DNA from: an uncultured bacterium
GTDB lineage: Bacteria > Auribacterota > Auribacteria > Auribacterales > Auribacteraceae
Assembly (NCBI GenBank): GCA_964451165.1
Contig: CAYVGJ010000019.1
Location: 1,524 to 65,523, forward strand
Reading direction: 5' to 3'
DNA: 64,000 bases
This document shows, in pieces, positions 1-64,000 of this stretch (position 1 is its first letter; each line of letters begins with the position of its first letter). The notes beneath the pieces are model-generated. The model had not been told where the DNA came from and did no database searches. It was given only the letters and a program-made list of their open reading frames with translations. Position numbers and translations under genes: made by a program.

Positions 1-1212
1 TTTAAAGGCGAGAATTAAAACGCTTTGAATGTTTTTGCTCATATAGGCAATAGCTATTAATATAATAGCGAAAACGACAATCATGATTCTTGAGACGAGT
101 AAGTAATGTTTTTCGGTTTTGCCTTTTGCGAGAAAAGGTTTGTAAACATCGCAAATGGCGCTGGAAGACAATGCGTTTAAAGCGGAGTCAAGACTGGACA
201 TATCGGCGGAAAAAATAGCTACAATCATTAATCCAGATATTCCCGGAGGTAAAACATTTAAAATAAAGTGAGGGAAAATCTGATCGTTTTGAAGCGGTAT
301 TGCCGTATCCGGGTTAATCTGATAAAACACATATAATAAAACTCCGATAGTAAGAAAAGTAAGAACAAGAGGAAAATCTATTATTCCGGTTAAAATCAAT
401 GCTTTTTGCGCCAGTTTGGATTCTTTGCAGGTAAGCATTCTTTGTGTGAGGTCCTGATCAGTACCCAGAGCGGCAAAAGTCATAAAACAACCGAAAATTA
501 TACCGTTGAGCAAAGTGAATTCATTTTTAAAATCAATGGATAAATCGAAAAATTTCCATTTCCCGGCTTCGGACGCTATTTTATAAATAGGTTCATAACC
601 TCCGCATGAATTATAGATGTAGCCAACGCATAATATGGCTCCACACATAAAAACTGAAAACTGAACAACATCTGTCCAAATTACAGCTTTTATCCCACCC
701 CAGAGTGTATATGCAGTAGTAATTCCGGCGGATATAAGAATTGTAATAGCGATGGGAATTCCAAAAACGACATGTAGCGCGAGAGCAACAGTATATAATC
801 TAACTCCGGTACCGAGTAACCGGGTCACAAAAAAGAAAATTGCGCCGAGAATCTGGGATTTGGGGCCGAAACGGACTTTAAGGTATTCATATACTGTTGT
901 AACTTTTGTGTTGTAAAACGGAATAAGAAAAATAGTGGCTATAAGTATTCTGCCTATAAGGGATCCTATGGCAAGCTGGATATAACCATAGTTTCCTCCT
1001 TTGGCAAAAGCGATTGCGGGAACACCGATAACAGTTATGCTACTACATTCTGTCGCGAGAATAGAAAGGCATACCGCAAACCACGGTATTTTTCGTTTAC
1101 CAAGAAAGAAATCATCGATATTTTTTTCTTCTCGACCGGAAAGATAACCGACAACAGCGATTACCATAAAAAACACGACAAATACTATTATATTGAGTGG
1201 ATTTGCAAACAT
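1..1212 (-). CDS. Sodium:solute symporter family (SSF) transporter, partial. The N-terminal ~400 aa are present and the C-terminus lies beyond the window start.
   Basis: Reverse-strand translation from the ATG at 1210-1212 reads MFANPLNIIVFVVFFMVIAVVGYLSGREEKNIDDFFLGKRKIPWFAVCLSILATECSS... It is continuously open to position 1, with many TM segments and SSF-like motifs. It is absent from the ORF track only because no stop codon falls inside the window. Confidence 0.6.
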   Translation of the reverse strand, partial: MFANPLNIIVFVVFFMVIAVVGYLSGREEKNIDDFFLGKRKIPWFAVCLSILATECSSITVIGVPAIAFAKGGNYGYIQLAIGSLIGRILIATIFLIPFYNTKVTTVYEYLKVRFGPKSQILGAIFFFVTRLLGTGVRLYTVALALHVVFGIPIAITILISAGITTAYTLWGGIKAVIWTDVVQFSVFMCGAILCVGYIYNSCGGYEPIYKIASEAGKWKFFDLSIDFKNEFTLLNGIIFGCFMTFAALGTDQDLTQRMLTCKESKLAQKALILTGIIDFPLVLTFLTIGVLLYVFYQINPDTAIPLQNDQIFPHFILNVLPPGISGLMIVAIFSADMSSLDSALNALSSSAICDVYKPFLAKGKTEKHYLLVSRIMIVVFAIILIAIAYMSKNIQSVLILAFK

Positions 1213-1296
1213 AGATCTCTTATAAATTTTGAGTTGAATTTTAGACAGACTTTATAATACTTTTTTAAGTAAGGCAATAGATAAATTTACAATATT

Positions 1297-4200
1297 TTAG
1301 TTTTTGTCGTGTATGATGCCAACCGGCGGGGAATCGGGCTTTATCCTTGCAGATAGATATTCCGGAAGAATGGCTATATTTATTGGGATGCCTGATTTCA
1401 TAAGTGGAAAACTATCATTGAGAGCAGAATAATTGTTTTTCATAAAATTTGGGTTATGTACAAAGTTTCCTGTCCATCCGAATCTATTTTGATTCAGTTC
1501 TGCGGGTTCGTTTATAACCTGAATCATTGTGTCTGTATGTAAAAAAATGCAATAGGATGATTCAAGGGATTTACCATGGTTATTGTTAAAAAAACAATTG
1601 TTTTTAATTTGAGGATAATTTTCGCCGATTCTTCGGATAGAAATACCGTATTCATTGCGCATTAAAATATTATTGAAAATTCCGGTTGGTGTTGAGGAAT
1701 ATATTTCAATTCCATGATAGATATTATCAATAATCACATTATTACATATATATGCCGGTTTATCAGAATAATGCGCGATTCCGTCATGCCCGTTTTTTTC
1801 TATAACGCAGTTAATAATTTCTGTTTGAGAATTCCCGGTCAATGTAATTCCGTTATCTTTATTATCATAAATTTTGCATCCATATATTAAATTATAGCCT
1901 TTATTAATCCTGATTCCATCGGAGCCATTTTTTATATACAGATTTATTATCCGTGCATTTGTTGAGGATGTTATCGCGCAATACTGAGGGTTGTCGGATT
2001 CGATTATTGTTTTCATCTCAGTATCCGGAAGCCATGTCTGTGGATTTATTCCGCCCCAGATTGTAACGGGATGATATAAAGTGGAATTGATCTGTTTATA
2101 AGTTCCACCCGAAATGAGAATTATCGAACCGGGAATTGATTTGGTTATGGCGGTATCGATATCGGTAAAATCACCTTTGCCGTTTATATCGACTTTTATG
2201 TATTTGTTTTTTCCGTAACCGCTAAATACAGTATGCGGTTTGGTGTAGACAATTTTGTTTCCCGAGTCATCGGTAATATTCGCAAAATCCACGCAGTAGG
2301 TTTCATTTTCTTTATGATCTTCAGTAATAAGCCTGTAGGAATTATCACCCAGATCAATTATCGATTTTATATTTAACTCAGGAGTGATTTTATAATTGTT
2401 TATAATATCCGCTCCTTTTACGGGTTCGCTATAAACAATATCAAGCAGGTGGTAATCGATGGGAAATAGTCTTATGATTTCCGGAGGTTTTTCATCGGTT
2501 TTCAATGAAAATGATTTGTCATAAGGTAAAATTTTATTTTTTTTCAAGTCGGTGACATCATTTTTAAAAAAAATATTATATGCGATCCCTGATTGGAGAG
2601 ATGGGGATACGCTAAATTTGAATGACACCTCGCTAAGTTTTTCTATGCTGATGACCTTTATGTTATTTGAAATATCCGTATTTAAAAACAGGTTAATAAC
2701 CGGTTTGCTGAAATCCAAGATCAACTCATTATCGGACAGTACAGTTATATTTTTCAACACAGGTGGATTTATGACGCTGACTTTGCTTATTTCCTTTGAT
2801 GTTGTAGCGGAATCGTCAGAAGCTATAATAATAAAGGTATAGCTGTCGGCATCATCCAAATTAAATAAATCCAGAGGGAACCGTTCAGGATTATTATTAA
2901 ATTCAGCGAGTTTTATTAATTCTTCCGCCCCGTTTTTTTTACATGAAATAACAACGTTTTTTATATTATCCGCGGGATCTATATCGGTTATATTGAGTTT
3001 AAACTCCGTAATTCCTCCTATGACAGAATTATCCGATGGGTAAATTACTTCTATCACTGGAGGGTGATTTTTGTTCTTGATAATAAAAAAATTTGAAAAA
3101 CTGTAATAAATATAATTATTTATAGTTGTTTTGAGCATTAATCGGATATCCTTCGTATTTTTGAAACCGGATATATCCCATGAGTAATAATTTCCGGATA
3201 AACTTGAAGTTATTATTTTCCAAGTTATTCCGTCAGACGACCATGACAAATCGGATATCCCTTTTTGTGGCGAATCCCATCGAATTTCAATTTTGTCTGA
3301 GAAAATCTGATTTGCTTTATTTGGGATAACAAAAGTAGTCTCGTGAACCGGATCGGGATTATCGAGTGAATATGATTTTGCGGATACTATTTCGGTATTT
3401 GAAAAAGGATCATTGACTACTATTCGAAACCATATTTTCTTTATTTTAGCAAGTTTTATCGTATCCCATGTGAAAGAAGTATCTTTAAGATTATCAGCGA
3501 TAAGAATATAATTAATTTTATCCGGACTGAAAAAAAGTGAACTGTAATTTTCTTGTTTCGGATCGGGTTCGGTTATTTTCCATTCTATGTTTACAGAACC
3601 ATACAGCGATGTATTTTTCGGTGAAATAAGTTCACAGCTTGGCGGAGTATTATTTTGAACATCTAATTTTATTTTAATGGGTATTCCTTCATTGTTTTTG
3701 TCGACAGGTTGAATCTCAAATAGGATGTCTTTTTGATTAATGTATCCGAGATCAGCTATAGTATTCCATTTTATAGAATGTTTTATACCTTCGGGCGTTG
3801 CCTTTATTTTTTCGGTTTCGGAATTGGGTATAGAAGGTATACGGTAATTTTTCCCTGAATCTATTGAGTATTTGATTTTCAGCGATACTTCATCGGCGTT
3901 TTCGTCAGTCAATGTGAAATTGAAAATCAGCAATCCTTTTTCCGATGTTGTTTTTGAATCCAGTTTAATTTCAGGAGGCATAGGGCCGATATTATCTTTG
4001 ACACCATCGTTTGTATTGTCTGAATCATCTTCGTTGCGCAAACCGTCTTCGTCAATATCATCGTCATAGGCATTCAGGATTCCATCGCCGTCGATATCAA
4101 GGTCAATATCGTCTTTAATCCCATCATTATCGAGGTCATCGGTTGTATTTTTTTTACCGTAAAAATAGGCATATTGTCTGTTTGTCTCAAGGCCGTCGGG

Positions 4201-4710
4201 GATAAGGTTTTCGTTTTCATCGGAGGCGAAATAATCGTTATCAACTTCAATAATTTTCCCAATATTGTCGGACAATACACCATAGGAATCTATTTTAGTG
4301 ATTATGCCGAGATCAATTTCATCCTTATTATTTATTCGCATCATCACCGGTGCTTTAAATTTTTTATATTTTAGAGGTTTGTAAGTCAGTTGAAATTGGA
4401 AGTTGTTTCTTGGGTCAAGAAAGATTACTGCATAAGATTCATTATTGGGAACCTGAATGGAAAAGCAACCGTTGACATCTACTGTTTGAGTATATTCAAC
4501 AGATTTACTGTTGATGAATAAGATTTTCCAGTAAGCGAAAAAAGGATTTACCCCAATATCGGAAATTCCGAAATTTTCCATATCTTTGATAAAAAGAGAT
4601 CCTTTTACCGTAGTAGATTCCTGGTTTGGGAAACAGTTATTCATGTATAGCAGAAGAAACAAAAATGTCAAACAGGAACTTATTTTGCGCACATTATTTA
4701 GTTTCATTTG
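1297..4710 (-). CDS. Large secreted protein (~1137 aa). It has a signal peptide, TSP type-3-like Ca-binding Asp repeats, Ig/FN3-like domains and a C-terminal right-handed parallel beta-helix.
   Basis: The ORF is 1297..4728 and the first in-frame codon is GTG. The likely start is the ATG at 4708-4710, giving MKLNNVRKISSCLTFLFLLLYM, a signal peptide. The DxDxDGxxDxxD run reads DNDGIKDDIDLDIDGDGILNAYDDDIDEDGLRNEDD. The C-terminal beta-helix repeats read NGITLTGNSQTEIINCVIEKNGHDGIAHY. The start overlaps the last 17 nt of the upstream DUF1573 gene. Confidence 0.75.
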   Translation of the reverse strand, partial: QMKLNNVRKISSCLTFLFLLLYMNNCFPNQESTTVKGSLFIKDMENFGISDIGVNPFFAYWKILFINSKSVEYTQTVDVNGCFSIQVPNNESYAVIFLDPRNNFQFQLTYKPLKYKKFKAPVMMRINNKDEIDLGIITKIDSYGVLSDNIGKIIEVDNDYFASDENENLIPDGLETNRQYAYFYGKKNTTDDLDNDGIKDDIDLDIDGDGILNAYDDDIDEDGLRNEDDSDNTNDGVKDNIGPMPPEIKLDSKTTSEKGLLIFNFTLTDENADEVSLKIKYSIDSGKNYRIPSIPNSETEKIKATPEGIKHSIKWNTIADLGYINQKDILFEIQPVDKNNEGIPIKIKLDVQNNTPPSCELISPKNTSLYGSVNIEWKITEPDPKQENYSSLFFSPDKINYILIADNLKDTSFTWDTIKLAKIKKIWFRIVVNDPFSNTEIVSAKSYSLDNPDPVHETTFVIPNKANQIFSDKIEIRWDSPQKGISDLSWSSDGITWKIITSSLSGNYYSWDISGFKNTKDIRLMLKTTINNYIYYSFSNFFIIKNKNHPPVIEVIYPSDNSVIGGITEFKLNITDIDPADNIKNVVISCKKNGAEELIKLAEFNNNPERFPLDLFNLDDADSYTFIIIASDDSATTSKEISKVSVINPPVLKNITVLSDNELILDFSKPVINLFLNTDISNNIKVISIEKLSEVSFKFSVSPSLQSGIAYNIFFKNDVTDLKKNKILPYDKSFSLKTDEKPPEIIRLFPIDYHLLDIVYSEPVKGADIINNYKITPELNIKSIIDLGDNSYRLITEDHKENETYCVDFANITDDSGNKIVYTKPHTVFSGYGKNKYIKVDINGKGDFTDIDTAITKSIPGSIILISGGTYKQINSTLYHPVTIWGGINPQTWLPDTEMKTIIESDNPQYCAITSSTNARIINLYIKNGSDGIRINKGYNLIYGCKIYDNKDNGITLTGNSQTEIINCVIEKNGHDGIAHYSDKPAYICNNVIIDNIYHGIEIYSSTPTGIFNNILMRNEYGISIRRIGENYPQIKNNCFFNNNHGKSLESSYCIFLHTDTMIQVINEPAELNQNRFGWTGNFVHNPNFMKNNYSALNDSFPLMKSGIPINIAILPEYLSARIKPDSPPVGIIHDKN

Positions 4711-5785
4711 ATTGGTCAACAAATCCACAGATATCTATTCTTCTTGTTGGTTGAACAGGGTCATTAGTGTATATAAAAGCGTATTGTTTTACTGTTCCGG
4801 GTGTATCAGGTTTTGTAACTTTTATTTTGAAATTAAATTCTTTGTTCGGTTTAATTGATACAGGTTTATCAAGATCGGTTTCAAATCCGTACGGAACATT
4901 GATTCTTTCGATATTAAGGTCCTGGCCGCCTATATTTCTTATGGAGAATATCATCTCTTTTGCTTCAAATTTATTTTTATCCACGACACCGAAATCCCAT
5001 GTGGACGGTACAATAATCATATTTGCCGGGGGAGTTCCTTTTACATACCCGAGTATTCTGATAGTGATTCTCGGCTGAGTTGTATCGTTGGTCGCGAAAG
5101 TGATAAAACGTTCAACTATGCCGGCGGTTGTGAGAGGGTCTATAGCTATTTCCATAGTCGTTTCCGTATTTGGAGCGATAGTATCGCTTTTGGTTGTCGC
5201 GTTACATCCGTAACTGCCTCTTATCTCAGATAATAGGAGTTCTTTTATACCTTCGTTTTTAATTGTAAAACTTTTTTTCGGTGCAAATCCCTGATCAACA
5301 AGGCCGAAATCCCATGTTTCTGTTTCAAATTTAATTCGTGGGCCTGGAGGAACTTCGATAAATGATTTTATCTCCAGTGTTATTCTTGGTTCCTGTGGGT
5401 CATTCGACTCTACATATATATGTTTAATTTGTTCATCTTTTCTCCCAGATGAATCAAAATTTACTTTCAAAACGGCTTTATCGCTGGGTTTTAGATTCTG
5501 GCTTGACGGAATAACCGCTGTACATCCGCATGATGTCTGGATCGAAGTAATCATCAAATCGGCGTTTCCAGTATTTGTAAACTCAAAATCATGTGATACT
5601 TTTTCACCTTGTGTGATTTTCCCGAAATCCCATTTTGTTTCATTGAAATTTATCTTAGGTGCATTTTTTTTAACATTATCAGACATAATAGATTCGTTTG
5701 TGGATTCTTGACCGTTCATGGAAAAAGCAAATAGTGAAATAAATAAAGAAGATGTCAGGGAAATAGATAGAAAAAAATTTTTCAT
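4694..5785 (-). CDS. Secreted protein with three tandem DUF1573 domains.
   Basis: The motif hWDFG...G.......N.G...L.I..h..SCGCT occurs three times: KWDFGKIT...SIQTSCGCTAV, ETWDFGLV...GSYGCNAT and STWDFGVV. The start is taken at the ATG complementary to 5783-5785 (MKNFFLSISL, a signal peptide), which has an AGGAG SD 8 nt upstream. The longer track ORF (to 5842) has no RBS. Confidence 0.75.
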   Translation of the reverse strand: MKNFFLSISLTSSLFISLFAFSMNGQESTNESIMSDNVKKNAPKINFNETKWDFGKITQGEKVSHDFEFTNTGNADLMITSIQTSCGCTAVIPSSQNLKPSDKAVLKVNFDSSGRKDEQIKHIYVESNDPQEPRITLEIKSFIEVPPGPRIKFETETWDFGLVDQGFAPKKSFTIKNEGIKELLLSEIRGSYGCNATTKSDTIAPNTETTMEIAIDPLTTAGIVERFITFATNDTTQPRITIRILGYVKGTPPANMIIVPSTWDFGVVDKNKFEAKEMIFSIRNIGGQDLNIERINVPYGFETDLDKPVSIKPNKEFNFKIKVTKPDTPGTVKQYAFIYTNDPVQPTRRIDICGFVDQSNETK

Positions 5786-6098
5786 TTTTTTGCTCCTTCT
5801 AATAATTCGTTTATTATAATAATCTATTCGGTAAAATATCATATTTCAAATAACTTATTTTAAACGTTTTTTTATGCCAATACAATACAATGATGAAACT
5901 TTTATTGTTTCTCAAACTATAATATTTTTTGTAATATTTTGTAATATGTTGATAAATAAAAATTTTTATAATGAACAATAATAAGAAATATTTTATATAT
6001 GAAAAGGAATAAAAAATTATGGTTTCGTAATCAGTTTCATAAAGAATTAAAAAAAGTACAAATATTTATAAAAAAGTTAAAAAATTTTTCTGTATGCC

Positions 6099-6129
6099 TT
6101 GACGAAACAAGAAAAACCATGCTATACTA
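6099..6129 (+). promoter_or_regulatory. Candidate sigma70-like promoter for the PEP-CTERM gene at 6200. The -35 is TTGACG and the -10 is TATACT, with a 19-bp spacer.
   Basis: TTGACG lies at 6099-6104 and TATACT at 6124-6129, in the 357-bp AT-rich region upstream of 6200. The 6200 gene has a strong SD (GAGGGGGAA). Confidence 0.3.
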
Positions 6130-6199
6130 TGTATAACAGAATTAAGAGGATTACAGGAACATAACTTTATTTATAAACTCAAATTGACGAGGGGGAATC

Positions 6200-6829
6200 A
6201 TGTCTAAAAAATTATTATCGATTCTAAGTGTTATGGTATCTGTTATGTTGTTTGCTATTTCCGCGAATTCAGCAACCATAAATATTTATCAGATAGGGAA
6301 TACCGAAAATCTGAATGATAGCGGTGGAAATCCTATTCCGACAGATTCACTAATTCAAGTGCTTGTATCTCCTGACATGGTGATAGATTCCATAAATCTG
6401 CCAAGTATAACCCCGTCCGATGATGATTATCTGGCCGGTTCTTTTTACGCAACTGATCCGGGTGGAATTTATTTGTTTGCCTCATTTACCGGAGAATATA
6501 TTCTGGATATTCCTGACGCGTATATTACTGCTGTTGGCGGTGTAACAAATGTTCCTTTGTATATTCGTTTTTTTAGCGTAGAGGATCCTTCTACAGCATA
6601 TGATAACGGTGATCCCTTTTCATATGGAACATATGGTTTTGTATATTTAGCAGAGTCTCCTAACATAGGTGAATACGATTTATTTTTCTTAGATCAACCT
6701 GGTGACACGCCTGTTGATGCTGAATATCCTGTTAATCAAGGCAATGGCCCTGCTGTTCCTGAACCGTTTACAATAATTACTTTACTTGCCGGCATAACGG
6801 GAATAAAATTTTGGAGCAGGAAAAAGTAA
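6200..6829 (+). CDS. Secreted PEP-CTERM-anchored protein (predicted exosortase substrate), small paralog A1.
   Basis: N-terminal signal peptide. The C-terminus AVPEPFTIITLLAGITGIKFWSRKK* is a classic PEP-CTERM: VPEP, then a TM helix, then a basic tail. It carries the lineage-specific domain VQ(L/V)I...GDDxLL...(V/I)Y(V/I)R(F/V)FN that all five proteins at 6200-12650 share. Confidence 0.8.
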   Translation: MSKKLLSILSVMVSVMLFAISANSATINIYQIGNTENLNDSGGNPIPTDSLIQVLVSPDMVIDSINLPSITPSDDDYLAGSFYATDPGGIYLFASFTGEYILDIPDAYITAVGGVTNVPLYIRFFSVEDPSTAYDNGDPFSYGTYGFVYLAESPNIGEYDLFFLDQPGDTPVDAEYPVNQGNGPAVPEPFTIITLLAGITGIKFWSRKK

Positions 6830-6875
6830 TTTAACATATATTATAATGATGAATTTTTATTGAGGAGATTTAAAT

Positions 6876-8969
6876 ATGCGGAAGAAGATTTTAATTCCTT
6901 TATTATTGCTGTTTGGGTTTATTGCTTCTACAGGGTATGCGCAGGTAGATCCAAATAGTTCGAAGTTGCATATAGCCGCTACAATCGGGATTACTGATGA
7001 GAACGGTGCTCTTCTTCCGGGGAATAATCCCGCCAGACAGACGAATACAGCGTATGGTCCTTATGTTCCTGGTGCGGTGGTGCAATTAATATCGGTTGGA
7101 GCGGATAATATAGCTAATCCTCCTTCTGAAACCGGTGGAGTTACCGGGGATGACGTTTTGTTATCGACTCATGCTATCGGTGAAGGAGTAAATATACTGT
7201 ATACGGTTTCCGGTAAATTCGATTTTATTCTTGTTGGCGCGGATATACCTGCAGGATATGTTTATATCAGGATATTTAATAAATCTTCGTTGGCGGAAGC
7301 GACCTATTATGGCCAAGCTACACCCGTATCTTATTCGACTTTAGCGGGTAATCTTGACAGGTATTATTATGTAAACCTGAATGGTCTGACGACTACAGAT
7401 CAGATGTTGAGCCAGAATACTTCACCTGTTGCCAATGCCGGCGGTCCTTATACTATTGATGAAGGATCCACAATACAGCTTGATGCGGGGGCAACAACCG
7501 ATCCTGATGATCAGATCGGCGACTTAACATTCGAATGGGATCTTGATTGTGATGGGCAGTTTGATGATGCAAGCGGGGTAAATCCTACTACAGCTGTGTG
7601 GCCGGATAATGTAACCAGAACAATAGCAGTCAAGGTTAGTGATCCTGATGATAATATATCATATGCCAGTGCGTCTGTTGTTGTGAACAACGTTGCTCCA
7701 ACCGTTGATGATATAACCGATAAAAACATATCTGAGGGTGATTTGGTGTCGATAATTGTTTCTTACTCTGATTTGGGATCCCTTGATACGCATACAGCTA
7801 CTATGGATTGGGGTGATGGAAATATCGTGCCTGATTTTGATATTCAGAATAATAGCATAAATTTAGAACATCAATATACCGATTTTAATATATATACTGC
7901 AAAGTTGACTGTCACAGATAAAGACGGTGGCTTTGTTGAAAAAGTTTTTCAGGTGAATGTAGCGCGTGTCCCTATTAACTTGACAGCTACATTGGAAGAT
8001 AACAAAGATATTACTCTAGAGTGGAATGTGGTTGCCGGCAAAGAATATGAAATAATGTACTCTGATTCGTCGTTTGAAAAATTCGGTACTGCTGATATGA
8101 ATTGGCATTTAGCTGGAGTATCGTCAACGGGATTGTTTGTCGATCAGGGTGATGCTGATGGATATGACAATATTCAAGGCACTGCTGATGACAGACTGCA
8201 TCCTAAAGATGCTGTTGTGCGGTATTATCGAATTGTTCTGGCGGGTTCTGTAAACGCCGGAAGTCCCTGGGCGTCAGAAAATATTGTTTATTATAGAAAT
8301 ATAAAGTTATATACTGGTAGAAATTTTGTTGGAAATAAATGCGATTCCCTGAAATTATCAGAGACACTTGACGGTAGGTTTTTGCCGGGTTCTGATATGC
8401 CGAGCACAGCTACTATTGTGGATTTTTGGCAGGGAACCGTACAGAGAACAGCATATCTTGCCGACTATAATAATACATGGTTTGACTTGATGGGAAGTCC
8501 ATTGACAAATGATGATATTTCAGTTGGTTCTGGATTTATTGTCACAATACCTCCTAACGCGGCATCACCTATAACATTGCCGATGGTAGGTATTGTAAAC
8601 GCGCAGGATAGCGGAGATATAACTGTAAATGCTAATGATTACACAACTGTATCTTTGCCGTATGAGGGCGAAGTTACGCTTGATCAATCAGGGCTTTTGG
8701 AATGCGGGTTCAGGAGCGATTCTACTTCCCGTAAAGCTGATAAAATATACTTTTTTAATCCGGAAACACAAAGGTATGATTTGGTTGTGTTTCATTATAT
8801 TTCCACAAATGGAAGTATAAAAGAATGGAGATATATGGATCAAACGGTATGTAATAGAAAGATTAAGGCTGGTGAAGCGTTTTTAATAAAAACGAATACG
8901 ACAACTCTTTTGACGCATTGGATTGTGAATAGGCCTTATCCGAAATCAAATTCAAATATGAATAAATAG
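6876..8969 (+). CDS. Secreted multidomain surface protein. It has an N-terminal family-specific beta-sandwich domain, two PKD domains and an FN3-like C-terminal region. Large paralog B1.
   Basis: Signal peptide MRKKILIPLLLLFGFIASTGYA. PKD signatures include FEWDLDCDGQFDD and TATMDWGDGN...HQY..FNIYTAKLTVTDKDGG. GGAG RBS. Confidence 0.8.
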   Translation: MRKKILIPLLLLFGFIASTGYAQVDPNSSKLHIAATIGITDENGALLPGNNPARQTNTAYGPYVPGAVVQLISVGADNIANPPSETGGVTGDDVLLSTHAIGEGVNILYTVSGKFDFILVGADIPAGYVYIRIFNKSSLAEATYYGQATPVSYSTLAGNLDRYYYVNLNGLTTTDQMLSQNTSPVANAGGPYTIDEGSTIQLDAGATTDPDDQIGDLTFEWDLDCDGQFDDASGVNPTTAVWPDNVTRTIAVKVSDPDDNISYASASVVVNNVAPTVDDITDKNISEGDLVSIIVSYSDLGSLDTHTATMDWGDGNIVPDFDIQNNSINLEHQYTDFNIYTAKLTVTDKDGGFVEKVFQVNVARVPINLTATLEDNKDITLEWNVVAGKEYEIMYSDSSFEKFGTADMNWHLAGVSSTGLFVDQGDADGYDNIQGTADDRLHPKDAVVRYYRIVLAGSVNAGSPWASENIVYYRNIKLYTGRNFVGNKCDSLKLSETLDGRFLPGSDMPSTATIVDFWQGTVQRTAYLADYNNTWFDLMGSPLTNDDISVGSGFIVTIPPNAASPITLPMVGIVNAQDSGDITVNANDYTTVSLPYEGEVTLDQSGLLECGFRSDSTSRKADKIYFFNPETQRYDLVVFHYISTNGSIKEWRYMDQTVCNRKIKAGEAFLIKTNTTTLLTHWIVNRPYPKSNSNMNK

Positions 8970-9009
8970 TTATTATAATATAAATAATAAATTAAGGAGA
9001 TTAGACAAG

Positions 9010-9762
9010 ATGAAGAAAATTTTATTCAGCCTCATGCTAAGCTTGTCGGTATTTTTATTCGGTCTGGATGCCTATGCAGTAAAATATCTTGATATGGAAG
9101 TGTACAATGCTGACGAGTATGAATCACCCGGAACGCACAGAATATACGATGTATTTACAGGTGAGTATGTAAAAACAAACTCTCTCGTTCAGGTTATATG
9201 GGCTGGTCCCAATGGTCAGGTTGATATGATAAATTTAACCAATTTTATGCCTGGTGGAGATGATCAGTTATTGCAATTTGATTTTCAATATGACCCTATA
9301 TCAGGAGATTTATTATCAACAAGTGACGCGATAGCACATATAGGCGATGGTTATGTCGATGATGGTGATGGAAGGCTTATTGCCGCTTTCCAAGCTATTG
9401 ACCTGGAATATTATGATAAACCTGTTTACGATGGGTTGGGAAACAAGATATATTCCGGTGGTGTTGCGGAAAATATAAAAGTTTATGTCCGTGTATTTAA
9501 TATGGAAGATCCATATCAGAACTTATTGGATTCTTTCGATCTCGGGCCTATATCCTGGTTTGATTCGCCGGTTGTCGGTTTACCCGAACCGGATTTCTTT
9601 TATTTCGGTTATTATAACTTTTTGGTATATGATGGGCAACAACTTGGCCCGCAGTACACTCAGAAAGATATATGGGATCAATATTTTGTGCCGGAACCAA
9701 GTTCTTTATTATTGTTGCTTTCAGCATTTGCCGGTTTAAAAGTAATAAGAAGAAAAAAATAA
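9010..9762 (+). CDS. Secreted PEP-CTERM-anchored protein, small paralog A2.
   Basis: Signal peptide. The C-terminus is FVPEPSSLLLLLSAFAGLKVIRRKK*. It is homologous to the 6200 product: SLVQVIWAGPNG, GDDQLL, NIKVYVRVFNMEDP. AGGAG RBS. Confidence 0.8.
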   Translation: MKKILFSLMLSLSVFLFGLDAYAVKYLDMEVYNADEYESPGTHRIYDVFTGEYVKTNSLVQVIWAGPNGQVDMINLTNFMPGGDDQLLQFDFQYDPISGDLLSTSDAIAHIGDGYVDDGDGRLIAAFQAIDLEYYDKPVYDGLGNKIYSGGVAENIKVYVRVFNMEDPYQNLLDSFDLGPISWFDSPVVGLPEPDFFYFGYYNFLVYDGQQLGPQYTQKDIWDQYFVPEPSSLLLLLSAFAGLKVIRRKK

Positions 9763-9774
9763 TCATAAATATTT

Positions 9775-11130
9775 ATGATAAAGAAAATAGTATGCTCATC
9801 AATACTATTGATATGTATATATGGTAATTTAGCTGAATGCAGTGATCCTAATCAGAAAAAACTACATATATTACCTACCATAGCTTTAATTGATGAAGTC
9901 GGAAATAAACTTCCTGGGAATAATCCGGCCAGGTTGACGAATACAAATTATGGACCATATGTTCCAGGTGCGGTTGTGCAGTTAATATCGGCTGGAGCGG
10001 ATAATATAGCTAATCCTCCTTCAGAGAACGGTGGAGTTACCGGAGATGACGTTTTAATATCCACTCATGCTATAGGAGAAGGTATAAATATACTTTATAA
10101 TATAACCGGTAAGTTCGATATTATTCTTTTTGAACCAAATATACCTACCGGTTCAATATACATAAGAGTTTTTAATAAGGCTTCTCTTATTTCCTCAACT
10201 TACTATGGTCAAACGCAAGTAGTTTTCGTAAGTTTACTTCCATACCAATCAAATGGTCTTGACATATATTTTTATGTCAACAATCATGGGCTGACTCAAA
10301 CAAATATTCCTATTGTAAAATCACTGGTTGCCGATGCCGGGGGGCCATATATAATAAACGAAGGTGAAGCAATATCCTTGGATGCGAGCAATACAACTGA
10401 TGCAGATACCCCGATAGAAAACCTGACTTTTCAATGGGATCTCGATTGCGATGGGTTATACGATGACGCTCAAGGTGTTTCACCAGTATATACATGGAAT
10501 GACAATACCGAAATTACCATAGGATTGATGGTTACTGATCCGGACAATCATGTTTCATATTCGTCGGCACAAGTAACGGTGATAAATTCAAATCCTTTAC
10601 TGGCGGATCTTTCCGATATTCATAAATATCCGGATGAGGAAATAAATATAAATACGACTTATACTGATTCAGGTTCCGATGATACTCATACTCTGGATAT
10701 TGATTGGGGTGATGGAACCATAGTTAATGGAATGAATGTATCCAATGGCACAATAAGTTTATCCCATTCATATAATGTTGCGGGTTTATATGCAGTATCA
10801 ATTACAATTACTGACAAAGATGGAGGCACTGATAGTAAAACATTAACCGCTACAGTATATGAAAAAGAAATAGCACCGTCAATAGCTCAGGATCCCGACA
10901 TGAGTTTTTCAATATCATGGAATGCGATACCGGGCAGGGAATATAAAATTTATTACACCGACACGTATATAAATTATGGCACAACTATAAACTGGCAATT
11001 AGCCGGAGCTGTAATTGGCAATCAGTTTAAAGATTCCGGTGATCAAGATGGTTATGATAATATCAGTGGAACTTCCGATGACAGGCCTCACCCCGCAATG
11101 GTGAAATTAAGATTATATAAGATCGAATAA
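9775..11130 (+). CDS. Secreted PKD-domain protein, large paralog B2. It lacks the ~250-aa C-terminal extension present in B1.
   Basis: The N-terminal domain is near-identical to B1 (KLHI..GNKLPGNNPAR.TNT.YGPYVPGAVVQLIS.GADNIANPPSE.GGVTGDDVL.STHAIGEG), and a ~47-nt DNA stretch is shared. PKD motifs include FQWDLDCDGLYDD and DIDWGDGT. It ends ...RLYKIE*. Confidence 0.8.
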   Translation: MIKKIVCSSILLICIYGNLAECSDPNQKKLHILPTIALIDEVGNKLPGNNPARLTNTNYGPYVPGAVVQLISAGADNIANPPSENGGVTGDDVLISTHAIGEGINILYNITGKFDIILFEPNIPTGSIYIRVFNKASLISSTYYGQTQVVFVSLLPYQSNGLDIYFYVNNHGLTQTNIPIVKSLVADAGGPYIINEGEAISLDASNTTDADTPIENLTFQWDLDCDGLYDDAQGVSPVYTWNDNTEITIGLMVTDPDNHVSYSSAQVTVINSNPLLADLSDIHKYPDEEININTTYTDSGSDDTHTLDIDWGDGTIVNGMNVSNGTISLSHSYNVAGLYAVSITITDKDGGTDSKTLTATVYEKEIAPSIAQDPDMSFSISWNAIPGREYKIYYTDTYINYGTTINWQLAGAVIGNQFKDSGDQDGYDNISGTSDDRPHPAMVKLRLYKIE

Positions 11131-11243
11131 TAAAGAAAATAATCATCCTGCATATTACTGACCTAAAAATAAATAAATTATGCAAAATGATCTATATTTT
11201 TTACATAATATCCGATATATATAATAAAATATAGGTGAATTTA

Positions 11244-12650
11244 GTGGATAGAAGATTATCATCGTTTCTAATAATAGTCGTCTTTGTTTTTATTGCGGAT
11301 TGTATTTATGCAGAACTTAATCTTACTCTTTTTAATGCGGACGATTATACATCTCCGGCGACACACCGGATGATTGATAACGATACCGGAGAACACATTC
11401 AAACGGGATCGTTGGTTCAATTAATTTGGACTGGCCCAAATGGTGTTATGGATACGGTAAATACAGATAATTTTCAGCCTGCTGGTGATGATCAATTACT
11501 ACAATTTGATTTTAATGCTTCCGATGGTTCCAAAGATGCAATAGTATATGTTGGAACTGGTTATGCTGAAGAAGGAGAAGGAAGGTTGATTGTTGATTTC
11601 CCTTTTATAAATCTTGCGGATTATGACCCAAACTCGAATCCTGAAAATATAAAAGTTTATGTTAGGTTTTTTAACGTAAGTGATCCTGTAGAATCAAAAA
11701 ATCAAGGGTTTCCAATGGGATCTATAAATTGGGGCGAATCTAAGATCTTTTCATTGCCTTCACCGGATATGTTTGGGTTTGGAGAACTTGATTTTGCTCC
11801 TGAAGGACCGTTATATACAACACATACTTTATATGAGTCACAAAATAAATCACCGCAGGCAAGTGCAGGAGGCCCGTACTTAGGTTCAGAAGGAACAGAA
11901 ATTACACTTGATGCATCAAATACAATAGATCCAGACGAAAGCAACTCATCATTGATATTCGAATGGGACCTTGATTGTGATGGGCAATATGACGATGCTG
12001 AAGGTATGACACCTGCCTTTACATGGGATGATGACGCCGATATAATTATTTCTTTAAAGGTAACTGATTCAGCGGACACGATTTCATATTCGAGCGCGAG
12101 AGTATTGATACAAAATATTGCGCCTGTCTTAAATGGTACAAAAGATAAAACTATAAATGAAGGCGAGTTTGCTGATTTTTCAATGATTTATTCAGATGCC
12201 GGTACGGAAGATTCGCATACTGTCACGATAAACTGGGGTAATGACGAAAATATCTATAACATACCGGTATCAAATGGCTTAATAGAATTTTCCCACAAAT
12301 ATCTATATAGTGGTAATTATAAAGTCTGTGTTTATTTATATGACGACGACGGAGCAAAAGTTGAAGAAACATTTTATGTTGCTGTTAAGAAAATCCCGGT
12401 TGAAACAGTTATTAGTCTGGAATCCAATGGGAATATCAAATTGAATTGGAATAATATTTCAGGAAGGGAATACAAAATATTTTACTGCGATCGATTTGAA
12501 GCTGGTGTTAGCTGGTTTCTGGCAAATAAAATTATAGGTGGAAACTATATTGATTGCGGTGATAGCGATGGTTACGATAATATTCTCGGTACTGAAGATG
12601 ACAGGCTACATCCTTCAGGTGTTTTAATTCGATTATATAAGATCGAATAA
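11244..12650 (+). CDS. Secreted protein that combines an A-type N-terminal domain with B-type PKD domains and has no PEP-CTERM tail. Paralog AB3.
   Basis: The track ORF starts at the GTG at 11235. The GTG at 11244 is preferred because AGGTGA lies 5 nt upstream. The N-terminus (LVQLIWTGPNGVMD...GDDQLLQFDF...NIKVYVRFFNVSDP) matches the A paralogs. The middle and C-terminus (FEWDLDCDGQYDD, TINWGNDEN, DGYDNILGTEDDRLHP...RLYKIE*) match the B paralogs. The final 20 nt are identical to the 3' end of the 9775 gene. Confidence 0.7.
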   Translation: MDRRLSSFLIIVVFVFIADCIYAELNLTLFNADDYTSPATHRMIDNDTGEHIQTGSLVQLIWTGPNGVMDTVNTDNFQPAGDDQLLQFDFNASDGSKDAIVYVGTGYAEEGEGRLIVDFPFINLADYDPNSNPENIKVYVRFFNVSDPVESKNQGFPMGSINWGESKIFSLPSPDMFGFGELDFAPEGPLYTTHTLYESQNKSPQASAGGPYLGSEGTEITLDASNTIDPDESNSSLIFEWDLDCDGQYDDAEGMTPAFTWDDDADIIISLKVTDSADTISYSSARVLIQNIAPVLNGTKDKTINEGEFADFSMIYSDAGTEDSHTVTINWGNDENIYNIPVSNGLIEFSHKYLYSGNYKVCVYLYDDDGAKVEETFYVAVKKIPVETVISLESNGNIKLNWNNISGREYKIFYCDRFEAGVSWFLANKIIGGNYIDCGDSDGYDNILGTEDDRLHPSGVLIRLYKIE

Positions 12651-12733
12651 TTCATTTTTTTTGTCAGACTGGTTTTTTACATTTTATAATTACAATAAAA
12701 ATTGTTTTTAAATTTTTCAGCAAGGAGGGTAAA

Positions 12734-14062
12734 ATGGGTAAAACATCTCTGATTGTACTTGATATTGTGGGTTTATCACCTGCTTTACTTAAATATAAAG
12801 ATCGAATACCTAATATAAATTCAATAATCACTAAGAATGGCTTTTTGAGTTTAAAACCGCCATTTCCGGCGTTAACCTGTACTTTTCAGGCGAGCCTGAC
12901 TACAGGAGAAACACCTTCATCACACGGTTCTGTTTGTAACGGTATTTATGATAGAAAAACGAGGGAAGTTAGTTTCTGGGGGAGGTACAACAGTATTTTA
13001 TCAGCAGACAGAATCTGGAAAAAATTAAATATAAAAACAAGTGTTCTTTTTTTTCAAAACAGTGTTTATTGCGAGGCGGATTATGTAGTTACACCTGCGC
13101 CCATACATAATCATGACGGAAGCATGATTATGTGGTGTTACTCAAAACCTGCAAATTTGTATTCTGAACTTATTGATGGTTTGGGAAGGCCTTTTAATCT
13201 GATGAATTTTTGGGGGCCGATGACTTCATTTGAATCATCAAAATGGATCTTTGATGCGGCAAAGTATGTATTTGAAAAATATTCTCCCGAATTGAATTAT
13301 ATTTATATTCCACATTTGGACTATAGTTCCCAAAAGTTTGGGCCATTTGCATCCCAGACGCTTGATGATCTGGTTAAAGTTGATGAACTTGTGGGAGAAT
13401 TAAAAGATTTTGCGGGCAAAAAGGGAGCGGGTATTATTATTTTATCTGAATATGGTTTGGTTGAAGTAAAACAAGGGATAGATATAAATAGAATTTTTAG
13501 AAAAAATAACTGGTTGAAGACAATATCAATTCAAGGGAAAGAATATATTGATTTTGAATCCAGCAATGCTTTTGCCATGGTTGACCATCAAATAGCACAT
13601 ATCTATATACAAGATAAAAACATTATCAAAGATATCAAATCAGCTATAGAAAATATTGATGGTGTTGATTATGTTTTAGATTCGACAACAAAAAAAGATT
13701 ACAAAATCGATCATCCTAATAGTGGCGAACTTATAGCTGTTGCTAAAAAAGATAGCTGGTTCGATTACTATTGGTGGTTGGATGATGCTTGTGCTCCCGG
13801 ATTTACCCGGACCGTCGATATACATAGAAAACCCGGATACGATCCTCTGGAACTTTTCTTTGATCCGTCAATAAAAGGTATACCGTATAATACCGGGCTG
13901 ATAAAGGGGTCCCACGGTAGGCCTGCGTTTGCGGAAGATGAACTTGCGGTTTTTATCGCTGATATTCCCGGTTGGGATTATTCAGCGTTTTTCGGAATCG
14001 AAACTGAGCTTGTTACTGCTGAGGATGTTGGAAAAGCGGTTAAAAAATATTTCCTCGGTTAA
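12734..14062 (+). CDS. Alkaline-phosphatase-superfamily protein of the type I phosphodiesterase/nucleotide pyrophosphatase family (EboF-like).
   Basis: MGKTSLIVLDIVGLSP...LTCTFQASLTTGETPSSHGS fits the NPP/AP nucleophile-region pattern T-F-x4-[ST]-x2-TG-x2-P-x2-HG. Strong SD (AGGAGGG). Confidence 0.7.
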   Translation: MGKTSLIVLDIVGLSPALLKYKDRIPNINSIITKNGFLSLKPPFPALTCTFQASLTTGETPSSHGSVCNGIYDRKTREVSFWGRYNSILSADRIWKKLNIKTSVLFFQNSVYCEADYVVTPAPIHNHDGSMIMWCYSKPANLYSELIDGLGRPFNLMNFWGPMTSFESSKWIFDAAKYVFEKYSPELNYIYIPHLDYSSQKFGPFASQTLDDLVKVDELVGELKDFAGKKGAGIIILSEYGLVEVKQGIDINRIFRKNNWLKTISIQGKEYIDFESSNAFAMVDHQIAHIYIQDKNIIKDIKSAIENIDGVDYVLDSTTKKDYKIDHPNSGELIAVAKKDSWFDYYWWLDDACAPGFTRTVDIHRKPGYDPLELFFDPSIKGIPYNTGLIKGSHGRPAFAEDELAVFIADIPGWDYSAFFGIETELVTAEDVGKAVKKYFLG

Positions 14063-14077
14063 TAGAAGGGATTGTAG

Positions 14078-15298
14078 ATGGAAAATCATAATGATAATAA
14101 TAAAATTGGTGTATGGCTTATTGGCGCATTTGGATCGGTTGCTTCATGCGTTATTCTTGGGTCACAAGCTATAGCGAAAAAAAGGTGTTCATCGATCGGA
14201 CTTATTACAGAACATAATTTCGCCCGTGATATTGATTTCATTGATTTCAACAATATTGTATTTGGAGGTGTGGATGTCCGCAAAGGTGATATTTATTCTA
14301 CATTAACCGATCTTCATGAACGGGCTAATGTAATTTCTTCAAAACTAATTGAGGAATTTTCGTGCGAATTAAAAAATATTAATGGAAATATCTGTGCGGG
14401 ATTAAATCTTAATTGCGGCAAAGCAATAGATAACATTGCCGACGGTGATACATTATGCAATCAGATGTCACTGGAGGAAATTATAAAACATATAAAGGCA
14501 GATCTAAACCGATTTAAAATTAATAATCATTTATCGCATGTTATTGTTGTAAATGTTGCGTCTACTGAGCAATATATGCAAATTCAGGATCAAGATTCAA
14601 CCTTTGAAGGGATTAAAACAGCTATATCTGAGAATAAAAAATGTATATATCCGGCGAGTGTAATTTATGCCTGGGCGTCAATAGACGCTGGATGTTCGTA
14701 TATAAATTTTACTCCATCGATTGGGGCATCTCTTGATGGTGTAAAAGAGCTGGCGCACGAGAAAAAAGTACCGATATCGGGTAACGATGGAAAAACAGGA
14801 GAAACATTGATAAAATCCGTCCTTGCGCCAATGTTCGTATATCGCAACCTTGAGGTATTAAGCTGGGAGGGTTATAATCTGCTTGGCAATTATGATGGGT
14901 TAGTGCTGAACGATCCAAAAAACAAAGAGACAAAAATCAGGTCGAAAAACCGGTCTTTGACAAAAATACTCGGATATCAGCCTCATTCATCTGTTCATAT
15001 AGATATGGTTCCATCGCTGAATGATTGGAAAATTGCCTGGGATTTCATTCATTTTAAAGGGTTTATGGAAACACCGATGATTATGCAGGTTGTCTGGCAG
15101 GGTTGCGATTCAATTCTCGCCGCGCCACTGATTCTTGATTTGATAAGATTTACGGATTTAGCGAAACGATACGGTGAATACGGTGTGCAGAACCATCTGG
15201 CATGTTTTTTTAAGGATCCAATAGACTGTGATAACTATGATATGAGTACCCAATTTGAAAAGCTCGTGATATATATGAATTTAAAAAGGCGTAACTGA
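14078..15298 (+). CDS. Myo-inositol-1-phosphate synthase family protein (archaeal/bacterial-type IPS-like NAD-dependent sugar-phosphate cyclase).
   Basis: KIGVWLIGAFGSVAS (cf. archaeal MIPS KVWLVGAYGIVST), NDGKTGETLIKSVLAPMFVYRNLEV, HFKGF and AAPLILDLIRF match conserved MIPS motifs. Length is 406 aa. Confidence 0.8.
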   Translation: MENHNDNNKIGVWLIGAFGSVASCVILGSQAIAKKRCSSIGLITEHNFARDIDFIDFNNIVFGGVDVRKGDIYSTLTDLHERANVISSKLIEEFSCELKNINGNICAGLNLNCGKAIDNIADGDTLCNQMSLEEIIKHIKADLNRFKINNHLSHVIVVNVASTEQYMQIQDQDSTFEGIKTAISENKKCIYPASVIYAWASIDAGCSYINFTPSIGASLDGVKELAHEKKVPISGNDGKTGETLIKSVLAPMFVYRNLEVLSWEGYNLLGNYDGLVLNDPKNKETKIRSKNRSLTKILGYQPHSSVHIDMVPSLNDWKIAWDFIHFKGFMETPMIMQVVWQGCDSILAAPLILDLIRFTDLAKRYGEYGVQNHLACFFKDPIDCDNYDMSTQFEKLVIYMNLKRRN

Positions 15299-16785
15299 TG
15301 GATTTTTTGTTCGGAATAATTTTTAGGGAGAATATCGATCATTTAATCAGGGAAAAACGATTCTGGTTAATTGTAATAACAATATTTTTTATATTCGGAT
15401 TGTTTGTTGCTATCGATTTATCTTCTGCTTTACCTGTTGAAAACTACCATGCCGAAGGAAGAATTTTTTTCCCTCCTGAGTTTACCAGAAAATTAATATT
15501 TTTTCAGGTAATAGCGTTTTTATTTACTTTACCTTTTTTATCATCTTTACCAATATATTTAAATAAAGATAAGAAAAGGGAATCTATTATTTTATCATCG
15601 CCATATAACAAAGCAAAAATAGCAGTTCAGCGAATTATGGCTGTTCTGGTGCCGGTATTTCTTATTCAGATTTTATTCTTTACAATTCTTTTTTTGTCAA
15701 TGTATATAAATCATGACGCAACCTGTTTGACAATTTTAAAATCACAGCTGATTTTACTTGTTCTATCAGTATTTTATCTTTGTTCGGGTTTGTTTTTGGG
15801 GCTTTTATTAAAATCATCTTTCTTTCCATTGTTCGTAAATTCCATATTAACTATTTTTCTTATCTTTGATATTTACATTATTGGACCGTTACTATCTACT
15901 ATTTCTGAGCCTGAAACAATAATCGATTTTGCACTTTTGATAAACCCGTTTTCTGTTATTTCATCGGCGATAAATTACGACGTGATGCGATCTGGATTTT
16001 TGTATCAGACCGCGCAAGTTGTTATGTATCGTTTTAATTATCCTTCGATTATGGAATTTTTTGGTGTTTTTGGTATTGCCAGCCTCGTAATGTTTCTTTT
16101 TGGTGTTCTTATAATGTTTAAATCAAAAAATATTTGTGATGATATTTTCAATAAAAAATCAAATGAGGTTGTCGACATTAAATTTGAACTTGATAATTCT
16201 ATAGATCTTTTGATCTCTCAAAGAAGATATGATGCCTTAACAAAATTATTATCGGATAAATTTGGATCAAAGAAAAAAGTTTCTCAATTTCTCGGCAATA
16301 TAGGGTTTGTTTCTGATTCTAATGCATATCCATATGATTGGGAAACGCCTTGTTTTCATCTTGTTTTTTTCGCCAAACTTTATGGTGAAAAAAATGAAAA
16401 AATAGAAACTATCCTGAAAGAAGCTGGATTAAGTGAATATTCTTATAAAAAAATGAAAGATTTAACCGAATCTCAAAAAAAGCTTATCGTACTTTTACGG
16501 TCATTGATAAATAAAAGTGAATTGATTATTTGGGATAACCCTTTTCCCTCGCTTGAAGATCGCGATAGAAAAATAGCGTTGCGAATATTGAGGAAATTTA
16601 TCGGAAATGATAAAAAGGCGATCATAATATCACCAACAGTCTGTGATATTATTAATTATGGAGATATCGATAGAATAATATATCTAACTAACAACAAGAA
16701 TAGTTTTGATTTAAAATCGGACAAAATTAACGAAGAAATTCTTTATAAAATTTTTTCCGGCTGGAAACATGAAAATCAAAAGTGA
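15298..16785 (+). CDS. Polytopic membrane protein with a C-terminal ABC-ATPase-like domain in which all catalytic motifs are degenerate (pseudo-NBD).
   Basis: The N-terminal ~270 aa are hydrophobic with at least 6 TM helices. The C-terminal ~215 aa align to an ABC nucleotide-binding domain, for example NIGFVSDSNAYPYDW...FFAKLYG against RIGYVPQE...LTV.ENL.FFARLYG. The Walker A site is destroyed (SQRRYDALT replaces GPNGAGKST). The signature motif is LTESQ rather than LSGGQ. In Walker B (LIIWDNPFPSLED) the catalytic Glu is Asn. The H-loop His is Pro (AIIISPT). The start overlaps the MIPS-like stop in an ATGA arrangement. Confidence 0.6.
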   Translation: MDFLFGIIFRENIDHLIREKRFWLIVITIFFIFGLFVAIDLSSALPVENYHAEGRIFFPPEFTRKLIFFQVIAFLFTLPFLSSLPIYLNKDKKRESIILSSPYNKAKIAVQRIMAVLVPVFLIQILFFTILFLSMYINHDATCLTILKSQLILLVLSVFYLCSGLFLGLLLKSSFFPLFVNSILTIFLIFDIYIIGPLLSTISEPETIIDFALLINPFSVISSAINYDVMRSGFLYQTAQVVMYRFNYPSIMEFFGVFGIASLVMFLFGVLIMFKSKNICDDIFNKKSNEVVDIKFELDNSIDLLISQRRYDALTKLLSDKFGSKKKVSQFLGNIGFVSDSNAYPYDWETPCFHLVFFAKLYGEKNEKIETILKEAGLSEYSYKKMKDLTESQKKLIVLLRSLINKSELIIWDNPFPSLEDRDRKIALRILRKFIGNDKKAIIISPTVCDIINYGDIDRIIYLTNNKNSFDLKSDKINEEILYKIFSGWKHENQK

Positions 16786-18043
16786 AAACAATAATTATAA
16801 GAGTATAAATAATTTTTTTAAAAAAATATTATTTATTCAGAAGTGTTACAAATTAGAGATATTATTCTACCGGTGTGTCATTTTTATTTTGTTTTTTCTA
16901 AATGTAATATTGATAAAAAATTTCTTCTCATATGGTTACCCATTTGAAAATATAATTTTAAACGGGTACTGTATCCTCATCGCAATATCAGTTACGGCAA
17001 TTTGTTTTATTTATAATTATTTTGTGAAAATAGATTTAAAAAAATATGTGAAACAGGCGGATAATTATCTTGAAATGTCTGACAGATTAACGGCATGTTA
17101 TGAGATAATATATTGTAAAATGGACTGGCATGATTGGTCTTCAGCAATTATATCTGATACAGCGGATATATTTATTAATAAAAAAATGAAGCTTATGCAG
17201 ATCTTCCCTTATAAAATGAAAAAAGAAATGATATACATTATAATACTCATTGGTGTAGCTCAAATTATAAATATTATTTCCAAAACAAATGTCGGAGAAA
17301 AAATACGTTCCGAAAGTTATGTAAAATACCTTAGTATTGAATCAGCCGGATTAAATCGTGTAGCTGAAAAAATGGAGACAAAAAATGATGATTTGCGAAT
17401 ATTAAGAGCTATACATAAACCGGCAACGGTAATGAAATATGTGGCGGATACCGGTCAGGGAGATCTGAAAAAAAGTAAGGCGTTTATTGTCGGGCTTCTT
17501 AAAGAAGCGGAAAAAACGTTAAAAAAAGAAATAATAGATAGGCCTGAAGACAAAAATATGAATTACACTTTATCAAGAATAAAAAAAATATCAAATACTC
17601 TTGAGAATCATTGGAAATCAGTTGATTTGAAACATAAAATAGACGAAAGTATAACTGGTGAATCAAAAGGGGATGGTGTCGGGAAAGGTTTGGGCAGAGT
17701 GTGGAAATCAAAAGAAGATAGTACGATTCACGACACTGCCAGTATGCGCAGGATTGTCGAGCTGATTGAAGAATCGGGAGTTGGTCAAAAAAACGCTGAT
17801 TCTTCTATTGGTAATGAATCGAAGTATAAAGATAAAAGTATTATTTATGATTCCACGACAGGAGGCGGGAGTAGTGACAAAAGCAAGGACATAACAAATA
17901 ATCGGAGTAAATCTGTAAACTCAAATACAGAAATATTACCGCTGATAAATTTTGATGGCGAAATAATAAAAGGCGCTGTTTGGATGGATGCTCTTCCGTC
18001 GAACAGAAAAGAATGTGTTAGAAAATATTTTTCATTTGAATAA
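16769..18043 (+). CDS. Membrane-anchored hypothetical protein (N-terminal TM helices, charged coiled-coil-like middle, Gly/Ser/Lys-rich C-terminal region).
   Basis: An ORF with hydrophobic N-terminal segments. It overlaps the upstream gene by 17 nt and lies directly upstream of moxR. This is the position where DUF4129/DUF4350-type membrane partners of MoxR systems are usually found. That assignment was not verified. Confidence 0.5.
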   Translation: MKIKSENNNYKSINNFFKKILFIQKCYKLEILFYRCVIFILFFLNVILIKNFFSYGYPFENIILNGYCILIAISVTAICFIYNYFVKIDLKKYVKQADNYLEMSDRLTACYEIIYCKMDWHDWSSAIISDTADIFINKKMKLMQIFPYKMKKEMIYIIILIGVAQIINIISKTNVGEKIRSESYVKYLSIESAGLNRVAEKMETKNDDLRILRAIHKPATVMKYVADTGQGDLKKSKAFIVGLLKEAEKTLKKEIIDRPEDKNMNYTLSRIKKISNTLENHWKSVDLKHKIDESITGESKGDGVGKGLGRVWKSKEDSTIHDTASMRRIVELIEESGVGQKNADSSIGNESKYKDKSIIYDSTTGGGSSDKSKDITNNRSKSVNSNTEILPLINFDGEIIKGAVWMDALPSNRKECVRKYFSFE

Positions 18044-18054
18044 CGGGTGATTAT

Positions 18055-19050
18055 ATGACTGAAAATATTATCGAATCTGTAGGAGAATTCAAAAAAAATT
18101 TTTTTGAAATGCGCGATGAGATTGGGAAAGTTGTTGTAGGCCACAATCAGATAATTGAATTTGTTCTTATAGCCCTGATTTCCGACGGACATGTTTTGCT
18201 CGAAGGTGTTCCTGGAATCGGGAAGACATTGTTGGTTAAGACATTAAGCGCGGTACTCGACCTGAAATATTCACGTGTGCAGTTTACACCGGATCTTATG
18301 CCGGCCGACATCATTGGTACACGAGTAATTTTGGAGAACGAATCGGGAGATAGGCAGTTCGATTTTCAACAGGGCCCTGTTTTTGCGAATATAATATTGG
18401 CGGATGAGATCAACAGGGCTTCACCGAAAACACAATCGGCTTTGCTTGAGGTTATGCAGGAACATAGCGTTACAGTAGCCGGAATGACATATAAAATAGA
18501 TAGCCCGTATATGGTTTTGGCTACACAAAATCCTGTTGAGATGGAGGGTACATATCCTTTGCCTGAAGCTGAGAAAGACAGGTTTATGTTTCAATTGAAC
18601 GTACTTTATCCTGATAAAAATGAACTGGTTGAAATAGGGAGGAGAATGGCGGGGAAAAAAACACATCAGGTTGAAAAAATTGCTGATTGTGCCACCATAA
18701 AATTTATGCATGAAATATCTCATGAAGTACCTTTGCCGGAATTGGTTGAGGAATTCGCCGTTAAACTGGTTATGGCTACTCATCCCGGATCGTCAACGAG
18801 TTCGTCTATGGTTCAGAGATATGTAAAATACGGAGCTAGCCCGCGGGCATTGATATCTATTATACGTGCGGCAAGAATAAAAGCTCTTTTAGCCGGAAGA
18901 TTTAATGTTAGTACCGAAGATATTTTATATGTGATACATCCTTGTTTAAGGCACAGGCTGATTCTCTCTTTTGAGGCCCAAGCGGAAGGTGTCAAGGTGG
19001 ATGAAATTATCGATAATGTTATCGAAAAATACCGAAATAGTTTGATATGA
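18055..19050 (+). CDS. moxR: MoxR-family AAA+ ATPase.
   Basis: Walker A is GVPGIGKT. Also LLEGVPGIGKTLLVKTLSAVLDLKYSRVQFTPDLMPADIIGT and ILADEINRASPKTQSALLEVMQE, which is the typical MoxR AAA_3 core. Confidence 0.9.
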   Translation: MTENIIESVGEFKKNFFEMRDEIGKVVVGHNQIIEFVLIALISDGHVLLEGVPGIGKTLLVKTLSAVLDLKYSRVQFTPDLMPADIIGTRVILENESGDRQFDFQQGPVFANIILADEINRASPKTQSALLEVMQEHSVTVAGMTYKIDSPYMVLATQNPVEMEGTYPLPEAEKDRFMFQLNVLYPDKNELVEIGRRMAGKKTHQVEKIADCATIKFMHEISHEVPLPELVEEFAVKLVMATHPGSSTSSSMVQRYVKYGASPRALISIIRAARIKALLAGRFNVSTEDILYVIHPCLRHRLILSFEAQAEGVKVDEIIDNVIEKYRNSLI

Positions 19051-19925
19051 ATCATGAAATTGATTTCTATGATCCTGATTTTCTCGATAAACTGAAGGAT
19101 CTTCATATTGTTACCAGAAAATTATTTCAAGGCCGGTTTAAGGGAAAACGCAGAAGCTTGAAACGCGGTTTAAGCCTTGAATTCGCTGACTACAGAAAAT
19201 ATTCGCCGGGCGATGATTTCAGGTTTGTCGACTGGAATATCCTTGCGCGATTAAAAAAGATTATGGTCAGGTCGTTCTGGGATGAGTCCAACATCAATAT
19301 AATTTTGTTTATAGATGTAAGTAAATCAATGTGTTTCGGCGATTTAAGCAAATCTATATATGCGCGGAAAGTTGCCGCATGTCTCTCATCTGTTGCGCTG
19401 GAAAATCATGATAGTGTCGGTATTTGCCTTTTTTCCGATGGAATCGCCAGGGCGATTTCTCCCGTGCACGGTAGCAATAATTTATTAAAAATATTCGCGA
19501 TTTTGAATTCCATCAAAACAGATGGCAAAACAAATATTCATTTATCCATATCACAGTATATTAAGACTATTAAAGATAAAGGAATCGCTGTGGTTATCTC
19601 CGATTTATTCGATTCCGATGGATACAAAAAATCATTTGCCGAACTGATCAATAAGGGGTTTGAGGTAAATGTCATTCACCTGAAAAGCGGTAATGTTGAT
19701 TATGACAAAATATCACACAATGTTTGTCTTGAAGATTCGGAAACCGGAGAATATCTGCATGCCGATTTGGATTCAGATCAGGTTATAGATGAAGAAAAAA
19801 AGTATTGTAATGAAATCAGAATGTATTGTTTATCAAATCAGATAGCGTATTTTCCTGTTGAAACTTCGTATCCTTTCGACAAATTCGTGCTTGATTATTT
19901 TAAATATCATATCACGGCGGGTTAA
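19047..19925 (+). CDS. DUF58 protein (vWA-like partner of MoxR ATPases).
   Basis: RGLSLEFADYRKYSPGDDFRFVDWNILARL matches the DUF58 signature G.EF...R.Y..GDD.R.IDW...AR. The start overlaps the moxR stop (ATGA). Confidence 0.8.
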   Translation: MNHEIDFYDPDFLDKLKDLHIVTRKLFQGRFKGKRRSLKRGLSLEFADYRKYSPGDDFRFVDWNILARLKKIMVRSFWDESNINIILFIDVSKSMCFGDLSKSIYARKVAACLSSVALENHDSVGICLFSDGIARAISPVHGSNNLLKIFAILNSIKTDGKTNIHLSISQYIKTIKDKGIAVVISDLFDSDGYKKSFAELINKGFEVNVIHLKSGNVDYDKISHNVCLEDSETGEYLHADLDSDQVIDEEKKYCNEIRMYCLSNQIAYFPVETSYPFDKFVLDYFKYHITAG

Positions 19926-19930
19926 TTTAT

Positions 19931-21595
19931 ATGGATTTTATTTCACCGGTCAATTTTTTATTTCTTGTTTTGTTGATCCCGGTAATTTTTTTATTTTTTT
20001 TAAAGTTGCCTTTGCCGAAAATAAAAGTCGACAGCATCTTTATATTTAAAAAGTATTTAAAAAGGGAAAAATTAAATTATGGTGGATGGGGAAGCGGTTC
20101 CAAAAAGTGGATTCTTTTTTTTGTTCAAGTTCTGGTAGTAATTACACTTGTAGCGGGGTTAGTTCATCCTCTTTTGAAACGCGGTTGCGGGAAAAACGTT
20201 TTGCTGATAATCGATACAACCGCAAGCATGAGTATATCGTATAAAAATGAGACGAGATTGTCTTCAGCAAAAAAGAAAGCTCTGGAATATGTTAATTTTA
20301 TCGATTCAGGGACAAAAATATCCGTTGCGGAATTTAATGGTTTTTACAAAATTATCCAACCTTTGACCGATAATAAAAATCTGGCAAAACATTCCATAGA
20401 TCAGATCATCCCGACCGGATTTTCCGGCGATTTTGATAAATTGATGAAATCAATTTATTTGCAAACAGATATGGATATAGTCATATTTACCGACAATATC
20501 CCGAATTCGGTTAAACAAAAATACAAAAATATCCATTATGAGATTTTCAATGGGTCCGATGGTAATATAGCTATAACAAATCTTTACGTCAAACGTGATT
20601 CTCCAGCCGGCAAAACTGAAATTGAGGTTACCGTGGAAACCGATATGAAAACGCTTAACATAATCCAGGTTGATTTACTTTATGCCGGCACGATTGCGCG
20701 ATCCTCAAATGTAAGTTTCGGTTCTGATAAACAACGCACGTTGATTTTCGAATTATTGCCTGAGAAGCAAAATCTTGTCGGAGAAGTGCGCATAATAAAT
20801 AAAGACGCTCTTGAATTTGACAACCGGGCATACTTCAAATTTGATTATGAAATACCTGTCGTATTAAAATGTGAATCAAAAGAAATCACTAAAGCTGTAA
20901 TCGCTTGTGATAATGTAAAAGTTGTGAAAAGGACTCCTGAGAAAACCGATTTGGTGGTTACTTATGGATTGCCGATGAACCAACTTAGTATAAATGTACT
21001 GTCAATTTATCCGGTTGAAAACCATGTGAACTTTGTTTCTACTGAAGAAGGTGTATCAAAAAAGAGAATAGAAATTGTTTACCAGGCTCATCCGATTTTG
21101 GAAAATATAAATTTTTCGGGAATCGATAGATTATATCCGGCTAACATAACTTTACCTGAAAAGGCGATTGTTTTGGTTAAAGAAGGGAACATTCCGCTGA
21201 TTATTGCCGGAGAAAATAATTCCGGAAAAATTGTTGTACTTAACTTTGATCCGGTTAAGTCTGGTTTTTATAAACGAATTTCTTTTCCAATCCTGATAGC
21301 GAATATCATTGAATGGTTGCGTGAAGATAGTAATCGTATAGTAAATACAGAAGATTTAAGAAACAGTGTTTTTTATCGGAAAACTGATTTCCCGGATATA
21401 TACGGTTTAAACGGCGAAAAAATATACGTTAATCTACTGGATCGAGCCGAATCGATCACAAAAAATGAAAAAAAATCGGAACGTATTGGTATTAAAAGAA
21501 AAAAGAATATAGATTTAACTCATATCTTTGTTATTACGGGCTTTGTTTTAATGTTAGCGGAAAGTATTTTGTTTTATCACGGAAAGAAAAAATGA
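19931..21595 (+). CDS. BatA-like membrane protein with a von Willebrand factor A domain.
   Basis: N-terminal TM helices (FLFLVLLIPVIFLFFL) followed by a vWA core (VLLIIDTTASMS ... VIFTDN). Confidence 0.65.
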   Translation: MDFISPVNFLFLVLLIPVIFLFFLKLPLPKIKVDSIFIFKKYLKREKLNYGGWGSGSKKWILFFVQVLVVITLVAGLVHPLLKRGCGKNVLLIIDTTASMSISYKNETRLSSAKKKALEYVNFIDSGTKISVAEFNGFYKIIQPLTDNKNLAKHSIDQIIPTGFSGDFDKLMKSIYLQTDMDIVIFTDNIPNSVKQKYKNIHYEIFNGSDGNIAITNLYVKRDSPAGKTEIEVTVETDMKTLNIIQVDLLYAGTIARSSNVSFGSDKQRTLIFELLPEKQNLVGEVRIINKDALEFDNRAYFKFDYEIPVVLKCESKEITKAVIACDNVKVVKRTPEKTDLVVTYGLPMNQLSINVLSIYPVENHVNFVSTEEGVSKKRIEIVYQAHPILENINFSGIDRLYPANITLPEKAIVLVKEGNIPLIIAGENNSGKIVVLNFDPVKSGFYKRISFPILIANIIEWLREDSNRIVNTEDLRNSVFYRKTDFPDIYGLNGEKIYVNLLDRAESITKNEKKSERIGIKRKKNIDLTHIFVITGFVLMLAESILFYHGKKK

Positions 21596-24087
21596 TTAGT
21601 TTTGTTAATCCCGGTTATCTGTTACTTTTTATTTTATTGATTTTGTGGATGATATATCTGCATAGATTCAATTTATCAATATTATTGCGGGTGATATCGA
21701 TGATTTTTCTGATATTTGCTGTATCGGGACCTGTTTTCATATTTTGGAAGCAGGATAAATCCGTTGTATGGTGTATTGACCGATCCCCAAGCATTCCGCA
21801 AAATGAAAAGAGGGATATATATCATTTTCTAAAAAGAATTTACGCTCAACCTGTTTTTTTCAGCGATACAGCTATATACAAAAAATATTATAATCTAACT
21901 GATTTAGATAATGATACCGGGAAAAACACTAAAATAGTGCCTGCAATAAAAACCACCGAAAAAATTGATCAGAATAGAAGTAGAAATTTTATCATTTTTA
22001 CCGATGGCAATGTTTCTGATAGAGATACTTTTTTTGCGCTGATTAATCAGTACCGCAATGATGGTTTTATCTTTAATTTTTTCCCTCTTGGTTATTCGGT
22101 TAAATCGGAAGTATCAGCCGGTGAAGCGCGGATTACAAATGGGACAATGGTCACAGTTCCATTTTATGCGTCCGGGGACATTAAAGATGCTGAAGTTTAT
22201 CTGGAGAATGAATCCGGAATTAAAGTGTTAAATGAAAAAGTGGATTTTGTTTCCGGATACGCTGAGCTAAAATGTAATATTCCCGAACCGCAAAAACCTT
22301 TTGAAATCTTTAAGGTGTTAGTGGTTGCGGATAAAGATACTTACCGTGAGAATAATTGTATAAAATTCAATATAGAGAAAAGTAAAAGCAAAAAGATACT
22401 TCGTTTATCGTTGCGTAAATCAAGCGGGTTAATAGGGAGTTTGTTGAAAGACAAATTTGATGTTGTTGAAGCTGTAACTACTTCTGAGATAAACAAATAT
22501 TTACCGATGATACGGCATTTCGACCTTGTTTTGCTTGATGATGTTCCGGCATACCTTCTTACTCCTGATCAGATGGCTTTAATAGCAGAAAGTGTTAGGA
22601 ATTATGGTATAGGCCTGATTATGACAGGATTGCATGATAGTTTCGCGTTGGGAGGATATGTTGATTCTCCAGTTGAAAAAGCGTTGCCCGTTACGATGGA
22701 GCCGAATCGCCAGGATAAAAAGAAAGATTTTGTGATTCTTCTTGATAAATCAGGAAGTATGGATGAAAAGGATCAAAGCGGAATAACCCGTATGCAGTAT
22801 TCTTTAGATGCGATTTATACAATATTGCGGGCAAAAAAAGCTAATGAGCGGTTTGGTATAACGGTTTTTGATAAAAAAGCATATTCTGTTATTCCTGTTA
22901 GCGGGGAAATCAACAATATTCAGGCGGAAAAAATTCTATCAAAGATAGAGCCGCATGGCGGAACGGATCTTTATGGTTTATTGGCTGAAATATCTAATTC
23001 ATTAAGGAATAACGGGCAACAAAAGACACATTATATATTATTGACTGACGGGCAGACGGATCGAAGGGAAGAATGTCTTGATCTGTCGGCTGAAATTGCG
23101 GGAAAAAATTGTTCCTTGTCTGTAATAGGTATAGGTGCAGATAAAAACGATTCTTTTTTGGAAAATCTTGGCAAAAATGGAAAAGGCAGAACATACATTA
23201 TAGATAATTTATCTGTGTTATCTCAGGTTTTTTTTAGGGAAAAAGAAATAGAAAAAGGCGGAAATATTGTTGAATTTCCTGTATATCCTCTGACAAATCC
23301 TGATGGTGAAATTTTTGCGGATGAGAAAAAGTTGCCTCTTTTAAATAACTACACGAGATTGTCCATTAAAGAATCTTCTTCAGCAATAATAAAGTCTCCT
23401 TCAGGTGATCCGATTTCTGCTGTATGGAGGTATGGTGTTGGAAAGAGTGCTGTATTCGCTTCATCTCTGGAAGGCGAATCTGTTTCTGAATGGTTAAAAT
23501 CGGGTGATTATAATAATATATTTATTCCATTATTCGAATATTGTTCAAGGAAAATTAATGAATCCGGCGCTCAAGGATTTGATTGGACAATATATACTGA
23601 TGAAGGATATGTGAAACTGAATTTTGTTCCTGATGAAATATCTATCAGATATCCGGACGGGCGCATAGCCAAACTTGAATTTTATATTTCAGGTGAAAAA
23701 TGTTACGCGTCGTTTTATGCGGATGTAGCAGGTATGTATTTTTTTGATGTGAAATTAAAAAACGGCGTGCATCTTTATAAGGACCAGATGATAAGTTATT
23801 CTGCGGAATATAAAAAGTTAGGGACAAATAATAACTTTTTTTATCTGGTTTCAATGTTATCCGGAGGTAAAGTGTTCAGAAACGTGAGTGAATTAAAATG
23901 CTTTAATCCGGAAACAAAAATGGAAATCAAACTTGATCTTTTCAACATTTTTATAATATGCAGTTTATGTTTATTTATAACTGAGCTGGTAATACGCAAA
24001 AAAATGAAATTCAATGAAATATATCAATTATGGAGAAGCCAAGGGTTTGTGAATCTATTTAAACAAAAATATTTTGATAAAAATTAA
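21592..24087 (+). CDS. BatB-like membrane protein with two vWA domains (the second has an intact MIDAS motif) and a C-terminal TM anchor.
   Basis: VVWCIDRSPSIP...FIIFTDG; FVILLDKSGSMDEKD...GGTDLYGLL...HYILLTDGQTD (DxSGS, T and D MIDAS residues); C-terminal FIICSLCLFITELVIRKKMK. The start overlaps the upstream stop. Confidence 0.8.
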   Translation: MISFVNPGYLLLFILLILWMIYLHRFNLSILLRVISMIFLIFAVSGPVFIFWKQDKSVVWCIDRSPSIPQNEKRDIYHFLKRIYAQPVFFSDTAIYKKYYNLTDLDNDTGKNTKIVPAIKTTEKIDQNRSRNFIIFTDGNVSDRDTFFALINQYRNDGFIFNFFPLGYSVKSEVSAGEARITNGTMVTVPFYASGDIKDAEVYLENESGIKVLNEKVDFVSGYAELKCNIPEPQKPFEIFKVLVVADKDTYRENNCIKFNIEKSKSKKILRLSLRKSSGLIGSLLKDKFDVVEAVTTSEINKYLPMIRHFDLVLLDDVPAYLLTPDQMALIAESVRNYGIGLIMTGLHDSFALGGYVDSPVEKALPVTMEPNRQDKKKDFVILLDKSGSMDEKDQSGITRMQYSLDAIYTILRAKKANERFGITVFDKKAYSVIPVSGEINNIQAEKILSKIEPHGGTDLYGLLAEISNSLRNNGQQKTHYILLTDGQTDRREECLDLSAEIAGKNCSLSVIGIGADKNDSFLENLGKNGKGRTYIIDNLSVLSQVFFREKEIEKGGNIVEFPVYPLTNPDGEIFADEKKLPLLNNYTRLSIKESSSAIIKSPSGDPISAVWRYGVGKSAVFASSLEGESVSEWLKSGDYNNIFIPLFEYCSRKINESGAQGFDWTIYTDEGYVKLNFVPDEISIRYPDGRIAKLEFYISGEKCYASFYADVAGMYFFDVKLKNGVHLYKDQMISYSAEYKKLGTNNNFFYLVSMLSGGKVFRNVSELKCFNPETKMEIKLDLFNIFIICSLCLFITELVIRKKMKFNEIYQLWRSQGFVNLFKQKYFDKN

Positions 24088-24106
24088 CTGATAATATTAA
24101 AAAATC

Positions 24107-24134
24107 TTGACTGCTTTTATCCAAAAGGTATTAT
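24107..24134 (+). promoter_or_regulatory. Candidate sigma70-like promoter (TTGACT, 16-bp spacer, TATTAT) for the 24196-29426 operon.
   Basis: TTGACT lies at 24107-24112 and TATTAT at 24129-24134, in the 108-bp gap after the Bat-like operon. The 24196 gene has a strong SD (AAGGGGGA). Confidence 0.3.
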
Positions 24135-24195
24135 GATTATCGTGGGTTATTATCTCATACTAAATTACACTAACATTTGTTAAAGGGGGACTAAT

Positions 24196-25302
24196 ATGGT
24201 CATAAAAGAAAAGCTTGTTTTATTATTCGCATTGTTGGCATTGGCTATTGGTTTCGATGTTTACGCAAAAGACAAAAGCAGTGAACCAAAAGCGGAAGAT
24301 GATTTAATCGATACTTCATTGAAAAAAGAGATAGAAGCATCAATTAACAGGGGATTGCGATATTTGCGCAACAACATGGATGCTGAAGGTTCATGGTCAA
24401 ACCATCCGGGAGTAACTGCGATAGTATTGAAAGCGTTTGCTTCCAGCCCTAATAAGTACGATGAAACCGATGGCCCATTTATAAAAAAACCTGCGCAATA
24501 TCTCATGAACCTTCAGAAAAAAGATGGTTCCATATATGACAAGGATTTGCCGAATTATGTAACATCAAATGCGGTTTGCGCTCTTGTAGCGTTGAAAAAT
24601 TCGAAATACGATGATGTTATAAAGAAAGCACAAGGTTTTATTCTCGATTGCCAGCTTGATGACAAAGAAGGATACGCGCCCGGAGATAAGTTTTATGGCG
24701 GTATAGGTTACGGAAGCACTGAACGGCCGGATTTGTCCAATCTTCAGACCGCTCTGGAAGCTTTGAAAGAGACAGACCTACCTGCTGATAATGAAGCATG
24801 GAAACGTGCTGTAGCGTTTATTGAAAGATGCCAGAACCGCAGTGAATCAAACGACCAGAAATGGGCAGGAAATGATGGCGGTTTTGTGTATTTGCCGGGC
24901 GATAGTAAAGCCGGTGGTACAAAATCTTATGGATCTATGACGTACGCCGGTTTGAAAAGTTTTCTATATGCCAATGTTGATAAAAATGATCCAAGAGTTC
25001 AGGCAGCTTATAAATGGATTATCAAACATTATACATTGGATGAGAATCCCGGCATGGGCACTCAGGGCCTTTTTTACAGTTATAATACTTTCGCTAAAGC
25101 GCTTTATGCCTACGGGGAACCGTATATAGTCGATTCAAAAGGCGAAAAACGAAATTGGAGAAAAGATCTGGCGGAAAAAATAATATCCATTCAGAATTCT
25201 GATGGATATTGGATGAACGAAAATAACCGCTGGTGGGAATCAGATAAAAATCTTGTTACCGCTTATGCGATAATTGCTCTTGAAAATTGTTTAAAAAAAT
25301 AA
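24196..25302 (+). CDS. Secreted alpha/alpha-toroid protein with prenyltransferase/squalene-oxidase (terpene cyclase/mutase-type) repeats.
   Basis: Signal peptide. Repeated QxxDGSW/GGW-type motifs: AEGSWSNHPG, LQKKDGSIYD, GNDGGFVYLPG, IQNSDGYWMNEN. Confidence 0.65.
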   Translation: MVIKEKLVLLFALLALAIGFDVYAKDKSSEPKAEDDLIDTSLKKEIEASINRGLRYLRNNMDAEGSWSNHPGVTAIVLKAFASSPNKYDETDGPFIKKPAQYLMNLQKKDGSIYDKDLPNYVTSNAVCALVALKNSKYDDVIKKAQGFILDCQLDDKEGYAPGDKFYGGIGYGSTERPDLSNLQTALEALKETDLPADNEAWKRAVAFIERCQNRSESNDQKWAGNDGGFVYLPGDSKAGGTKSYGSMTYAGLKSFLYANVDKNDPRVQAAYKWIIKHYTLDENPGMGTQGLFYSYNTFAKALYAYGEPYIVDSKGEKRNWRKDLAEKIISIQNSDGYWMNENNRWWESDKNLVTAYAIIALENCLKK

Positions 25303-25311
25303 AGGAATAAA

Positions 25312-26064
25312 ATGAAACTGTCTGTAATATTGTTTTTTTATAGCCTGTTATTGGTTACGTATCCGGTTATGGGGCAGGAAAAAGGAAAAGAAACAAAAAT
25401 GCCGGATCGAACGAGGAGTGCCGGAACTCCTCCAAAAGTGGATAATGCCGGGCAGGTAAGTAAAATTTCCGATGGGATTTTTAAAATCGGGAAAGTAATG
25501 TTGAATCAAAAAGAAGGTTACGCGTCCTTACCAGCTACTGTTGCGCTAAAAGAAGGGTTGATTGAACTTTTGTTGTGCACAAAGTGGGGCAGGGTCCACG
25601 AGACGGTATTGGTTACTGAAGCGTATCCGGTTCATCTGCAGACAGCATTGTTATTGTTGGGATTAAAATTTGGATCCCCGGTTGAGTTTGCCGGGGATTC
25701 GAAATCTCCATTGGGTGATAAAACCGAAATTTGGGTTGAGTGGGGAAAAGGTGATAAAAAAAATAAAGTAAGGATTGAGCAATTAGCCATCGATAAAACA
25801 AAAAATGAATCAATGCCGAATGTGGATTGGGTTTTCACCGGTTCACAATTTGTCAATGGTGTTTTTTTCGCTCAGCAAGAAGGATCAATAATAACTACTT
25901 ATAGAGATCCGAACACGATGTTTGATAACCCGTTGCCTGAAGGCGCCGACGATACGGTCTATCTTGTCAACAGCAAAGTTGTTCCCGATATTGGTACACA
26001 AGTCACAGTATATTTTAAAAAACCTTCTCAATCTAAGGAAGAGCAATTAAAATCACAAAAATAA
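25312..26064 (+). CDS. Secreted hypothetical protein.
   Basis: Signal peptide MKLSVILFFYSLLLVTYPVMG. No recognisable motif. It lies 9 nt after the previous gene, so it is probably co-transcribed. Confidence 0.55.
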   Translation: MKLSVILFFYSLLLVTYPVMGQEKGKETKMPDRTRSAGTPPKVDNAGQVSKISDGIFKIGKVMLNQKEGYASLPATVALKEGLIELLLCTKWGRVHETVLVTEAYPVHLQTALLLLGLKFGSPVEFAGDSKSPLGDKTEIWVEWGKGDKKNKVRIEQLAIDKTKNESMPNVDWVFTGSQFVNGVFFAQQEGSIITTYRDPNTMFDNPLPEGADDTVYLVNSKVVPDIGTQVTVYFKKPSQSKEEQLKSQK

Positions 26065-26123
26065 ATCCTCAAAAAATCGCGTTCAGCACTAACGCATTCA
26101 TAAATTATCCATTAAATGAGGCA

Positions 26124-26909
26124 TTGTATAAAATTAGCCGGTGTGGGTATGGTTCAGTCGAAATACTTGCCGATATTCCTCATGGCATGGAACTTATTAA
26201 AAATACGGGATTGCTGGCAGAAATTTCATCAATCTTAAAATCAACCGGGCTAAAGATATCAAATATCAACGCGAATACAGCAGTTGGATTGTTGGGATTG
26301 CCTGCTGGCGCAAATGAATTTGAACCATCTCTTTCCAATCCTGACGAGTCGATACGAAAAAAACGGGTAAAGTTTACTCTTGACATAATTAATCTCGCTT
26401 TGGATTTGGGGGCAGATACCATCAGCATTACAACAGGACGGAAATATAACAATTTATCGGAACGTGAACAGCTTGATTTTTTTTATTTATCGCTTGATGA
26501 AATACTGAAAATAGCTGAAAATAAAAAAGTTTTCATAGGAATAGAACCGGAACCAGGTTTGTTGATAGGCTCAACAGATGAAGCCGGATTGGCTGTAGAA
26601 AAATTCGGATCGCAATATTTAGGAATCAACTGGGATATCGGGCATGCGGAATCGAATTACGAAGATTTGATTTCAGCGATTGAAAAATGGGGAAAATACT
26701 TTTTCAATCTCCATATCGAGGATATAAAAGATAAATTTCATTATCATCTTATTCCAGGTGAAGGTAATATTGACTTTAAAAGTTTATTTTACAATCTTTT
26801 TCGTTTAGAGTATGATAAATATCTTACGGTGGAATTATATACATACAGGGATAACCCGGAGTTTGCCGCAAGAAAAGCGATTAATTATCTTATCGATTTA
26901 GAATTTTAA
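26124..26909 (+). CDS. Xylose-isomerase-like TIM-barrel protein (sugar phosphate isomerase/epimerase family, EboE-like). The true N-terminus probably lies upstream of the annotated TTG (see finding).
   Basis: FIGIEPEPGLLIGS...GINWDIGHAESN...NLHIEDIK...HLIPGEGNIDFKSLF is typical of the PF01261 family. The frame is open back to 26037 and encodes KIAFSTNAFINYPLNEALYKI, which aligns with the N-terminus of the paralog at 27725 (MRLAFSTNAFKRYSLEQSVELI). No ATG, GTG or TTG is available there. Confidence 0.75.
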   Translation: MYKISRCGYGSVEILADIPHGMELIKNTGLLAEISSILKSTGLKISNINANTAVGLLGLPAGANEFEPSLSNPDESIRKKRVKFTLDIINLALDLGADTISITTGRKYNNLSEREQLDFFYLSLDEILKIAENKKVFIGIEPEPGLLIGSTDEAGLAVEKFGSQYLGINWDIGHAESNYEDLISAIEKWGKYFFNLHIEDIKDKFHYHLIPGEGNIDFKSLFYNLFRLEYDKYLTVELYTYRDNPEFAARKAINYLIDLEF

Positions 26910-26925
26910 CATATAGGGGGAAATA

Positions 26926-27723
26926 ATGAAGATAATTGAGCCTCACATCCATATGCTTGCACGTACAACGGATGATTACCAGAGAATGGCTGTTTCAGGT
27001 ATTTGCGCTGTTATAGAACCTGCGTTTTGGCTTGGACATGACAGAAAATACGCCGGGAGTTTTTTCGATTATTTTGATCTTCTTCTTGAGTTTGAGTCCC
27101 AACGCGCGAGAAAATATGGGATTGAGCATTATTCATGTATTGGAGTTAATCCGAAAGAAGCGAATAATATTGAAATCGCAAAAGAAGTTATTTCAAAAAT
27201 GGGGGATTTTCTCGATAGAGAAAAAGTTGTTGGTGTTGGAGAAATCGGGCTCGATAAAATTACCGACGCCGAAGAAGAAGTATTGAGGCTCCAGATAAGG
27301 TTGGGGATAGAAAAAAAACTTCCTTTGCTTATTCATACACCTCATAATAATAAGGTGGAAGGGACAAAGATTATATTAAAAGTTATTGACGAAGAAAAAG
27401 CTGATCCCCGAATGACTCTGATAGACCATAATGTAGAAGATACAATTGAAATGTCGCTTGATTCCGGGTGTTGGTTGGGTATGACGCTGTATCCTGTAAC
27501 AAAAATGTCGTCGGAACGGGCCATTGAGGTACTTAAAAAATATGGAGTAGAGCGGATGATGATAAACAGTTCCGCGGACTGGGGTTATTCTGATCCGCTT
27601 ATGGTACCGATGACTTGTTATAAGATGTCCCAGTGCGGTTTTAGCGAAGATCAGATAAAGAAGCTCGTTTTCGATAACCCATATAGTTTTTATAGTAAAT
27701 CAAATAGGTTTAAATTAAATTAA
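26926..27723 (+). CDS. TatD-family metal-dependent hydrolase (EboB-like).
   Basis: IEPHIHML (HxH metal site), GVGEIGLD (the TatD GEIGLD motif) and LLIHTPH. GGGGGA RBS. Confidence 0.8.
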   Translation: MKIIEPHIHMLARTTDDYQRMAVSGICAVIEPAFWLGHDRKYAGSFFDYFDLLLEFESQRARKYGIEHYSCIGVNPKEANNIEIAKEVISKMGDFLDREKVVGVGEIGLDKITDAEEEVLRLQIRLGIEKKLPLLIHTPHNNKVEGTKIILKVIDEEKADPRMTLIDHNVEDTIEMSLDSGCWLGMTLYPVTKMSSERAIEVLKKYGVERMMINSSADWGYSDPLMVPMTCYKMSQCGFSEDQIKKLVFDNPYSFYSKSNRFKLN

Positions 27724-27724
27724 T

Positions 27725-28561
27725 ATGCGCCTTGCTTTCAGTACAAACGCGTTTAAAAGGTATTCTCTGGAACAGTCTGTAGAGCTTATAGCAAAAGCCG
27801 GGTTCAGTGCTGTGGAAATACTTTGCGATACTCCACATTTGTATCCGCCGCTTTTTTCTCAAACAGATTACGATAACCTTTCAAATGTATTGCGTGATAA
27901 TAAAATAGATGTGGCGAACCTTAACGCATTTACTTTTTTCGCGAAGGGAAATACGTATAATCCGTCATGGATTGACAACGATATTAAAATACAGGATGAA
28001 CGCATAAATCACACTATAAACGCTGTTCTTGCCGCGTATAAACTAAATGTTGGTAATATATCAACTGAACCCGGCGGCCTTTACGATAAAAAAAGATCTG
28101 ATCGGGAAGAACTTATCGATATTTTTGCCGCGAATCTGAAAAAAGTTTTAAGTATAGCGGAAGATAAAAAAGTTTGTATTCTTATAGAACCCGAGCCTGA
28201 GCTGATAATAGAGACAAGTTCTCAGATGCTTGAGTTTATAGATAAAATCGCTTCGCCGTTTATAGGTGTGAATTTCGATATAGGTCATTTTCATTGTGTA
28301 GGCGAAACACCGCTTGACGCGTTAAAGAAGTTATACCCGTATGTAAAACACGTGCACCTGGAAGATATATTAAACAGGCGACATATGCATCTTATTCCCG
28401 GTGAAGGAGAAATAGATTTTGAGCCGGTTATTGAGTTTTTAGCTGTAAATGATTACAAAGGATATGTTACCGTTGAGCTGTATCCATACCAGGATGATCC
28501 GTTTTCAACAGCAGTTCAATCCATGAATTATTTGAGAAAGTATGAAAGATATTTTAAGTAA
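27725..28561 (+). CDS. Xylose-isomerase-like TIM-barrel protein, second paralog.
   Basis: MRLAFSTNAF..., ILIEPEPELIIE, GVNFDIGHFH, HVHLEDI, HLIPGEGEIDFEPV. It starts 1 nt after the TatD stop. Confidence 0.8.
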   Translation: MRLAFSTNAFKRYSLEQSVELIAKAGFSAVEILCDTPHLYPPLFSQTDYDNLSNVLRDNKIDVANLNAFTFFAKGNTYNPSWIDNDIKIQDERINHTINAVLAAYKLNVGNISTEPGGLYDKKRSDREELIDIFAANLKKVLSIAEDKKVCILIEPEPELIIETSSQMLEFIDKIASPFIGVNFDIGHFHCVGETPLDALKKLYPYVKHVHLEDILNRRHMHLIPGEGEIDFEPVIEFLAVNDYKGYVTVELYPYQDDPFSTAVQSMNYLRKYERYFK

Positions 28562-29426
28562 AAACCGCAATAAAATAAAAGCGGTTTTTAAACTTATCAG
28601 GTTTCCAAATACGTTTACTGCAATCGCCGATTCAATATCTGGTTATTTCCTGATTGCCGATTTCCAGCGAATGGATTTCAGAATTCTTTTTTTACTGTCG
28701 GTTATTTCGTTTACTTTTTACGCATCCGGTATAGTTATAAATGATTTGTTTGATTATAAAAAGGATTCTGTATCTCATCCATATCGGCCGCTTCCATCAG
28801 GTGCTGTAAAAATCAGTGAGGCGATAATATTAATATTTATTTTGATAATTGCCGGGTTATCCGCTTCTTTGATGGTGGGGCGAAAAACTTTTTTTGTTGC
28901 TGTTTTTCTTGGTATTTCAATATTTATGTATGATAAAACATTTAAAAAAGGTTTTTTTGTTCCTGGATTTTTTATGGGGTTGTGCAGGTTTTTCAATTTT
29001 ACACTTGGATTTAGTGTAGTTGAATGGGGTAATGGTATACCGGGAAAGATTTGGGTTTTCCCGTCGTTATTGCTTGTATATGTTTGTATTATTACTATGA
29101 TAAGTAGGAGAGAGAAAACGGTTACAACCAAAAAAGCTTCATTATGGATTTTCACATGGATTAGTATATCCTATGTTCTGATTTTCTGTTATAACCTTGT
29201 TAATAATTATTTGGGGATTATGTATTTATTATTATTTTTTTTATTGATGATAAAAATTAAAATAAAATCCTGTAATGTAGATAAACTTTTAAAGTGGTTA
29301 ATATTAGGAATTATTTTTTATGACGCTTCTTTCGTCGCATTCTATAAAGGAATTTCAATTTCGTTATATATTGTAATAATTAGTATTCCCGCCATATTGC
29401 TTTCCAGATCAATAAAAATGACATAG
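28542..29426 (+). CDS. UbiA-family aromatic/polar-head prenyltransferase, integral membrane (EboC-like).
   Basis: VINDLFDYKKD (the NDxxDxxxD Asp-rich motif) and YRPLPSG, with about 8 TM segments. It overlaps the upstream gene by 20 nt. Confidence 0.8.
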   Translation: MKDILSKNRNKIKAVFKLIRFPNTFTAIADSISGYFLIADFQRMDFRILFLLSVISFTFYASGIVINDLFDYKKDSVSHPYRPLPSGAVKISEAIILIFILIIAGLSASLMVGRKTFFVAVFLGISIFMYDKTFKKGFFVPGFFMGLCRFFNFTLGFSVVEWGNGIPGKIWVFPSLLLVYVCIITMISRREKTVTTKKASLWIFTWISISYVLIFCYNLVNNYLGIMYLLLFFLLMIKIKIKSCNVDKLLKWLILGIIFYDASFVAFYKGISISLYIVIISIPAILLSRSIKMT

Positions 29427-29595
29427 TGTATAATTTAATAAAATCATAAATAATAAAAATATTATGAATCATAAGATCCAAATCCTATCAATTAAGGATT
29501 ATTATGTCAAAAAATAAAGTTATAAAAAGAAAAGACGAATTAGTAATAGCAATGTATTAATAATAGAATTACAATACAAAATAAAAGGGAATAAA

Positions 29596-31734
29596 ATGAA
29601 AATATCCAATTTATCTGTAAAGGCTAAGTTGATTTTTTGTTGTTTATCATTACTATTGGTATCATTAATGTCTCTTGGATATTTAAGTTATGAATCCGCG
29701 TCCAGGGGAATTGAACAGGAAGTAAAAGAAAAAATTGAAACACAGGTGAAGGGATTAACAGATACTGTTAAAAGTGAGGACAAACAAATAATCTATTATA
29801 CAGGATATTACAAATATTATCTTGAAGTAGCAAGGCGATACGAGAAAAATATATTTATATATAAATCGATAGAACCGCAGGAAAAAATTAATGAATACAA
29901 AAAAAAGGTTTTTGATAATCTTGCTGTTCTTGAGAATCTATATGATTTTGCCGAAGAAAATGGGGTAGATATAACTTCCGTCAAAACAATTCTATCTGAT
30001 TATAAGAGAAATATTGAATATTTTTCAGGAAATAATTTTTCAAACGAGGAGGTTGAGAAATTCCGGCCTGTAGCTCGAAGTATGGTTAAAGAAGGTGAAA
30101 ATTTTTGTGCAACTCTTGCGGATAAAATGCTGTTAAAAAAAATAAAGGAAATTGTTACGAGTTTAAAAGTCGGGAAAACAGGTTACGCATATGTAATGAA
30201 TACGAAAGGTGACCTTATAATTCACCCGACAAGCGAAGGTAAAAATTTAAGTAATTATAATTTTTGTAAAGAGATGATTGAAAAAAAATCCGGTTACAGT
30301 ATATATGATTGGGAAGGCAGATCAAAAATAGTAGCATATTCATATTTTCCTGAGAAAGATTGGATTATCGCATCCGGCAGTTATTATTCTGATTTTAAGG
30401 ATACGTTGAATATGATACGTAATTTTATACTGATGGCTACAATAATATCAATAATAGTTGGCGGTATTGTTGTTATGTTGATAGCCGGATCAATTACAAA
30501 TCCGCTCATAAAGGTTAAGGATGCCGCTAAGATAATTAGTAATGGCGATTTAACCGGATCGGAAATAGATGTAAAATCGCAAGACGAAGTAGGCCAGCTG
30601 GCATTAGTCTTTAATGAACTGAGGACAAATTTAAGGAGTATTATCGGAAACATAGATAGAACTTCAGCGCAAATAGCATTGAATACAGAAAAAATGAATC
30701 TGACTGCGCGAGAAATGGCTAAAGGTGCTGAGGAATTAGCCGCAAGTGCCCAGGAATCAAGTAATTCAATAGAGGAAATCGGAAGAAACTCTGTTGAGGT
30801 ACTAAAAAGTGTAGAAATCCAAACATTTTCAGTAGCGGAGACATCGGCATCGATTGAGGAGATGACAAGAAACGTTCAGACGGTGTTTAAGAATGTCAGT
30901 TCGCAGGCTTCTGCTGTTAATCAATCGACAGCGGCCGTACAGCAACTTGTAGCCTCAATCCGGCAGATTGCGGAAAATACAGAAAGAGTAAGCAAAATTT
31001 CAAGTGATGTAAATATGCGTGCGCAAAAAACCAATGTTGCTGTTAAAGAGTCTGTCAATGGGATGCAGGAAATATCAAAGAGTTCAGAGAAAATAAATAA
31101 TATCATAACTGTTATAACCGGTATTGCTTCGCAGACAAATCTATTGGCATTAAATGCGGCGATAGAGGCGGCTAGAGCAGGTGAGGCGGGTAAAGGATTT
31201 GCTGTGGTTGCTGATGAAGTTAGAAACCTTGCCGAACAATCATCCCAGGCGGCAAAAGAGATAACAGAGTTAATCAAAGACGCCAACATCAAAGCTAAAA
31301 ATGGAGTGGACCTGATTAGTGAAGTTGATGAATCGGTGAGCGAGATGGTGTCGTCAATAAAGGAAGTTACTGTATTATCTGAAGAGGTGGGATCTGCAAC
31401 CAAAGAACAGGAAAAAGGAGCGGATGAAATTTCAAAAGCGCTTGAGACATTAAATCAGTTGACTCAGGAGATTCTTCAAGCTATGGAAGAACAATCCAGA
31501 GGCGCGGATGAGATTGCTAAGGCAATGCAGGAATTATCCAAGATTTCAGGAGAAATAAGTACTGCCATGCATGAGCAAACACAGGGAACGGCAGAAGTGA
31601 CCAAATCAGTTGAGTTAGTCAGTAGTGTAGCAGAAGAAACAGATAAAGGTGTGAAAAGCAATGTTCAAAATACGGATAATCTTTTAAATGAAGTTAATTT
31701 TCTCAAAGAGATTATTTCCGGTTTTAAAATTTGA
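29596..31734 (+). CDS. Methyl-accepting chemotaxis protein with a periplasmic Cache-type sensor, HAMP and MCP signalling domains.
   Basis: N-terminal TM. Cache-like [16 protein letters not shown]...[12 protein letters not shown]. Second TM. Highly conserved MCP hairpin [36 protein letters not shown]. Confidence 0.9.
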
Positions 31735-31770
31735 GTTAATATAATATTTTAAAAAAAGTAAAATAAAAAA

Positions 31771-31802
31771 ACGGGATAAATCAGGTTTATCCCGTTTTTT
31801 AT
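31771..31802. terminator. Bidirectional rho-independent terminator between the convergent MCP gene and the ior/paaK operon.
   Basis: ACGGGATAAA / TCAGG / TTTATCCCGT is a 10-bp perfect stem with a 5-nt loop. An A6 run lies upstream and a T6 run downstream, so it has a U-tract when read on either strand. Confidence 0.8.
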
Positions 31803-31820
31803 ATAATGTGCGGATAAAAT

Positions 31821-32240
31821 TTAAAGTTTATCTAATTCTTCCTGGTTGTAAATCTTTATTCCATGATGATTAAGAGCGTATATGGCATCCTCAATGTTAT
31901 CAACATGAAAAATAATCAAGGTTTTTACAATAGCATACATTTCCTGAACGCTTATTTTGTTTGAGTTGAAAGTTTCAAGTACTCCGGCCAATCCGCCAAC
32001 TTCATCAGGCACCTTGACACAGATAACTTTCTTCTCATGAACAACAAAACCTTTATCCCGCAAAAGGTTAAATGCTTTTTTATATTCGTTTGTAATAAGC
32101 CTGAAAATTCCGAATCCACTACCGGAATCTGCGATCGAAAAACCCCGTATGTTAATACCATTTTCAGCCATGAGTTTTGTAATCTCATAAAGCCTGCCTA
32201 TTTTGTCTTCAACAAAAATTGCTAATTCAACAATACTCAT
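31821..32240 (-). CDS. Tandem ACT-domain protein (small regulatory protein of the type associated with phenylacetate-CoA ligase).
   Basis: Two GxGxFG-type ACT signatures (ADSGSGFGIFRLI; VPDEVGGLAGVLE). The likely start is the second ATG (MSIVELAIFV), which has GAGG 7 nt upstream. The track ORF begins 12 nt earlier at 32252. Confidence 0.7.
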   Translation of the reverse strand: MSIVELAIFVEDKIGRLYEITKLMAENGINIRGFSIADSGSGFGIFRLITNEYKKAFNLLRDKGFVVHEKKVICVKVPDEVGGLAGVLETFNSNKISVQEMYAIVKTLIIFHVDNIEDAIYALNHHGIKIYNQEELDKL

Positions 32241-32294
32241 AAAATACCTCATTTTGTTTTACTAAGATGAGATTACATCTTTCTTTCTTAAATT

Positions 32295-33809
32295 TCAATA
32301 GATAAATTTAATTTCCCATCTTAAAAAGAACGCCGGATCAGCGGTACTTGCGTAATAACTGCCAGGCTTAAAACATTCAATTTGAATAAATGAGCTGACA
32401 TTTTTATTTATCTCGAATTTATTTATCAATTCAATCAGATCGCCTCTTACATCGCCTCTATTAAATCCTGCTGTACCAAGATAAGTATTTTCATCAGACC
32501 ATAACCTGTCATATACCATTTTTACACTCCACCATGAAGTAGGGCATATTCCACCGCCGATGAAATATTTATGCATATTTGTCCAGTAGGCTACTCCGCC
32601 TTCGCGGGCATAGGTAAAGAGCAACAAATCGCCGTGTATAGGCCATCTGCTGAACATAGGATCCCAATCTTCGCGTCTTCTTGTATTTGGATTGTCGCCG
32701 GACAAATAATAATAACCGGTCGTTACAGATGGTTTAAATTGAACGGGGAAAGTATATGTTCCAATACTATAACCACCGAGTCCTTGTCTTTGGTCGGATC
32801 CTTGTTTTCCAAATTGTCCTGCAAGTTCGGATTCATATTTGAAGTTTTGAAATAAAGTTCCGGAAATCCTGCCTCCAAAAGTACTTAATTTTTCATTGTT
32901 TCCATATGATCTGCCTCTTTGTGGACGTCCATGCCCGTCTTTATAAAAATAATACTGTTCAAGTTTGAAAACATCACCGAAATAGTTGGAAGTGAGATAA
33001 TAACCATATGCGTTTATTTCGTCTTCAACAAGAAGTTTTCTGCTCCTGACATGATTTATTGATTGCCTGTCTGTTGGGTTTATTTTGAAAAATTTACGTT
33101 CTTCTCTGTTTGTCTCAATAATAAGAGCATCGATATTTGTTTTTATTGGATCAAGGTGGAGGGTTGCTTTGATAGCATCGAAATAAAATGTTCTTGATCC
33201 ATCACCAGGAGTACCTTCCATCAATATAAACCCTTGCCCGTATCCGAATAAGTCTTGTCTTCCGAACCGTACGGATATAGGTAAATTAGCAGGGCGTTTC
33301 AGATCGAAATAAAAGTTATCGAATACAGTTTCATCCATATCCCATGGAACATCTGGTGTAATCCATGCACGGTTTTCATTGGTGAATCTGAGGTATACTC
33401 CTAAACATTCAATCGGATCGTACTGTACCCATACTCTTGAGCGGAACCTGAAATAGTTTCGGTTTTTTTCGTCATGGGTAAGGCGGAAAGCGTTTTTTAC
33501 GTATTCTTCACGAATACGTTCATCGAGTCCCCATTTAAAATGTTCTATTTCTTTTTTCTTTGTAATAAAATCCCATGTTTCATCGCATAAATTCTTTTCT
33601 TTTAACGGTTCAGTAGATGTTTTAACCGATTCGCTTTGATCAGTTTTGCACGGAGCTGTTTCTGATGAATAAATTTCTTTTTTTGTTTCCGAAATAGTTT
33701 TTTTGCAAGAGCTACTACATGTTTTTTTATTATTTTGCTGAGCAAGACTAGGATAAACGAGGGTAAAAGATAAAATTAAAGTAAAAATTAATTTTGATGA
33801 TTTTTGCAT
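32295..33809 (-). CDS. Secreted, aromatic-rich protein. It is a putative outer-membrane beta-barrel (porin-like) embedded in the ior/paaK operon.
   Basis: Signal peptide MQKSSKLIFTLILSFTLVYPSLA. High Y/F/W/G content with alternating hydrophobic patterns. The C-terminus ...FLRWEIKFIY* ends in an aromatic residue, as barrel proteins do. No specific family motif was recognised. Confidence 0.4.
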   Translation of the reverse strand: MQKSSKLIFTLILSFTLVYPSLAQQNNKKTCSSSCKKTISETKKEIYSSETAPCKTDQSESVKTSTEPLKEKNLCDETWDFITKKKEIEHFKWGLDERIREEYVKNAFRLTHDEKNRNYFRFRSRVWVQYDPIECLGVYLRFTNENRAWITPDVPWDMDETVFDNFYFDLKRPANLPISVRFGRQDLFGYGQGFILMEGTPGDGSRTFYFDAIKATLHLDPIKTNIDALIIETNREERKFFKINPTDRQSINHVRSRKLLVEDEINAYGYYLTSNYFGDVFKLEQYYFYKDGHGRPQRGRSYGNNEKLSTFGGRISGTLFQNFKYESELAGQFGKQGSDQRQGLGGYSIGTYTFPVQFKPSVTTGYYYLSGDNPNTRRREDWDPMFSRWPIHGDLLLFTYAREGGVAYWTNMHKYFIGGGICPTSWWSVKMVYDRLWSDENTYLGTAGFNRGDVRGDLIELINKFEINKNVSSFIQIECFKPGSYYASTADPAFFLRWEIKFIY

Positions 33810-33841
33810 AATAAAATACCCCCAAATAGATTGTTAAATAT

Positions 33842-34270
33842 TTATTTAAAAAGTTCCTCCTGAGTTAATACTTTTATTTCGTTGTTAACTAATGTATCTA
33901 TTGATTTATCAATATTTTCCATTCTAAGTATAATTACAGCTTTATCCTGATTCCTTTCAACAAACGCATAACAGTATTCAATATTAAGATTATTATCCTG
34001 CAGGGTCCGCAGAACTCTGGCTAATTGACCGGGCCGATCATCAACTTCTACAGCGATAACTTCTGTTATTTCAACGGTAAAATCATGCATTTTGAGTAAT
34101 TTGCAGGCATTATCGACATTTTCCACAATTAGCCTCACAATGCCGAAATCCGATGTTTCAGCGATGGACATTGCCCGAATATTGATATTCTGGCCTGCCA
34201 AAACTTCTGTTGTTTCAAGTAGACGCCCGACTTTATTTTCCAAAAAAATGGAAAGCTGTTTTACTTTCAT
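33842..34270 (-). CDS. Tandem ACT-domain protein (second copy).
   Basis: MKVKQLSIFLENKVGRLLE...NINIRAMSIAETSDFGIVRLIV; VDDRPGQLARVLRTLQ. It is a paralog of the 31821 gene. Confidence 0.7.
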   Translation of the reverse strand: MKVKQLSIFLENKVGRLLETTEVLAGQNINIRAMSIAETSDFGIVRLIVENVDNACKLLKMHDFTVEITEVIAVEVDDRPGQLARVLRTLQDNNLNIEYCYAFVERNQDKAVIILRMENIDKSIDTLVNNEIKVLTQEELFK

Positions 34271-34304
34271 TTAAACCCCCTGATTTATTTTAATAGGTTT
34301 TTAA

Positions 34305-35606
34305 TCAAAGGTTTCTTTTATCGATAACACGTTTGGCTTTACCGACACTTCTTGATAAAGATTTTGGTTCGACTAATGAGACATCAACCGATAAGGAAAG
34401 GACTGAATCGATTTCTTTTTTGATTTTTTGTTTAAGCATTTCAAGTTTTTTTATTTCATCTGAGAAGAAATTTTCATCAACTTCCACTTGAATTTCTATT
34501 GTATCAAGTGAATGCCTTCTATCTATTATCAATTGATAATGCGGTTGAGCTCCTTTAATATTAAGAAGCACGCTTTCTATTTGCGAAGGAAATACATTTA
34601 TGCCTCGAATAATGAGCATGTCGTCAGTTCTTCCTTTTACTTTGCTTATTCGGGGCAATGTTCTGCCGCAAGCATCGCATTGAGTATAATTAAGGGAGAC
34701 AATATCGCCTGTTCGATATCTGATTAGAGGTATGGCTTCTTTAGTTAATGTTGTGATAACAAGCTCGCCTTCATTTCCGTTTTCAACTACTTTACCGGTA
34801 ACAGGATCTATTATTTCCGGGTAAAAGTGGTCTGAAAAAATATGCAGTCCGTTTTTGCCGATACATTCTTGCGCTACGCCTGGCCCGATTATTTCAGATA
34901 AACCATAGATATCAAGAGCGGTAATATTCCATATTTCCTCAATTTTTTTGCGCATTTGTTCTGTCCATGGTTCCGCTCCGAATATTCCTATACGCAGTGT
35001 TGTTTCTTTCGGATTGAATCCATTTTCCAGCGCTTCTTCAGCCATGAATAAAGAATATGATGGTGTGCAAGTTATAATAGTTGTGCTGAAATCGCGCATC
35101 AGTTGCAATTGTTTCATTGTATTGCCCGATGACATCGGCACGATAGTTATACCTGTTTCCAATGCACCGTAATGAACACCCAGCCCACCTGTAAACAGAC
35201 CGTATCCATATGCGTTCTGGATGATATCACCTTTAGTTCCTCCGGCAATACAAATTGCTCTGGCCATTACTGTAGCCCATAACTTAAGGTCATTTTTGGT
35301 ATAGGCTACGACTGTGGGATTTCCTGTTGTGCCGGATGACGCATGTATTTCAACGATTTCTTCCATAGGTACGGCAAACATCCCGAAAGGATAATTGTCT
35401 CTTAAATCGGTTTTGCGAGTGAAAGGTAGTTTATGAATATCATCGATTGATTTGATATCTTTTACGTTAATATCATTTAGATTAAAGGATCTTTTATAAA
35501 ATGGTACATTTTCGTAAACATTTTTTACAATATTCTTCAACCTGTCCGATTGGATATGTTTTAGTTTATCCAGCGGCATTGATTCTATGGACTTATCCCA
35601 TATCAT
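34305..35606 (-). CDS. paaK: Phenylacetate-CoA ligase family (adenylate-forming aryl/indole-acetate-CoA ligase).
   Basis: LPFTRKTDLRDNYPFGMFAVP, IHASSGTTGNPTVV (the AMP-binding P-loop), YGLSEIIGPGVA and a Zn-ribbon-like C...C pair. Length is 433 aa. Confidence 0.85.
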   Translation of the reverse strand: MIWDKSIESMPLDKLKHIQSDRLKNIVKNVYENVPFYKRSFNLNDINVKDIKSIDDIHKLPFTRKTDLRDNYPFGMFAVPMEEIVEIHASSGTTGNPTVVAYTKNDLKLWATVMARAICIAGGTKGDIIQNAYGYGLFTGGLGVHYGALETGITIVPMSSGNTMKQLQLMRDFSTTIITCTPSYSLFMAEEALENGFNPKETTLRIGIFGAEPWTEQMRKKIEEIWNITALDIYGLSEIIGPGVAQECIGKNGLHIFSDHFYPEIIDPVTGKVVENGNEGELVITTLTKEAIPLIRYRTGDIVSLNYTQCDACGRTLPRISKVKGRTDDMLIIRGINVFPSQIESVLLNIKGAQPHYQLIIDRRHSLDTIEIQVEVDENFFSDEIKKLEMLKQKIKKEIDSVLSLSVDVSLVEPKSLSRSVGKAKRVIDKRNL

Positions 35607-35641
35607 ATCAGGTTCCTCCTAATAAAATAGATAAGTGTTGG

Positions 35642-36958
35642 TCAATTAGTTTTGTTAGGGCGCATATCAAGTACCCGGATTGCTTTTCCTTCACTGGGTG
35701 GAAGAGAACCATGCTCTACCAACTCAATGACAGGGGTTACAAGTATCTCATCTTTAACCTTACGTGATATTGTTTCACGTAGATTGGTAAGTTGTTTTAA
35801 ATCTCCGGCGAAAAACTCAGAGTTTACTTCGATTTTTACAGTTAATTTATCGAGAGCTCCTTTTGTCCATAAGATAATCTGATAATTGGTACCGACTTCT
35901 GGTATTTTCATTAAGACATGTTCTATCTGGGATGGGAAAATATTCACTCCGCCGATTATAAACATGTCGTCGGTGCGTCCTTTTATCCTTGATATTCTTC
36001 TGTGTGTGCGCCCGCACCTGCATTTATCCGGATAAACAAAAGCCAAATCGCGAGTACGGTATCGCAATAGAGGCATTGCTTCTCGGTTAATCGCTGAAAT
36101 TACCAGTTCGCCTTCTTCTCCATCAGGTAATGTTTCTCCGGTAGATGGATTGATTACCTCCAGATAGAAATTATCTTCCCAAAGATGCATACCTTCTTTT
36201 TCCTGACATTCAAAAGCTACGCCGGGACCGTTCATTTCACTTAATCCGTAAGAATTGAAAACATCGATATTTAATAAATTCTCGATCTTCTTGCGAGTAG
36301 CTTCAGTATAAGGTTCAGCTCCCATAAGTCCTATTCGAAGATATAACTCATTGAAAATGTTCATGCACCTCAATGTTTCCGCAAGGTGAAGAGCGTAGCT
36401 GGGAGTTATGTGAATTATTGTGGTCTTGAAATCTCTCATGAACTTAATTTGACGCTGAGTATTGCCTGAACTAATTGGAATTACGAGCATACCGATTTTT
36501 TCCGCGCCGTAATGAAGCCCGAGGCCTCCGCTGAATAATCCGTAACTCATCATATTCTGAAAAATGTCTTCGGATGTGGTACCGATCATGGTTAAACAAC
36601 GGGCAAGCATATTGCTCCAATTATCAATATCGTTTTTGGTATGATAAATAACAGTCGGAGTACCCGTCGTTCCGCTCGATGAATGAAGCCGTACAATTTT
36701 ACTTTTTTCTATGACTACAAATCCAGCGGGATAACTTTTGCGCAAATCGTCTTTTGTCATAAAAGGCAATTCGCGCATTTGTTCGAGGTTTTTAATAGGT
36801 TTTACGTTATATCCTTTTTCTAAATAAAAATTTTTGTAAAACGAAGTAGAAGCTATTCGATTCAGAGAATTGTTTAATCTGTCAAGCTGAAGATCTTTGA
36901 TTCCTTTTTGTTCTAATGTTTCTATATCCTTTTCCCAGAACAATTTATATACCCTCAT
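35642..36958 (-). CDS. paaK: Phenylacetate-CoA ligase family, second paralog.
   Basis: LPFMTKDDLRKSYPAGFVV, LHSSSGTTGTPTVI and YGLSEMNGPGVAFECQ. It overlaps the iorB stop (ATGA). Confidence 0.85.
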   Translation of the reverse strand: MRVYKLFWEKDIETLEQKGIKDLQLDRLNNSLNRIASTSFYKNFYLEKGYNVKPIKNLEQMRELPFMTKDDLRKSYPAGFVVIEKSKIVRLHSSSGTTGTPTVIYHTKNDIDNWSNMLARCLTMIGTTSEDIFQNMMSYGLFSGGLGLHYGAEKIGMLVIPISSGNTQRQIKFMRDFKTTIIHITPSYALHLAETLRCMNIFNELYLRIGLMGAEPYTEATRKKIENLLNIDVFNSYGLSEMNGPGVAFECQEKEGMHLWEDNFYLEVINPSTGETLPDGEEGELVISAINREAMPLLRYRTRDLAFVYPDKCRCGRTHRRISRIKGRTDDMFIIGGVNIFPSQIEHVLMKIPEVGTNYQIILWTKGALDKLTVKIEVNSEFFAGDLKQLTNLRETISRKVKDEILVTPVIELVEHGSLPPSEGKAIRVLDMRPNKTN

Positions 36959-37458
36959 TTATTTGTGGTTTTAGATTGTTTCTCATAACCGTTTATAAAG
37001 GCGGAAAGGTTTTCTTCCAAATATGCAGGCGGAACCATATCTTTAATTACAGATAACCACAATTCCTTATTTACTGGAAGAAAATATGCCAATTTACCAA
37101 GTAGATAGACATTTTTTACTTTTTCTTTTTGTATGAAATCAATATCAGATTCTTCGAACCGGATGATCTCTCCTGTCTCACTGAGATAAATTCTATTACG
37201 CTCTAATTCAGTATCGTTGAAGATTACTAAAAAGTCTACTTCAGAATTAGGTATGAGAGGTGAATATACTTTATCACCGAACCTTATTTCGCTTGTTACG
37301 CTCCCTCCGCGTTGACTCATCCCATGTATTTCGCTCTTTTTTACATCGTATCCGGCTTCGAAAAGTGTCTGAGATATTATTTCGCTTGCCAGAATTATTC
37401 CTTGACCGCCGATACCTGCAAAAAGGATATTCTTTGTTTTAGTTATATTTTTTTGCAT
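36955..37458 (-). CDS. iorB: Indolepyruvate:ferredoxin oxidoreductase, beta subunit.
   Basis: ILFAGIGGQGIILASEI...EIHGMSQRGGSV is characteristic of the IorB / oxidoreductase gamma-like family. Confidence 0.8.
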   Translation of the reverse strand: MQKNITKTKNILFAGIGGQGIILASEIISQTLFEAGYDVKKSEIHGMSQRGGSVTSEIRFGDKVYSPLIPNSEVDFLVIFNDTELERNRIYLSETGEIIRFEESDIDFIQKEKVKNVYLLGKLAYFLPVNKELWLSVIKDMVPPAYLEENLSAFINGYEKQSKTTNK

Positions 37459-39194
37459 TCTATAGCTCCAGTTTTACAAATTTGAATACAAACTCCGCAT
37501 CCATTGCACAAAGCCATATTAATTACAGGCGGTGTAGTATTTGAGATTGCGGGGCAACCGATATTAAGGCATTGACGGCAATTAACGCATTTATCAGCAA
37601 TAATATACGCATAAGACGCTTTTTTCTTTTTTCCTTTAAGTACGCATTCACGCCTGAAAACAATGACAGAAACTTCAGAAGAATTTAAAGATTCAGTTAA
37701 TGCGCCTTGAATAGATTTTAAGTCGTAAGGATCAACAACCTTGATATTTTTTATGCCGATAGCCTCACAAATTTTTTCAGGTAGAATTGAAACAGTCGGT
37801 TCGAGATTAATTGTAAAACCTGTACCGGGATGTTCCTGTTTTCCGGTCATTGCGGTTGTCTGGTTATCGAGAATAAGTATGGTTCCAATACCTTTATTAT
37901 AAACGATATCGATTAGGCCTGTTATTCCTGAATGGAAAAAAGTGGAATCACCAATGACGGCGGCGACATTCTGTTTTTCTTTTTCAGGGAGAACTTTGGT
38001 CATGCCGTGAAGCATTCCTATGCTTGCTCCCATGCAAACGCATGTATCTAAACTTGATAGGGGAGGCAAACTTCCCAGTGTATAACAACCTATATCGCCT
38101 ACAACGGTGAACTTCATTTTCTTCAATGTATGAAATACACCTCTATGAGTGCATCCTGGACACATTGCCGGAGGTTTTGGCGGTATATTTGATATCTTCT
38201 CTTTTGGTTCTCCGGTGAGTATTTCATGAACTTTATCCGGATTCAGCTCATCTAGCATAAATTTGTCCGGTTTGGATAAAACATTAATTCCTTTTGCTTT
38301 AATTTCCGTGTATAAAAAGTTGTCCAGTTCCTCAATTACATATACATTTTTTACAGATTCGCAAAATTCAGAAATTTTGGATTCACATAAAGGATAAACA
38401 AACCCGAGTTTCAGAATGGAAACATCGGGAAATGATTCTTTAACATATTGATATGTTATACCAGAACAAATTATTCCGGTATTTTTGTCAATGCCGTACT
38501 CAATCCTGTTCAATTCTGTTGATTCGGAAAACTCTTTTAGCTTGTTTAACCTGTCTTCAATAATTACATGGCGTTTTTTTGCGAATGCTGGAACCATTAC
38601 GTATTTATGTGGATTTTTCTCAAAAGAATATTTTCGTTCCATTGTTTCCGGTTCGGATAACTCAACTATTGTTTTTGCGTGGCAAACTCTTGTTGTCATT
38701 CGGACAATAACAGGTGTATCGAATTGTTCGCTTATAGAGAAAGCCAATTTGGTAAAATCTTTTGCTTCCTGGCTGTCGGATGGTTCGAGCACAGGTATCT
38801 TCGCGAACCGTCCGTAATGGCGGTTATCCTGTTCATTTTGCGAACTGTGCATACCCGGATCATCAGCTGAAATAATAACAAGTCCGCCTTTTACACCGGT
38901 ATATGTAACAGTCAGAAGCGGATCGCTGGCGACATTTAATCCTACATGTTTCATTGAGCAAATACTTCTTGCGCCGCAGAATGATGAGCCTATAGCAACT
39001 TCCAGAGCAACTTTCTCGTTTACCGACCATTCGACTTTGGCTGTACCGTATGCGGCAATGGCTGGGCTTATCTCACTGCTTGGTGTGCCGGGATAAGCTG
39101 TTGATACAGCTACACCGGCTTCATAAGCGCCGCGTGCTATCGCTTCATTTCCTGACAATAAAACTTTTGAAATAGTTTTTTTGCTATTATCCAT
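37443..39194 (-). CDS. iorA: Indolepyruvate:ferredoxin oxidoreductase, alpha subunit (TPP- and 4Fe-4S-binding).
   Basis: LLSGNEAIARGAYEAGV, a TPP-binding region (GDSTFFHSG), and C-terminal ferredoxin cysteine clusters CVNCRQCLNIGCP...CNGCGVCIQICKTGAI. The start is assigned to the 7th-codon ATG (MDNSKK), which has AGGAAG 8 nt upstream. The track ORF begins at 39212. Confidence 0.85.
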   Translation of the reverse strand: MDNSKKTISKVLLSGNEAIARGAYEAGVAVSTAYPGTPSSEISPAIAAYGTAKVEWSVNEKVALEVAIGSSFCGARSICSMKHVGLNVASDPLLTVTYTGVKGGLVIISADDPGMHSSQNEQDNRHYGRFAKIPVLEPSDSQEAKDFTKLAFSISEQFDTPVIVRMTTRVCHAKTIVELSEPETMERKYSFEKNPHKYVMVPAFAKKRHVIIEDRLNKLKEFSESTELNRIEYGIDKNTGIICSGITYQYVKESFPDVSILKLGFVYPLCESKISEFCESVKNVYVIEELDNFLYTEIKAKGINVLSKPDKFMLDELNPDKVHEILTGEPKEKISNIPPKPPAMCPGCTHRGVFHTLKKMKFTVVGDIGCYTLGSLPPLSSLDTCVCMGASIGMLHGMTKVLPEKEKQNVAAVIGDSTFFHSGITGLIDIVYNKGIGTILILDNQTTAMTGKQEHPGTGFTINLEPTVSILPEKICEAIGIKNIKVVDPYDLKSIQGALTESLNSSEVSVIVFRRECVLKGKKKKASYAYIIADKCVNCRQCLNIGCPAISNTTPPVINMALCNGCGVCIQICKTGAIECKKI

Positions 39195-39331
39195 CAAAAT
39201 ATCTTCCTGCAAATGATTAAAGTGTTATTTATCCCCTCAACAACGTTGAATAATATAATAGATCGAATAAAAAATATATAAAAATTTATTAAATTTATAA
39301 TATTATATACTTTTTTGGAAAAAAAATTTAA

Positions 39332-39349
39332 ATCTTTTGTTCAAAAGAT
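39332..39349. promoter_or_regulatory. Perfect 8-2-8 palindrome ATCTTTTG-TT-CAAAAGAT, a candidate operator in the divergent iorA / amidase intergenic region.
   Basis: An exact inverted repeat seen directly in the sequence. It lies ~50 bp upstream of the amidase start and ~140 bp upstream of the iorA start. Confidence 0.3.
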
Positions 39350-39397
39350 GATAAAGCAATATGCCATAATATAAAAATAAATTATAGGAAGATTAAA

Positions 39398-40522
39398 ATG
39401 AGAGTTGTCTTTATATTCGTTTCAATATTAATTTTCGCGATAAATTCTTTTGCGGGCGAAACACAGATTTATAGAAAAGCGTTAGAGAATCTCGCGAAAG
39501 AGAAAAAGTATTATATAGAGACTTATCCTGAATCAAAAATAAAGAAATTGGAAAAAAATAATTATTCGAAAATAAAATATTCAAAGAGAATAAAATCAAT
39601 ACTTAAAGGAATCAATGACGCCGAAAAAATTTTATATCGGAAGTTGCGTAATACTCGCAAAAATAAATCCTTGGAGAATTCTATTGTAGTTTTCCTTGAT
39701 CCCGGTCATGGAGGTATAGATAAAGGAGCAAATTTTAAATCGGATATTGTTGTGGGCGGAAACAAAAAAGAATTGACTGAAAAGGAAATAAATTTCGCCA
39801 TATCAAAAATGATTAAAAGAAAACTTGAGAGAAAGGGATATATTGTTATTTTATCACGAGATACAGTAAATGAAGGTCCTTCGTTATACGCACGTTCGGC
39901 CTTGTGCAGGGCAATTGAGCCCGATATTGCCGTATCAATCCATCTGAATTCGAGTGAATATGCTATACCTTTGATGAATAGAGTGGAAACTGCGATGCCT
40001 GAAATGAATTTTACAAAGGTATTTGTCTGGTTACCTTCAAAAATTGATTTATTTATACCATTTTATTATACAAATGTGAAAAAAATGGAAACTAATGGAA
40101 CAAGAAAAAAATCCATTTACCTGGCGGATTCAATAGCCAAAGAACTGAAATCATATTTGAATCTCGATTATGACATATCGGAAGAAGAAAGATTAAGGCT
40201 TGTGAAAGTAATTGAATTGCGAGAATCAATATATCCTACAAAAAAAGAAGTGATACATCTTGAAAAATACCCGCCTGTTTTATTGGAAAAATATACGGAA
40301 ATAAGCACGGAATACGAAAATGATATAAAAGATTATCCCGGTATTGCCGGAAAAGATTTGCATATGGTTAGAGAAATTCCGGCTGTGCCTTCTGTCCTTG
40401 TGGAATCAGTATTTCTTTCATGTCCGTATGAACAATATAAACTTGTATTCAAAAAGAGAAAAAATAAAATTGCCGATGCCGTTGCGCATGGTATAGAAAA
40501 TTATTTTAAAGAAAAGAAGTAA
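39398..40522 (+). CDS. N-acetylmuramoyl-L-alanine amidase (Amidase_3 family), secreted.
   Basis: Signal peptide. VVFLDPGHGGIDKGA (Zn-binding His), SIHLNS and SVLVESVFLSCP (Glu) are Amidase_3 catalytic motifs. There is a ~100-aa insertion between the motif blocks. Confidence 0.8.
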   Translation: MRVVFIFVSILIFAINSFAGETQIYRKALENLAKEKKYYIETYPESKIKKLEKNNYSKIKYSKRIKSILKGINDAEKILYRKLRNTRKNKSLENSIVVFLDPGHGGIDKGANFKSDIVVGGNKKELTEKEINFAISKMIKRKLERKGYIVILSRDTVNEGPSLYARSALCRAIEPDIAVSIHLNSSEYAIPLMNRVETAMPEMNFTKVFVWLPSKIDLFIPFYYTNVKKMETNGTRKKSIYLADSIAKELKSYLNLDYDISEEERLRLVKVIELRESIYPTKKEVIHLEKYPPVLLEKYTEISTEYENDIKDYPGIAGKDLHMVREIPAVPSVLVESVFLSCPYEQYKLVFKKRKNKIADAVAHGIENYFKEKK

Positions 40523-40527
40523 AAATA

Positions 40528-43500
40528 TTATTGTTCTTTTTTGGATAATTGAGTATTTGCAGGAACTTTTGTTTTATCAGGAACATTTTTGCCGAATAAT
40601 CTGGATGCGAAATCTACGGCTGTCGCTTTTGGGTTTCTGGGCACGAAAATCATATCGCCGGTTTCGAGATAAACATTATTTTTGCATTTATTTTCGAGGA
40701 TATAATCTGTAATGTCGAGTTTTATTATTTTACCTGTTGCCGCTCGTGTGATTTTAACGTGGGATAAGTCTGCTCTGGCTGTACTTGTTCCTCCGGCGAT
40801 AGAAATTGCCTCATAGGCGGTTAGTTTGCCGATGAGAGGATATACGCCTGGATTAGCGACTTCGCCAATAACAACAATTTTATCATTTGTATCGCCTTTG
40901 GGGGATACCTGTACTTCATATTTTGAGTACTTGCCTTTGATATTATCGGAAATAATTTGTTTTGCTTCCTGAGGTGTTAAACCATAAACCAGGACGTCAC
41001 CAAAAAAATCACTCTTGATATATCCGGATTGGTCAACTTTAAAAACTCCTTCATTGAGGATCTTGAAAGAATCTTTTTCAAGTATTTCAACTAATATGCT
41101 GTCGTTGTACCCAATGGTGTATTTTCTCGGATACTGAGTATAAGATTTTATAGATTTTATAGAGTCGGAATCTTTAATTTTAGCTCTTTGCGCTTCAATG
41201 GCGATTGTCAAATAAGAATAAATCCTGTATTCCTGACCGTAACCGGAATCGTTCCTGAATGATGAAGTAAGATTGAAATACTTATCGGAAGCGAGTTTAT
41301 ACGTCATTTTAAATGTGGGTTCAATTATTACGTTGCTGAAGCTTGTCCTGTTGCTTTCATTGGCTATCAATGCGATATAAGGATAAAGATCGAGCTGATG
41401 CGAAAACACATTTTTGAAATAAACAGGCCATCCGAAAGTAGCGGACAAAGTATGCATCTTTGCGTCTTCGGTTACATCCTGAATCTCCTGAAAATTATCG
41501 TTATTGAGCATATAGCTATATAATAGAGATAAACTTGCGGTATCCCATAAACTGAAAGTCAGCGTAGCATCGGTATGATTATTATAATCTCTTTCATAAT
41601 CCCATGCGGCAACAGGTTCAACCACATTTTTATCAGTGAAAAAATGACCGAAAGTAAAATCAACTCTGTCAAAGAAAGTTTTAAAAGCCTCAAAGGAAAA
41701 ATGATTTATATATGCCTGGTTGAAATCGTTTCTATCATCATTGCTGGAAGTAATTTTATACTGTCCGTTCAAATCCCAGTCATGTATATTTTTTGATAAA
41801 CCGAGGCAATAAGAGCTTAACAACCAGTCATTGCTTACATAATCTCCTCCGTCCGGTGATTTGTAATTTTCCAACGAAGCGTCCATAAGTACGTCAGGCA
41901 TTTTACCGCCGGGAATCCAACGCATATCAACTTTTCCTGAATGCCAGTTTTCTTCAGCCACAAGGGGATTATGATTAAGATTAGCTTTTGTTTTTGATAA
42001 ATTTAAGGAAAAGTTTAAATTATCTTTAGGGAAAAAATATGATTTGGATTCAGTAATGTCCCTGTCATAAGTGATTGTCTGAAAATAAGTGAAACCGCCA
42101 AGGTTTCTGAAATTGGGCTGTATACGTTGATAGACAGTTTCATTATGCCAATTTGGGAGAGCCATTTCACTGCGTAAATAAGTTGCGTAATCATTAAAAC
42201 TGTGATTGCGCGAAAGGACATCTTCCTGTGAGTAAATCGGACGGGTATTATCAATTTTTTGAAATAACCATGCATAGCTCATCTCATGATAAACATACCA
42301 TTTAAAATTATCACGAAGATAGTCAACATACATCTTGAAATTATTCCAGTATTTTCCTTTTTCAAATTCAGGTAATGGTTTTCTAATTTCCGTTACTTTA
42401 CGTCCTGGGAAAATATTGATAGATTGAGAGAAACCGGTTATATAACTATCCTGATATGGCAAATTATCTGAAATTTTCTTTACAGCGCTATGATCTTCCG
42501 AATGTGAGAAAAAAAGACCAAGGTGATATTTCGGATGAATTTTTAGAAGTATGTCAAAAGCGGTAATTTCGCGAGGATAAAAATAGTTTCTGCTGAAGCG
42601 CAAACTGTCGTGTGAATTCACGATTCGTGTAAAAGGCGAATTGCGTGTGGATCCGGTAACGTCAAAGCGGGATTCGTATACAGGCACAAAACCCCAGATG
42701 AATTTTGTTCGTACATTTTCGTTTAAATTCAAAATAAAATCAATACCTCTAAAATCAACGCCTGGTAATATAAAACGATTAGTATTGGTGCTGTATAAAC
42801 AATTCGTTGAAATATCGCCAACCATAACCTGCATTTCTTTGCTGTAATATTTCATGGTTACCTGTCGAAGGCGGTTCATCAACTCGTAATCGCCTGAATC
42901 CCAGGAACCGACTGATATGCGGGTATCTCCGTGTGATCGCCAGAAATCGTTAGCTCCTATAAAATCGAGGGGATTATCGTTAAGAGAAGTTTTTATTTTA
43001 AACTTCTCACCAACATGAATAGTGTCTTCATCAAAATTTGAACCGTCGCTTGAATATACATCAAATAGAGTCTTGCTCTCAACGCCCTCAAATTTTAAAA
43101 GTTCTTTTTTAGTTGGTTCTATTTTTTTTACTGCTTTAGGGAGGGTTACATTGACGATTTGTTTGTTAAGATCTTCATAAGTTGAATCAAGAAGCTTTGC
43201 CTCGTAATTCAGAGCAACTTGATTTTCAGGATGATATTTCAGTAGCTCTTTCCATTCATTAAGTGATTTATCGAACTCGCCCTGTTTGAATAATAACAAA
43301 GCAAGATATTTTCGTGCATTTTCATTTGCCGGATCTCTCGCGAGTACGTCACGGAAAGCCCTTATGGATTTATCATATTCATTATTATGGTATTCGACGA
43401 GCCCTTTCAGGATCATTTCATCAGCGTTGAAAGTACCTGCCGGGTCATAGACTAAAGGGCGTTCATCTATGGGGTCAGCGCAGGTTTCGGCAACAGAAGA

Positions 43501-43776
43501 ATTACTGGTTTTTGATTTCTCAATTTTATCCTTATAATCTGCCGCGATTTTGTTATTCGGATCCAATTGGAGAATTTGATTTATATGAGCAAGAGATTCG
43601 TCGAGTTTGTTTTGGTTATACAGATAAATAGCTTTACCGGTTAATAAGGATAAAGAACTATTGGACTGCGCGGTTGTAAATGAAGCGTTAAAAGCGATTA
43701 TAACAATGACGGCGCATGATTTGAAAAATCCTGTGTTTCTAAATTGAGTTAAGTTTTTAAAAAATATTTTTTTCAT
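40528..43776 (-). CDS. 1082-aa secreted fusion protein. It has N-terminal TPR repeats, a ~650-aa aromatic-rich putative beta-barrel region, and a C-terminal Wza/KpsD-type polysaccharide-export (Poly_export plus SLBB) domain.
   Basis: Signal peptide. TPR-like helices (ILQLDPNNKIAADY; AFRDVLARDPANENARKYLALLLFKQGEFDKS...YHPENQVAL). The C-terminus VDQSGYIKSDFFGDVLVYGLTPQEAKQII...KYEVQVSP matches the Poly_export pattern. IVVIGEVANPGVYPLIGKLTAYEAISIAGGTSTARADLSHVKI...LETGDMIFVP matches SLBB. Confidence 0.65.
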   Translation of the reverse strand: MKKIFFKNLTQFRNTGFFKSCAVIVIIAFNASFTTAQSNSSLSLLTGKAIYLYNQNKLDESLAHINQILQLDPNNKIAADYKDKIEKSKTSNSSVAETCADPIDERPLVYDPAGTFNADEMILKGLVEYHNNEYDKSIRAFRDVLARDPANENARKYLALLLFKQGEFDKSLNEWKELLKYHPENQVALNYEAKLLDSTYEDLNKQIVNVTLPKAVKKIEPTKKELLKFEGVESKTLFDVYSSDGSNFDEDTIHVGEKFKIKTSLNDNPLDFIGANDFWRSHGDTRISVGSWDSGDYELMNRLRQVTMKYYSKEMQVMVGDISTNCLYSTNTNRFILPGVDFRGIDFILNLNENVRTKFIWGFVPVYESRFDVTGSTRNSPFTRIVNSHDSLRFSRNYFYPREITAFDILLKIHPKYHLGLFFSHSEDHSAVKKISDNLPYQDSYITGFSQSINIFPGRKVTEIRKPLPEFEKGKYWNNFKMYVDYLRDNFKWYVYHEMSYAWLFQKIDNTRPIYSQEDVLSRNHSFNDYATYLRSEMALPNWHNETVYQRIQPNFRNLGGFTYFQTITYDRDITESKSYFFPKDNLNFSLNLSKTKANLNHNPLVAEENWHSGKVDMRWIPGGKMPDVLMDASLENYKSPDGGDYVSNDWLLSSYCLGLSKNIHDWDLNGQYKITSSNDDRNDFNQAYINHFSFEAFKTFFDRVDFTFGHFFTDKNVVEPVAAWDYERDYNNHTDATLTFSLWDTASLSLLYSYMLNNDNFQEIQDVTEDAKMHTLSATFGWPVYFKNVFSHQLDLYPYIALIANESNRTSFSNVIIEPTFKMTYKLASDKYFNLTSSFRNDSGYGQEYRIYSYLTIAIEAQRAKIKDSDSIKSIKSYTQYPRKYTIGYNDSILVEILEKDSFKILNEGVFKVDQSGYIKSDFFGDVLVYGLTPQEAKQIISDNIKGKYSKYEVQVSPKGDTNDKIVVIGEVANPGVYPLIGKLTAYEAISIAGGTSTARADLSHVKITRAATGKIIKLDITDYILENKCKNNVYLETGDMIFVPRNPKATAVDFASRLFGKNVPDKTKVPANTQLSKKEQ

Positions 43777-44810
43777 GGTGAAAACAGCTCCAGTATAACT
43801 CTGCCTCTATATTTTCCATGAACGGAGGATTCACCTATTTCACAGGCAAGATACATGTCAAACGGTTCCGGAGGAACGGAAAGTGTAAAGTCTCCGGTAA
43901 GGTTTGTGAAATTAAGGTATTGGCCTGAATAAGGGAATACTCCGACAAGGCTTCTCCAAGATCCTCTGTCTGTCGGTATATCGGAAAGGTCAGGGATGCT
44001 GAGCCATGGTTGGCGATCGAAATCTCTAACCTCTTTATCAGGAGAGGATTCATCCAGAAGCGGACCTCGCCAAAAATCATCTTCCTCAACAGGGGGAGGC
44101 CCTTGTAATAGTCCATCCCAACCGCTTGAATGAGCGTCCGGCCCCCAGTTTAATGTCCAGAATTTTATTGGAATAGTATATTTGCCCGAGGAATGAACTA
44201 AACCGGTCATGCTAAGTTTGCGGACAGTACCTTTTATTCCGGTAAAAGTATTCGCGTTATCGGTATATATGCGAAGCGCCCAAGGATGTTCGTCGCCAAG
44301 GCTGTTTGGCGCGAATATATCATACCTTACTTTAATAGGTATTGGATACATGAACCGTCCCTTGTGCAATGTGCCGAAAGTCAATCTTGAAGGATGTGCG
44401 TTTATCCCTTGTTTTGGACGCCCGATCTTTAAAGGATATGATCCGAAAAATGTTGCTGCGCGGGAATCATCAAAAGTATGGAAAAGCGCCATTTGTACCG
44501 AATAACTTCCTTCAAGCGAAGGTAATGTGATATCTATATTTACAGTTGTTCTCTGATTACGGCGTATTTGATAAACAGGTGCTCCAGCAGGGTATATTTC
44601 AAAAGTCTGAACACCTTGTCTCGTTAAAAAAATACCGCCATAGACAAATACGGTGGCGTTACCGGTGTTACGTACTCTGAGGGTAAATCTATGTAATGTG
44701 CCTGGCAAAGCTGTTTTTCTATAATAATACGAATCCGCGATAATATCGGAATAGGTTTCTGAAACAGGTATTAAAAAAAACAATAGAAAAATAAGATATA
44801 ATCTTTTCAT
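43773..44810 (-). CDS. Secreted hypothetical protein, paralog of the gene at 45718..46410.
   Basis: Signal peptide MKRLYLIFLLFFLIPV. It shares HPWALRIYTDN and the C-terminal GKYRGRVILELFSP* with the other paralog (YPWILRIYTDN; GKYGTRIILEIVSEP*). The start overlaps the upstream stop. Confidence 0.55.
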   Translation of the reverse strand: MKRLYLIFLLFFLIPVSETYSDIIADSYYYRKTALPGTLHRFTLRVRNTGNATVFVYGGIFLTRQGVQTFEIYPAGAPVYQIRRNQRTTVNIDITLPSLEGSYSVQMALFHTFDDSRAATFFGSYPLKIGRPKQGINAHPSRLTFGTLHKGRFMYPIPIKVRYDIFAPNSLGDEHPWALRIYTDNANTFTGIKGTVRKLSMTGLVHSSGKYTIPIKFWTLNWGPDAHSSGWDGLLQGPPPVEEDDFWRGPLLDESSPDKEVRDFDRQPWLSIPDLSDIPTDRGSWRSLVGVFPYSGQYLNFTNLTGDFTLSVPPEPFDMYLACEIGESSVHGKYRGRVILELFSP

Positions 44811-45709
44811 TGAGCTAAACTGCCCTTTTGTGTTATTGAAAAATTAGCTTCTTTCTGAACGATAACATTATCACCTAAATCAAGTGTAATCACAGCTGTA
44901 TATTGTGCCGACTTCTGCGGGTACCCGCTGAAAAACAATGGAATAACTTCACCAAAACCGGGAAAAACCGGTAATGTTTTGCCTGTGGGAACAGTTTTTA
45001 TAATATTCCCCTGACTATCCATAATGACAGCGTTTCCTTTAATACGTACATGGCGGGATCCGGTATTATTAAATGTTACATTTATTTTTATTGTTTTAGT
45101 TGGCGATAAATTAGATTCTTTAATAGGTATCTCCTCAAAATCAACTTTTGTTATTTCGCCTTTTATTTCAGTAGTGCCCTCTACAAATATGTAAATAGGT
45201 ATGGACCTGCGATATATCAGATTCATATCAAATGACATAGCGCCTTCATTATCGCCGATGGTTTCGTTATCGTTTTCGTTATCAGACTCAATTTTTGTTT
45301 TTTCAACAGGCGATGCCTGATCGAAAATAATGCAGGCGGCATATTCGCCTTTAGCGTTTTTGGGAACCTTTATTACAATATTACAATCTTTTTCAGAAGC
45401 CGGATTGATAAGAAGATTAGTTAACTGGGTTGATAACCATGATTCGCAAGAATTTAAAGATTCCTTAATGCTTTTATTCGCAGGAGTTATGCTTCCTGCG
45501 GAAAGGAGAAAACGGTATTCGCCGGTTTTAACACTTACAATAGATATATCAGCGGTTCTGTTTGCGAGTTTCAGGTTTAATTTTTGTTCGCTTCCTGCAG
45601 GCAAAGTGAGCTCGATTCTTGAAGGCTCCACATCAATTCCATATACACTGAAAGCGCTGAGAATATAGCTAAGAATGACGAATGTTTTTAAAAATAATGG
45701 TCTCATCAT
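44807..45709 (-). CDS. Secreted two-domain protein, a putative periplasmic chaperone-like (PapD/Ig-fold-like) component.
   Basis: Signal peptide. The N-terminal GIDVEPSRIELTLPAGSEQKLNLKLANRTADISIVSV resembles the first strands of pilus-chaperone/MSP-like beta-sandwich domains (cf. PapD: RTRAVFDGSEKSMTLDISN). A second, similar ~120-aa domain follows. The assignment is tentative. Confidence 0.35.
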   Translation of the reverse strand: MMRPLFLKTFVILSYILSAFSVYGIDVEPSRIELTLPAGSEQKLNLKLANRTADISIVSVKTGEYRFLLSAGSITPANKSIKESLNSCESWLSTQLTNLLINPASEKDCNIVIKVPKNAKGEYAACIIFDQASPVEKTKIESDNENDNETIGDNEGAMSFDMNLIYRRSIPIYIFVEGTTEIKGEITKVDFEEIPIKESNLSPTKTIKINVTFNNTGSRHVRIKGNAVIMDSQGNIIKTVPTGKTLPVFPGFGEVIPLFFSGYPQKSAQYTAVITLDLGDNVIVQKEANFSITQKGSLAQ

Positions 45710-45717
45710 ATTTCCTA

Positions 45718-46410
45718 TTAAGGTTCAGATACTATTTCAAGTATGATTCTTGTACCATATTTTCCATAAGGAGCGTTTTTGCCGTCAGTAGACTTTTCCG
45801 GTACCTGTACAGCGAGACTGATTTTAAAAGGCGTAATTAACGTGCGGTCGCCTAAAATATTATCATCATCGGAATAGAGGATATTGTCTCTTCCTGCCAC
45901 CCATGCCGGGTTACGCGGATCAATGCCGGCTACAATTACATCCATCGGTGTTTCTTCGTCTACCTCAGATCCCGGTTCCATATTGCGCACTTCAAAATAA
46001 GATTTATATTTTGGATTATTGATGTCAGGAATATAAACCCATTGCGGACCTGTATTATCTGTTTGAAACTTCACAGGTAACGATCCTCCGCCTTCCCTGA
46101 TAAGCCCTGCCGGTATCTTTTCAGGATACATACTTCCGCCGAGCCCCTGATAATTTTTGTTATCCGTATAGATACGCAGTATCCACGGATAAGGTTCGTT
46201 GCAACCGCCATCAACTTCTATGTAACCGATTTTGTTCTCGCCGGGCCTGGCGATAACCGGATTAATAACTCCTTTAAGCTTATATCCACCGAAAGAAGCT
46301 ACTGTGCAGGTGATATAAATCTCACTTGTGGATGTAGCGTATATAAAGGTACTTAACATACAGCCTATAAGTAATACAAAGATAATGGACCATGTTTTGC
46401 AGATTTTCAT
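45718..46410 (-). CDS. Secreted hypothetical protein, paralog of the gene at 43773..44810.
   Basis: The start is taken at the ATG complementary to 46408-46410 (MKICKTWSIIFVLLIGCMLSTFIYA, a signal peptide), with GGAGA 4-5 nt upstream. The conserved motifs are listed under the paralog. Confidence 0.55.
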   Translation of the reverse strand: MKICKTWSIIFVLLIGCMLSTFIYATSTSEIYITCTVASFGGYKLKGVINPVIARPGENKIGYIEVDGGCNEPYPWILRIYTDNKNYQGLGGSMYPEKIPAGLIREGGGSLPVKFQTDNTGPQWVYIPDINNPKYKSYFEVRNMEPGSEVDEETPMDVIVAGIDPRNPAWVAGRDNILYSDDDNILGDRTLITPFKISLAVQVPEKSTDGKNAPYGKYGTRIILEIVSEP

Positions 46411-46842
46411 AATATCTCCATCAAAATACAATTTTTTTAGTTTTATTTTTGATAAGGAAAATATTTACGTAAAAAGCGACTTAATTAAATATTTTGAAAT
46501 TCATGGATTAGGAAATGCTTCATTCAGCTATCTTGACAACAACAAAATTTTTTCGAAATATAACAAATAAAATTAACCTAATCAACCATTTTTTTTAATT
46601 ATTTTTTGTATTCGGAATAAATTGTTTAAATAAATTTATTCTTTGATACAAACTTTGTTAGTATATAACATCTTACAAATAATTATTTATTTACTTGTTC
46701 TGTTACTACTGACAAAATATATAAATATTTGTTACAGAAAAAAAATAAAAAATATTAAAATTAAAATAATGAGTATAATTCTTTTATCCGTATTTTAATA
46801 AAAAATAAAAATAAATTAATTATATAAGGTGATGAATGATAT

Positions 46843-48213
46843 ATGAGTGAAAATGATGATAAATTTGCAAACATCCTAAAAAAAATTGAAGAAGGCTTTA
46901 TCAAAATAAATAATGAAGATGAGAAAGCTAATATTAAAAATGAATTATTGGAATTAATTAAAAAATTAAGTGATTGTGAATCAAATACAATTCTCCTAAA
47001 CAACCTTCTCGATATTACGGTAAAGATAAATCAGGGCATGACTATAGATGAGATACTGGGTTATATTTACGATATATTTAAGAAATATATTCCATATAAT
47101 AGAATAGGATTATCATTGATTGATAAAAATGGGAAAGATCTGGTGGCATGTTGTACGCGATCCGATTCGGAAAAGATAAGAATAGAAGCCGGTTACCGGT
47201 CAACTTTAGAGGGGAGTAGTTTGGAATCGATAATAAGATCCGGTAACCCGAGGATAATAAACGATCTTGAGGAATATTACCGGCAACATCCTGATTCCGA
47301 ATCAACGGGATTGATATTGGAGGAAGGAATATTATCGAGCCTAACGTGTCCTCTTATCACCAATAACCGCCAGGTTGGTTTTATGTTTTTTTCGTCCCGG
47401 AACAAAAACACTTATAGAGATGAGCATATGGAAATTTATGTTCGTCTTGCAAATCAGGTAAGCCTTATTATCGAGAAGGCGCGGGTATACGAAGAATTGA
47501 TAGATCTGAACGAACTTAAGAATAAATTTATCGGGATGGTTGCGCATGATTTAAGGAATCCGATATCGGTGATAAAAGGAAGCGCAGAAATACTTCATTT
47601 GGATATGGAAACAAAAACCGATATTGAGTTTAGCATGAGGAAACCACAAATTGAGAACATATTGAATATTGTGGGTAAACAATGCAAAAAAATGCTTATG
47701 TTGATAGATGATCTTCTGGATATTAGTGCAATAGAGTCTGGTAATGTCAAAATCGAGAAAGTGCCAACAGATATATCATTGTTTCTTGATCAGATAATTG
47801 AAAACAATAAAGTGATAGCTGAAGTAAAAAACATACTTATAACCGGCAAATACCAGCGTAATATACCTCTGGTAAATATTGATATCAGGCGGATGGAACA
47901 GGTTATGGATAACCTTATTACCAACGCGGTAAAATTTTCCAATCCGGGAACTGAGATAACTGTGAAAAGTGAACTGCAAGCGGAAAAAGTTATTATAAGC
48001 GTGATTGATCAGGGACAGGGAATTCCCGAAGATGAACTTTCGAAGGTTTTTCTTCCTTTTTCCCGGACATCCGTAATGCCCACAGCAGGTGAGAAAGGTA
48101 CAGGTTTGGGGCTTGCAATCTCAAAGAAGATCGTTGAGCTCCATAATGGCAAAATATGGGTTGAGAGTGAAGTGGGTAAAGGAACAATATTCACTTTCAG
48201 TATACCGATCTAA
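46843..48213 (+). CDS. Cytoplasmic sensor histidine kinase with an N-terminal GAF-like domain (no TM and no adjacent response regulator).
   Basis: H-box FIGMVAHDLRNPISV. HATPase_c G-boxes DQGQGIPEDE and GTGLGLAISKKIVELHNGKIWVESEVGKGTIFTFSIP. AAGGTGA RBS. Confidence 0.85.
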   Translation: MSENDDKFANILKKIEEGFIKINNEDEKANIKNELLELIKKLSDCESNTILLNNLLDITVKINQGMTIDEILGYIYDIFKKYIPYNRIGLSLIDKNGKDLVACCTRSDSEKIRIEAGYRSTLEGSSLESIIRSGNPRIINDLEEYYRQHPDSESTGLILEEGILSSLTCPLITNNRQVGFMFFSSRNKNTYRDEHMEIYVRLANQVSLIIEKARVYEELIDLNELKNKFIGMVAHDLRNPISVIKGSAEILHLDMETKTDIEFSMRKPQIENILNIVGKQCKKMLMLIDDLLDISAIESGNVKIEKVPTDISLFLDQIIENNKVIAEVKNILITGKYQRNIPLVNIDIRRMEQVMDNLITNAVKFSNPGTEITVKSELQAEKVIISVIDQGQGIPEDELSKVFLPFSRTSVMPTAGEKGTGLGLAISKKIVELHNGKIWVESEVGKGTIFTFSIPI

Positions 48214-48229
48214 CTAAAAGTTTATCGGA

Positions 48230-49693
48230 TTAAAATGTTATGGCTGTTGATGGAAGTTCTGTTTGTCCCATGAGATAAATGTCTATAGATCGAGCCATTT
48301 CACGGCCCTGGGCGATAGCTTTTACCACGAGCGAAGCTCCAAGAGCGCTGTCTCCGGCGGCAAATACTCCGGGGACGGAAGTAGCATAGCTGTTGTCAAC
48401 GATGATATTTCCTCTGTTATCCGTTTGCAATCCCAGTCCTTTTATTAGATTGTCGTGTTCAACGTGAACAAATCCCATAGCCAGAAGAACGAGATCAACA
48501 TCCATCTCGAATTCGGTTCCTGTAACTTCTTTGAGTATTGGATTTCCTTTTTGGTCGGATGATGACCAGTCGACCTTAATCCCTTGAAGTTTCTGAACCT
48601 TTGAGCCATCACCGCAAAACCTTTTTGTCAATATGCTCCATTGGCGTTCACAACCTTCTTCATGTGAGGATGAAGTACGCAGAATATTCGGCCAGTACGG
48701 CCAATTAGGATTAACCATTGTCCGGCATTCCTGCGGTTTGGGCATAATCTCAAATTGATATACCTTTTTGGCTCCTTGCCTGATAGACGTGCCGACACAA
48801 TCAGATCCTGTATCGCCTCCGCCGATAACCGCGACTATTTTGTCTTTTGCGGATATGATATCTTCAGGCGGTATCATATCTCCGGCGTTTATTCGATTCA
48901 TTTGTGTAAGAAAGTCCATGGCAAAATGTACACCGGATAGTTCTCTTCCTTCTATATTCAATTCACGTGGTTTTCGTGCTCCCATGGTAATACAGATGAC
49001 ATCGAAAGATTTTTTCATGTATTTTGCCGAAATATCTTCGCCGACATTTACACCGGTTTCAAAAACCACTCCTTCGGCTTTCATCTGGTCTATTCTTCGG
49101 TCGATAATCCATTTTTCAAGTTTAAAATCAGGAATGCCATATCGCAATATACCTCCGATCCGGTCGTCTTTTTCAAAAACGGCAACTTTGTGTCCGACTC
49201 TGCATAACTGTTGTGCGGCGGCAAGTCCAGCCGGACCTGATCCGATAATGGCGATTTTTTTTCTGGTTTTTATTTTCGGAAATACAGGTTTTATCCATCC
49301 TTCTTTAAAACCGCGTTCTACTATCATAAGCTCAATCTGTTCTATCGTAACGGGATCATTGTTTATAGATAGTGTGCACGATTTTTCGCAAGGTGCCGGG
49401 CAGACCCGTCCTGTAAATTCCGGGAAATTATTTGTTGAATGCAGAATATCCAGTGCTTCTTCCCAGTGTCCCATGTGAATCTTCTCATTAAAACTCGGAA
49501 TAAGGTTTCCCAGTGGGCAACCGATACCGTGGCAGAATGGTATTCCGCAATCCATGCATCTTGTTGCCTGAGTTGTTATTTTATCTTCAGGAAACTCGTC
49601 AACGAATTCTTTGTAGTTCTGGATACGTTCAGACACCGGATATTTAGTCGGCATCTCTCTTTTATATTTTTTGAAACCAGCAGGATCACCCAT
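48230..49693 (-). CDS. gltD: Glutamate synthase (NADPH) small subunit.
   Basis: Fe-S region CMDCGIPFCHGIGCPLGNLIP and FAD/NAD(P) Rossmann KIAIIGSGPAGLAAAQQL. It lies immediately downstream of gltB. Confidence 0.9.
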   Translation of the reverse strand: MGDPAGFKKYKREMPTKYPVSERIQNYKEFVDEFPEDKITTQATRCMDCGIPFCHGIGCPLGNLIPSFNEKIHMGHWEEALDILHSTNNFPEFTGRVCPAPCEKSCTLSINNDPVTIEQIELMIVERGFKEGWIKPVFPKIKTRKKIAIIGSGPAGLAAAQQLCRVGHKVAVFEKDDRIGGILRYGIPDFKLEKWIIDRRIDQMKAEGVVFETGVNVGEDISAKYMKKSFDVICITMGARKPRELNIEGRELSGVHFAMDFLTQMNRINAGDMIPPEDIISAKDKIVAVIGGGDTGSDCVGTSIRQGAKKVYQFEIMPKPQECRTMVNPNWPYWPNILRTSSSHEEGCERQWSILTKRFCGDGSKVQKLQGIKVDWSSSDQKGNPILKEVTGTEFEMDVDLVLLAMGFVHVEHDNLIKGLGLQTDNRGNIIVDNSYATSVPGVFAAGDSALGASLVVKAIAQGREMARSIDIYLMGQTELPSTAITF

Positions 49694-49695
49694 AA

Positions 49696-52600
49696 TTATT
49701 TATGATATACCTCCTCAGTAACAGCTGTAGTTTCGTCACTTTTCATTTGATCTTGCGCTAATCGTGCCAGCGCCGCTTTATAATCTATAGGCATGACTTT
49801 CACAAAATATGGCAGTATCTGTTGCCAGTTGGCAATAATTTTCGAGGAATACTCACTGCCTGTAAATGTAGCATGTTTTTCAATTAATTCTCTTAATAAA
49901 TTAATGTCTTTAGGATCTGTAACAGATTCGATATCCACCATATCGAGATTGCATAAGGTGTCAAAAAGTTGGCTTTTGTCAAGTACATAGGCTATTCCAC
50001 CGCTCATGCCTGCCGCGAAGTTGCGCCCTGTTTCCCCAAGAATAACAACTGTTCCGCCAGTCATATACTCACATCCATGATCGCCTACACCCTCGACTAC
50101 AGCGATAGCTCCGCTGTTCCTAACGGCGAACCGCTCTCCTGACGTACCTGCGGCATAAAGTTCACCGCTTGTCGCGCCATAGAGGACGGTGTTGCCGATA
50201 ATGATATTTTTTTCCGAAGGAAAAGATGATCCTTTTGGTGGGTAAACAATTATACGCCCGCCGGATAATCCTTTTCCCAGATAATCATTAGAGTCACCTT
50301 CAATTTCCAGAGTCATTCCTTTACAGGCGAACGCCGCGAAACTCTGACCCGCGGAACCTTTGAAATTAATATGAATTGTATCGCGCTCGAGCCCTTCGGA
50401 ACCATATCTTCTTGTGATTTCCCCGCTGAGCATTGCTCCAACCGTTCTATTGGAATTTTTTATCGGTATAGAAAACCTTACAGGCACTTTATTTTCCAAT
50501 GCCGGCATACAATTTTCAATTAATTGCTGATCCAGCACCTGATCGAGTTTATGGTCTTGTGATTTAATGCATCTTAAAGAGTTGTTTTTAGGTGATTTTA
50601 CAGTAGTTAAGATGGCGCTGAAATCAAGACCTTTTGTCTTCCAGTGATTTATAGCCTCCGATACTTCAAGCATATCCGCTCGTCCGATCATATCGTTTAC
50701 AGATTCGAATCCGAGTTCAGCCATATATTCTCTAAGTTCCTGCGCGATAAATTTCATCAGGTTAACGACATATTCCGGTTTACCGGAGAAATTGTTGCGC
50801 AACTCGGGATCCTGTGTTGCAATACCGACAGGGCATGTATTCAGATGGCATTTGCGCATCATTACACATCCGAGTGTAACCAGAGCGGCGGTAGAGAAAC
50901 CGAATTCTTCCGCGCCAAGAAGTGCGGCTATGGCGATATCTCTTCCGGTTTTCATTTGTCCGTCGGCCTGAAGCCTTACTCTGTCTCTTAATCCATTAAG
51001 CACAAGGATCTGCTGTGTTTCGGCAAGGCCAAGTTCCCATGGAATACCGGCATATTTGATTGAGGAAAGGGGCGAAGCTCCTGTTCCGCCGTCATGCCCG
51101 CTGATTAAGATCATATCAGCTTTGCCTTTAGCTACACCTGCAGCGATAGTTCCTACACCAACTTCGGCTACAAGTTTTACCGATACCCTTGCATGCGGAT
51201 TGACATTTTTCAGATCGAAGATGAGCTGTGCAAGATCCTCGATCGAATAAATATCATGGTGAGGTGGAGGTGAAATCAATGTTACGCCCGGTGTGGAATG
51301 CCTTGTTTTTGCGATAATTTCATCCACTTTGTGTCCGGGTAATTGTCCGCCTTCACCGGGTTTTGCTCCCTGTGCGATTTTAATCTGCATTTCGTCGGAA
51401 TTCACGAGGTAATTTGCCGTTACTCCGAATCTGGCTGAAGCGATCTGTTTTATCGAACTTCGCATCGAGTCGCCGTTTGGAAGTGGTTTGAACCTTTTCT
51501 CATCTTCACCGCCTTCGCCGGTATTGCTTTTCCCGCCGATTCTGTTCATGGCTATCGCGAGAGATTCATGCGCTTCTTTGCTTATCGAACCGAATGACAT
51601 TGCGCCTGTAACAAATCTTTTTATAATGGATTCAACCGGTTCGACTTTTTCAATTGGAACAGGTTTCGCGTTTTTGAATTTAAATAGGCCCCGCAGAGTA
51701 CAAAGCCCTTTTGATTGATCATTGATAAGTTTCGCGTATTCTTTATATAAATTGTAGTTATCTGTTCGCGTGGCATGTTGGAGTTTGCTGATAGTAAGCG
51801 GTGTCCATAGATGGCGTTCCTGATTGTTCCTGTAGTGATACTGTCCGCCAATATCGAGGAATTTCGGGTCCTGTCCTGTTTTTGGGAACGATCTGCTGTG
51901 TCGCTGTTTTATTTCTTCAGTAATTACATCAATACCGATTCCGGATATTCGTGAGGGTGTACCAGTAAAATATTCATCAACGAGTTCTTTTGATAAACCT
52001 ATAGTTTCAAAAATCATTGCGCCGCGATAACTTCTAAGGGTTGATATGCCCATCTTCGAGAAAATTTTCAACAACCCTTTTTTGAGAGCGTTTATATAAT
52101 TGTCTGTTGCTGTTTCATAATCAAGGTTTGCGGGAAGGTTGTTTGTTTTTATCATATCCCATATTGATTCAATAGCCAGATATGGGTTGATAGCGTTTGC
52201 GCCGTAACCTACCAGCAAAGCCATGTGCATTACATCGCGGGCTTCACCGGTTTCAATAATTAATCCAGCCTGAGTTCTTTTGCCTGTTTTTATGAGAAAC
52301 TGGTGCAACGCGGAGGCTGCAAGTAAACTTGGAATAGGCGCGTTATCTTTATCTGCCGATTTATCGCTCAATATAAGAAGGGAACATCCCTCATTGATTT
52401 TTTCAACAGCGAGATTGCACAAGTTATCTATGGAACTTTTAAGTGAATCCAATCCTTTTTCCGGATCGAAAACCATAGGTAATGTTGCTGATTTCAGTCT
52501 GTTTTTTGCGGTGGCTGTGATTTTCTGCATATCATCGTTTGAAAGTATCGGATGCGGCAGTTTAAGTTGATGGCAATGTTGGGGAGATTCCACAAGGAGA

Positions 52601-54252
52601 TTTCCTTCACATCCGGTATAGCTCATCAATGACATTACCAGCGCTTCACGATAAGGATCGATCGGCGGGTTGGTAACCTGAGCGAAAAGCTGTCTGAAAT
52701 AAGCGAACAGAAGCTGTGGTTTATCTGATAATACAGCAAGAGGCGTATCAGTTCCCATTGACCCGACGGGTTCTTGTCCGTTAACGGCCATTGGAGCGAT
52801 AATCATGTTTAAGTCTTCCATTGTATAACCAAACATAGTTTGCCTGTTGAGTATTAATTTATGATCGGGTTCCGTAATGTGGGGTGTATCGAATAACCCT
52901 CTTAATTCTATTCTGTTTTTTTCAAGCCATCTTCTGTAAGGTTTATGTCTGGATACACGGGCCTTTATTTCCGGATCGCTGACTATGCGTTTTTCTTCGA
53001 GGTCAACGAGAAACATTCTTCCCGGGCTTAAACGTCCTTTCTGTAAAATTTCTTCTGGTGGAAATTCAATAACGCCGACTTCAGATGCCATCACTACAAA
53101 CCCGCTCTTAGTTACGACGTACCTTGATGGTCGCAAACCGTTTCTATCCAGAACTCCGCCGATTTTTTTTCCGTCGGTGAAAATCAATGCCGCAGGGCCG
53201 TCCCATGGTTCCATGAATGTGCAGTGATATTCGAAGAAGGCTTTCAGGTCCTGGCTTATGTGATATTTAGCGCCGAATGCCTCAGGTACCATCATCATCA
53301 TGGAATGTTCAGGTGTTCTGCCTCCCATAACGAGGAGTTCAAAAGTATTATCAAAATTAGCCGAATCGCTTCCGCCGGGGGTTATTATAGGAAACAGCTT
53401 CTTTAATTCATCCCCAAATAAAGGAGATGACATTTGCGCTTCTCTCGCTTTCATGCGATTGACGTTTCCTTTAAGAGTATTTATCTCGCCGTTATGTGCC
53501 AAATACCGGAAAGGTTGAGCCAGAGGCCATGAAGGGAAAGTATTTGTGCTGAATCTTTGATGAACAAGCGCAAGAGCGCTTTTCATTGATTGGTCCTTTA
53601 GATCTATGTAATAATCATTTATCTGGTGTGCGGTGAACATACCTTTGTAAACTATAGTTCGTGCGGATAGGCTGCATACATAAAAATCATCTATGGAAAT
53701 ATTTTCTTCAAGAGCTTTATTCTCGATAACTTTTCTAATTATATATAATTTTCTTTCAAGAATATCGTTTGATTCACCGCAACCATCGATAAAGAATTGT
53801 TTTATTACCGGCATGGATGACAAAGCCATTTCGCCAAGACAGCTTGAATCAAAAGGCACGTCGCGCCAGCATAAAAATTTTTTCCCGTTTTCTTCTACGG
53901 ATTGTTCGACGATTTTCTGCATTTTTAGTCTTAAAGGTTCATCATTTGGTAAAAATACCATGCCGGCACCGTAAAACCCAAAATCAGGAATAGAAAAATT
54001 TAATTTATTTAATTCTTTATAGAAAAATTCATGAGGCATCTGAATCAATATACCTGCTCCGTCGCCTGTTTTGTCATCACCGCCTACGGCGCCTCTATGT
54101 ACAAGGTTGATCAGGACCTGAATGCCTTTTTCAATAATATCATGGCTTTTTTCTCCGTAGATGTTCGCCACAAACCCGACGCCGCAACTATCGTGTTCAT
54201 AATTGGGGTCATATAAGGTTTTCTGGCTACTTATATATTTTTTTATATTCAT
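49696..54252 (-). CDS. gltB: Glutamate synthase large subunit.
   Basis: N-terminal class II amidotransferase [16 protein letters not shown], plus FMN and 3Fe-4S regions. The start is assigned to the ATG complementary to 54250-54252 (MNIKKY), with AAGGAG 5 nt upstream. The track ORF starts 24 nt further upstream without an RBS. Confidence 0.9.
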
Positions 54253-55096
54253 AAAATCTCCTTGTATAAAGATCATTACTTTTATTTATCAATCGTATAT
54301 TTTTAGGTGCACAATGTGTATAAATGTTCATTTGGATACCGCCAAAAGATTTTATCTCTTTTGGCTCACTGATTATATAACTTGAGCAGCTGAATTATCA
54401 AAATAAAAAATTATTATAAATGATTATATATTATTCTCGAGCACAATAATATTTTTCGGGTGCTTATAAATATATTGTAAAATATATAAATATATATAAA
54501 ACAATATATAGAATTAATATTAAAGATCTTTTTGAAATATAAATTTAAAGTGAATATTGAGAGCGATGGTGACGATAATTAAATATCTATTTTAAGTAAA
54601 AAAAATAATTTATTTTATTAAATTGTGTTCAAGGTAAAAAAATTTTAAAAAAGGAATTTTTTTTGTAATAAAAATCCGTGTAAATTGTTTATAAAGTATG
54701 AAAATAAAAAAAATCTGTAAATTATCCTCTGGTATACAATTGGTTATGTGTTTTGAAGGTTTGTAATTGGAATGGCGCGAATTGACAAATATGCGGACAT
54801 ATATTATATTTAACTATATATAAAGTAGATTGTTATAGATTTTGTTGTTTTGCTGTGCGGAATATTTTTTTTTGGCATGCTATAAGTGAATTATCTATAG
54901 TTGTGCAAAATAATTACGAAATAAATATTAGTTGATATATAAAAATATAGAGAAAAAAGAAGAAAAATTTTTTCGACATGAGCGAAAATAGAAAGGGATT
55001 CTATATGCAGAAGCAGAGAATCGCGGGCTTTTTTTGTTTTAAAATAGATTATAACAATAGTTTCAATAATAACAACAACAGCAAGGGAGTGAAATT

Positions 55097-58000
55097 ATGA
55101 ACCCCTCGTCAAACAAATTTACACCAATCAGCATGATGGAGTGGTACACATCACGCAAAAAAAGGTTTTTGCTGAAGATTGTGTCGCTGGTTGTGGCCGA
55201 AAGTTTTCTTCTTGATCGTGCGATGATAGCGATCGCGGCTGATAACGCTGCTAATCAGCAGCCTTATTATCAGTATGAAGAAACTGCTGTGCCGGAATCG
55301 CCTCAGTCTCAGCAGGAACAAACAGAACAACCTTTTCAACCGCAAGGGTCTGGAGTTCTTCCCGGAATTGGTTGGGAAAACCCCATGTTCCAGTCTACCG
55401 ATACACAGGTAGATCAGGACGCTCAGGCAATCAGGAATGAGATCCTTTCAAATGACAATCCGCCTAAACCAAGCACTGATATCAATGATTATATCAGTGT
55501 CCTCAACATCCCCAATTTATCCACATATGTTACCCAGATTGTTTTCTCATACACTGGTGTCTCCGATCCGCAGAATGATGGGTTGTTAACTCAAACTTTA
55601 ATGCATTTTGACAGCAAACCGGATGATATTACTAACTGGACTGTAGATCTGAATACCCCTTCACCAACATATGGTGAAGCCGGTAAAGCGATTAAAACGG
55701 ATTTTGTGTACGACAGGAACAATGAAGGCGCACTAAACTATTATAGTGTCGATACAAATGGGAATTACTTATACGACAATGATGGTGAGCTGATCAAAGT
55801 TTCCAACAGTACCCAGGGAAAAGCTCTTGTAACAGGTATTCGTTTATGGTTTGAGAACAAAACCAATAAATATGCTAAATTCAATTACGCAAATGGCACG
55901 AGGACTCAGGAGATATTCAATGAAACGGTAAGGTCTGATGGCGAAATAATCCGTTGGGACAATACATATAATTTGATGATATATTCGAAAACAGCTGAAG
56001 GAATAGAAACGGAATATATCTATAATCGTGACCCGGGTACCGGCAGAATTTTGTCTTATGACGAAATATGTTTGGGCGTAACGCGTCATTATGAAGGCGG
56101 TGAAGATCAGAATTTTGATGGAGTTATGGGCGAAGATCTCAATAAGAACGGTATTCTGGATACGGTTTTAAACGAAGACCTGAATGGAAATGGTGTACTT
56201 GACAGGTCGATAAATGAAGACGCAAATGGCAACGGTATACTCGATTCCGGAGAAGACCTGAATGGAAACGGTGTAATCGATACGGATCTTGATGAGGATA
56301 TAAATAACAATAACCAGCTCGATCTAAACGTAAATGAGGATTATAACGGCAATGGCATACTCGATACGGAAGACACCGATGGGAATGGTGTATTGAAACC
56401 ATGGTCTTTGAAATGGATTAAGGAAGTATCTGGTGCGAACATAACCATGACATATTATGACAACGGGCTTATAACGCGTAAAGTTATGCCAAACGGTACA
56501 ACATGGTGGTACGAGTATGAGTATAACAATGCCGGAGCCATTGCCGCTACGCGTCTTGTACAGAGAACCGATTCTTTTGAGACAAAAAATATAGGCGGTT
56601 TATTTTATGTTGTTATAGGTAACGATAACATAAAAATCGAACTTATCAGTCCCACTCAGGTAAAAATTAATGATACCCTCCTGTCTATCCCCGCAGATCA
56701 AACCAGAGCTGAATTAAATCTGGTTTTATCCTCCAATGAAGTGGCCAAATTCAAAATAGATGAATATGGCCAGTTTATTCTTGATCTGGCTGATGGTTCT
56801 CCTGTTGTTATCGCTAACATGAAGTCGGATTTCTTTATTGACAGTTATACGGATGCTAACGGAGTTGCGCGAACTGAAAAATGGTATAAATTGATGCATG
56901 AAGATTTGATTGTCAAAAAAGTCAACGGCGTCTACAATTTACATCTTAATAACAGTGTTATCCGGTTGGAAATATTAGCTGACGGCAAACTTAAAGTTGG
57001 CAATGATGTAATCAATCTTGGCGGTTTTCTGAATCTAAATGGTTTTGGCGGAATAACCGGAGGCACCAATTATGGGTTAAGCGTGACTTTGGATGGCGGA
57101 ATAAAAATATCGTTGAGCCAGACGGGCGAAATCAAGGTATCGATGCTGAATTGCGAACCTATTACGATAGGTTATACTTTGGTTAATCAGTTTCCTCTGG
57201 AGGTACATTATTATAATAACAAAATCCTTCGCCAGGATGATAACGGTAATCTGATCCAAGAAATTGATTATACCGGATCATCGGCGGTTGTAACGAGTTA
57301 TAAATATAAGAGGAAAATAGATGGTTCCATCGACCAGACAATTGTTGATACCAATGGAGTTCTTAAAACTTATGACCGGCTTGGAAATCTTATTTCTGTT
57401 TTAGGCGACGGTGTGCTTGTTGAATATCGGCTTGATGGTCTTGAAAGCAGGATAACATATCTTGATTCCGGCAAAACCAAAGAGTTTACTTATGAACCGG
57501 ATCTTGGAAATACAAACAAGATATTAACCAAAAGAGAAGTTGAGCGTGAACCGGCATATCCCGGCGCAGATATAATCAGGGTTTATGATTATCAAAAAGG
57601 ATTATTAACCTCAATAACCGATCGTAATGGTAATATCAGATTGTTTGAGTATTATAATGACAATTATACGGAAGACTTAAATGGAAACGGTATTATAGAT
57701 GCTCCATATTCGGAAGATCTTAACGGCAACGGTTATCTCGATGTGGATTTTGATGAGGATTTAAATCACAACGGATTGCTGGATACCGCAATAAACGAAG
57801 ACACAAACGGCAATGGGATTCTTGATCAGGGTGAAGATCTGAACGGCAACGGGACTCTTGATCTTGCACTTAATGAAGATATAAACGGTAATGGTACTTT
57901 GGATCATCATGTCAATGAAGACGTATTGCAAAACGGAATTCTCGATAATAATATTGTCGAGGACAGAGATAACGATGGTACTCTTAATACAGGTTTGATT

Positions 58001-61000
58001 TCAAGTACCGATCGCCATGTAAAGGATTATAAGAGTTATACCATTAGTTATTATATCGAAAAGCGAAGCAATATAAGCGGCAACCAGGCCAATGACCTTG
58101 TGTTCAATGAACTCATGATAAAGAGGACTCTTATATCAGGCCAGACGAAAATTGATGTCTCATTAACTGATGACCAGCTGGTTTCGCAAGGGCTATTAAC
58201 AAGTATCGACTGGAACGGGACAATAAGGAATTTCTCATATTCCACAATGAATATTGATGGGACAAATAGAAATATTTCTACTGAGACACGCCCGGAATAT
58301 CCAAACTATAAATTAATTAAGGCATATAACGAAAATTACCGGGCAATATATGAAAAGCTTGGAGACAGAATAACGACTTATGAAATTATCGGAAATACGA
58401 CTATTGAAAGGGGCCGTTACGAAAGCGGCGGCACGATAGCCGGTGAGATTACGCGTGTTTACGATGACGCAAGCAGTTTATTGAGTTTAACCGACAGAAA
58501 CGGTAATGTTTACAAATATACATACGAATTTGATTCTCTTGGAAATCTGTTTAAGAGTTACGAGACAGCTACTTCGTTTGACGGCAATAATATGGGTATT
58601 CTTGTCCGCAAATTCGATGTTGAGAAAAATATTATCGGTACTACAGATAAAAACGCTGTAGTGAAAAATTACGAAATGGTATTTGATGAAAAAGGATTTA
58701 AGCGCGGTTACAATGAAACGGATTCGAGGTATCCTTCATTAAAGATTGTTCGCCAGATAGATAAAGAAGGAAGAGTTACAAGCGAACAGACTTTAGGGGA
58801 AAATAACGCTGTCAGAAAGAATCTGCAATTCCAATATGAAATAGATCCTTTCGGTGAATTGAGAGCGTTAATCCAAAAGGAAATCGGGCAGAATTATACG
58901 CTGATTACTACCCGCAGATATGATAGCAGAGGCGATGTAACCGCTATTGTGGACAGTAATGGAATGATAACACATTTTTCATATGTAAAAGACTCGAAAG
59001 AAAACATAATCGGTACTTCCATGTCTCATCCTTATAAAGAATCGGATTTCTTCCAGGGAATGCCGGCTTATGGTTTTGAAAATGAGTCTTACGGTTATAT
59101 AACTTCCAGAAACAATGGAGTTAATCTTGTACATTGTATTTATAATGTTGATGCGGCTGGCCAGCCGGGAACAATTTTATTGCGAGAAATCACTTATGCC
59201 GATTTGACTCCTGGTAGAATTACCGGTGTTGTTGATTATGTTAATGGAGAAGTTTGGCAGTATTCTTATGATACAAACGATAATCTAAGTCAGGTTGAAG
59301 TTAAAAAATTAAAAAGCGATAAAACAGGCGGCGATCTTTTAAGAACAATATATTACGATCCGGATAGTGGTGAAATAGATCATATTGTCGCTGGCGATGA
59401 GTATGTAACCGATATCATATATTCCGGAGGAGTTATTCAATCGGCGCAAGTAAGGTATCAGGGGGCTTCAGGAGAAATTTTGAGGACTTTGCAGTTTCTC
59501 GACGGAAAAGTTTACAGGGTGAGTGTTTATGACTCTGGGGGCAATCCGGCACGTTGGCTTGAATATAGTTATAAAAAAGTAAATAATATAGGTGTTACGG
59601 ATCCAGCAGGATCTTTTACTGTTTTAGACAAAATTACGGAATTCAGCCAGGATGATTATGCTGAGGGACATAAAACAAGTTATATTACCCAGAAAGATCA
59701 GATTGCCGCAAAAGTTCCGTTCACCGTTAAAGCGCAGTATTCTGAATATTACTCGTATACAAATGGTACGCCAGAGAAACTCCAGTCGGTCCGAACATTT
59801 GATATACATAATGACCTTATTACTCTGACTGAGGAAGATGGTACGATAACATCATTTGATTATGTAAAAGATTCTGTCGGAAACAATATTCGTTCAATCG
59901 AGACGTCATCAAAATATGCCGGTTCTGTTATAAACAGGGAGTACAATACAAACGGACAGGTCGTGTCGTTGACCAACAGGAGCGGTTTTGTATATCAGTA
60001 TAATAATGTTCTGGATAACGAAGGAAGGTTGTCGAGCATTGAAGAAACTATGCCACTGTATCCCGGTGCGAAAACAACAAGAAATTTTGATGATAAGGGC
60101 AGGGTTATATCTGTAAATCAAAATGGATTCGTAATTAATTATGGTTACGAACTGGATTCTTTGGGAAATATAGTCAGGAGTTTTGAAACCAATGGTAATT
60201 TCCCCGGAGCGATTGCCACAAGAAAATATAATGTTGATAAAAATTATCTTGAGTCGTATACAGATCAAAACGGCAACGTTACAAAATATAGCTACAATGA
60301 ATTAAACGATCTTGTGAAATCGGTATTTTATAAATCAAGCGATCTTGTTAACCCTAACAGGGTTAATTATTACTATACTGAAGGAGACGCTAAAGGCCAG
60401 ACAAGCAGAATTGAGGACGAAGGCGGCACGGTAATAAGGAATTTTGGGTATGAATATGATTCTTTCGGCAACCTTATAAAATCAATCGAAAGCGATGGCC
60501 CGAAAGATGGGTATTATCCTGGATATAAAGTTACAAGATCATTTAATACAGATCTTGGTAACATTTCTTCAATGACAGATCAGAATGGCAATATAACAAC
60601 ATTTAATTATGATACTTACAATCGGCTTGCGAGTACCGCTGATAATCTTGGCAATGTGAATAATTTTTATGTAGATGGCGTTAATATCGGTCAGCTATTG
60701 AGTTCAAGTGATTCCGGAGGTTTAAATTCTCTATACTCTTACGATTTCGATACATCAGGCAATCTTCTTCATTCTTATGAAACCGAAGCGGGGTTTGCAT
60801 CAGCTGTAACAACAAGAATGTTTGATGAAAACGGAAATATCGAAACCGTAACTTCAAAAAGCGGAAAAGTAACAAGTTTTCATTATACTCCCAACAGTGA
60901 GATAGAAAGTTCATCCGATTCATCAGGCAACATAACTTATTTTTATGTAGAAGGGGTTAACGCACGGCAAGTTATTAAGACCGTATCTAATGGTGAAGAC

Positions 61001-64000
61001 GCGGCGTTTTATAGTTATGAATTCGATACTTTGGGAAATTTGGAGAGAAGTTTCGAGACAAACGCTAAGTTTCCTGATGCTGTTACTACCAGATTGTTTA
61101 ATGATTTCAGTAATTTGGTAACCTCAACTTCACCGCGAGGTGTGGTCAGCAGTTATTATTATAGCGGAAATATGTTGACCAGTGTTGCGGATAGTAAAAA
61201 TAATATAACTCAATTTTATACATCCGGATTGGAGAAAGGTCAGGTTTGCGCTCAATCAGATTCAAACGGACTTGTTTCCACTTTCAGTTATGATTTCGAT
61301 AACTCGGGAAATGTGCTTAAAAGTTATGAAACAGCTTCTGATTATTCATCAGCGTTTACTACAAGAAAATTTAATGTCGAGAAAGGGTTTGTGGAAACAT
61401 TAACTGATAAAAACGGAGCTGTATCTTCATTTTATTATACTTCTTCAGATGTGTTGGAAAAAATAGTTGCTGATAATGGTATTACGACAAATATGTATAC
61501 TGATGGCAATGCCAAGGGGCAGATTTTAAACAGATCGGATTCAACCGGTCTTTTATCTTCATTCACTTATAGTTTTGATAGTATCGGTGAAGTGAGCCGT
61601 AGCTATGAAACGGATGGCGTTTATAATCTCGCCATAACTGAAAGAGAATTCGACAGTGTATCGGGAAATATAAGAACTTCTACCGATAAGAACGGTGTTG
61701 TATCGACTTATTATTATGACAACGATACTTTAAAACTCAAGAGCGTCGCAGATTCGCAAAACAACATAACTAACTTTTACACTTCAGGTTCGCCAGAAGG
61801 ACAGGTTAACAGTAAATCCGATAAAGATGGATTGGTTGCTTCATATTCATATGATTTCGATTCGCAAAAAGGGAATTTGCTTGCCAGTTATGAGACGGAT
61901 GCACTTTTTGCTCAATCATTTACAACACGTAAATTTGATACTCTGACTGGTAATGTGAATACATCCACTGACAAAAATGGTGTGGTAAGCAGTTATCATT
62001 TTGAAGGAACAATTTTAGTTAGTGTATATGACGATAAAAATAATGTTACTGATTTTTATACTTCCGGTGATTATAAAGGACAGGTACAGAAAAGATCGAA
62101 TTCGACAGGTTTGCTCGCAACTTATACATACACCCTTGATTCGTTGGGCAACGTTGCTCAGAGTTTTGAAACGGATGCGCAATTCTCAGAGTTTATAACT
62201 ACCCGCGCGTTTGACGGAACAAACGGTAATTTGAAAACCAGTACCGATAAAAACGGTGTTGTAACAAGTTATAGTTATGAAGACAATTTACTCAAATCCA
62301 TTTATGATCAACAAGGAAACATTACCGAATTTTATACTTCAGGAACCCAAAAAGGACAGGTTTCGAGCCAGTCAGATAATACAGGATTGCTAAATACGTT
62401 TTCTTACGATATCGACAGCAAAGGCAATACTTTAAAGAGTTACGAGACAAATGGGAATTTTACATCCGCTGTAACTACAAGAACATATAATACTTCATCA
62501 GGAAACGTCTCCACCATGACGGATCCGAATGGAAAGGTTTCTTCGTTTGAATACGATAACGATGTACTTACAAGTATACATGATTCGCTGTCTAATATTA
62601 CGCAATTCTATACTTCAGGAACATTCAAAGGGCAGGTAGCCAAATTGTATGACATATCGGGGTTGAATTCAATATTCTCATACGAAATGGATTCCAAAGG
62701 AAATCTGATAGCAAGTTATGAAACGGATGCTTCACTTCCGCTTGCCGTTACCACACGAAGGTTTAATACAGTAAACGGCAATATAACAACCTCAACAGAT
62801 AAAAATGGGACTGTATCAAGTTATTATTACGATAATACGATTATAACGAGCATTAAAGACGACAAGAACAATATAACCGAATTTTATACTTCCGGCGCTG
62901 TAAAAGGCCAGATAGAAAATATGAGAGACAACGAAGGAGTTGTAGCGAGTTACACATATAATATGGATACATTGGGCAATGTGCTGGAAAGCTATGAAAC
63001 GAATGGAAAATTTACTTCCGCGATTACTACCCGCAAGTTTGATATTCAAAGCGGCAATCTTGCTACCCAGACAGATAAAAACGGTATTGTTAGCACATTT
63101 GTCTATGAAGGGCAGGTTTTGACGAGTATTTTCGATAATAAAGGAAATATGTCTCAATTCTACACGTCATCAAAGGAAAAAGGACAGTTGTCCAAACAAT
63201 ATAAAAATGGTGAGTTATTGTCTGTGTACTCCTATGATATCGATGATCTCGGTAATGTATTGAAAAGTTATGAGACCGACGGTAAAAATGCAAATGTAAT
63301 AACAACACGTTTATTTAATACGCAAACGGGCAATGTCGAGACAGTAACAGATAAAAACGGTAAGGTTTCTTCTTTCTATTATACTGATGATAAACTCGCC
63401 AGTATTCTCGACCAGAAAGGTAATCTATCTATATTCTATACCGATGGTGTTGCTGAAGGACAGCTTTTTAGAAGTTCCGACAATACCGGTCTTCTATCGG
63501 CTTTCTCATATGATTTTGATTCTCTCGGCAACATTACCCAGAGTTACGAAACGGATGGTCAATTGCCTGCCGCTATAACCACAAGAAAATTCAATGCGGC
63601 TACCGGCAATGTTATGACATCTACCGATAGGAATGGGAACATCAGCAGTTTCTTCTATAATGACAACGATACTTTAGTTAGCGTGGCGGATGAAAAGTTC
63701 CAGGCGACATATTTCTATACCAGCGGGATTTATGCGGGTCAAGTATTGGAGGTATACGACAACGATTCACTTCAGTCGAAATATACTTATGAAACTGACA
63801 GTTTAAGCAATATTCTTAGAAGTTTTGAAACAAACGGATCGTATCCACAGGTAATTTCAACGAGAAAATTCGATGTCGTTTCAGGAAATGTTGAGACTTT
63901 AACCGATAAAAACGGTAATGTCAGCAGTTTTTATTATGATGGTTCAACTATGGCAAGCATAAAAGATGATCAGGGAAATCTTACTGAATTCTATACTTCC
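55097..64000 (+). CDS. 5' part (at least 2968 codons, with no stop before the window end) of a giant YD/RHS-repeat surface protein. It has an N-terminal signal-anchor, two blocks of dockerin/TSP3-like Ca-binding repeats and a highly regular C-terminal tandem-repeat region.
   Basis: ATG at 55097 with AGGGAG 7 nt upstream. Hand translation is continuous: MNPSSNKFTPISMMEWYTSRKKRFLLKIVSLVVAESFLL... YD-type motifs are frequent (YEYDSFGNLIKS, YGYELDSLGNIVRS, YSYDFDTSGNLLHSYET). No forward ORFs are listed across these 8.9 kb, and only short antisense ORFs appear, which is consistent with one unterminated ORF. Confidence 0.8.
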   Translation, partial: MNPSSNKFTPISMMEWYTSRKKRFLLKIVSLVVAESFLLDRAMIAIAADNAANQQPYYQYEETAVPESPQSQQEQTEQPFQPQGSGVLPGIGWENPMFQSTDTQVDQDAQAIRNEILSNDNPPKPSTDINDYISVLNIPNLSTYVTQIVFSYTGVSDPQNDGLLTQTLMHFDSKPDDITNWTVDLNTPSPTYGEAGKAIKTDFVYDRNNEGALNYYSVDTNGNYLYDNDGELIKVSNSTQGKALVTGIRLWFENKTNKYAKFNYANGTRTQEIFNETVRSDGEIIRWDNTYNLMIYSKTAEGIETEYIYNRDPGTGRILSYDEICLGVTRHYEGGEDQNFDGVMGEDLNKNGILDTVLNEDLNGNGVLDRSINEDANGNGILDSGEDLNGNGVIDTDLDEDINNNNQLDLNVNEDYNGNGILDTEDTDGNGVLKPWSLKWIKEVSGANITMTYYDNGLITRKVMPNGTTWWYEYEYNNAGAIAATRLVQRTDSFETKNIGGLFYVVIGNDNIKIELISPTQVKINDTLLSIPADQTRAELNLVLSSNEVAKFKIDEYGQFILDLADGSPVVIANMKSDFFIDSYTDANGVARTEKWYKLMHEDLIVKKVNGVYNLHLNNSVIRLEILADGKLKVGNDVINLGGFLNLNGFGGITGGTNYGLSVTLDGGIKISLSQTGEIKVSMLNCEPITIGYTLVNQFPLEVHYYNNKILRQDDNGNLIQEIDYTGSSAVVTSYKYKRKIDGSIDQTIVDTNGVLKTYDRLGNLISVLGDGVLVEYRLDGLESRITYLDSGKTKEFTYEPDLGNTNKILTKREVEREPAYPGADIIRVYDYQKGLLTSITDRNGNIRLFEYYNDNYTEDLNGNGIIDAPYSEDLNGNGYLDVDFDEDLNHNGLLDTAINEDTNGNGILDQGEDLNGNGTLDLALNEDINGNGTLDHHVNEDVLQNGILDNNIVEDRDNDGTLNTGLISSTDRHVKDYKSYTISYYIEKRSNISGNQANDLVFNELMIKRTLISGQTKIDVSLTDDQLVSQGLLTSIDWNGTIRNFSYSTMNIDGTNRNISTETRPEYPNYKLIKAYNENYRAIYEKLGDRITTYEIIGNTTIERGRYESGGTIAGEITRVYDDASSLLSLTDRNGNVYKYTYEFDSLGNLFKSYETATSFDGNNMGILVRKFDVEKNIIGTTDKNAVVKNYEMVFDEKGFKRGYNETDSRYPSLKIVRQIDKEGRVTSEQTLGENNAVRKNLQFQYEIDPFGELRALIQKEIGQNYTLITTRRYDSRGDVTAIVDSNGMITHFSYVKDSKENIIGTSMSHPYKESDFFQGMPAYGFENESYGYITSRNNGVNLVHCIYNVDAAGQPGTILLREITYADLTPGRITGVVDYVNGEVWQYSYDTNDNLSQVEVKKLKSDKTGGDLLRTIYYDPDSGEIDHIVAGDEYVTDIIYSGGVIQSAQVRYQGASGEILRTLQFLDGKVYRVSVYDSGGNPARWLEYSYKKVNNIGVTDPAGSFTVLDKITEFSQDDYAEGHKTSYITQKDQIAAKVPFTVKAQYSEYYSYTNGTPEKLQSVRTFDIHNDLITLTEEDGTITSFDYVKDSVGNNIRSIETSSKYAGSVINREYNTNGQVVSLTNRSGFVYQYNNVLDNEGRLSSIEETMPLYPGAKTTRNFDDKGRVISVNQNGFVINYGYELDSLGNIVRSFETNGNFPGAIATRKYNVDKNYLESYTDQNGNVTKYSYNELNDLVKSVFYKSSDLVNPNRVNYYYTEGDAKGQTSRIEDEGGTVIRNFGYEYDSFGNLIKSIESDGPKDGYYPGYKVTRSFNTDLGNISSMTDQNGNITTFNYDTYNRLASTADNLGNVNNFYVDGVNIGQLLSSSDSGGLNSLYSYDFDTSGNLLHSYETEAGFASAVTTRMFDENGNIETVTSKSGKVTSFHYTPNSEIESSSDSSGNITYFYVEGVNARQVIKTVSNGEDAAFYSYEFDTLGNLERSFETNAKFPDAVTTRLFNDFSNLVTSTSPRGVVSSYYYSGNMLTSVADSKNNITQFYTSGLEKGQVCAQSDSNGLVSTFSYDFDNSGNVLKSYETASDYSSAFTTRKFNVEKGFVETLTDKNGAVSSFYYTSSDVLEKIVADNGITTNMYTDGNAKGQILNRSDSTGLLSSFTYSFDSIGEVSRSYETDGVYNLAITEREFDSVSGNIRTSTDKNGVVSTYYYDNDTLKLKSVADSQNNITNFYTSGSPEGQVNSKSDKDGLVASYSYDFDSQKGNLLASYETDALFAQSFTTRKFDTLTGNVNTSTDKNGVVSSYHFEGTILVSVYDDKNNVTDFYTSGDYKGQVQKRSNSTGLLATYTYTLDSLGNVAQSFETDAQFSEFITTRAFDGTNGNLKTSTDKNGVVTSYSYEDNLLKSIYDQQGNITEFYTSGTQKGQVSSQSDNTGLLNTFSYDIDSKGNTLKSYETNGNFTSAVTTRTYNTSSGNVSTMTDPNGKVSSFEYDNDVLTSIHDSLSNITQFYTSGTFKGQVAKLYDISGLNSIFSYEMDSKGNLIASYETDASLPLAVTTRRFNTVNGNITTSTDKNGTVSSYYYDNTIITSIKDDKNNITEFYTSGAVKGQIENMRDNEGVVASYTYNMDTLGNVLESYETNGKFTSAITTRKFDIQSGNLATQTDKNGIVSTFVYEGQVLTSIFDNKGNMSQFYTSSKEKGQLSKQYKNGELLSVYSYDIDDLGNVLKSYETDGKNANVITTRLFNTQTGNVETVTDKNGKVSSFYYTDDKLASILDQKGNLSIFYTDGVAEGQLFRSSDNTGLLSAFSYDFDSLGNITQSYETDGQLPAAITTRKFNAATGNVMTSTDRNGNISSFFYNDNDTLVSVADEKFQATYFYTSGIYAGQVLEVYDNDSLQSKYTYETDSLSNILRSFETNGSYPQVISTRKFDVVSGNVETLTDKNGNVSSFYYDGSTMASIKDDQGNLTEFYTS
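56102..56400 (+). repeat. Coding block of about 8 dockerin/TSP3-like Ca-binding repeats (consensus xNEDLNGNGILD) inside the giant gene.
   Basis: EDLNKNGILDTVLNEDLNGNGVLDRSINEDANGNGILDSGEDLNGNGVIDTDLDEDINNNNQLDLNVNEDYNGNGILDTEDTDGNGVL. Confidence 0.7.
57655..57960 (+). repeat. Second coding block of dockerin/TSP3-like Ca-binding repeats inside the giant gene.
   Basis: EDLNGNGIIDAPYSEDLNGNGYLDVDFDEDLNHNGLLDTAINEDTNGNGILDQGEDLNGNGTLDLALNEDINGNGTLDHHVNEDVLQNGILD. Confidence 0.7.
60375..64000 (+). repeat. In-frame coding tandem array. At least 13 diverged copies of a ~276-bp (92-aa) unit, continuing past the window end.
   Basis: The unit consensus is roughly ...NG.VSSYYYD...L.S..D..NNIT.FYTSG..KGQV...D..GL.S.YSYDFDS.GN.L.SYETD..F....TTRKF......N..T.TDK. 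Unit boundaries (the FYTSG motif) fall at about 60660, 60936, 61215, 61490, 61765, 62040, 62320, 62590, 62870, 63150, 63425, 63700 and 63970. Confidence 0.75.

Follow-up and report, generated by a model that had tools for sequence, protein, structure and literature searches.

The ebo gene clusters, which are widespread in bacteria, are required for the seaweed morphogen thallusin (bioRxiv 10.64898/2026.05.21.724671). In that work thallusin depends on each of eboB, eboC, eboE and eboF, eboE being one of four core genes; hydroxyquinolines are farnesylated by EboC enzymes of three phyla; and the described pathway ends in an oxidative ring rearrangement that gives thallusin. Actinomycetota carry an ebo type that lacks eboD and is flanked by ino1-3, for which an inositol bypass is proposed, and an eboD-less Saccharomonospora with ino1-3 still makes thallusin (bioRxiv 10.64898/2026.05.21.724671). 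Because this 2026 preprint already proposes such a bypass, the idea that inositol can stand in for EboD is no longer new, which limits the novelty of the comparison below.

The window (the whole 64-kb stretch of Auribacteraceae DNA that was analysed) holds 14 open reading frames at 12734-29426, all on the plus strand and with the domains given in the original prediction (Table 1). Intergenic gaps range from -20 to +59 nt, the sole exception being 108 nt, in which no terminator-like hairpin was found. A promoter scan placed TTGACT-16-TATTAT at 24107-24134 inside this gap (a weak signal, the site total not exceeding that of shuffled sequence) and TTGTCA-18-TATAAT at 12661-12690 upstream of the phosphodiesterase (PDE) gene, which is directly preceded by an AAGGAGG ribosome-binding site. 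The genes had been read as two operons 10 kb apart; the supposed distance consists of eight packed, co-directional genes conserved with PDE and MIPS in relatives. We consider it probable that the genes form one array, encoding an inositol-type form of the ebo pathway without EboD, joined to two accessory modules. Indolepyruvate:ferredoxin oxidoreductase and phenylacetate-CoA ligase genes neighbour the array and suggest an anaerobe.

Table 1. Genes and the one sizeable gap of the array, in window coordinates
Feature	Coordinates	Strand	Length	Family evidence or remark
EboF-like type I phosphodiesterase/alkaline-phosphatase-family protein (PDE)	12734..14062	+	442 aa	PF01663, 155 bits
Archaeal-type myo-inositol-1-phosphate (inositol-3-phosphate) synthase (MIPS)	14078..15298	+	406 aa	PF07994, 178 bits; PF01658, 115 bits
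Membrane protein, C-terminal degenerate ABC-ATPase-like domain	15298..16785	+	495 aa	Partial ABC_tran, 24.6 bits, model positions 79-136
Membrane-anchored protein without known family	16769..18043	+	424 aa	No Pfam or NCBIfam family
MoxR-type AAA+ ATPase	18055..19050	+	331 aa	AAA_3, 210 bits; AAA_lid_2
DUF58/VWA protein	19047..19925	+	292 aa	PF01882, 106 bits; L090 counterpart, 303 bits
BatA-like membrane VWA protein	19931..21595	+	554 aa	VWA_2, 29 bits; L090 counterpart, 172 bits
Large membrane VWA protein	21592..24087	+	831 aa	VWA, VWA_2, VWA_3
Intergenic gap, only sizeable one in the array	24088..24195	.		Possible internal promoter; separates the two 'operons'
Secreted single-domain alpha/alpha-toroid protein (TOR)	24196..25302	+	368 aa	SQHop_cyclase_C, 42.5 bits (gathering score 26.1)
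Secreted YdjY-domain protein	25312..26064	+	250 aa	NCBIfam NF040466, 131 bits (cutoff 50)
Small xylose-isomerase-like TIM barrel 1 (TIM1)	26124..26909	+	261 aa	PF01261, 121 bits
EboB-like TatD-family amidohydrolase	26926..27723	+	265 aa	PF01026, 65 bits
Small xylose-isomerase-like TIM barrel 2 (TIM2)	27725..28561	+	278 aa	PF01261, 136 bits
EboC-like UbiA-family membrane prenyltransferase	28542..29426	+	294 aa	PF01040, 64 bits

Homology to canonical EboF, EboB and EboC is clear for the PDE, TatD and UbiA proteins. In pairwise comparison the PDE is 37.5% identical to Aureibacter EboF over 437 aa; a search with canonical EboF finds it at 310 bits, and it shares 43% identity with the PDE of a Bacillus cluster. 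The TatD protein is 49% identical to EboB of the canonical eboABCDEF operon (Aureibacter pAT1), which finds it at 283 bits, as against 34-42 bits for generic TatD models, and 48% identical to the TatD proteins of the Bacillus and Haloferax clusters. For the UbiA protein the best NCBIfam family is EboC (NF035940), matched over its full length at 151 bits, under the equivalog cutoff of 250, and the second is SCO3242 (79 bits). Its identity is 26% with Aureibacter EboC and 32% with Bacillus EboC. It scores 74 bits with canonical EboC as query and carries the motifs NDxxDxxxD, YDKxxK and MGLCRxxN, all common to canonical EboC; among the 150 cluster representatives nearest to it, 140 match EboC at E <= 1e-40, and 11 do so at E <= 1e-71. 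The proposed kinship of UbiA and TatD with EboC and EboB was thus borne out, and the view that the ebo-like composition is meaningful proved largely right, given the EboB and EboF identities and the clustering of the same set elsewhere.

The cyclase is of archaeal type, as originally predicted: its best solved relative is the Archaeoglobus fulgidus MIPS (1U1I; 292 bits, 41% identity), compared with about 85 bits for eukaryotic types and 45 bits for the Mycobacterium tuberculosis type. It is 43% identical to the MIPS of the Haloferax cluster and 35% to that of the Bacillus cluster. The enzyme looks active, and all equivalents of D225, N255, D261, K274, K278, K306, D332 and K367, which we take to be the relevant MIPS residue set, are kept. 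Searches with the canonical proteins found no EboA, EboD or EboE homologue in the 64-kb window, and neither EboD nor EboA occurs in any of 12 loci scored as MIPS-type; the EboD-type loci L087 and L138 have an EboE of 370-400 aa and no MIPS. The window encodes MIPS and two small TIM barrels, which, to judge from these comparisons, occupy the place of EboD and EboE (and EboA) in a module swap. MIPS, TIM1 and TIM2 also form a stand-alone trio in Desulfobacterota. MIPS had been put forward as a stand-in for EboD; EboD appears to be replaced by MIPS plus two TIM barrels rather than by a single gene. Every enzymatic ebo role had been given a candidate; EboF, EboB and EboC have homologues in the array, EboE has no orthologue there, and EboA is absent. 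No oxidoreductase for the conversion of inositol to inosose is visible in the array.

TIM1 has orthologues in Bacillus (TIMa, 41%) and Haloferax (TIMb, 37%), and its top NCBIfam matches are IolO, epimerases and IolE-like proteins. The orthologues of TIM2 are TIMb in Bacillus (40%) and TIMa in Haloferax (39%); its PDB relatives include MJ1311, AsbF and IolE, and it is 22% identical to Aureibacter EboE. Neither barrel is orthologous to EboE, the scores being 18 bits for TIM1 and 45 bits for TIM2 against a cutoff of 250. The barrel had been called duplicated; two PF01261 barrels are present, but at 36% mutual identity they are old paralogues and not the outcome of a recent duplication.

The predicted co-occurrence of these enzyme families was found in several other lineages. 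On the Bacillus megaplasmid pl626, TIMa, TatD, TIMb, EboC, PDE and MIPS form one operon, whose UbiA protein matches EboC above cutoff (304 bits) and bears that PGAP name; these six genes are also found together on Haloferax pHV3 and in the loci L012, L097 and L130, in L130 in the order MIPS-YdjY-TOR-TIM1-TatD-TIM2-UbiA-PDE. The six genes are contiguous on Bacillus megaplasmids, Haloferax pHV3 and several metagenome contigs, and MoxR/VWA genes are absent from the clusters of Bacillus, Haloferax, L130 and L097. Because the array's families adjoin each other in many unrelated lineages, their association is more than chance. Across 80 genome loci of the UbiA subfamily, MIPS is nearby in only 5, TOR in 4 and YdjY in 2. 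The L012 cluster also includes a TonB-dependent receptor and TonB.

The MoxR-DUF58-BatA-VWA genes, together with the degenerate-ABC and family-less membrane genes, are conserved partners of PDE and MIPS in this lineage, which is probably related to Candidatus Auribacterota. Candidatus Auribacterota MAG R3-B46 retains the full block from PDE to the last VWA gene, with a MIPS 53% identical to that of the window, and places the TOR-to-UbiA block in divergent orientation; the boundary at the 108-nt gap matches the rearrangement in L090. L095 repeats the first four genes of the PDE-to-VWA block. Homologues of the ABC-like protein, which lacks a Walker A motif and has LTESQ as signature, follow MIPS in L090 and L095 (~205 bits), and its membrane part matches the post-MIPS gene of Ca. 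Scalindua (40% over 58 aa). Weak positional homologues of the family-less protein lie ahead of MoxR in L090 and L095 (47-59 bits) and also in L181. The MoxR-type ATPase matches its L090 counterpart at 481 bits, and the BatA N-terminal domain of the BatA-like protein scores 25 bits, slightly below the gathering score of 25.9. A homologue of the large VWA protein is encoded ahead of the L003 toroid gene (1037 bits), and another closes the block in L090 (445 bits).

The toroid assignment of TOR held up, as did the prediction that both genes opening the second block encode secreted proteins: TOR has a signal-like hydrophobic N-terminal leader, and YdjY also begins with a hydrophobic leader, its AlphaFold model (pLDDT 87) showing a helix at residues 2-15 and then a disordered linker. 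The TOR family alignment has many invariant residues and no DxDD motif. The YdjY protein had no Pfam-A match in the profile search, PF27149 (YdjY) being on record for an identical gene, and its AlphaFold model has no significant PDB neighbour. TOR adjoins ebo-like genes in L002-L004, L012, L097, L125, L130 and L138, and YdjY is paired with it in 21 of the 80 TOR loci from metagenomes; the pair lies ahead of MIPS-type clusters (L012, L097, L125, L130, L090) and of EboD-type clusters (L138 and the partial contigs L128 and L133). The TOR family is broad: of 17 metagenome TOR loci flanked on each side by 6 kb or more, 11 contain none of the array's partner families.

Several points count against the inositol-type ebo reading: the subthreshold UbiA score, the lack of EboE and EboA, the lack of a visible inositol-to-inosose oxidoreductase, the rarity of MIPS near UbiA, the breadth of a TOR family without DxDD, a YdjY model without an informative structural neighbour, and the chance that an EboD gene lies elsewhere in the genome, beyond these 64 kb. 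In one alternative, MIPS has a plain housekeeping role in making inositol lipids or osmolytes and lies beside PDE incidentally. A. fulgidus MIPS serves osmolyte synthesis, and the window enzyme is a typical, apparently active relative of it, near UbiA in so few subfamily loci; yet in all eight relatives' neighbourhoods read, MIPS adjoins PDE, small TIM barrels or YdjY/toroid genes, and none lists a CDP-alcohol phosphatidyltransferase or an inositol monophosphatase gene nearby, which is not an inositol-lipid context. With PDE-MIPS adjacency also retained in Bacillus, Haloferax, R3-B46 and L095, these neighbourhood data largely refute the housekeeping reading, which we regard as highly improbable.

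It is decidedly unlikely that two functionally distinct systems lie side by side, the first block (PDE-MIPS-membrane proteins-MoxR-DUF58-VWA) forming an inositol-dependent envelope module with the toroid and YdjY proteins while the TIM-TatD-TIM-UbiA enzymes draw on a different precursor. Such a split would fit Ca. Scalindua rubra L181, where the genes after MIPS encode an ABC-like membrane protein, two TOR proteins, three unknown proteins and MoxR-DUF58, with no UbiA, TatD or PDE within 8 kb; it would also fit L156 and L157, where TOR-YdjY immediately precedes MoxR-DUF58-BatA without ebo genes, and the different block arrangement of R3-B46. However, the PDE is homologous to EboF; Bacillus, Haloferax, L130 and L097 join PDE and MIPS directly to TIM-TatD-TIM-UbiA, and none of these four has MoxR/VWA genes; and the blocks remain adjacent in both Auribacterota-like genomes despite rearrangement. 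On a more specific reading, the product is thallusin or its precursor saccharoquinoline, formed by the very route proposed for Actinomycetota, in which inositol-derived deoxy-inosose and aspartate give a trihydroxyquinaldic acid that EboC then farnesylates. The gene requirements, EboC activities and Saccharomonospora producer of the preprint (bioRxiv 10.64898/2026.05.21.724671) speak for this route, as do the window's EboB-, EboC- and EboF-like genes, its MIPS and its two isomerase/dehydratase-like barrels, and the TonB genes inside the L012 cluster would suit a metal-chelating product. We nevertheless think it unlikely: the window has no EboE orthologue, its UbiA shares only 26-32% identity with the EboC-annotated proteins used for comparison and falls under the equivalog cutoff, the carriers are ecologically distant from algal surfaces, and the neighbouring genes suggest an anaerobe, yet the last thallusin step is oxidative.

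Under the preferred reading of one inositol-type ebo array, MIPS would cyclise glucose-6-phosphate to inositol-3-phosphate in the cytoplasm, and the EboF-like phosphoesterase and the two TIM barrels, acting as dehydratases or isomerases of the IolE/IolI/AsbF kind, would convert this to an acceptor, either a deoxy-inosose or a polyhydroxy-aromatic compound, which would match the type of intermediate made directly from mannose-6-phosphate by EboD. The EboB-like amidohydrolase would also take part in the acceptor pathway, and the membrane-bound EboC-like UbiA enzyme would prenylate the acceptor. The lipophilic product would end up facing the periplasm, and the secreted YdjY and alpha/alpha-toroid proteins may bind or process it there; candidates for this product are a meroterpenoid of the saccharoquinoline/thallusin kind and a prenylated cyclitol lipid.

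The array under study comprises 14 genes, all on the + strand (12734-29426), whose neighbours overlap by up to 20 nt or lie at most 59 nt apart; the single larger gap measures 108 nt (24088-24195). Checked against the ORF listing of the window and against Pfam and NCBIfam, every coordinate and domain call in the original prediction for this array was correct. The gap holds a promoter-like match and no terminator, and a promoter and terminator scan of the window returned sites no more numerous than in shuffled sequence, so we drew the limits of the operons from gaps and from breakpoints in the comparison of genomes. tRNA and Rfam scans of the whole window gave no match, and its G+C content is ~35%. 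A giant RHS-repeat ORF at the window's end is missing from the ORF listing, since no stop codon closes it before the window ends.

Genes of the array and flanking features of the window (PDE, phosphodiesterase; MIPS, inositol-3-phosphate synthase; TOR, secreted toroid protein; TIM1 and TIM2, small TIM barrels).
Feature	Position (strand)	Description	Score
Genes 1-8	12734-24087 (+)	first block	
Gene 1		PDE, PF01663	155 bits
Gene 2		MIPS, PF07994 + PF01658	178 and 115 bits
Gene 3	15298-16785 (+)	495-aa membrane protein, C-terminal degenerate ABC ATPase domain, no Walker A	ABC_tran, 24.6 bits
Gene 4		424 aa, no family assigned	no Pfam/NCBIfam score
Gene 5		MoxR AAA+ ATPase	AAA_3, 210 bits
Gene 6		DUF58	106 bits
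Gene 7		BatA-like VWA protein	VWA_2, 29 bits
Gene 8		831-aa VWA protein	VWA_2, 56 bits
Genes 9-14	24196-29426 (+)	second block	
Gene 9		TOR, 368 aa, leader + SQHop_cyclase_C-type alpha/alpha toroid	42.5 bits
Gene 10		YdjY-domain protein, 250 aa, leader	131 bits
Gene 11		TIM1, 261 aa, xylose-isomerase-like TIM barrel	121 bits
Gene 12		TatD-family hydrolase	65 bits
Gene 13		TIM2, 278 aa, second TIM barrel	136 bits
Gene 14		UbiA prenyltransferase	64 bits
Flank	1297-4728 (-)	NosD/beta-helix protein, 1143 aa	
Flank	4694-5842 (-)	DUF1573/HYDIN-Ig protein, 382 aa	
Flank	6876-12650 (+)	three PKD-domain proteins and a PEP-CTERM protein (9010-9762)	
Flank	31821-39212 (-)	ACT-domain proteins, alginate-export-like porin, two phenylacetate-CoA-ligase-like genes, indolepyruvate/pyruvate:ferredoxin oxidoreductase pair	
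Flank	55073-64000 (+)	giant ORF, at least 2976 aa, RHS repeats (PF05593), runs off window end	183 bits

Canonical eboABCDEF operons are carried by Aureibacter tunicatorum (plasmid pAT1), Maribacter and Nostoc punctiforme (Yurchenko et al. 2016 PMC5133447; Klicki et al. 2018 PMC6282210). As reference we took the PGAP-annotated operon of pAT1, the single canonical ebo operon in the plasmid collection searched. With its proteins as phmmer queries against every window ORF, TatD, PDE and UbiA were the sole genes matched. EboB and EboC assignments were based on NCBIfam scores and pairwise identities. TatD probably belongs to the EboB clade, with 49% identity to Aureibacter EboB over 262 aa (283 bits, EboB as query) and 34-42 bits against generic TatD models and TatD/YcfH proteins of the PDB. 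PDE is likewise a putative member of the EboF clade within the alkaline-phosphatase/PF01663 group (37.5% identity to EboF over 437 aa; 310 bits, EboF as query).

UbiA is less close, at 26% identity to Aureibacter EboC over 258 aa (74 bits, EboC as query). Its best NCBIfam match is EboC NF035940 over the full length, at 151.3 bits, which is below the equivalog cutoff of 250; SCO3242-type prenyltransferases score 79 bits and all remaining UbiA families at most 74. The motifs NDxxDxxxD, YDKxxK and MGLCRxxN are common to the window protein and canonical EboC. Relatives were gathered by pattern scans and tblastn, alongside a word-indexed homologue search that gave 4 matches; when 1.84 billion cluster representatives were searched exhaustively with HMMER, 13 relatives appeared at E <= 1e-30 and 2026 at E <= 1e-10. 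Among the best 150, 140 matched EboC at E <= 1e-40, 81 matched SCO3242 too and 11 scored at about the equivalog level. Together, the family scores, motifs and EboC matches of its relatives identify the window UbiA as a divergent member of the EboC/SCO3242 group.

The other canonical proteins are missing: Aureibacter EboA, EboD and EboE queries found nothing at E < 0.01 among all window ORFs. No DHQS-like EboD lies within the 64-kb window, where MIPS is found instead. Against the EboE model NF035939 (cutoff 250 bits), TIM1 reaches 18 bits and TIM2 45 bits, and the identity of TIM2 with Aureibacter EboE is 22% over 196 aa; by these comparisons neither barrel is an EboE. The two barrels share only 36% identity. 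The named proteins closest to them are IolO, epimerases, IolE and hydroxypyruvate isomerase, and their relatives of solved structure MJ1311, TM0416, AsbF and IolE. Canonical ebo resembles the window in uniting an EboB-type TatD, an EboF-type PDE, an EboC-type UbiA, a sugar-phosphate cyclase and a xylose-isomerase-like TIM barrel, but has EboA, a DHQS-like EboD and an EboE of 370-400 aa where the window has MIPS and two shorter barrels, and lacks the window's layout, in which two blocks share an array of 14 genes that also encodes MoxR/VWA proteins and a secreted pair.

The window MIPS, a myo-inositol-1-phosphate synthase of the archaeal type, carries both domains of its family and is 41% identical (292 bits) to the Archaeoglobus fulgidus enzyme 1U1I. 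Eight Lys/Asp/Asn positions, which we take from the A. fulgidus literature to be the catalytic site, are conserved in 8/8 cases, and the enzyme looks functional from its sequence. A canonical role in inositol-lipid synthesis had been named as the rival reading of this gene. Gene context in eight relatives of MIPS, 44-55% identical to it, argues against this role: PDE, small TIM barrels or YdjY/TOR adjoined in all eight, and an inositol-lipid gene in none. The closest named relative of both MIPS (53%) and YdjY (57%) comes from a Candidatus Auribacterota MAG (PVC-group phylum), which also carries a TOR homologue of 63% identity. The organism behind the window is probably a relative of this phylum.

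One six-gene operon is found on plasmid pl626 of Bacillus sp. JAS24-2 and on five more megaplasmids of the Bacillus cereus group, sugar-phosphate isomerase-TatD-sugar-phosphate isomerase-'UbiA-like protein EboC'-phosphodiesterase-inositol-3-phosphate synthase, and Haloferax volcanii pHV3 has MIPS-PDE divergent from TatD-TIM-UbiA-TIM, at about 242.7-249.4 kb of NC_013964.1. These annotated but unstudied clusters (in Bacillus, e.g. NZ_CP031069.1) hold the same six families as the window, and Bacillus also has its internal orders TIM-TatD-TIM-UbiA and PDE-MIPS. Orthology of the barrels is one-to-one, TIM1 corresponding to Bacillus TIMa (41%) and Haloferax TIMb (37%), and TIM2 to Bacillus TIMb (40%) and Haloferax TIMa (39%). 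Unlike the window, both are contiguous, and both lack MoxR/VWA genes, YdjY and TOR, an absence that fits organisms without a periplasm; the Bacillus UbiA (304 bits) passes the EboC cutoff that the window's (151 bits) fails. In three loci of uncultured bacteria the set is likewise contiguous: L130 has MIPS-YdjY-TOR-TIM1-TatD-TIM2-UbiA-PDE, L097 MIPS-YdjY-TOR-TIM-UbiA-PDE-TIM, and L012 NUDIX-MIPS-YdjY-TOR-TIM1-TatD-TIM2-UbiA-TonB receptor-TonB-PDE. The TonB-dependent receptor and TonB genes inside the L012 cluster (7685-10907) would fit uptake of a metal-chelating product.

We also counted neighbours within 10 kb in 80 genome loci, mostly Planctomycetota, gathered with the UbiA alignment. Small TIM barrels were found in 46/80, PDE in 25/80, TatD in 13/80 and MIPS in 5/80, and EboA or EboD in none. 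Because Bacillus, Haloferax and uncultured bacteria hold the same set as a unit, the two halves of the window array belong together. The co-occurrence of MIPS, PDE, UbiA, TatD and TIM barrels, proposed as a check, was found in Bacillus, Haloferax, L130 and L012. The original ebo-like reading is essentially correct.

That reading had placed the genes in two operons 10 kb apart. Candidatus Auribacterota R3-B46 (L090; MIPS 53% and UbiA 34% identical) has PDE-MIPS-500 aa-421 aa-MoxR-DUF58-VWA-VWA, which matches the window's first block gene for gene and in order across all eight genes; adjoining and divergent from it is DUF1573-NosD-TOR-YdjY-TIM1-TatD-TIM2-UbiA. The rearrangement breakpoint coincides exactly with the window's 108-nt gap and so supports two units. 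The intervening genes are not a spacer, however, but a conserved block: a third lineage (L095, 55%) has PDE-MIPS-ABC-like-unknown, and L003 (UbiA 51% identical) has BatA-VWA-TOR-YdjY-TIM1-TatD-TIM2-UbiA in window order. A homologue of gene 3 directly follows MIPS in three lineages; in the window protein the signature and Walker B motifs are altered too (LTESQ; IIWDNP). The NosD and DUF1573 pair encoded upstream in the window lies directly upstream of the TOR-to-UbiA block, on the same strand, in R3-B46 (L090 3794-8314), and may be a further associated pair or simple lineage synteny. Genes for three PKD-domain proteins and a PEP-CTERM protein lie just upstream of PDE in the window, and a PEP-CTERM gene also stands immediately before YdjY-TOR-EboD in metagenome locus L138.

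The block resembles Bat/MoxR-DUF58-VWA 'aerotolerance-type' operons in having MoxR AAA_3, DUF58, BatA-like and large VWA membrane proteins in the usual order; unlike those operons, the genes of the window and R3-B46 are co-directional with and tightly packed behind PDE-MIPS. We found no published link of such operons to ebo or inositol genes, a weak negative from literature searches not queried by MoxR, BatA or VWA.

MIPS adjoins EboB/C/F-like genes in loci without EboD in the window, Bacillus, Haloferax, L012, L090, L097 and L130. All 12 MIPS-type loci scored, the window included, are without EboD, EboA and a long EboE, and have two small TIM barrels present or nearby, whereas the EboD-type loci (Aureibacter and L138) are without MIPS and small TIM barrels; L138 scores 560 bits with DHQS model NF004852 and 426 bits with EboE. 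An EboB/EboC/EboF core therefore appears to be fed by either EboD and EboE (with or without EboA) or MIPS, TIM1 and TIM2. In line with the proposal that MIPS replaces EboD, MIPS is present in the window and EboD absent from it, but the swap appears to involve a whole module and not a single gene. TIM1 and TIM2 are conserved partners of MIPS, and in Desulfobacterota (L094, L098), including Desulforhabdus amnigena, MIPS-TIM1-TIM2 forms a trio on its own. In two Verrucomicrobia loci (L009 13007-14931; L011 12854-14844), a small TIM2-like ORF comes after UbiA-PDE and overlaps or abuts an EboE-like ORF (71-80 bits); this may be an intermediate or fused form between the two cluster types.

To place the secreted pair that opens the second block, we scanned metagenomes with a TOR alignment and found at least 583 relatives, 80 of which were kept for context. 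YdjY adjoined TOR in 21/80 loci and ebo-type genes in about 11/80. TOR occurred with MIPS-type clusters (L125, L130, L149) and with EboD-type clusters, as in L138 (PEP-CTERM-YdjY-TOR-EboD-TatD-EboE-PDE-UbiA) and the partial contigs L128 and L133. TOR, with or without YdjY, also stood directly by MoxR-DUF58(-BatA-VWA) without ebo genes (L156, L157, L123, L160), and in L117 MoxR-DUF58 lay ~3 kb downstream. Candidatus Scalindua rubra (L181 2897-17206) has MIPS-(ABC-like membrane protein)-TOR-TOR-three unknown genes-MoxR-DUF58, with UbiA, TatD and PDE absent within 8 kb; two radical-SAM genes, an O-methyltransferase and YdjY are divergent from this run. TOR lay near UbiA in 4/80 UbiA loci, and among the 17 TOR loci flanked by 6 kb or more in each direction, 11 showed none of these partners. 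Neighbours in the other long loci were heterogeneous (TonB, GT2, kinase and others), giving no family-wide theme. The association of YdjY/TOR with ebo-type clusters is facultative.

TOR was also considered as a missing class II, squalene-hopene-type terpene cyclase; the absence of DxDD means that this label is not supported, and TOR is a single 368-aa domain, not a two-domain toroid. Its family alignment has many invariant residues, with Q153 and D155 alone invariant in the DxDD region. Its closest matches in the PDB, to prenyltransferase-beta sequences, are weak (E about 0.01), and a single-sequence structure model (pLDDT 53) was too poor to use.

In the pathway we propose, MIPS would make inositol-3-phosphate. 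An acceptor, either a deoxy-inosose or a polyhydroxy-aromatic compound, would be formed from it by the EboF-like phosphoesterase together with TIM1 and TIM2, which are IolE/IolI/AsbF-like, and presumably with participation of the EboB-like amidohydrolase. The EboC-like enzyme would then prenylate the acceptor in the membrane, YdjY and TOR would deal with the product in the periplasm, and the MoxR/VWA proteins may be connected to the pathway in a lineage-specific way. No dehydrogenase for the inositol-to-inosose step is visible at the array. GSDH/PQQ-type dehydrogenase genes, of which the window has none, flank MIPS-type clusters in Bacillus, L008 and L180 and could be the source of this oxidation. 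Such beta-propeller genes lie at L088 4152-5573, L008 3252-4772, L180 6086-7934 and L089 1-3071, one having an adjacent cytochrome c and one encoding a 'PVC-type heme-binding CxxCH' protein.

The product itself may be of the saccharoquinoline/thallusin type. According to the available text of a recent preprint (Kallscheuer et al. 2026, bioRxiv 10.64898/2026.05.21.724671), thallusin requires ebo genes, EboC farnesylates hydroxyquinolines, and Actinomycetota loci without eboD are flanked by ino1 (inositol-3-phosphate synthase), ino2 and ino3 ('isomerases/dehydratases'), for which an inositol route is proposed; it would lead to the deoxy-inosose that is also the product of EboD acting on mannose-6-phosphate. 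The Saccharomonospora sp. CNQ-490 locus, from an experimentally confirmed thallusin producer, is like the window in having no eboD and in placing inositol-3-phosphate synthase and putative isomerase/dehydratase genes by the ebo genes. TIM1 and TIM2, with their resemblance to IolO, IolE and AsbF-type enzymes, are candidate counterparts of Ino2 and Ino3. Unlike the window, it is described there as keeping eboE; the window has no EboE orthologue and a PVC-group-like lineage, and its YdjY, TOR and MoxR/VWA modules go without mention for that type in the same text. Because EboE is missing, UbiA is divergent and neighbouring genes, among them those at 31821-39212 that suggest anaerobic aromatic amino-acid metabolism, point to an anaerobe, a thallusin-type product at this locus is possible but not one we favour as a firm claim.

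The central idea is already anticipated by that preprint and, implicitly, by the PGAP name of the Bacillus gene; earlier ebo papers do not mention inositol. Our gene-set comparison matches and extends the preprint's inositol route. New are the module-swap picture, the split 14-gene arrangement in an Auribacterota-like lineage, the repeated occurrence of YdjY/TOR beside ebo clusters, whichever cyclase these have, and the association of MoxR-VWA operons with YdjY/TOR and with MIPS. The last two associations are facultative and may point to the product's site of action. A speculative and unlikely idea is that ebo-type pathways, with one cyclase or the other, yield a prenylated cyclitol derivative embedded in the membrane, that its handling in the periplasm depends on YdjY and the toroid as a dedicated pair, and that in some lineages this pair and inositol synthesis are coupled to MoxR-DUF58-BatA-VWA. 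If true, the long-enigmatic Bat/MoxR-VWA operons would gain a small-molecule or lipid partner, and the view that ebo products act at the periplasm would gain concrete protein components.

Few conserved gene sets of bacteria with unresolved biochemistry are as widespread as ebo, which has now been connected with thallusin, a morphogen that acts on seaweeds at picomolar levels. The source of cyclitol for the ebo core looks interchangeable, which constrains the possible shared intermediate, and the presence of the inositol-type set in Haloferax volcanii and Bacillus cereus-group strains makes the route genetically testable in tractable hosts.
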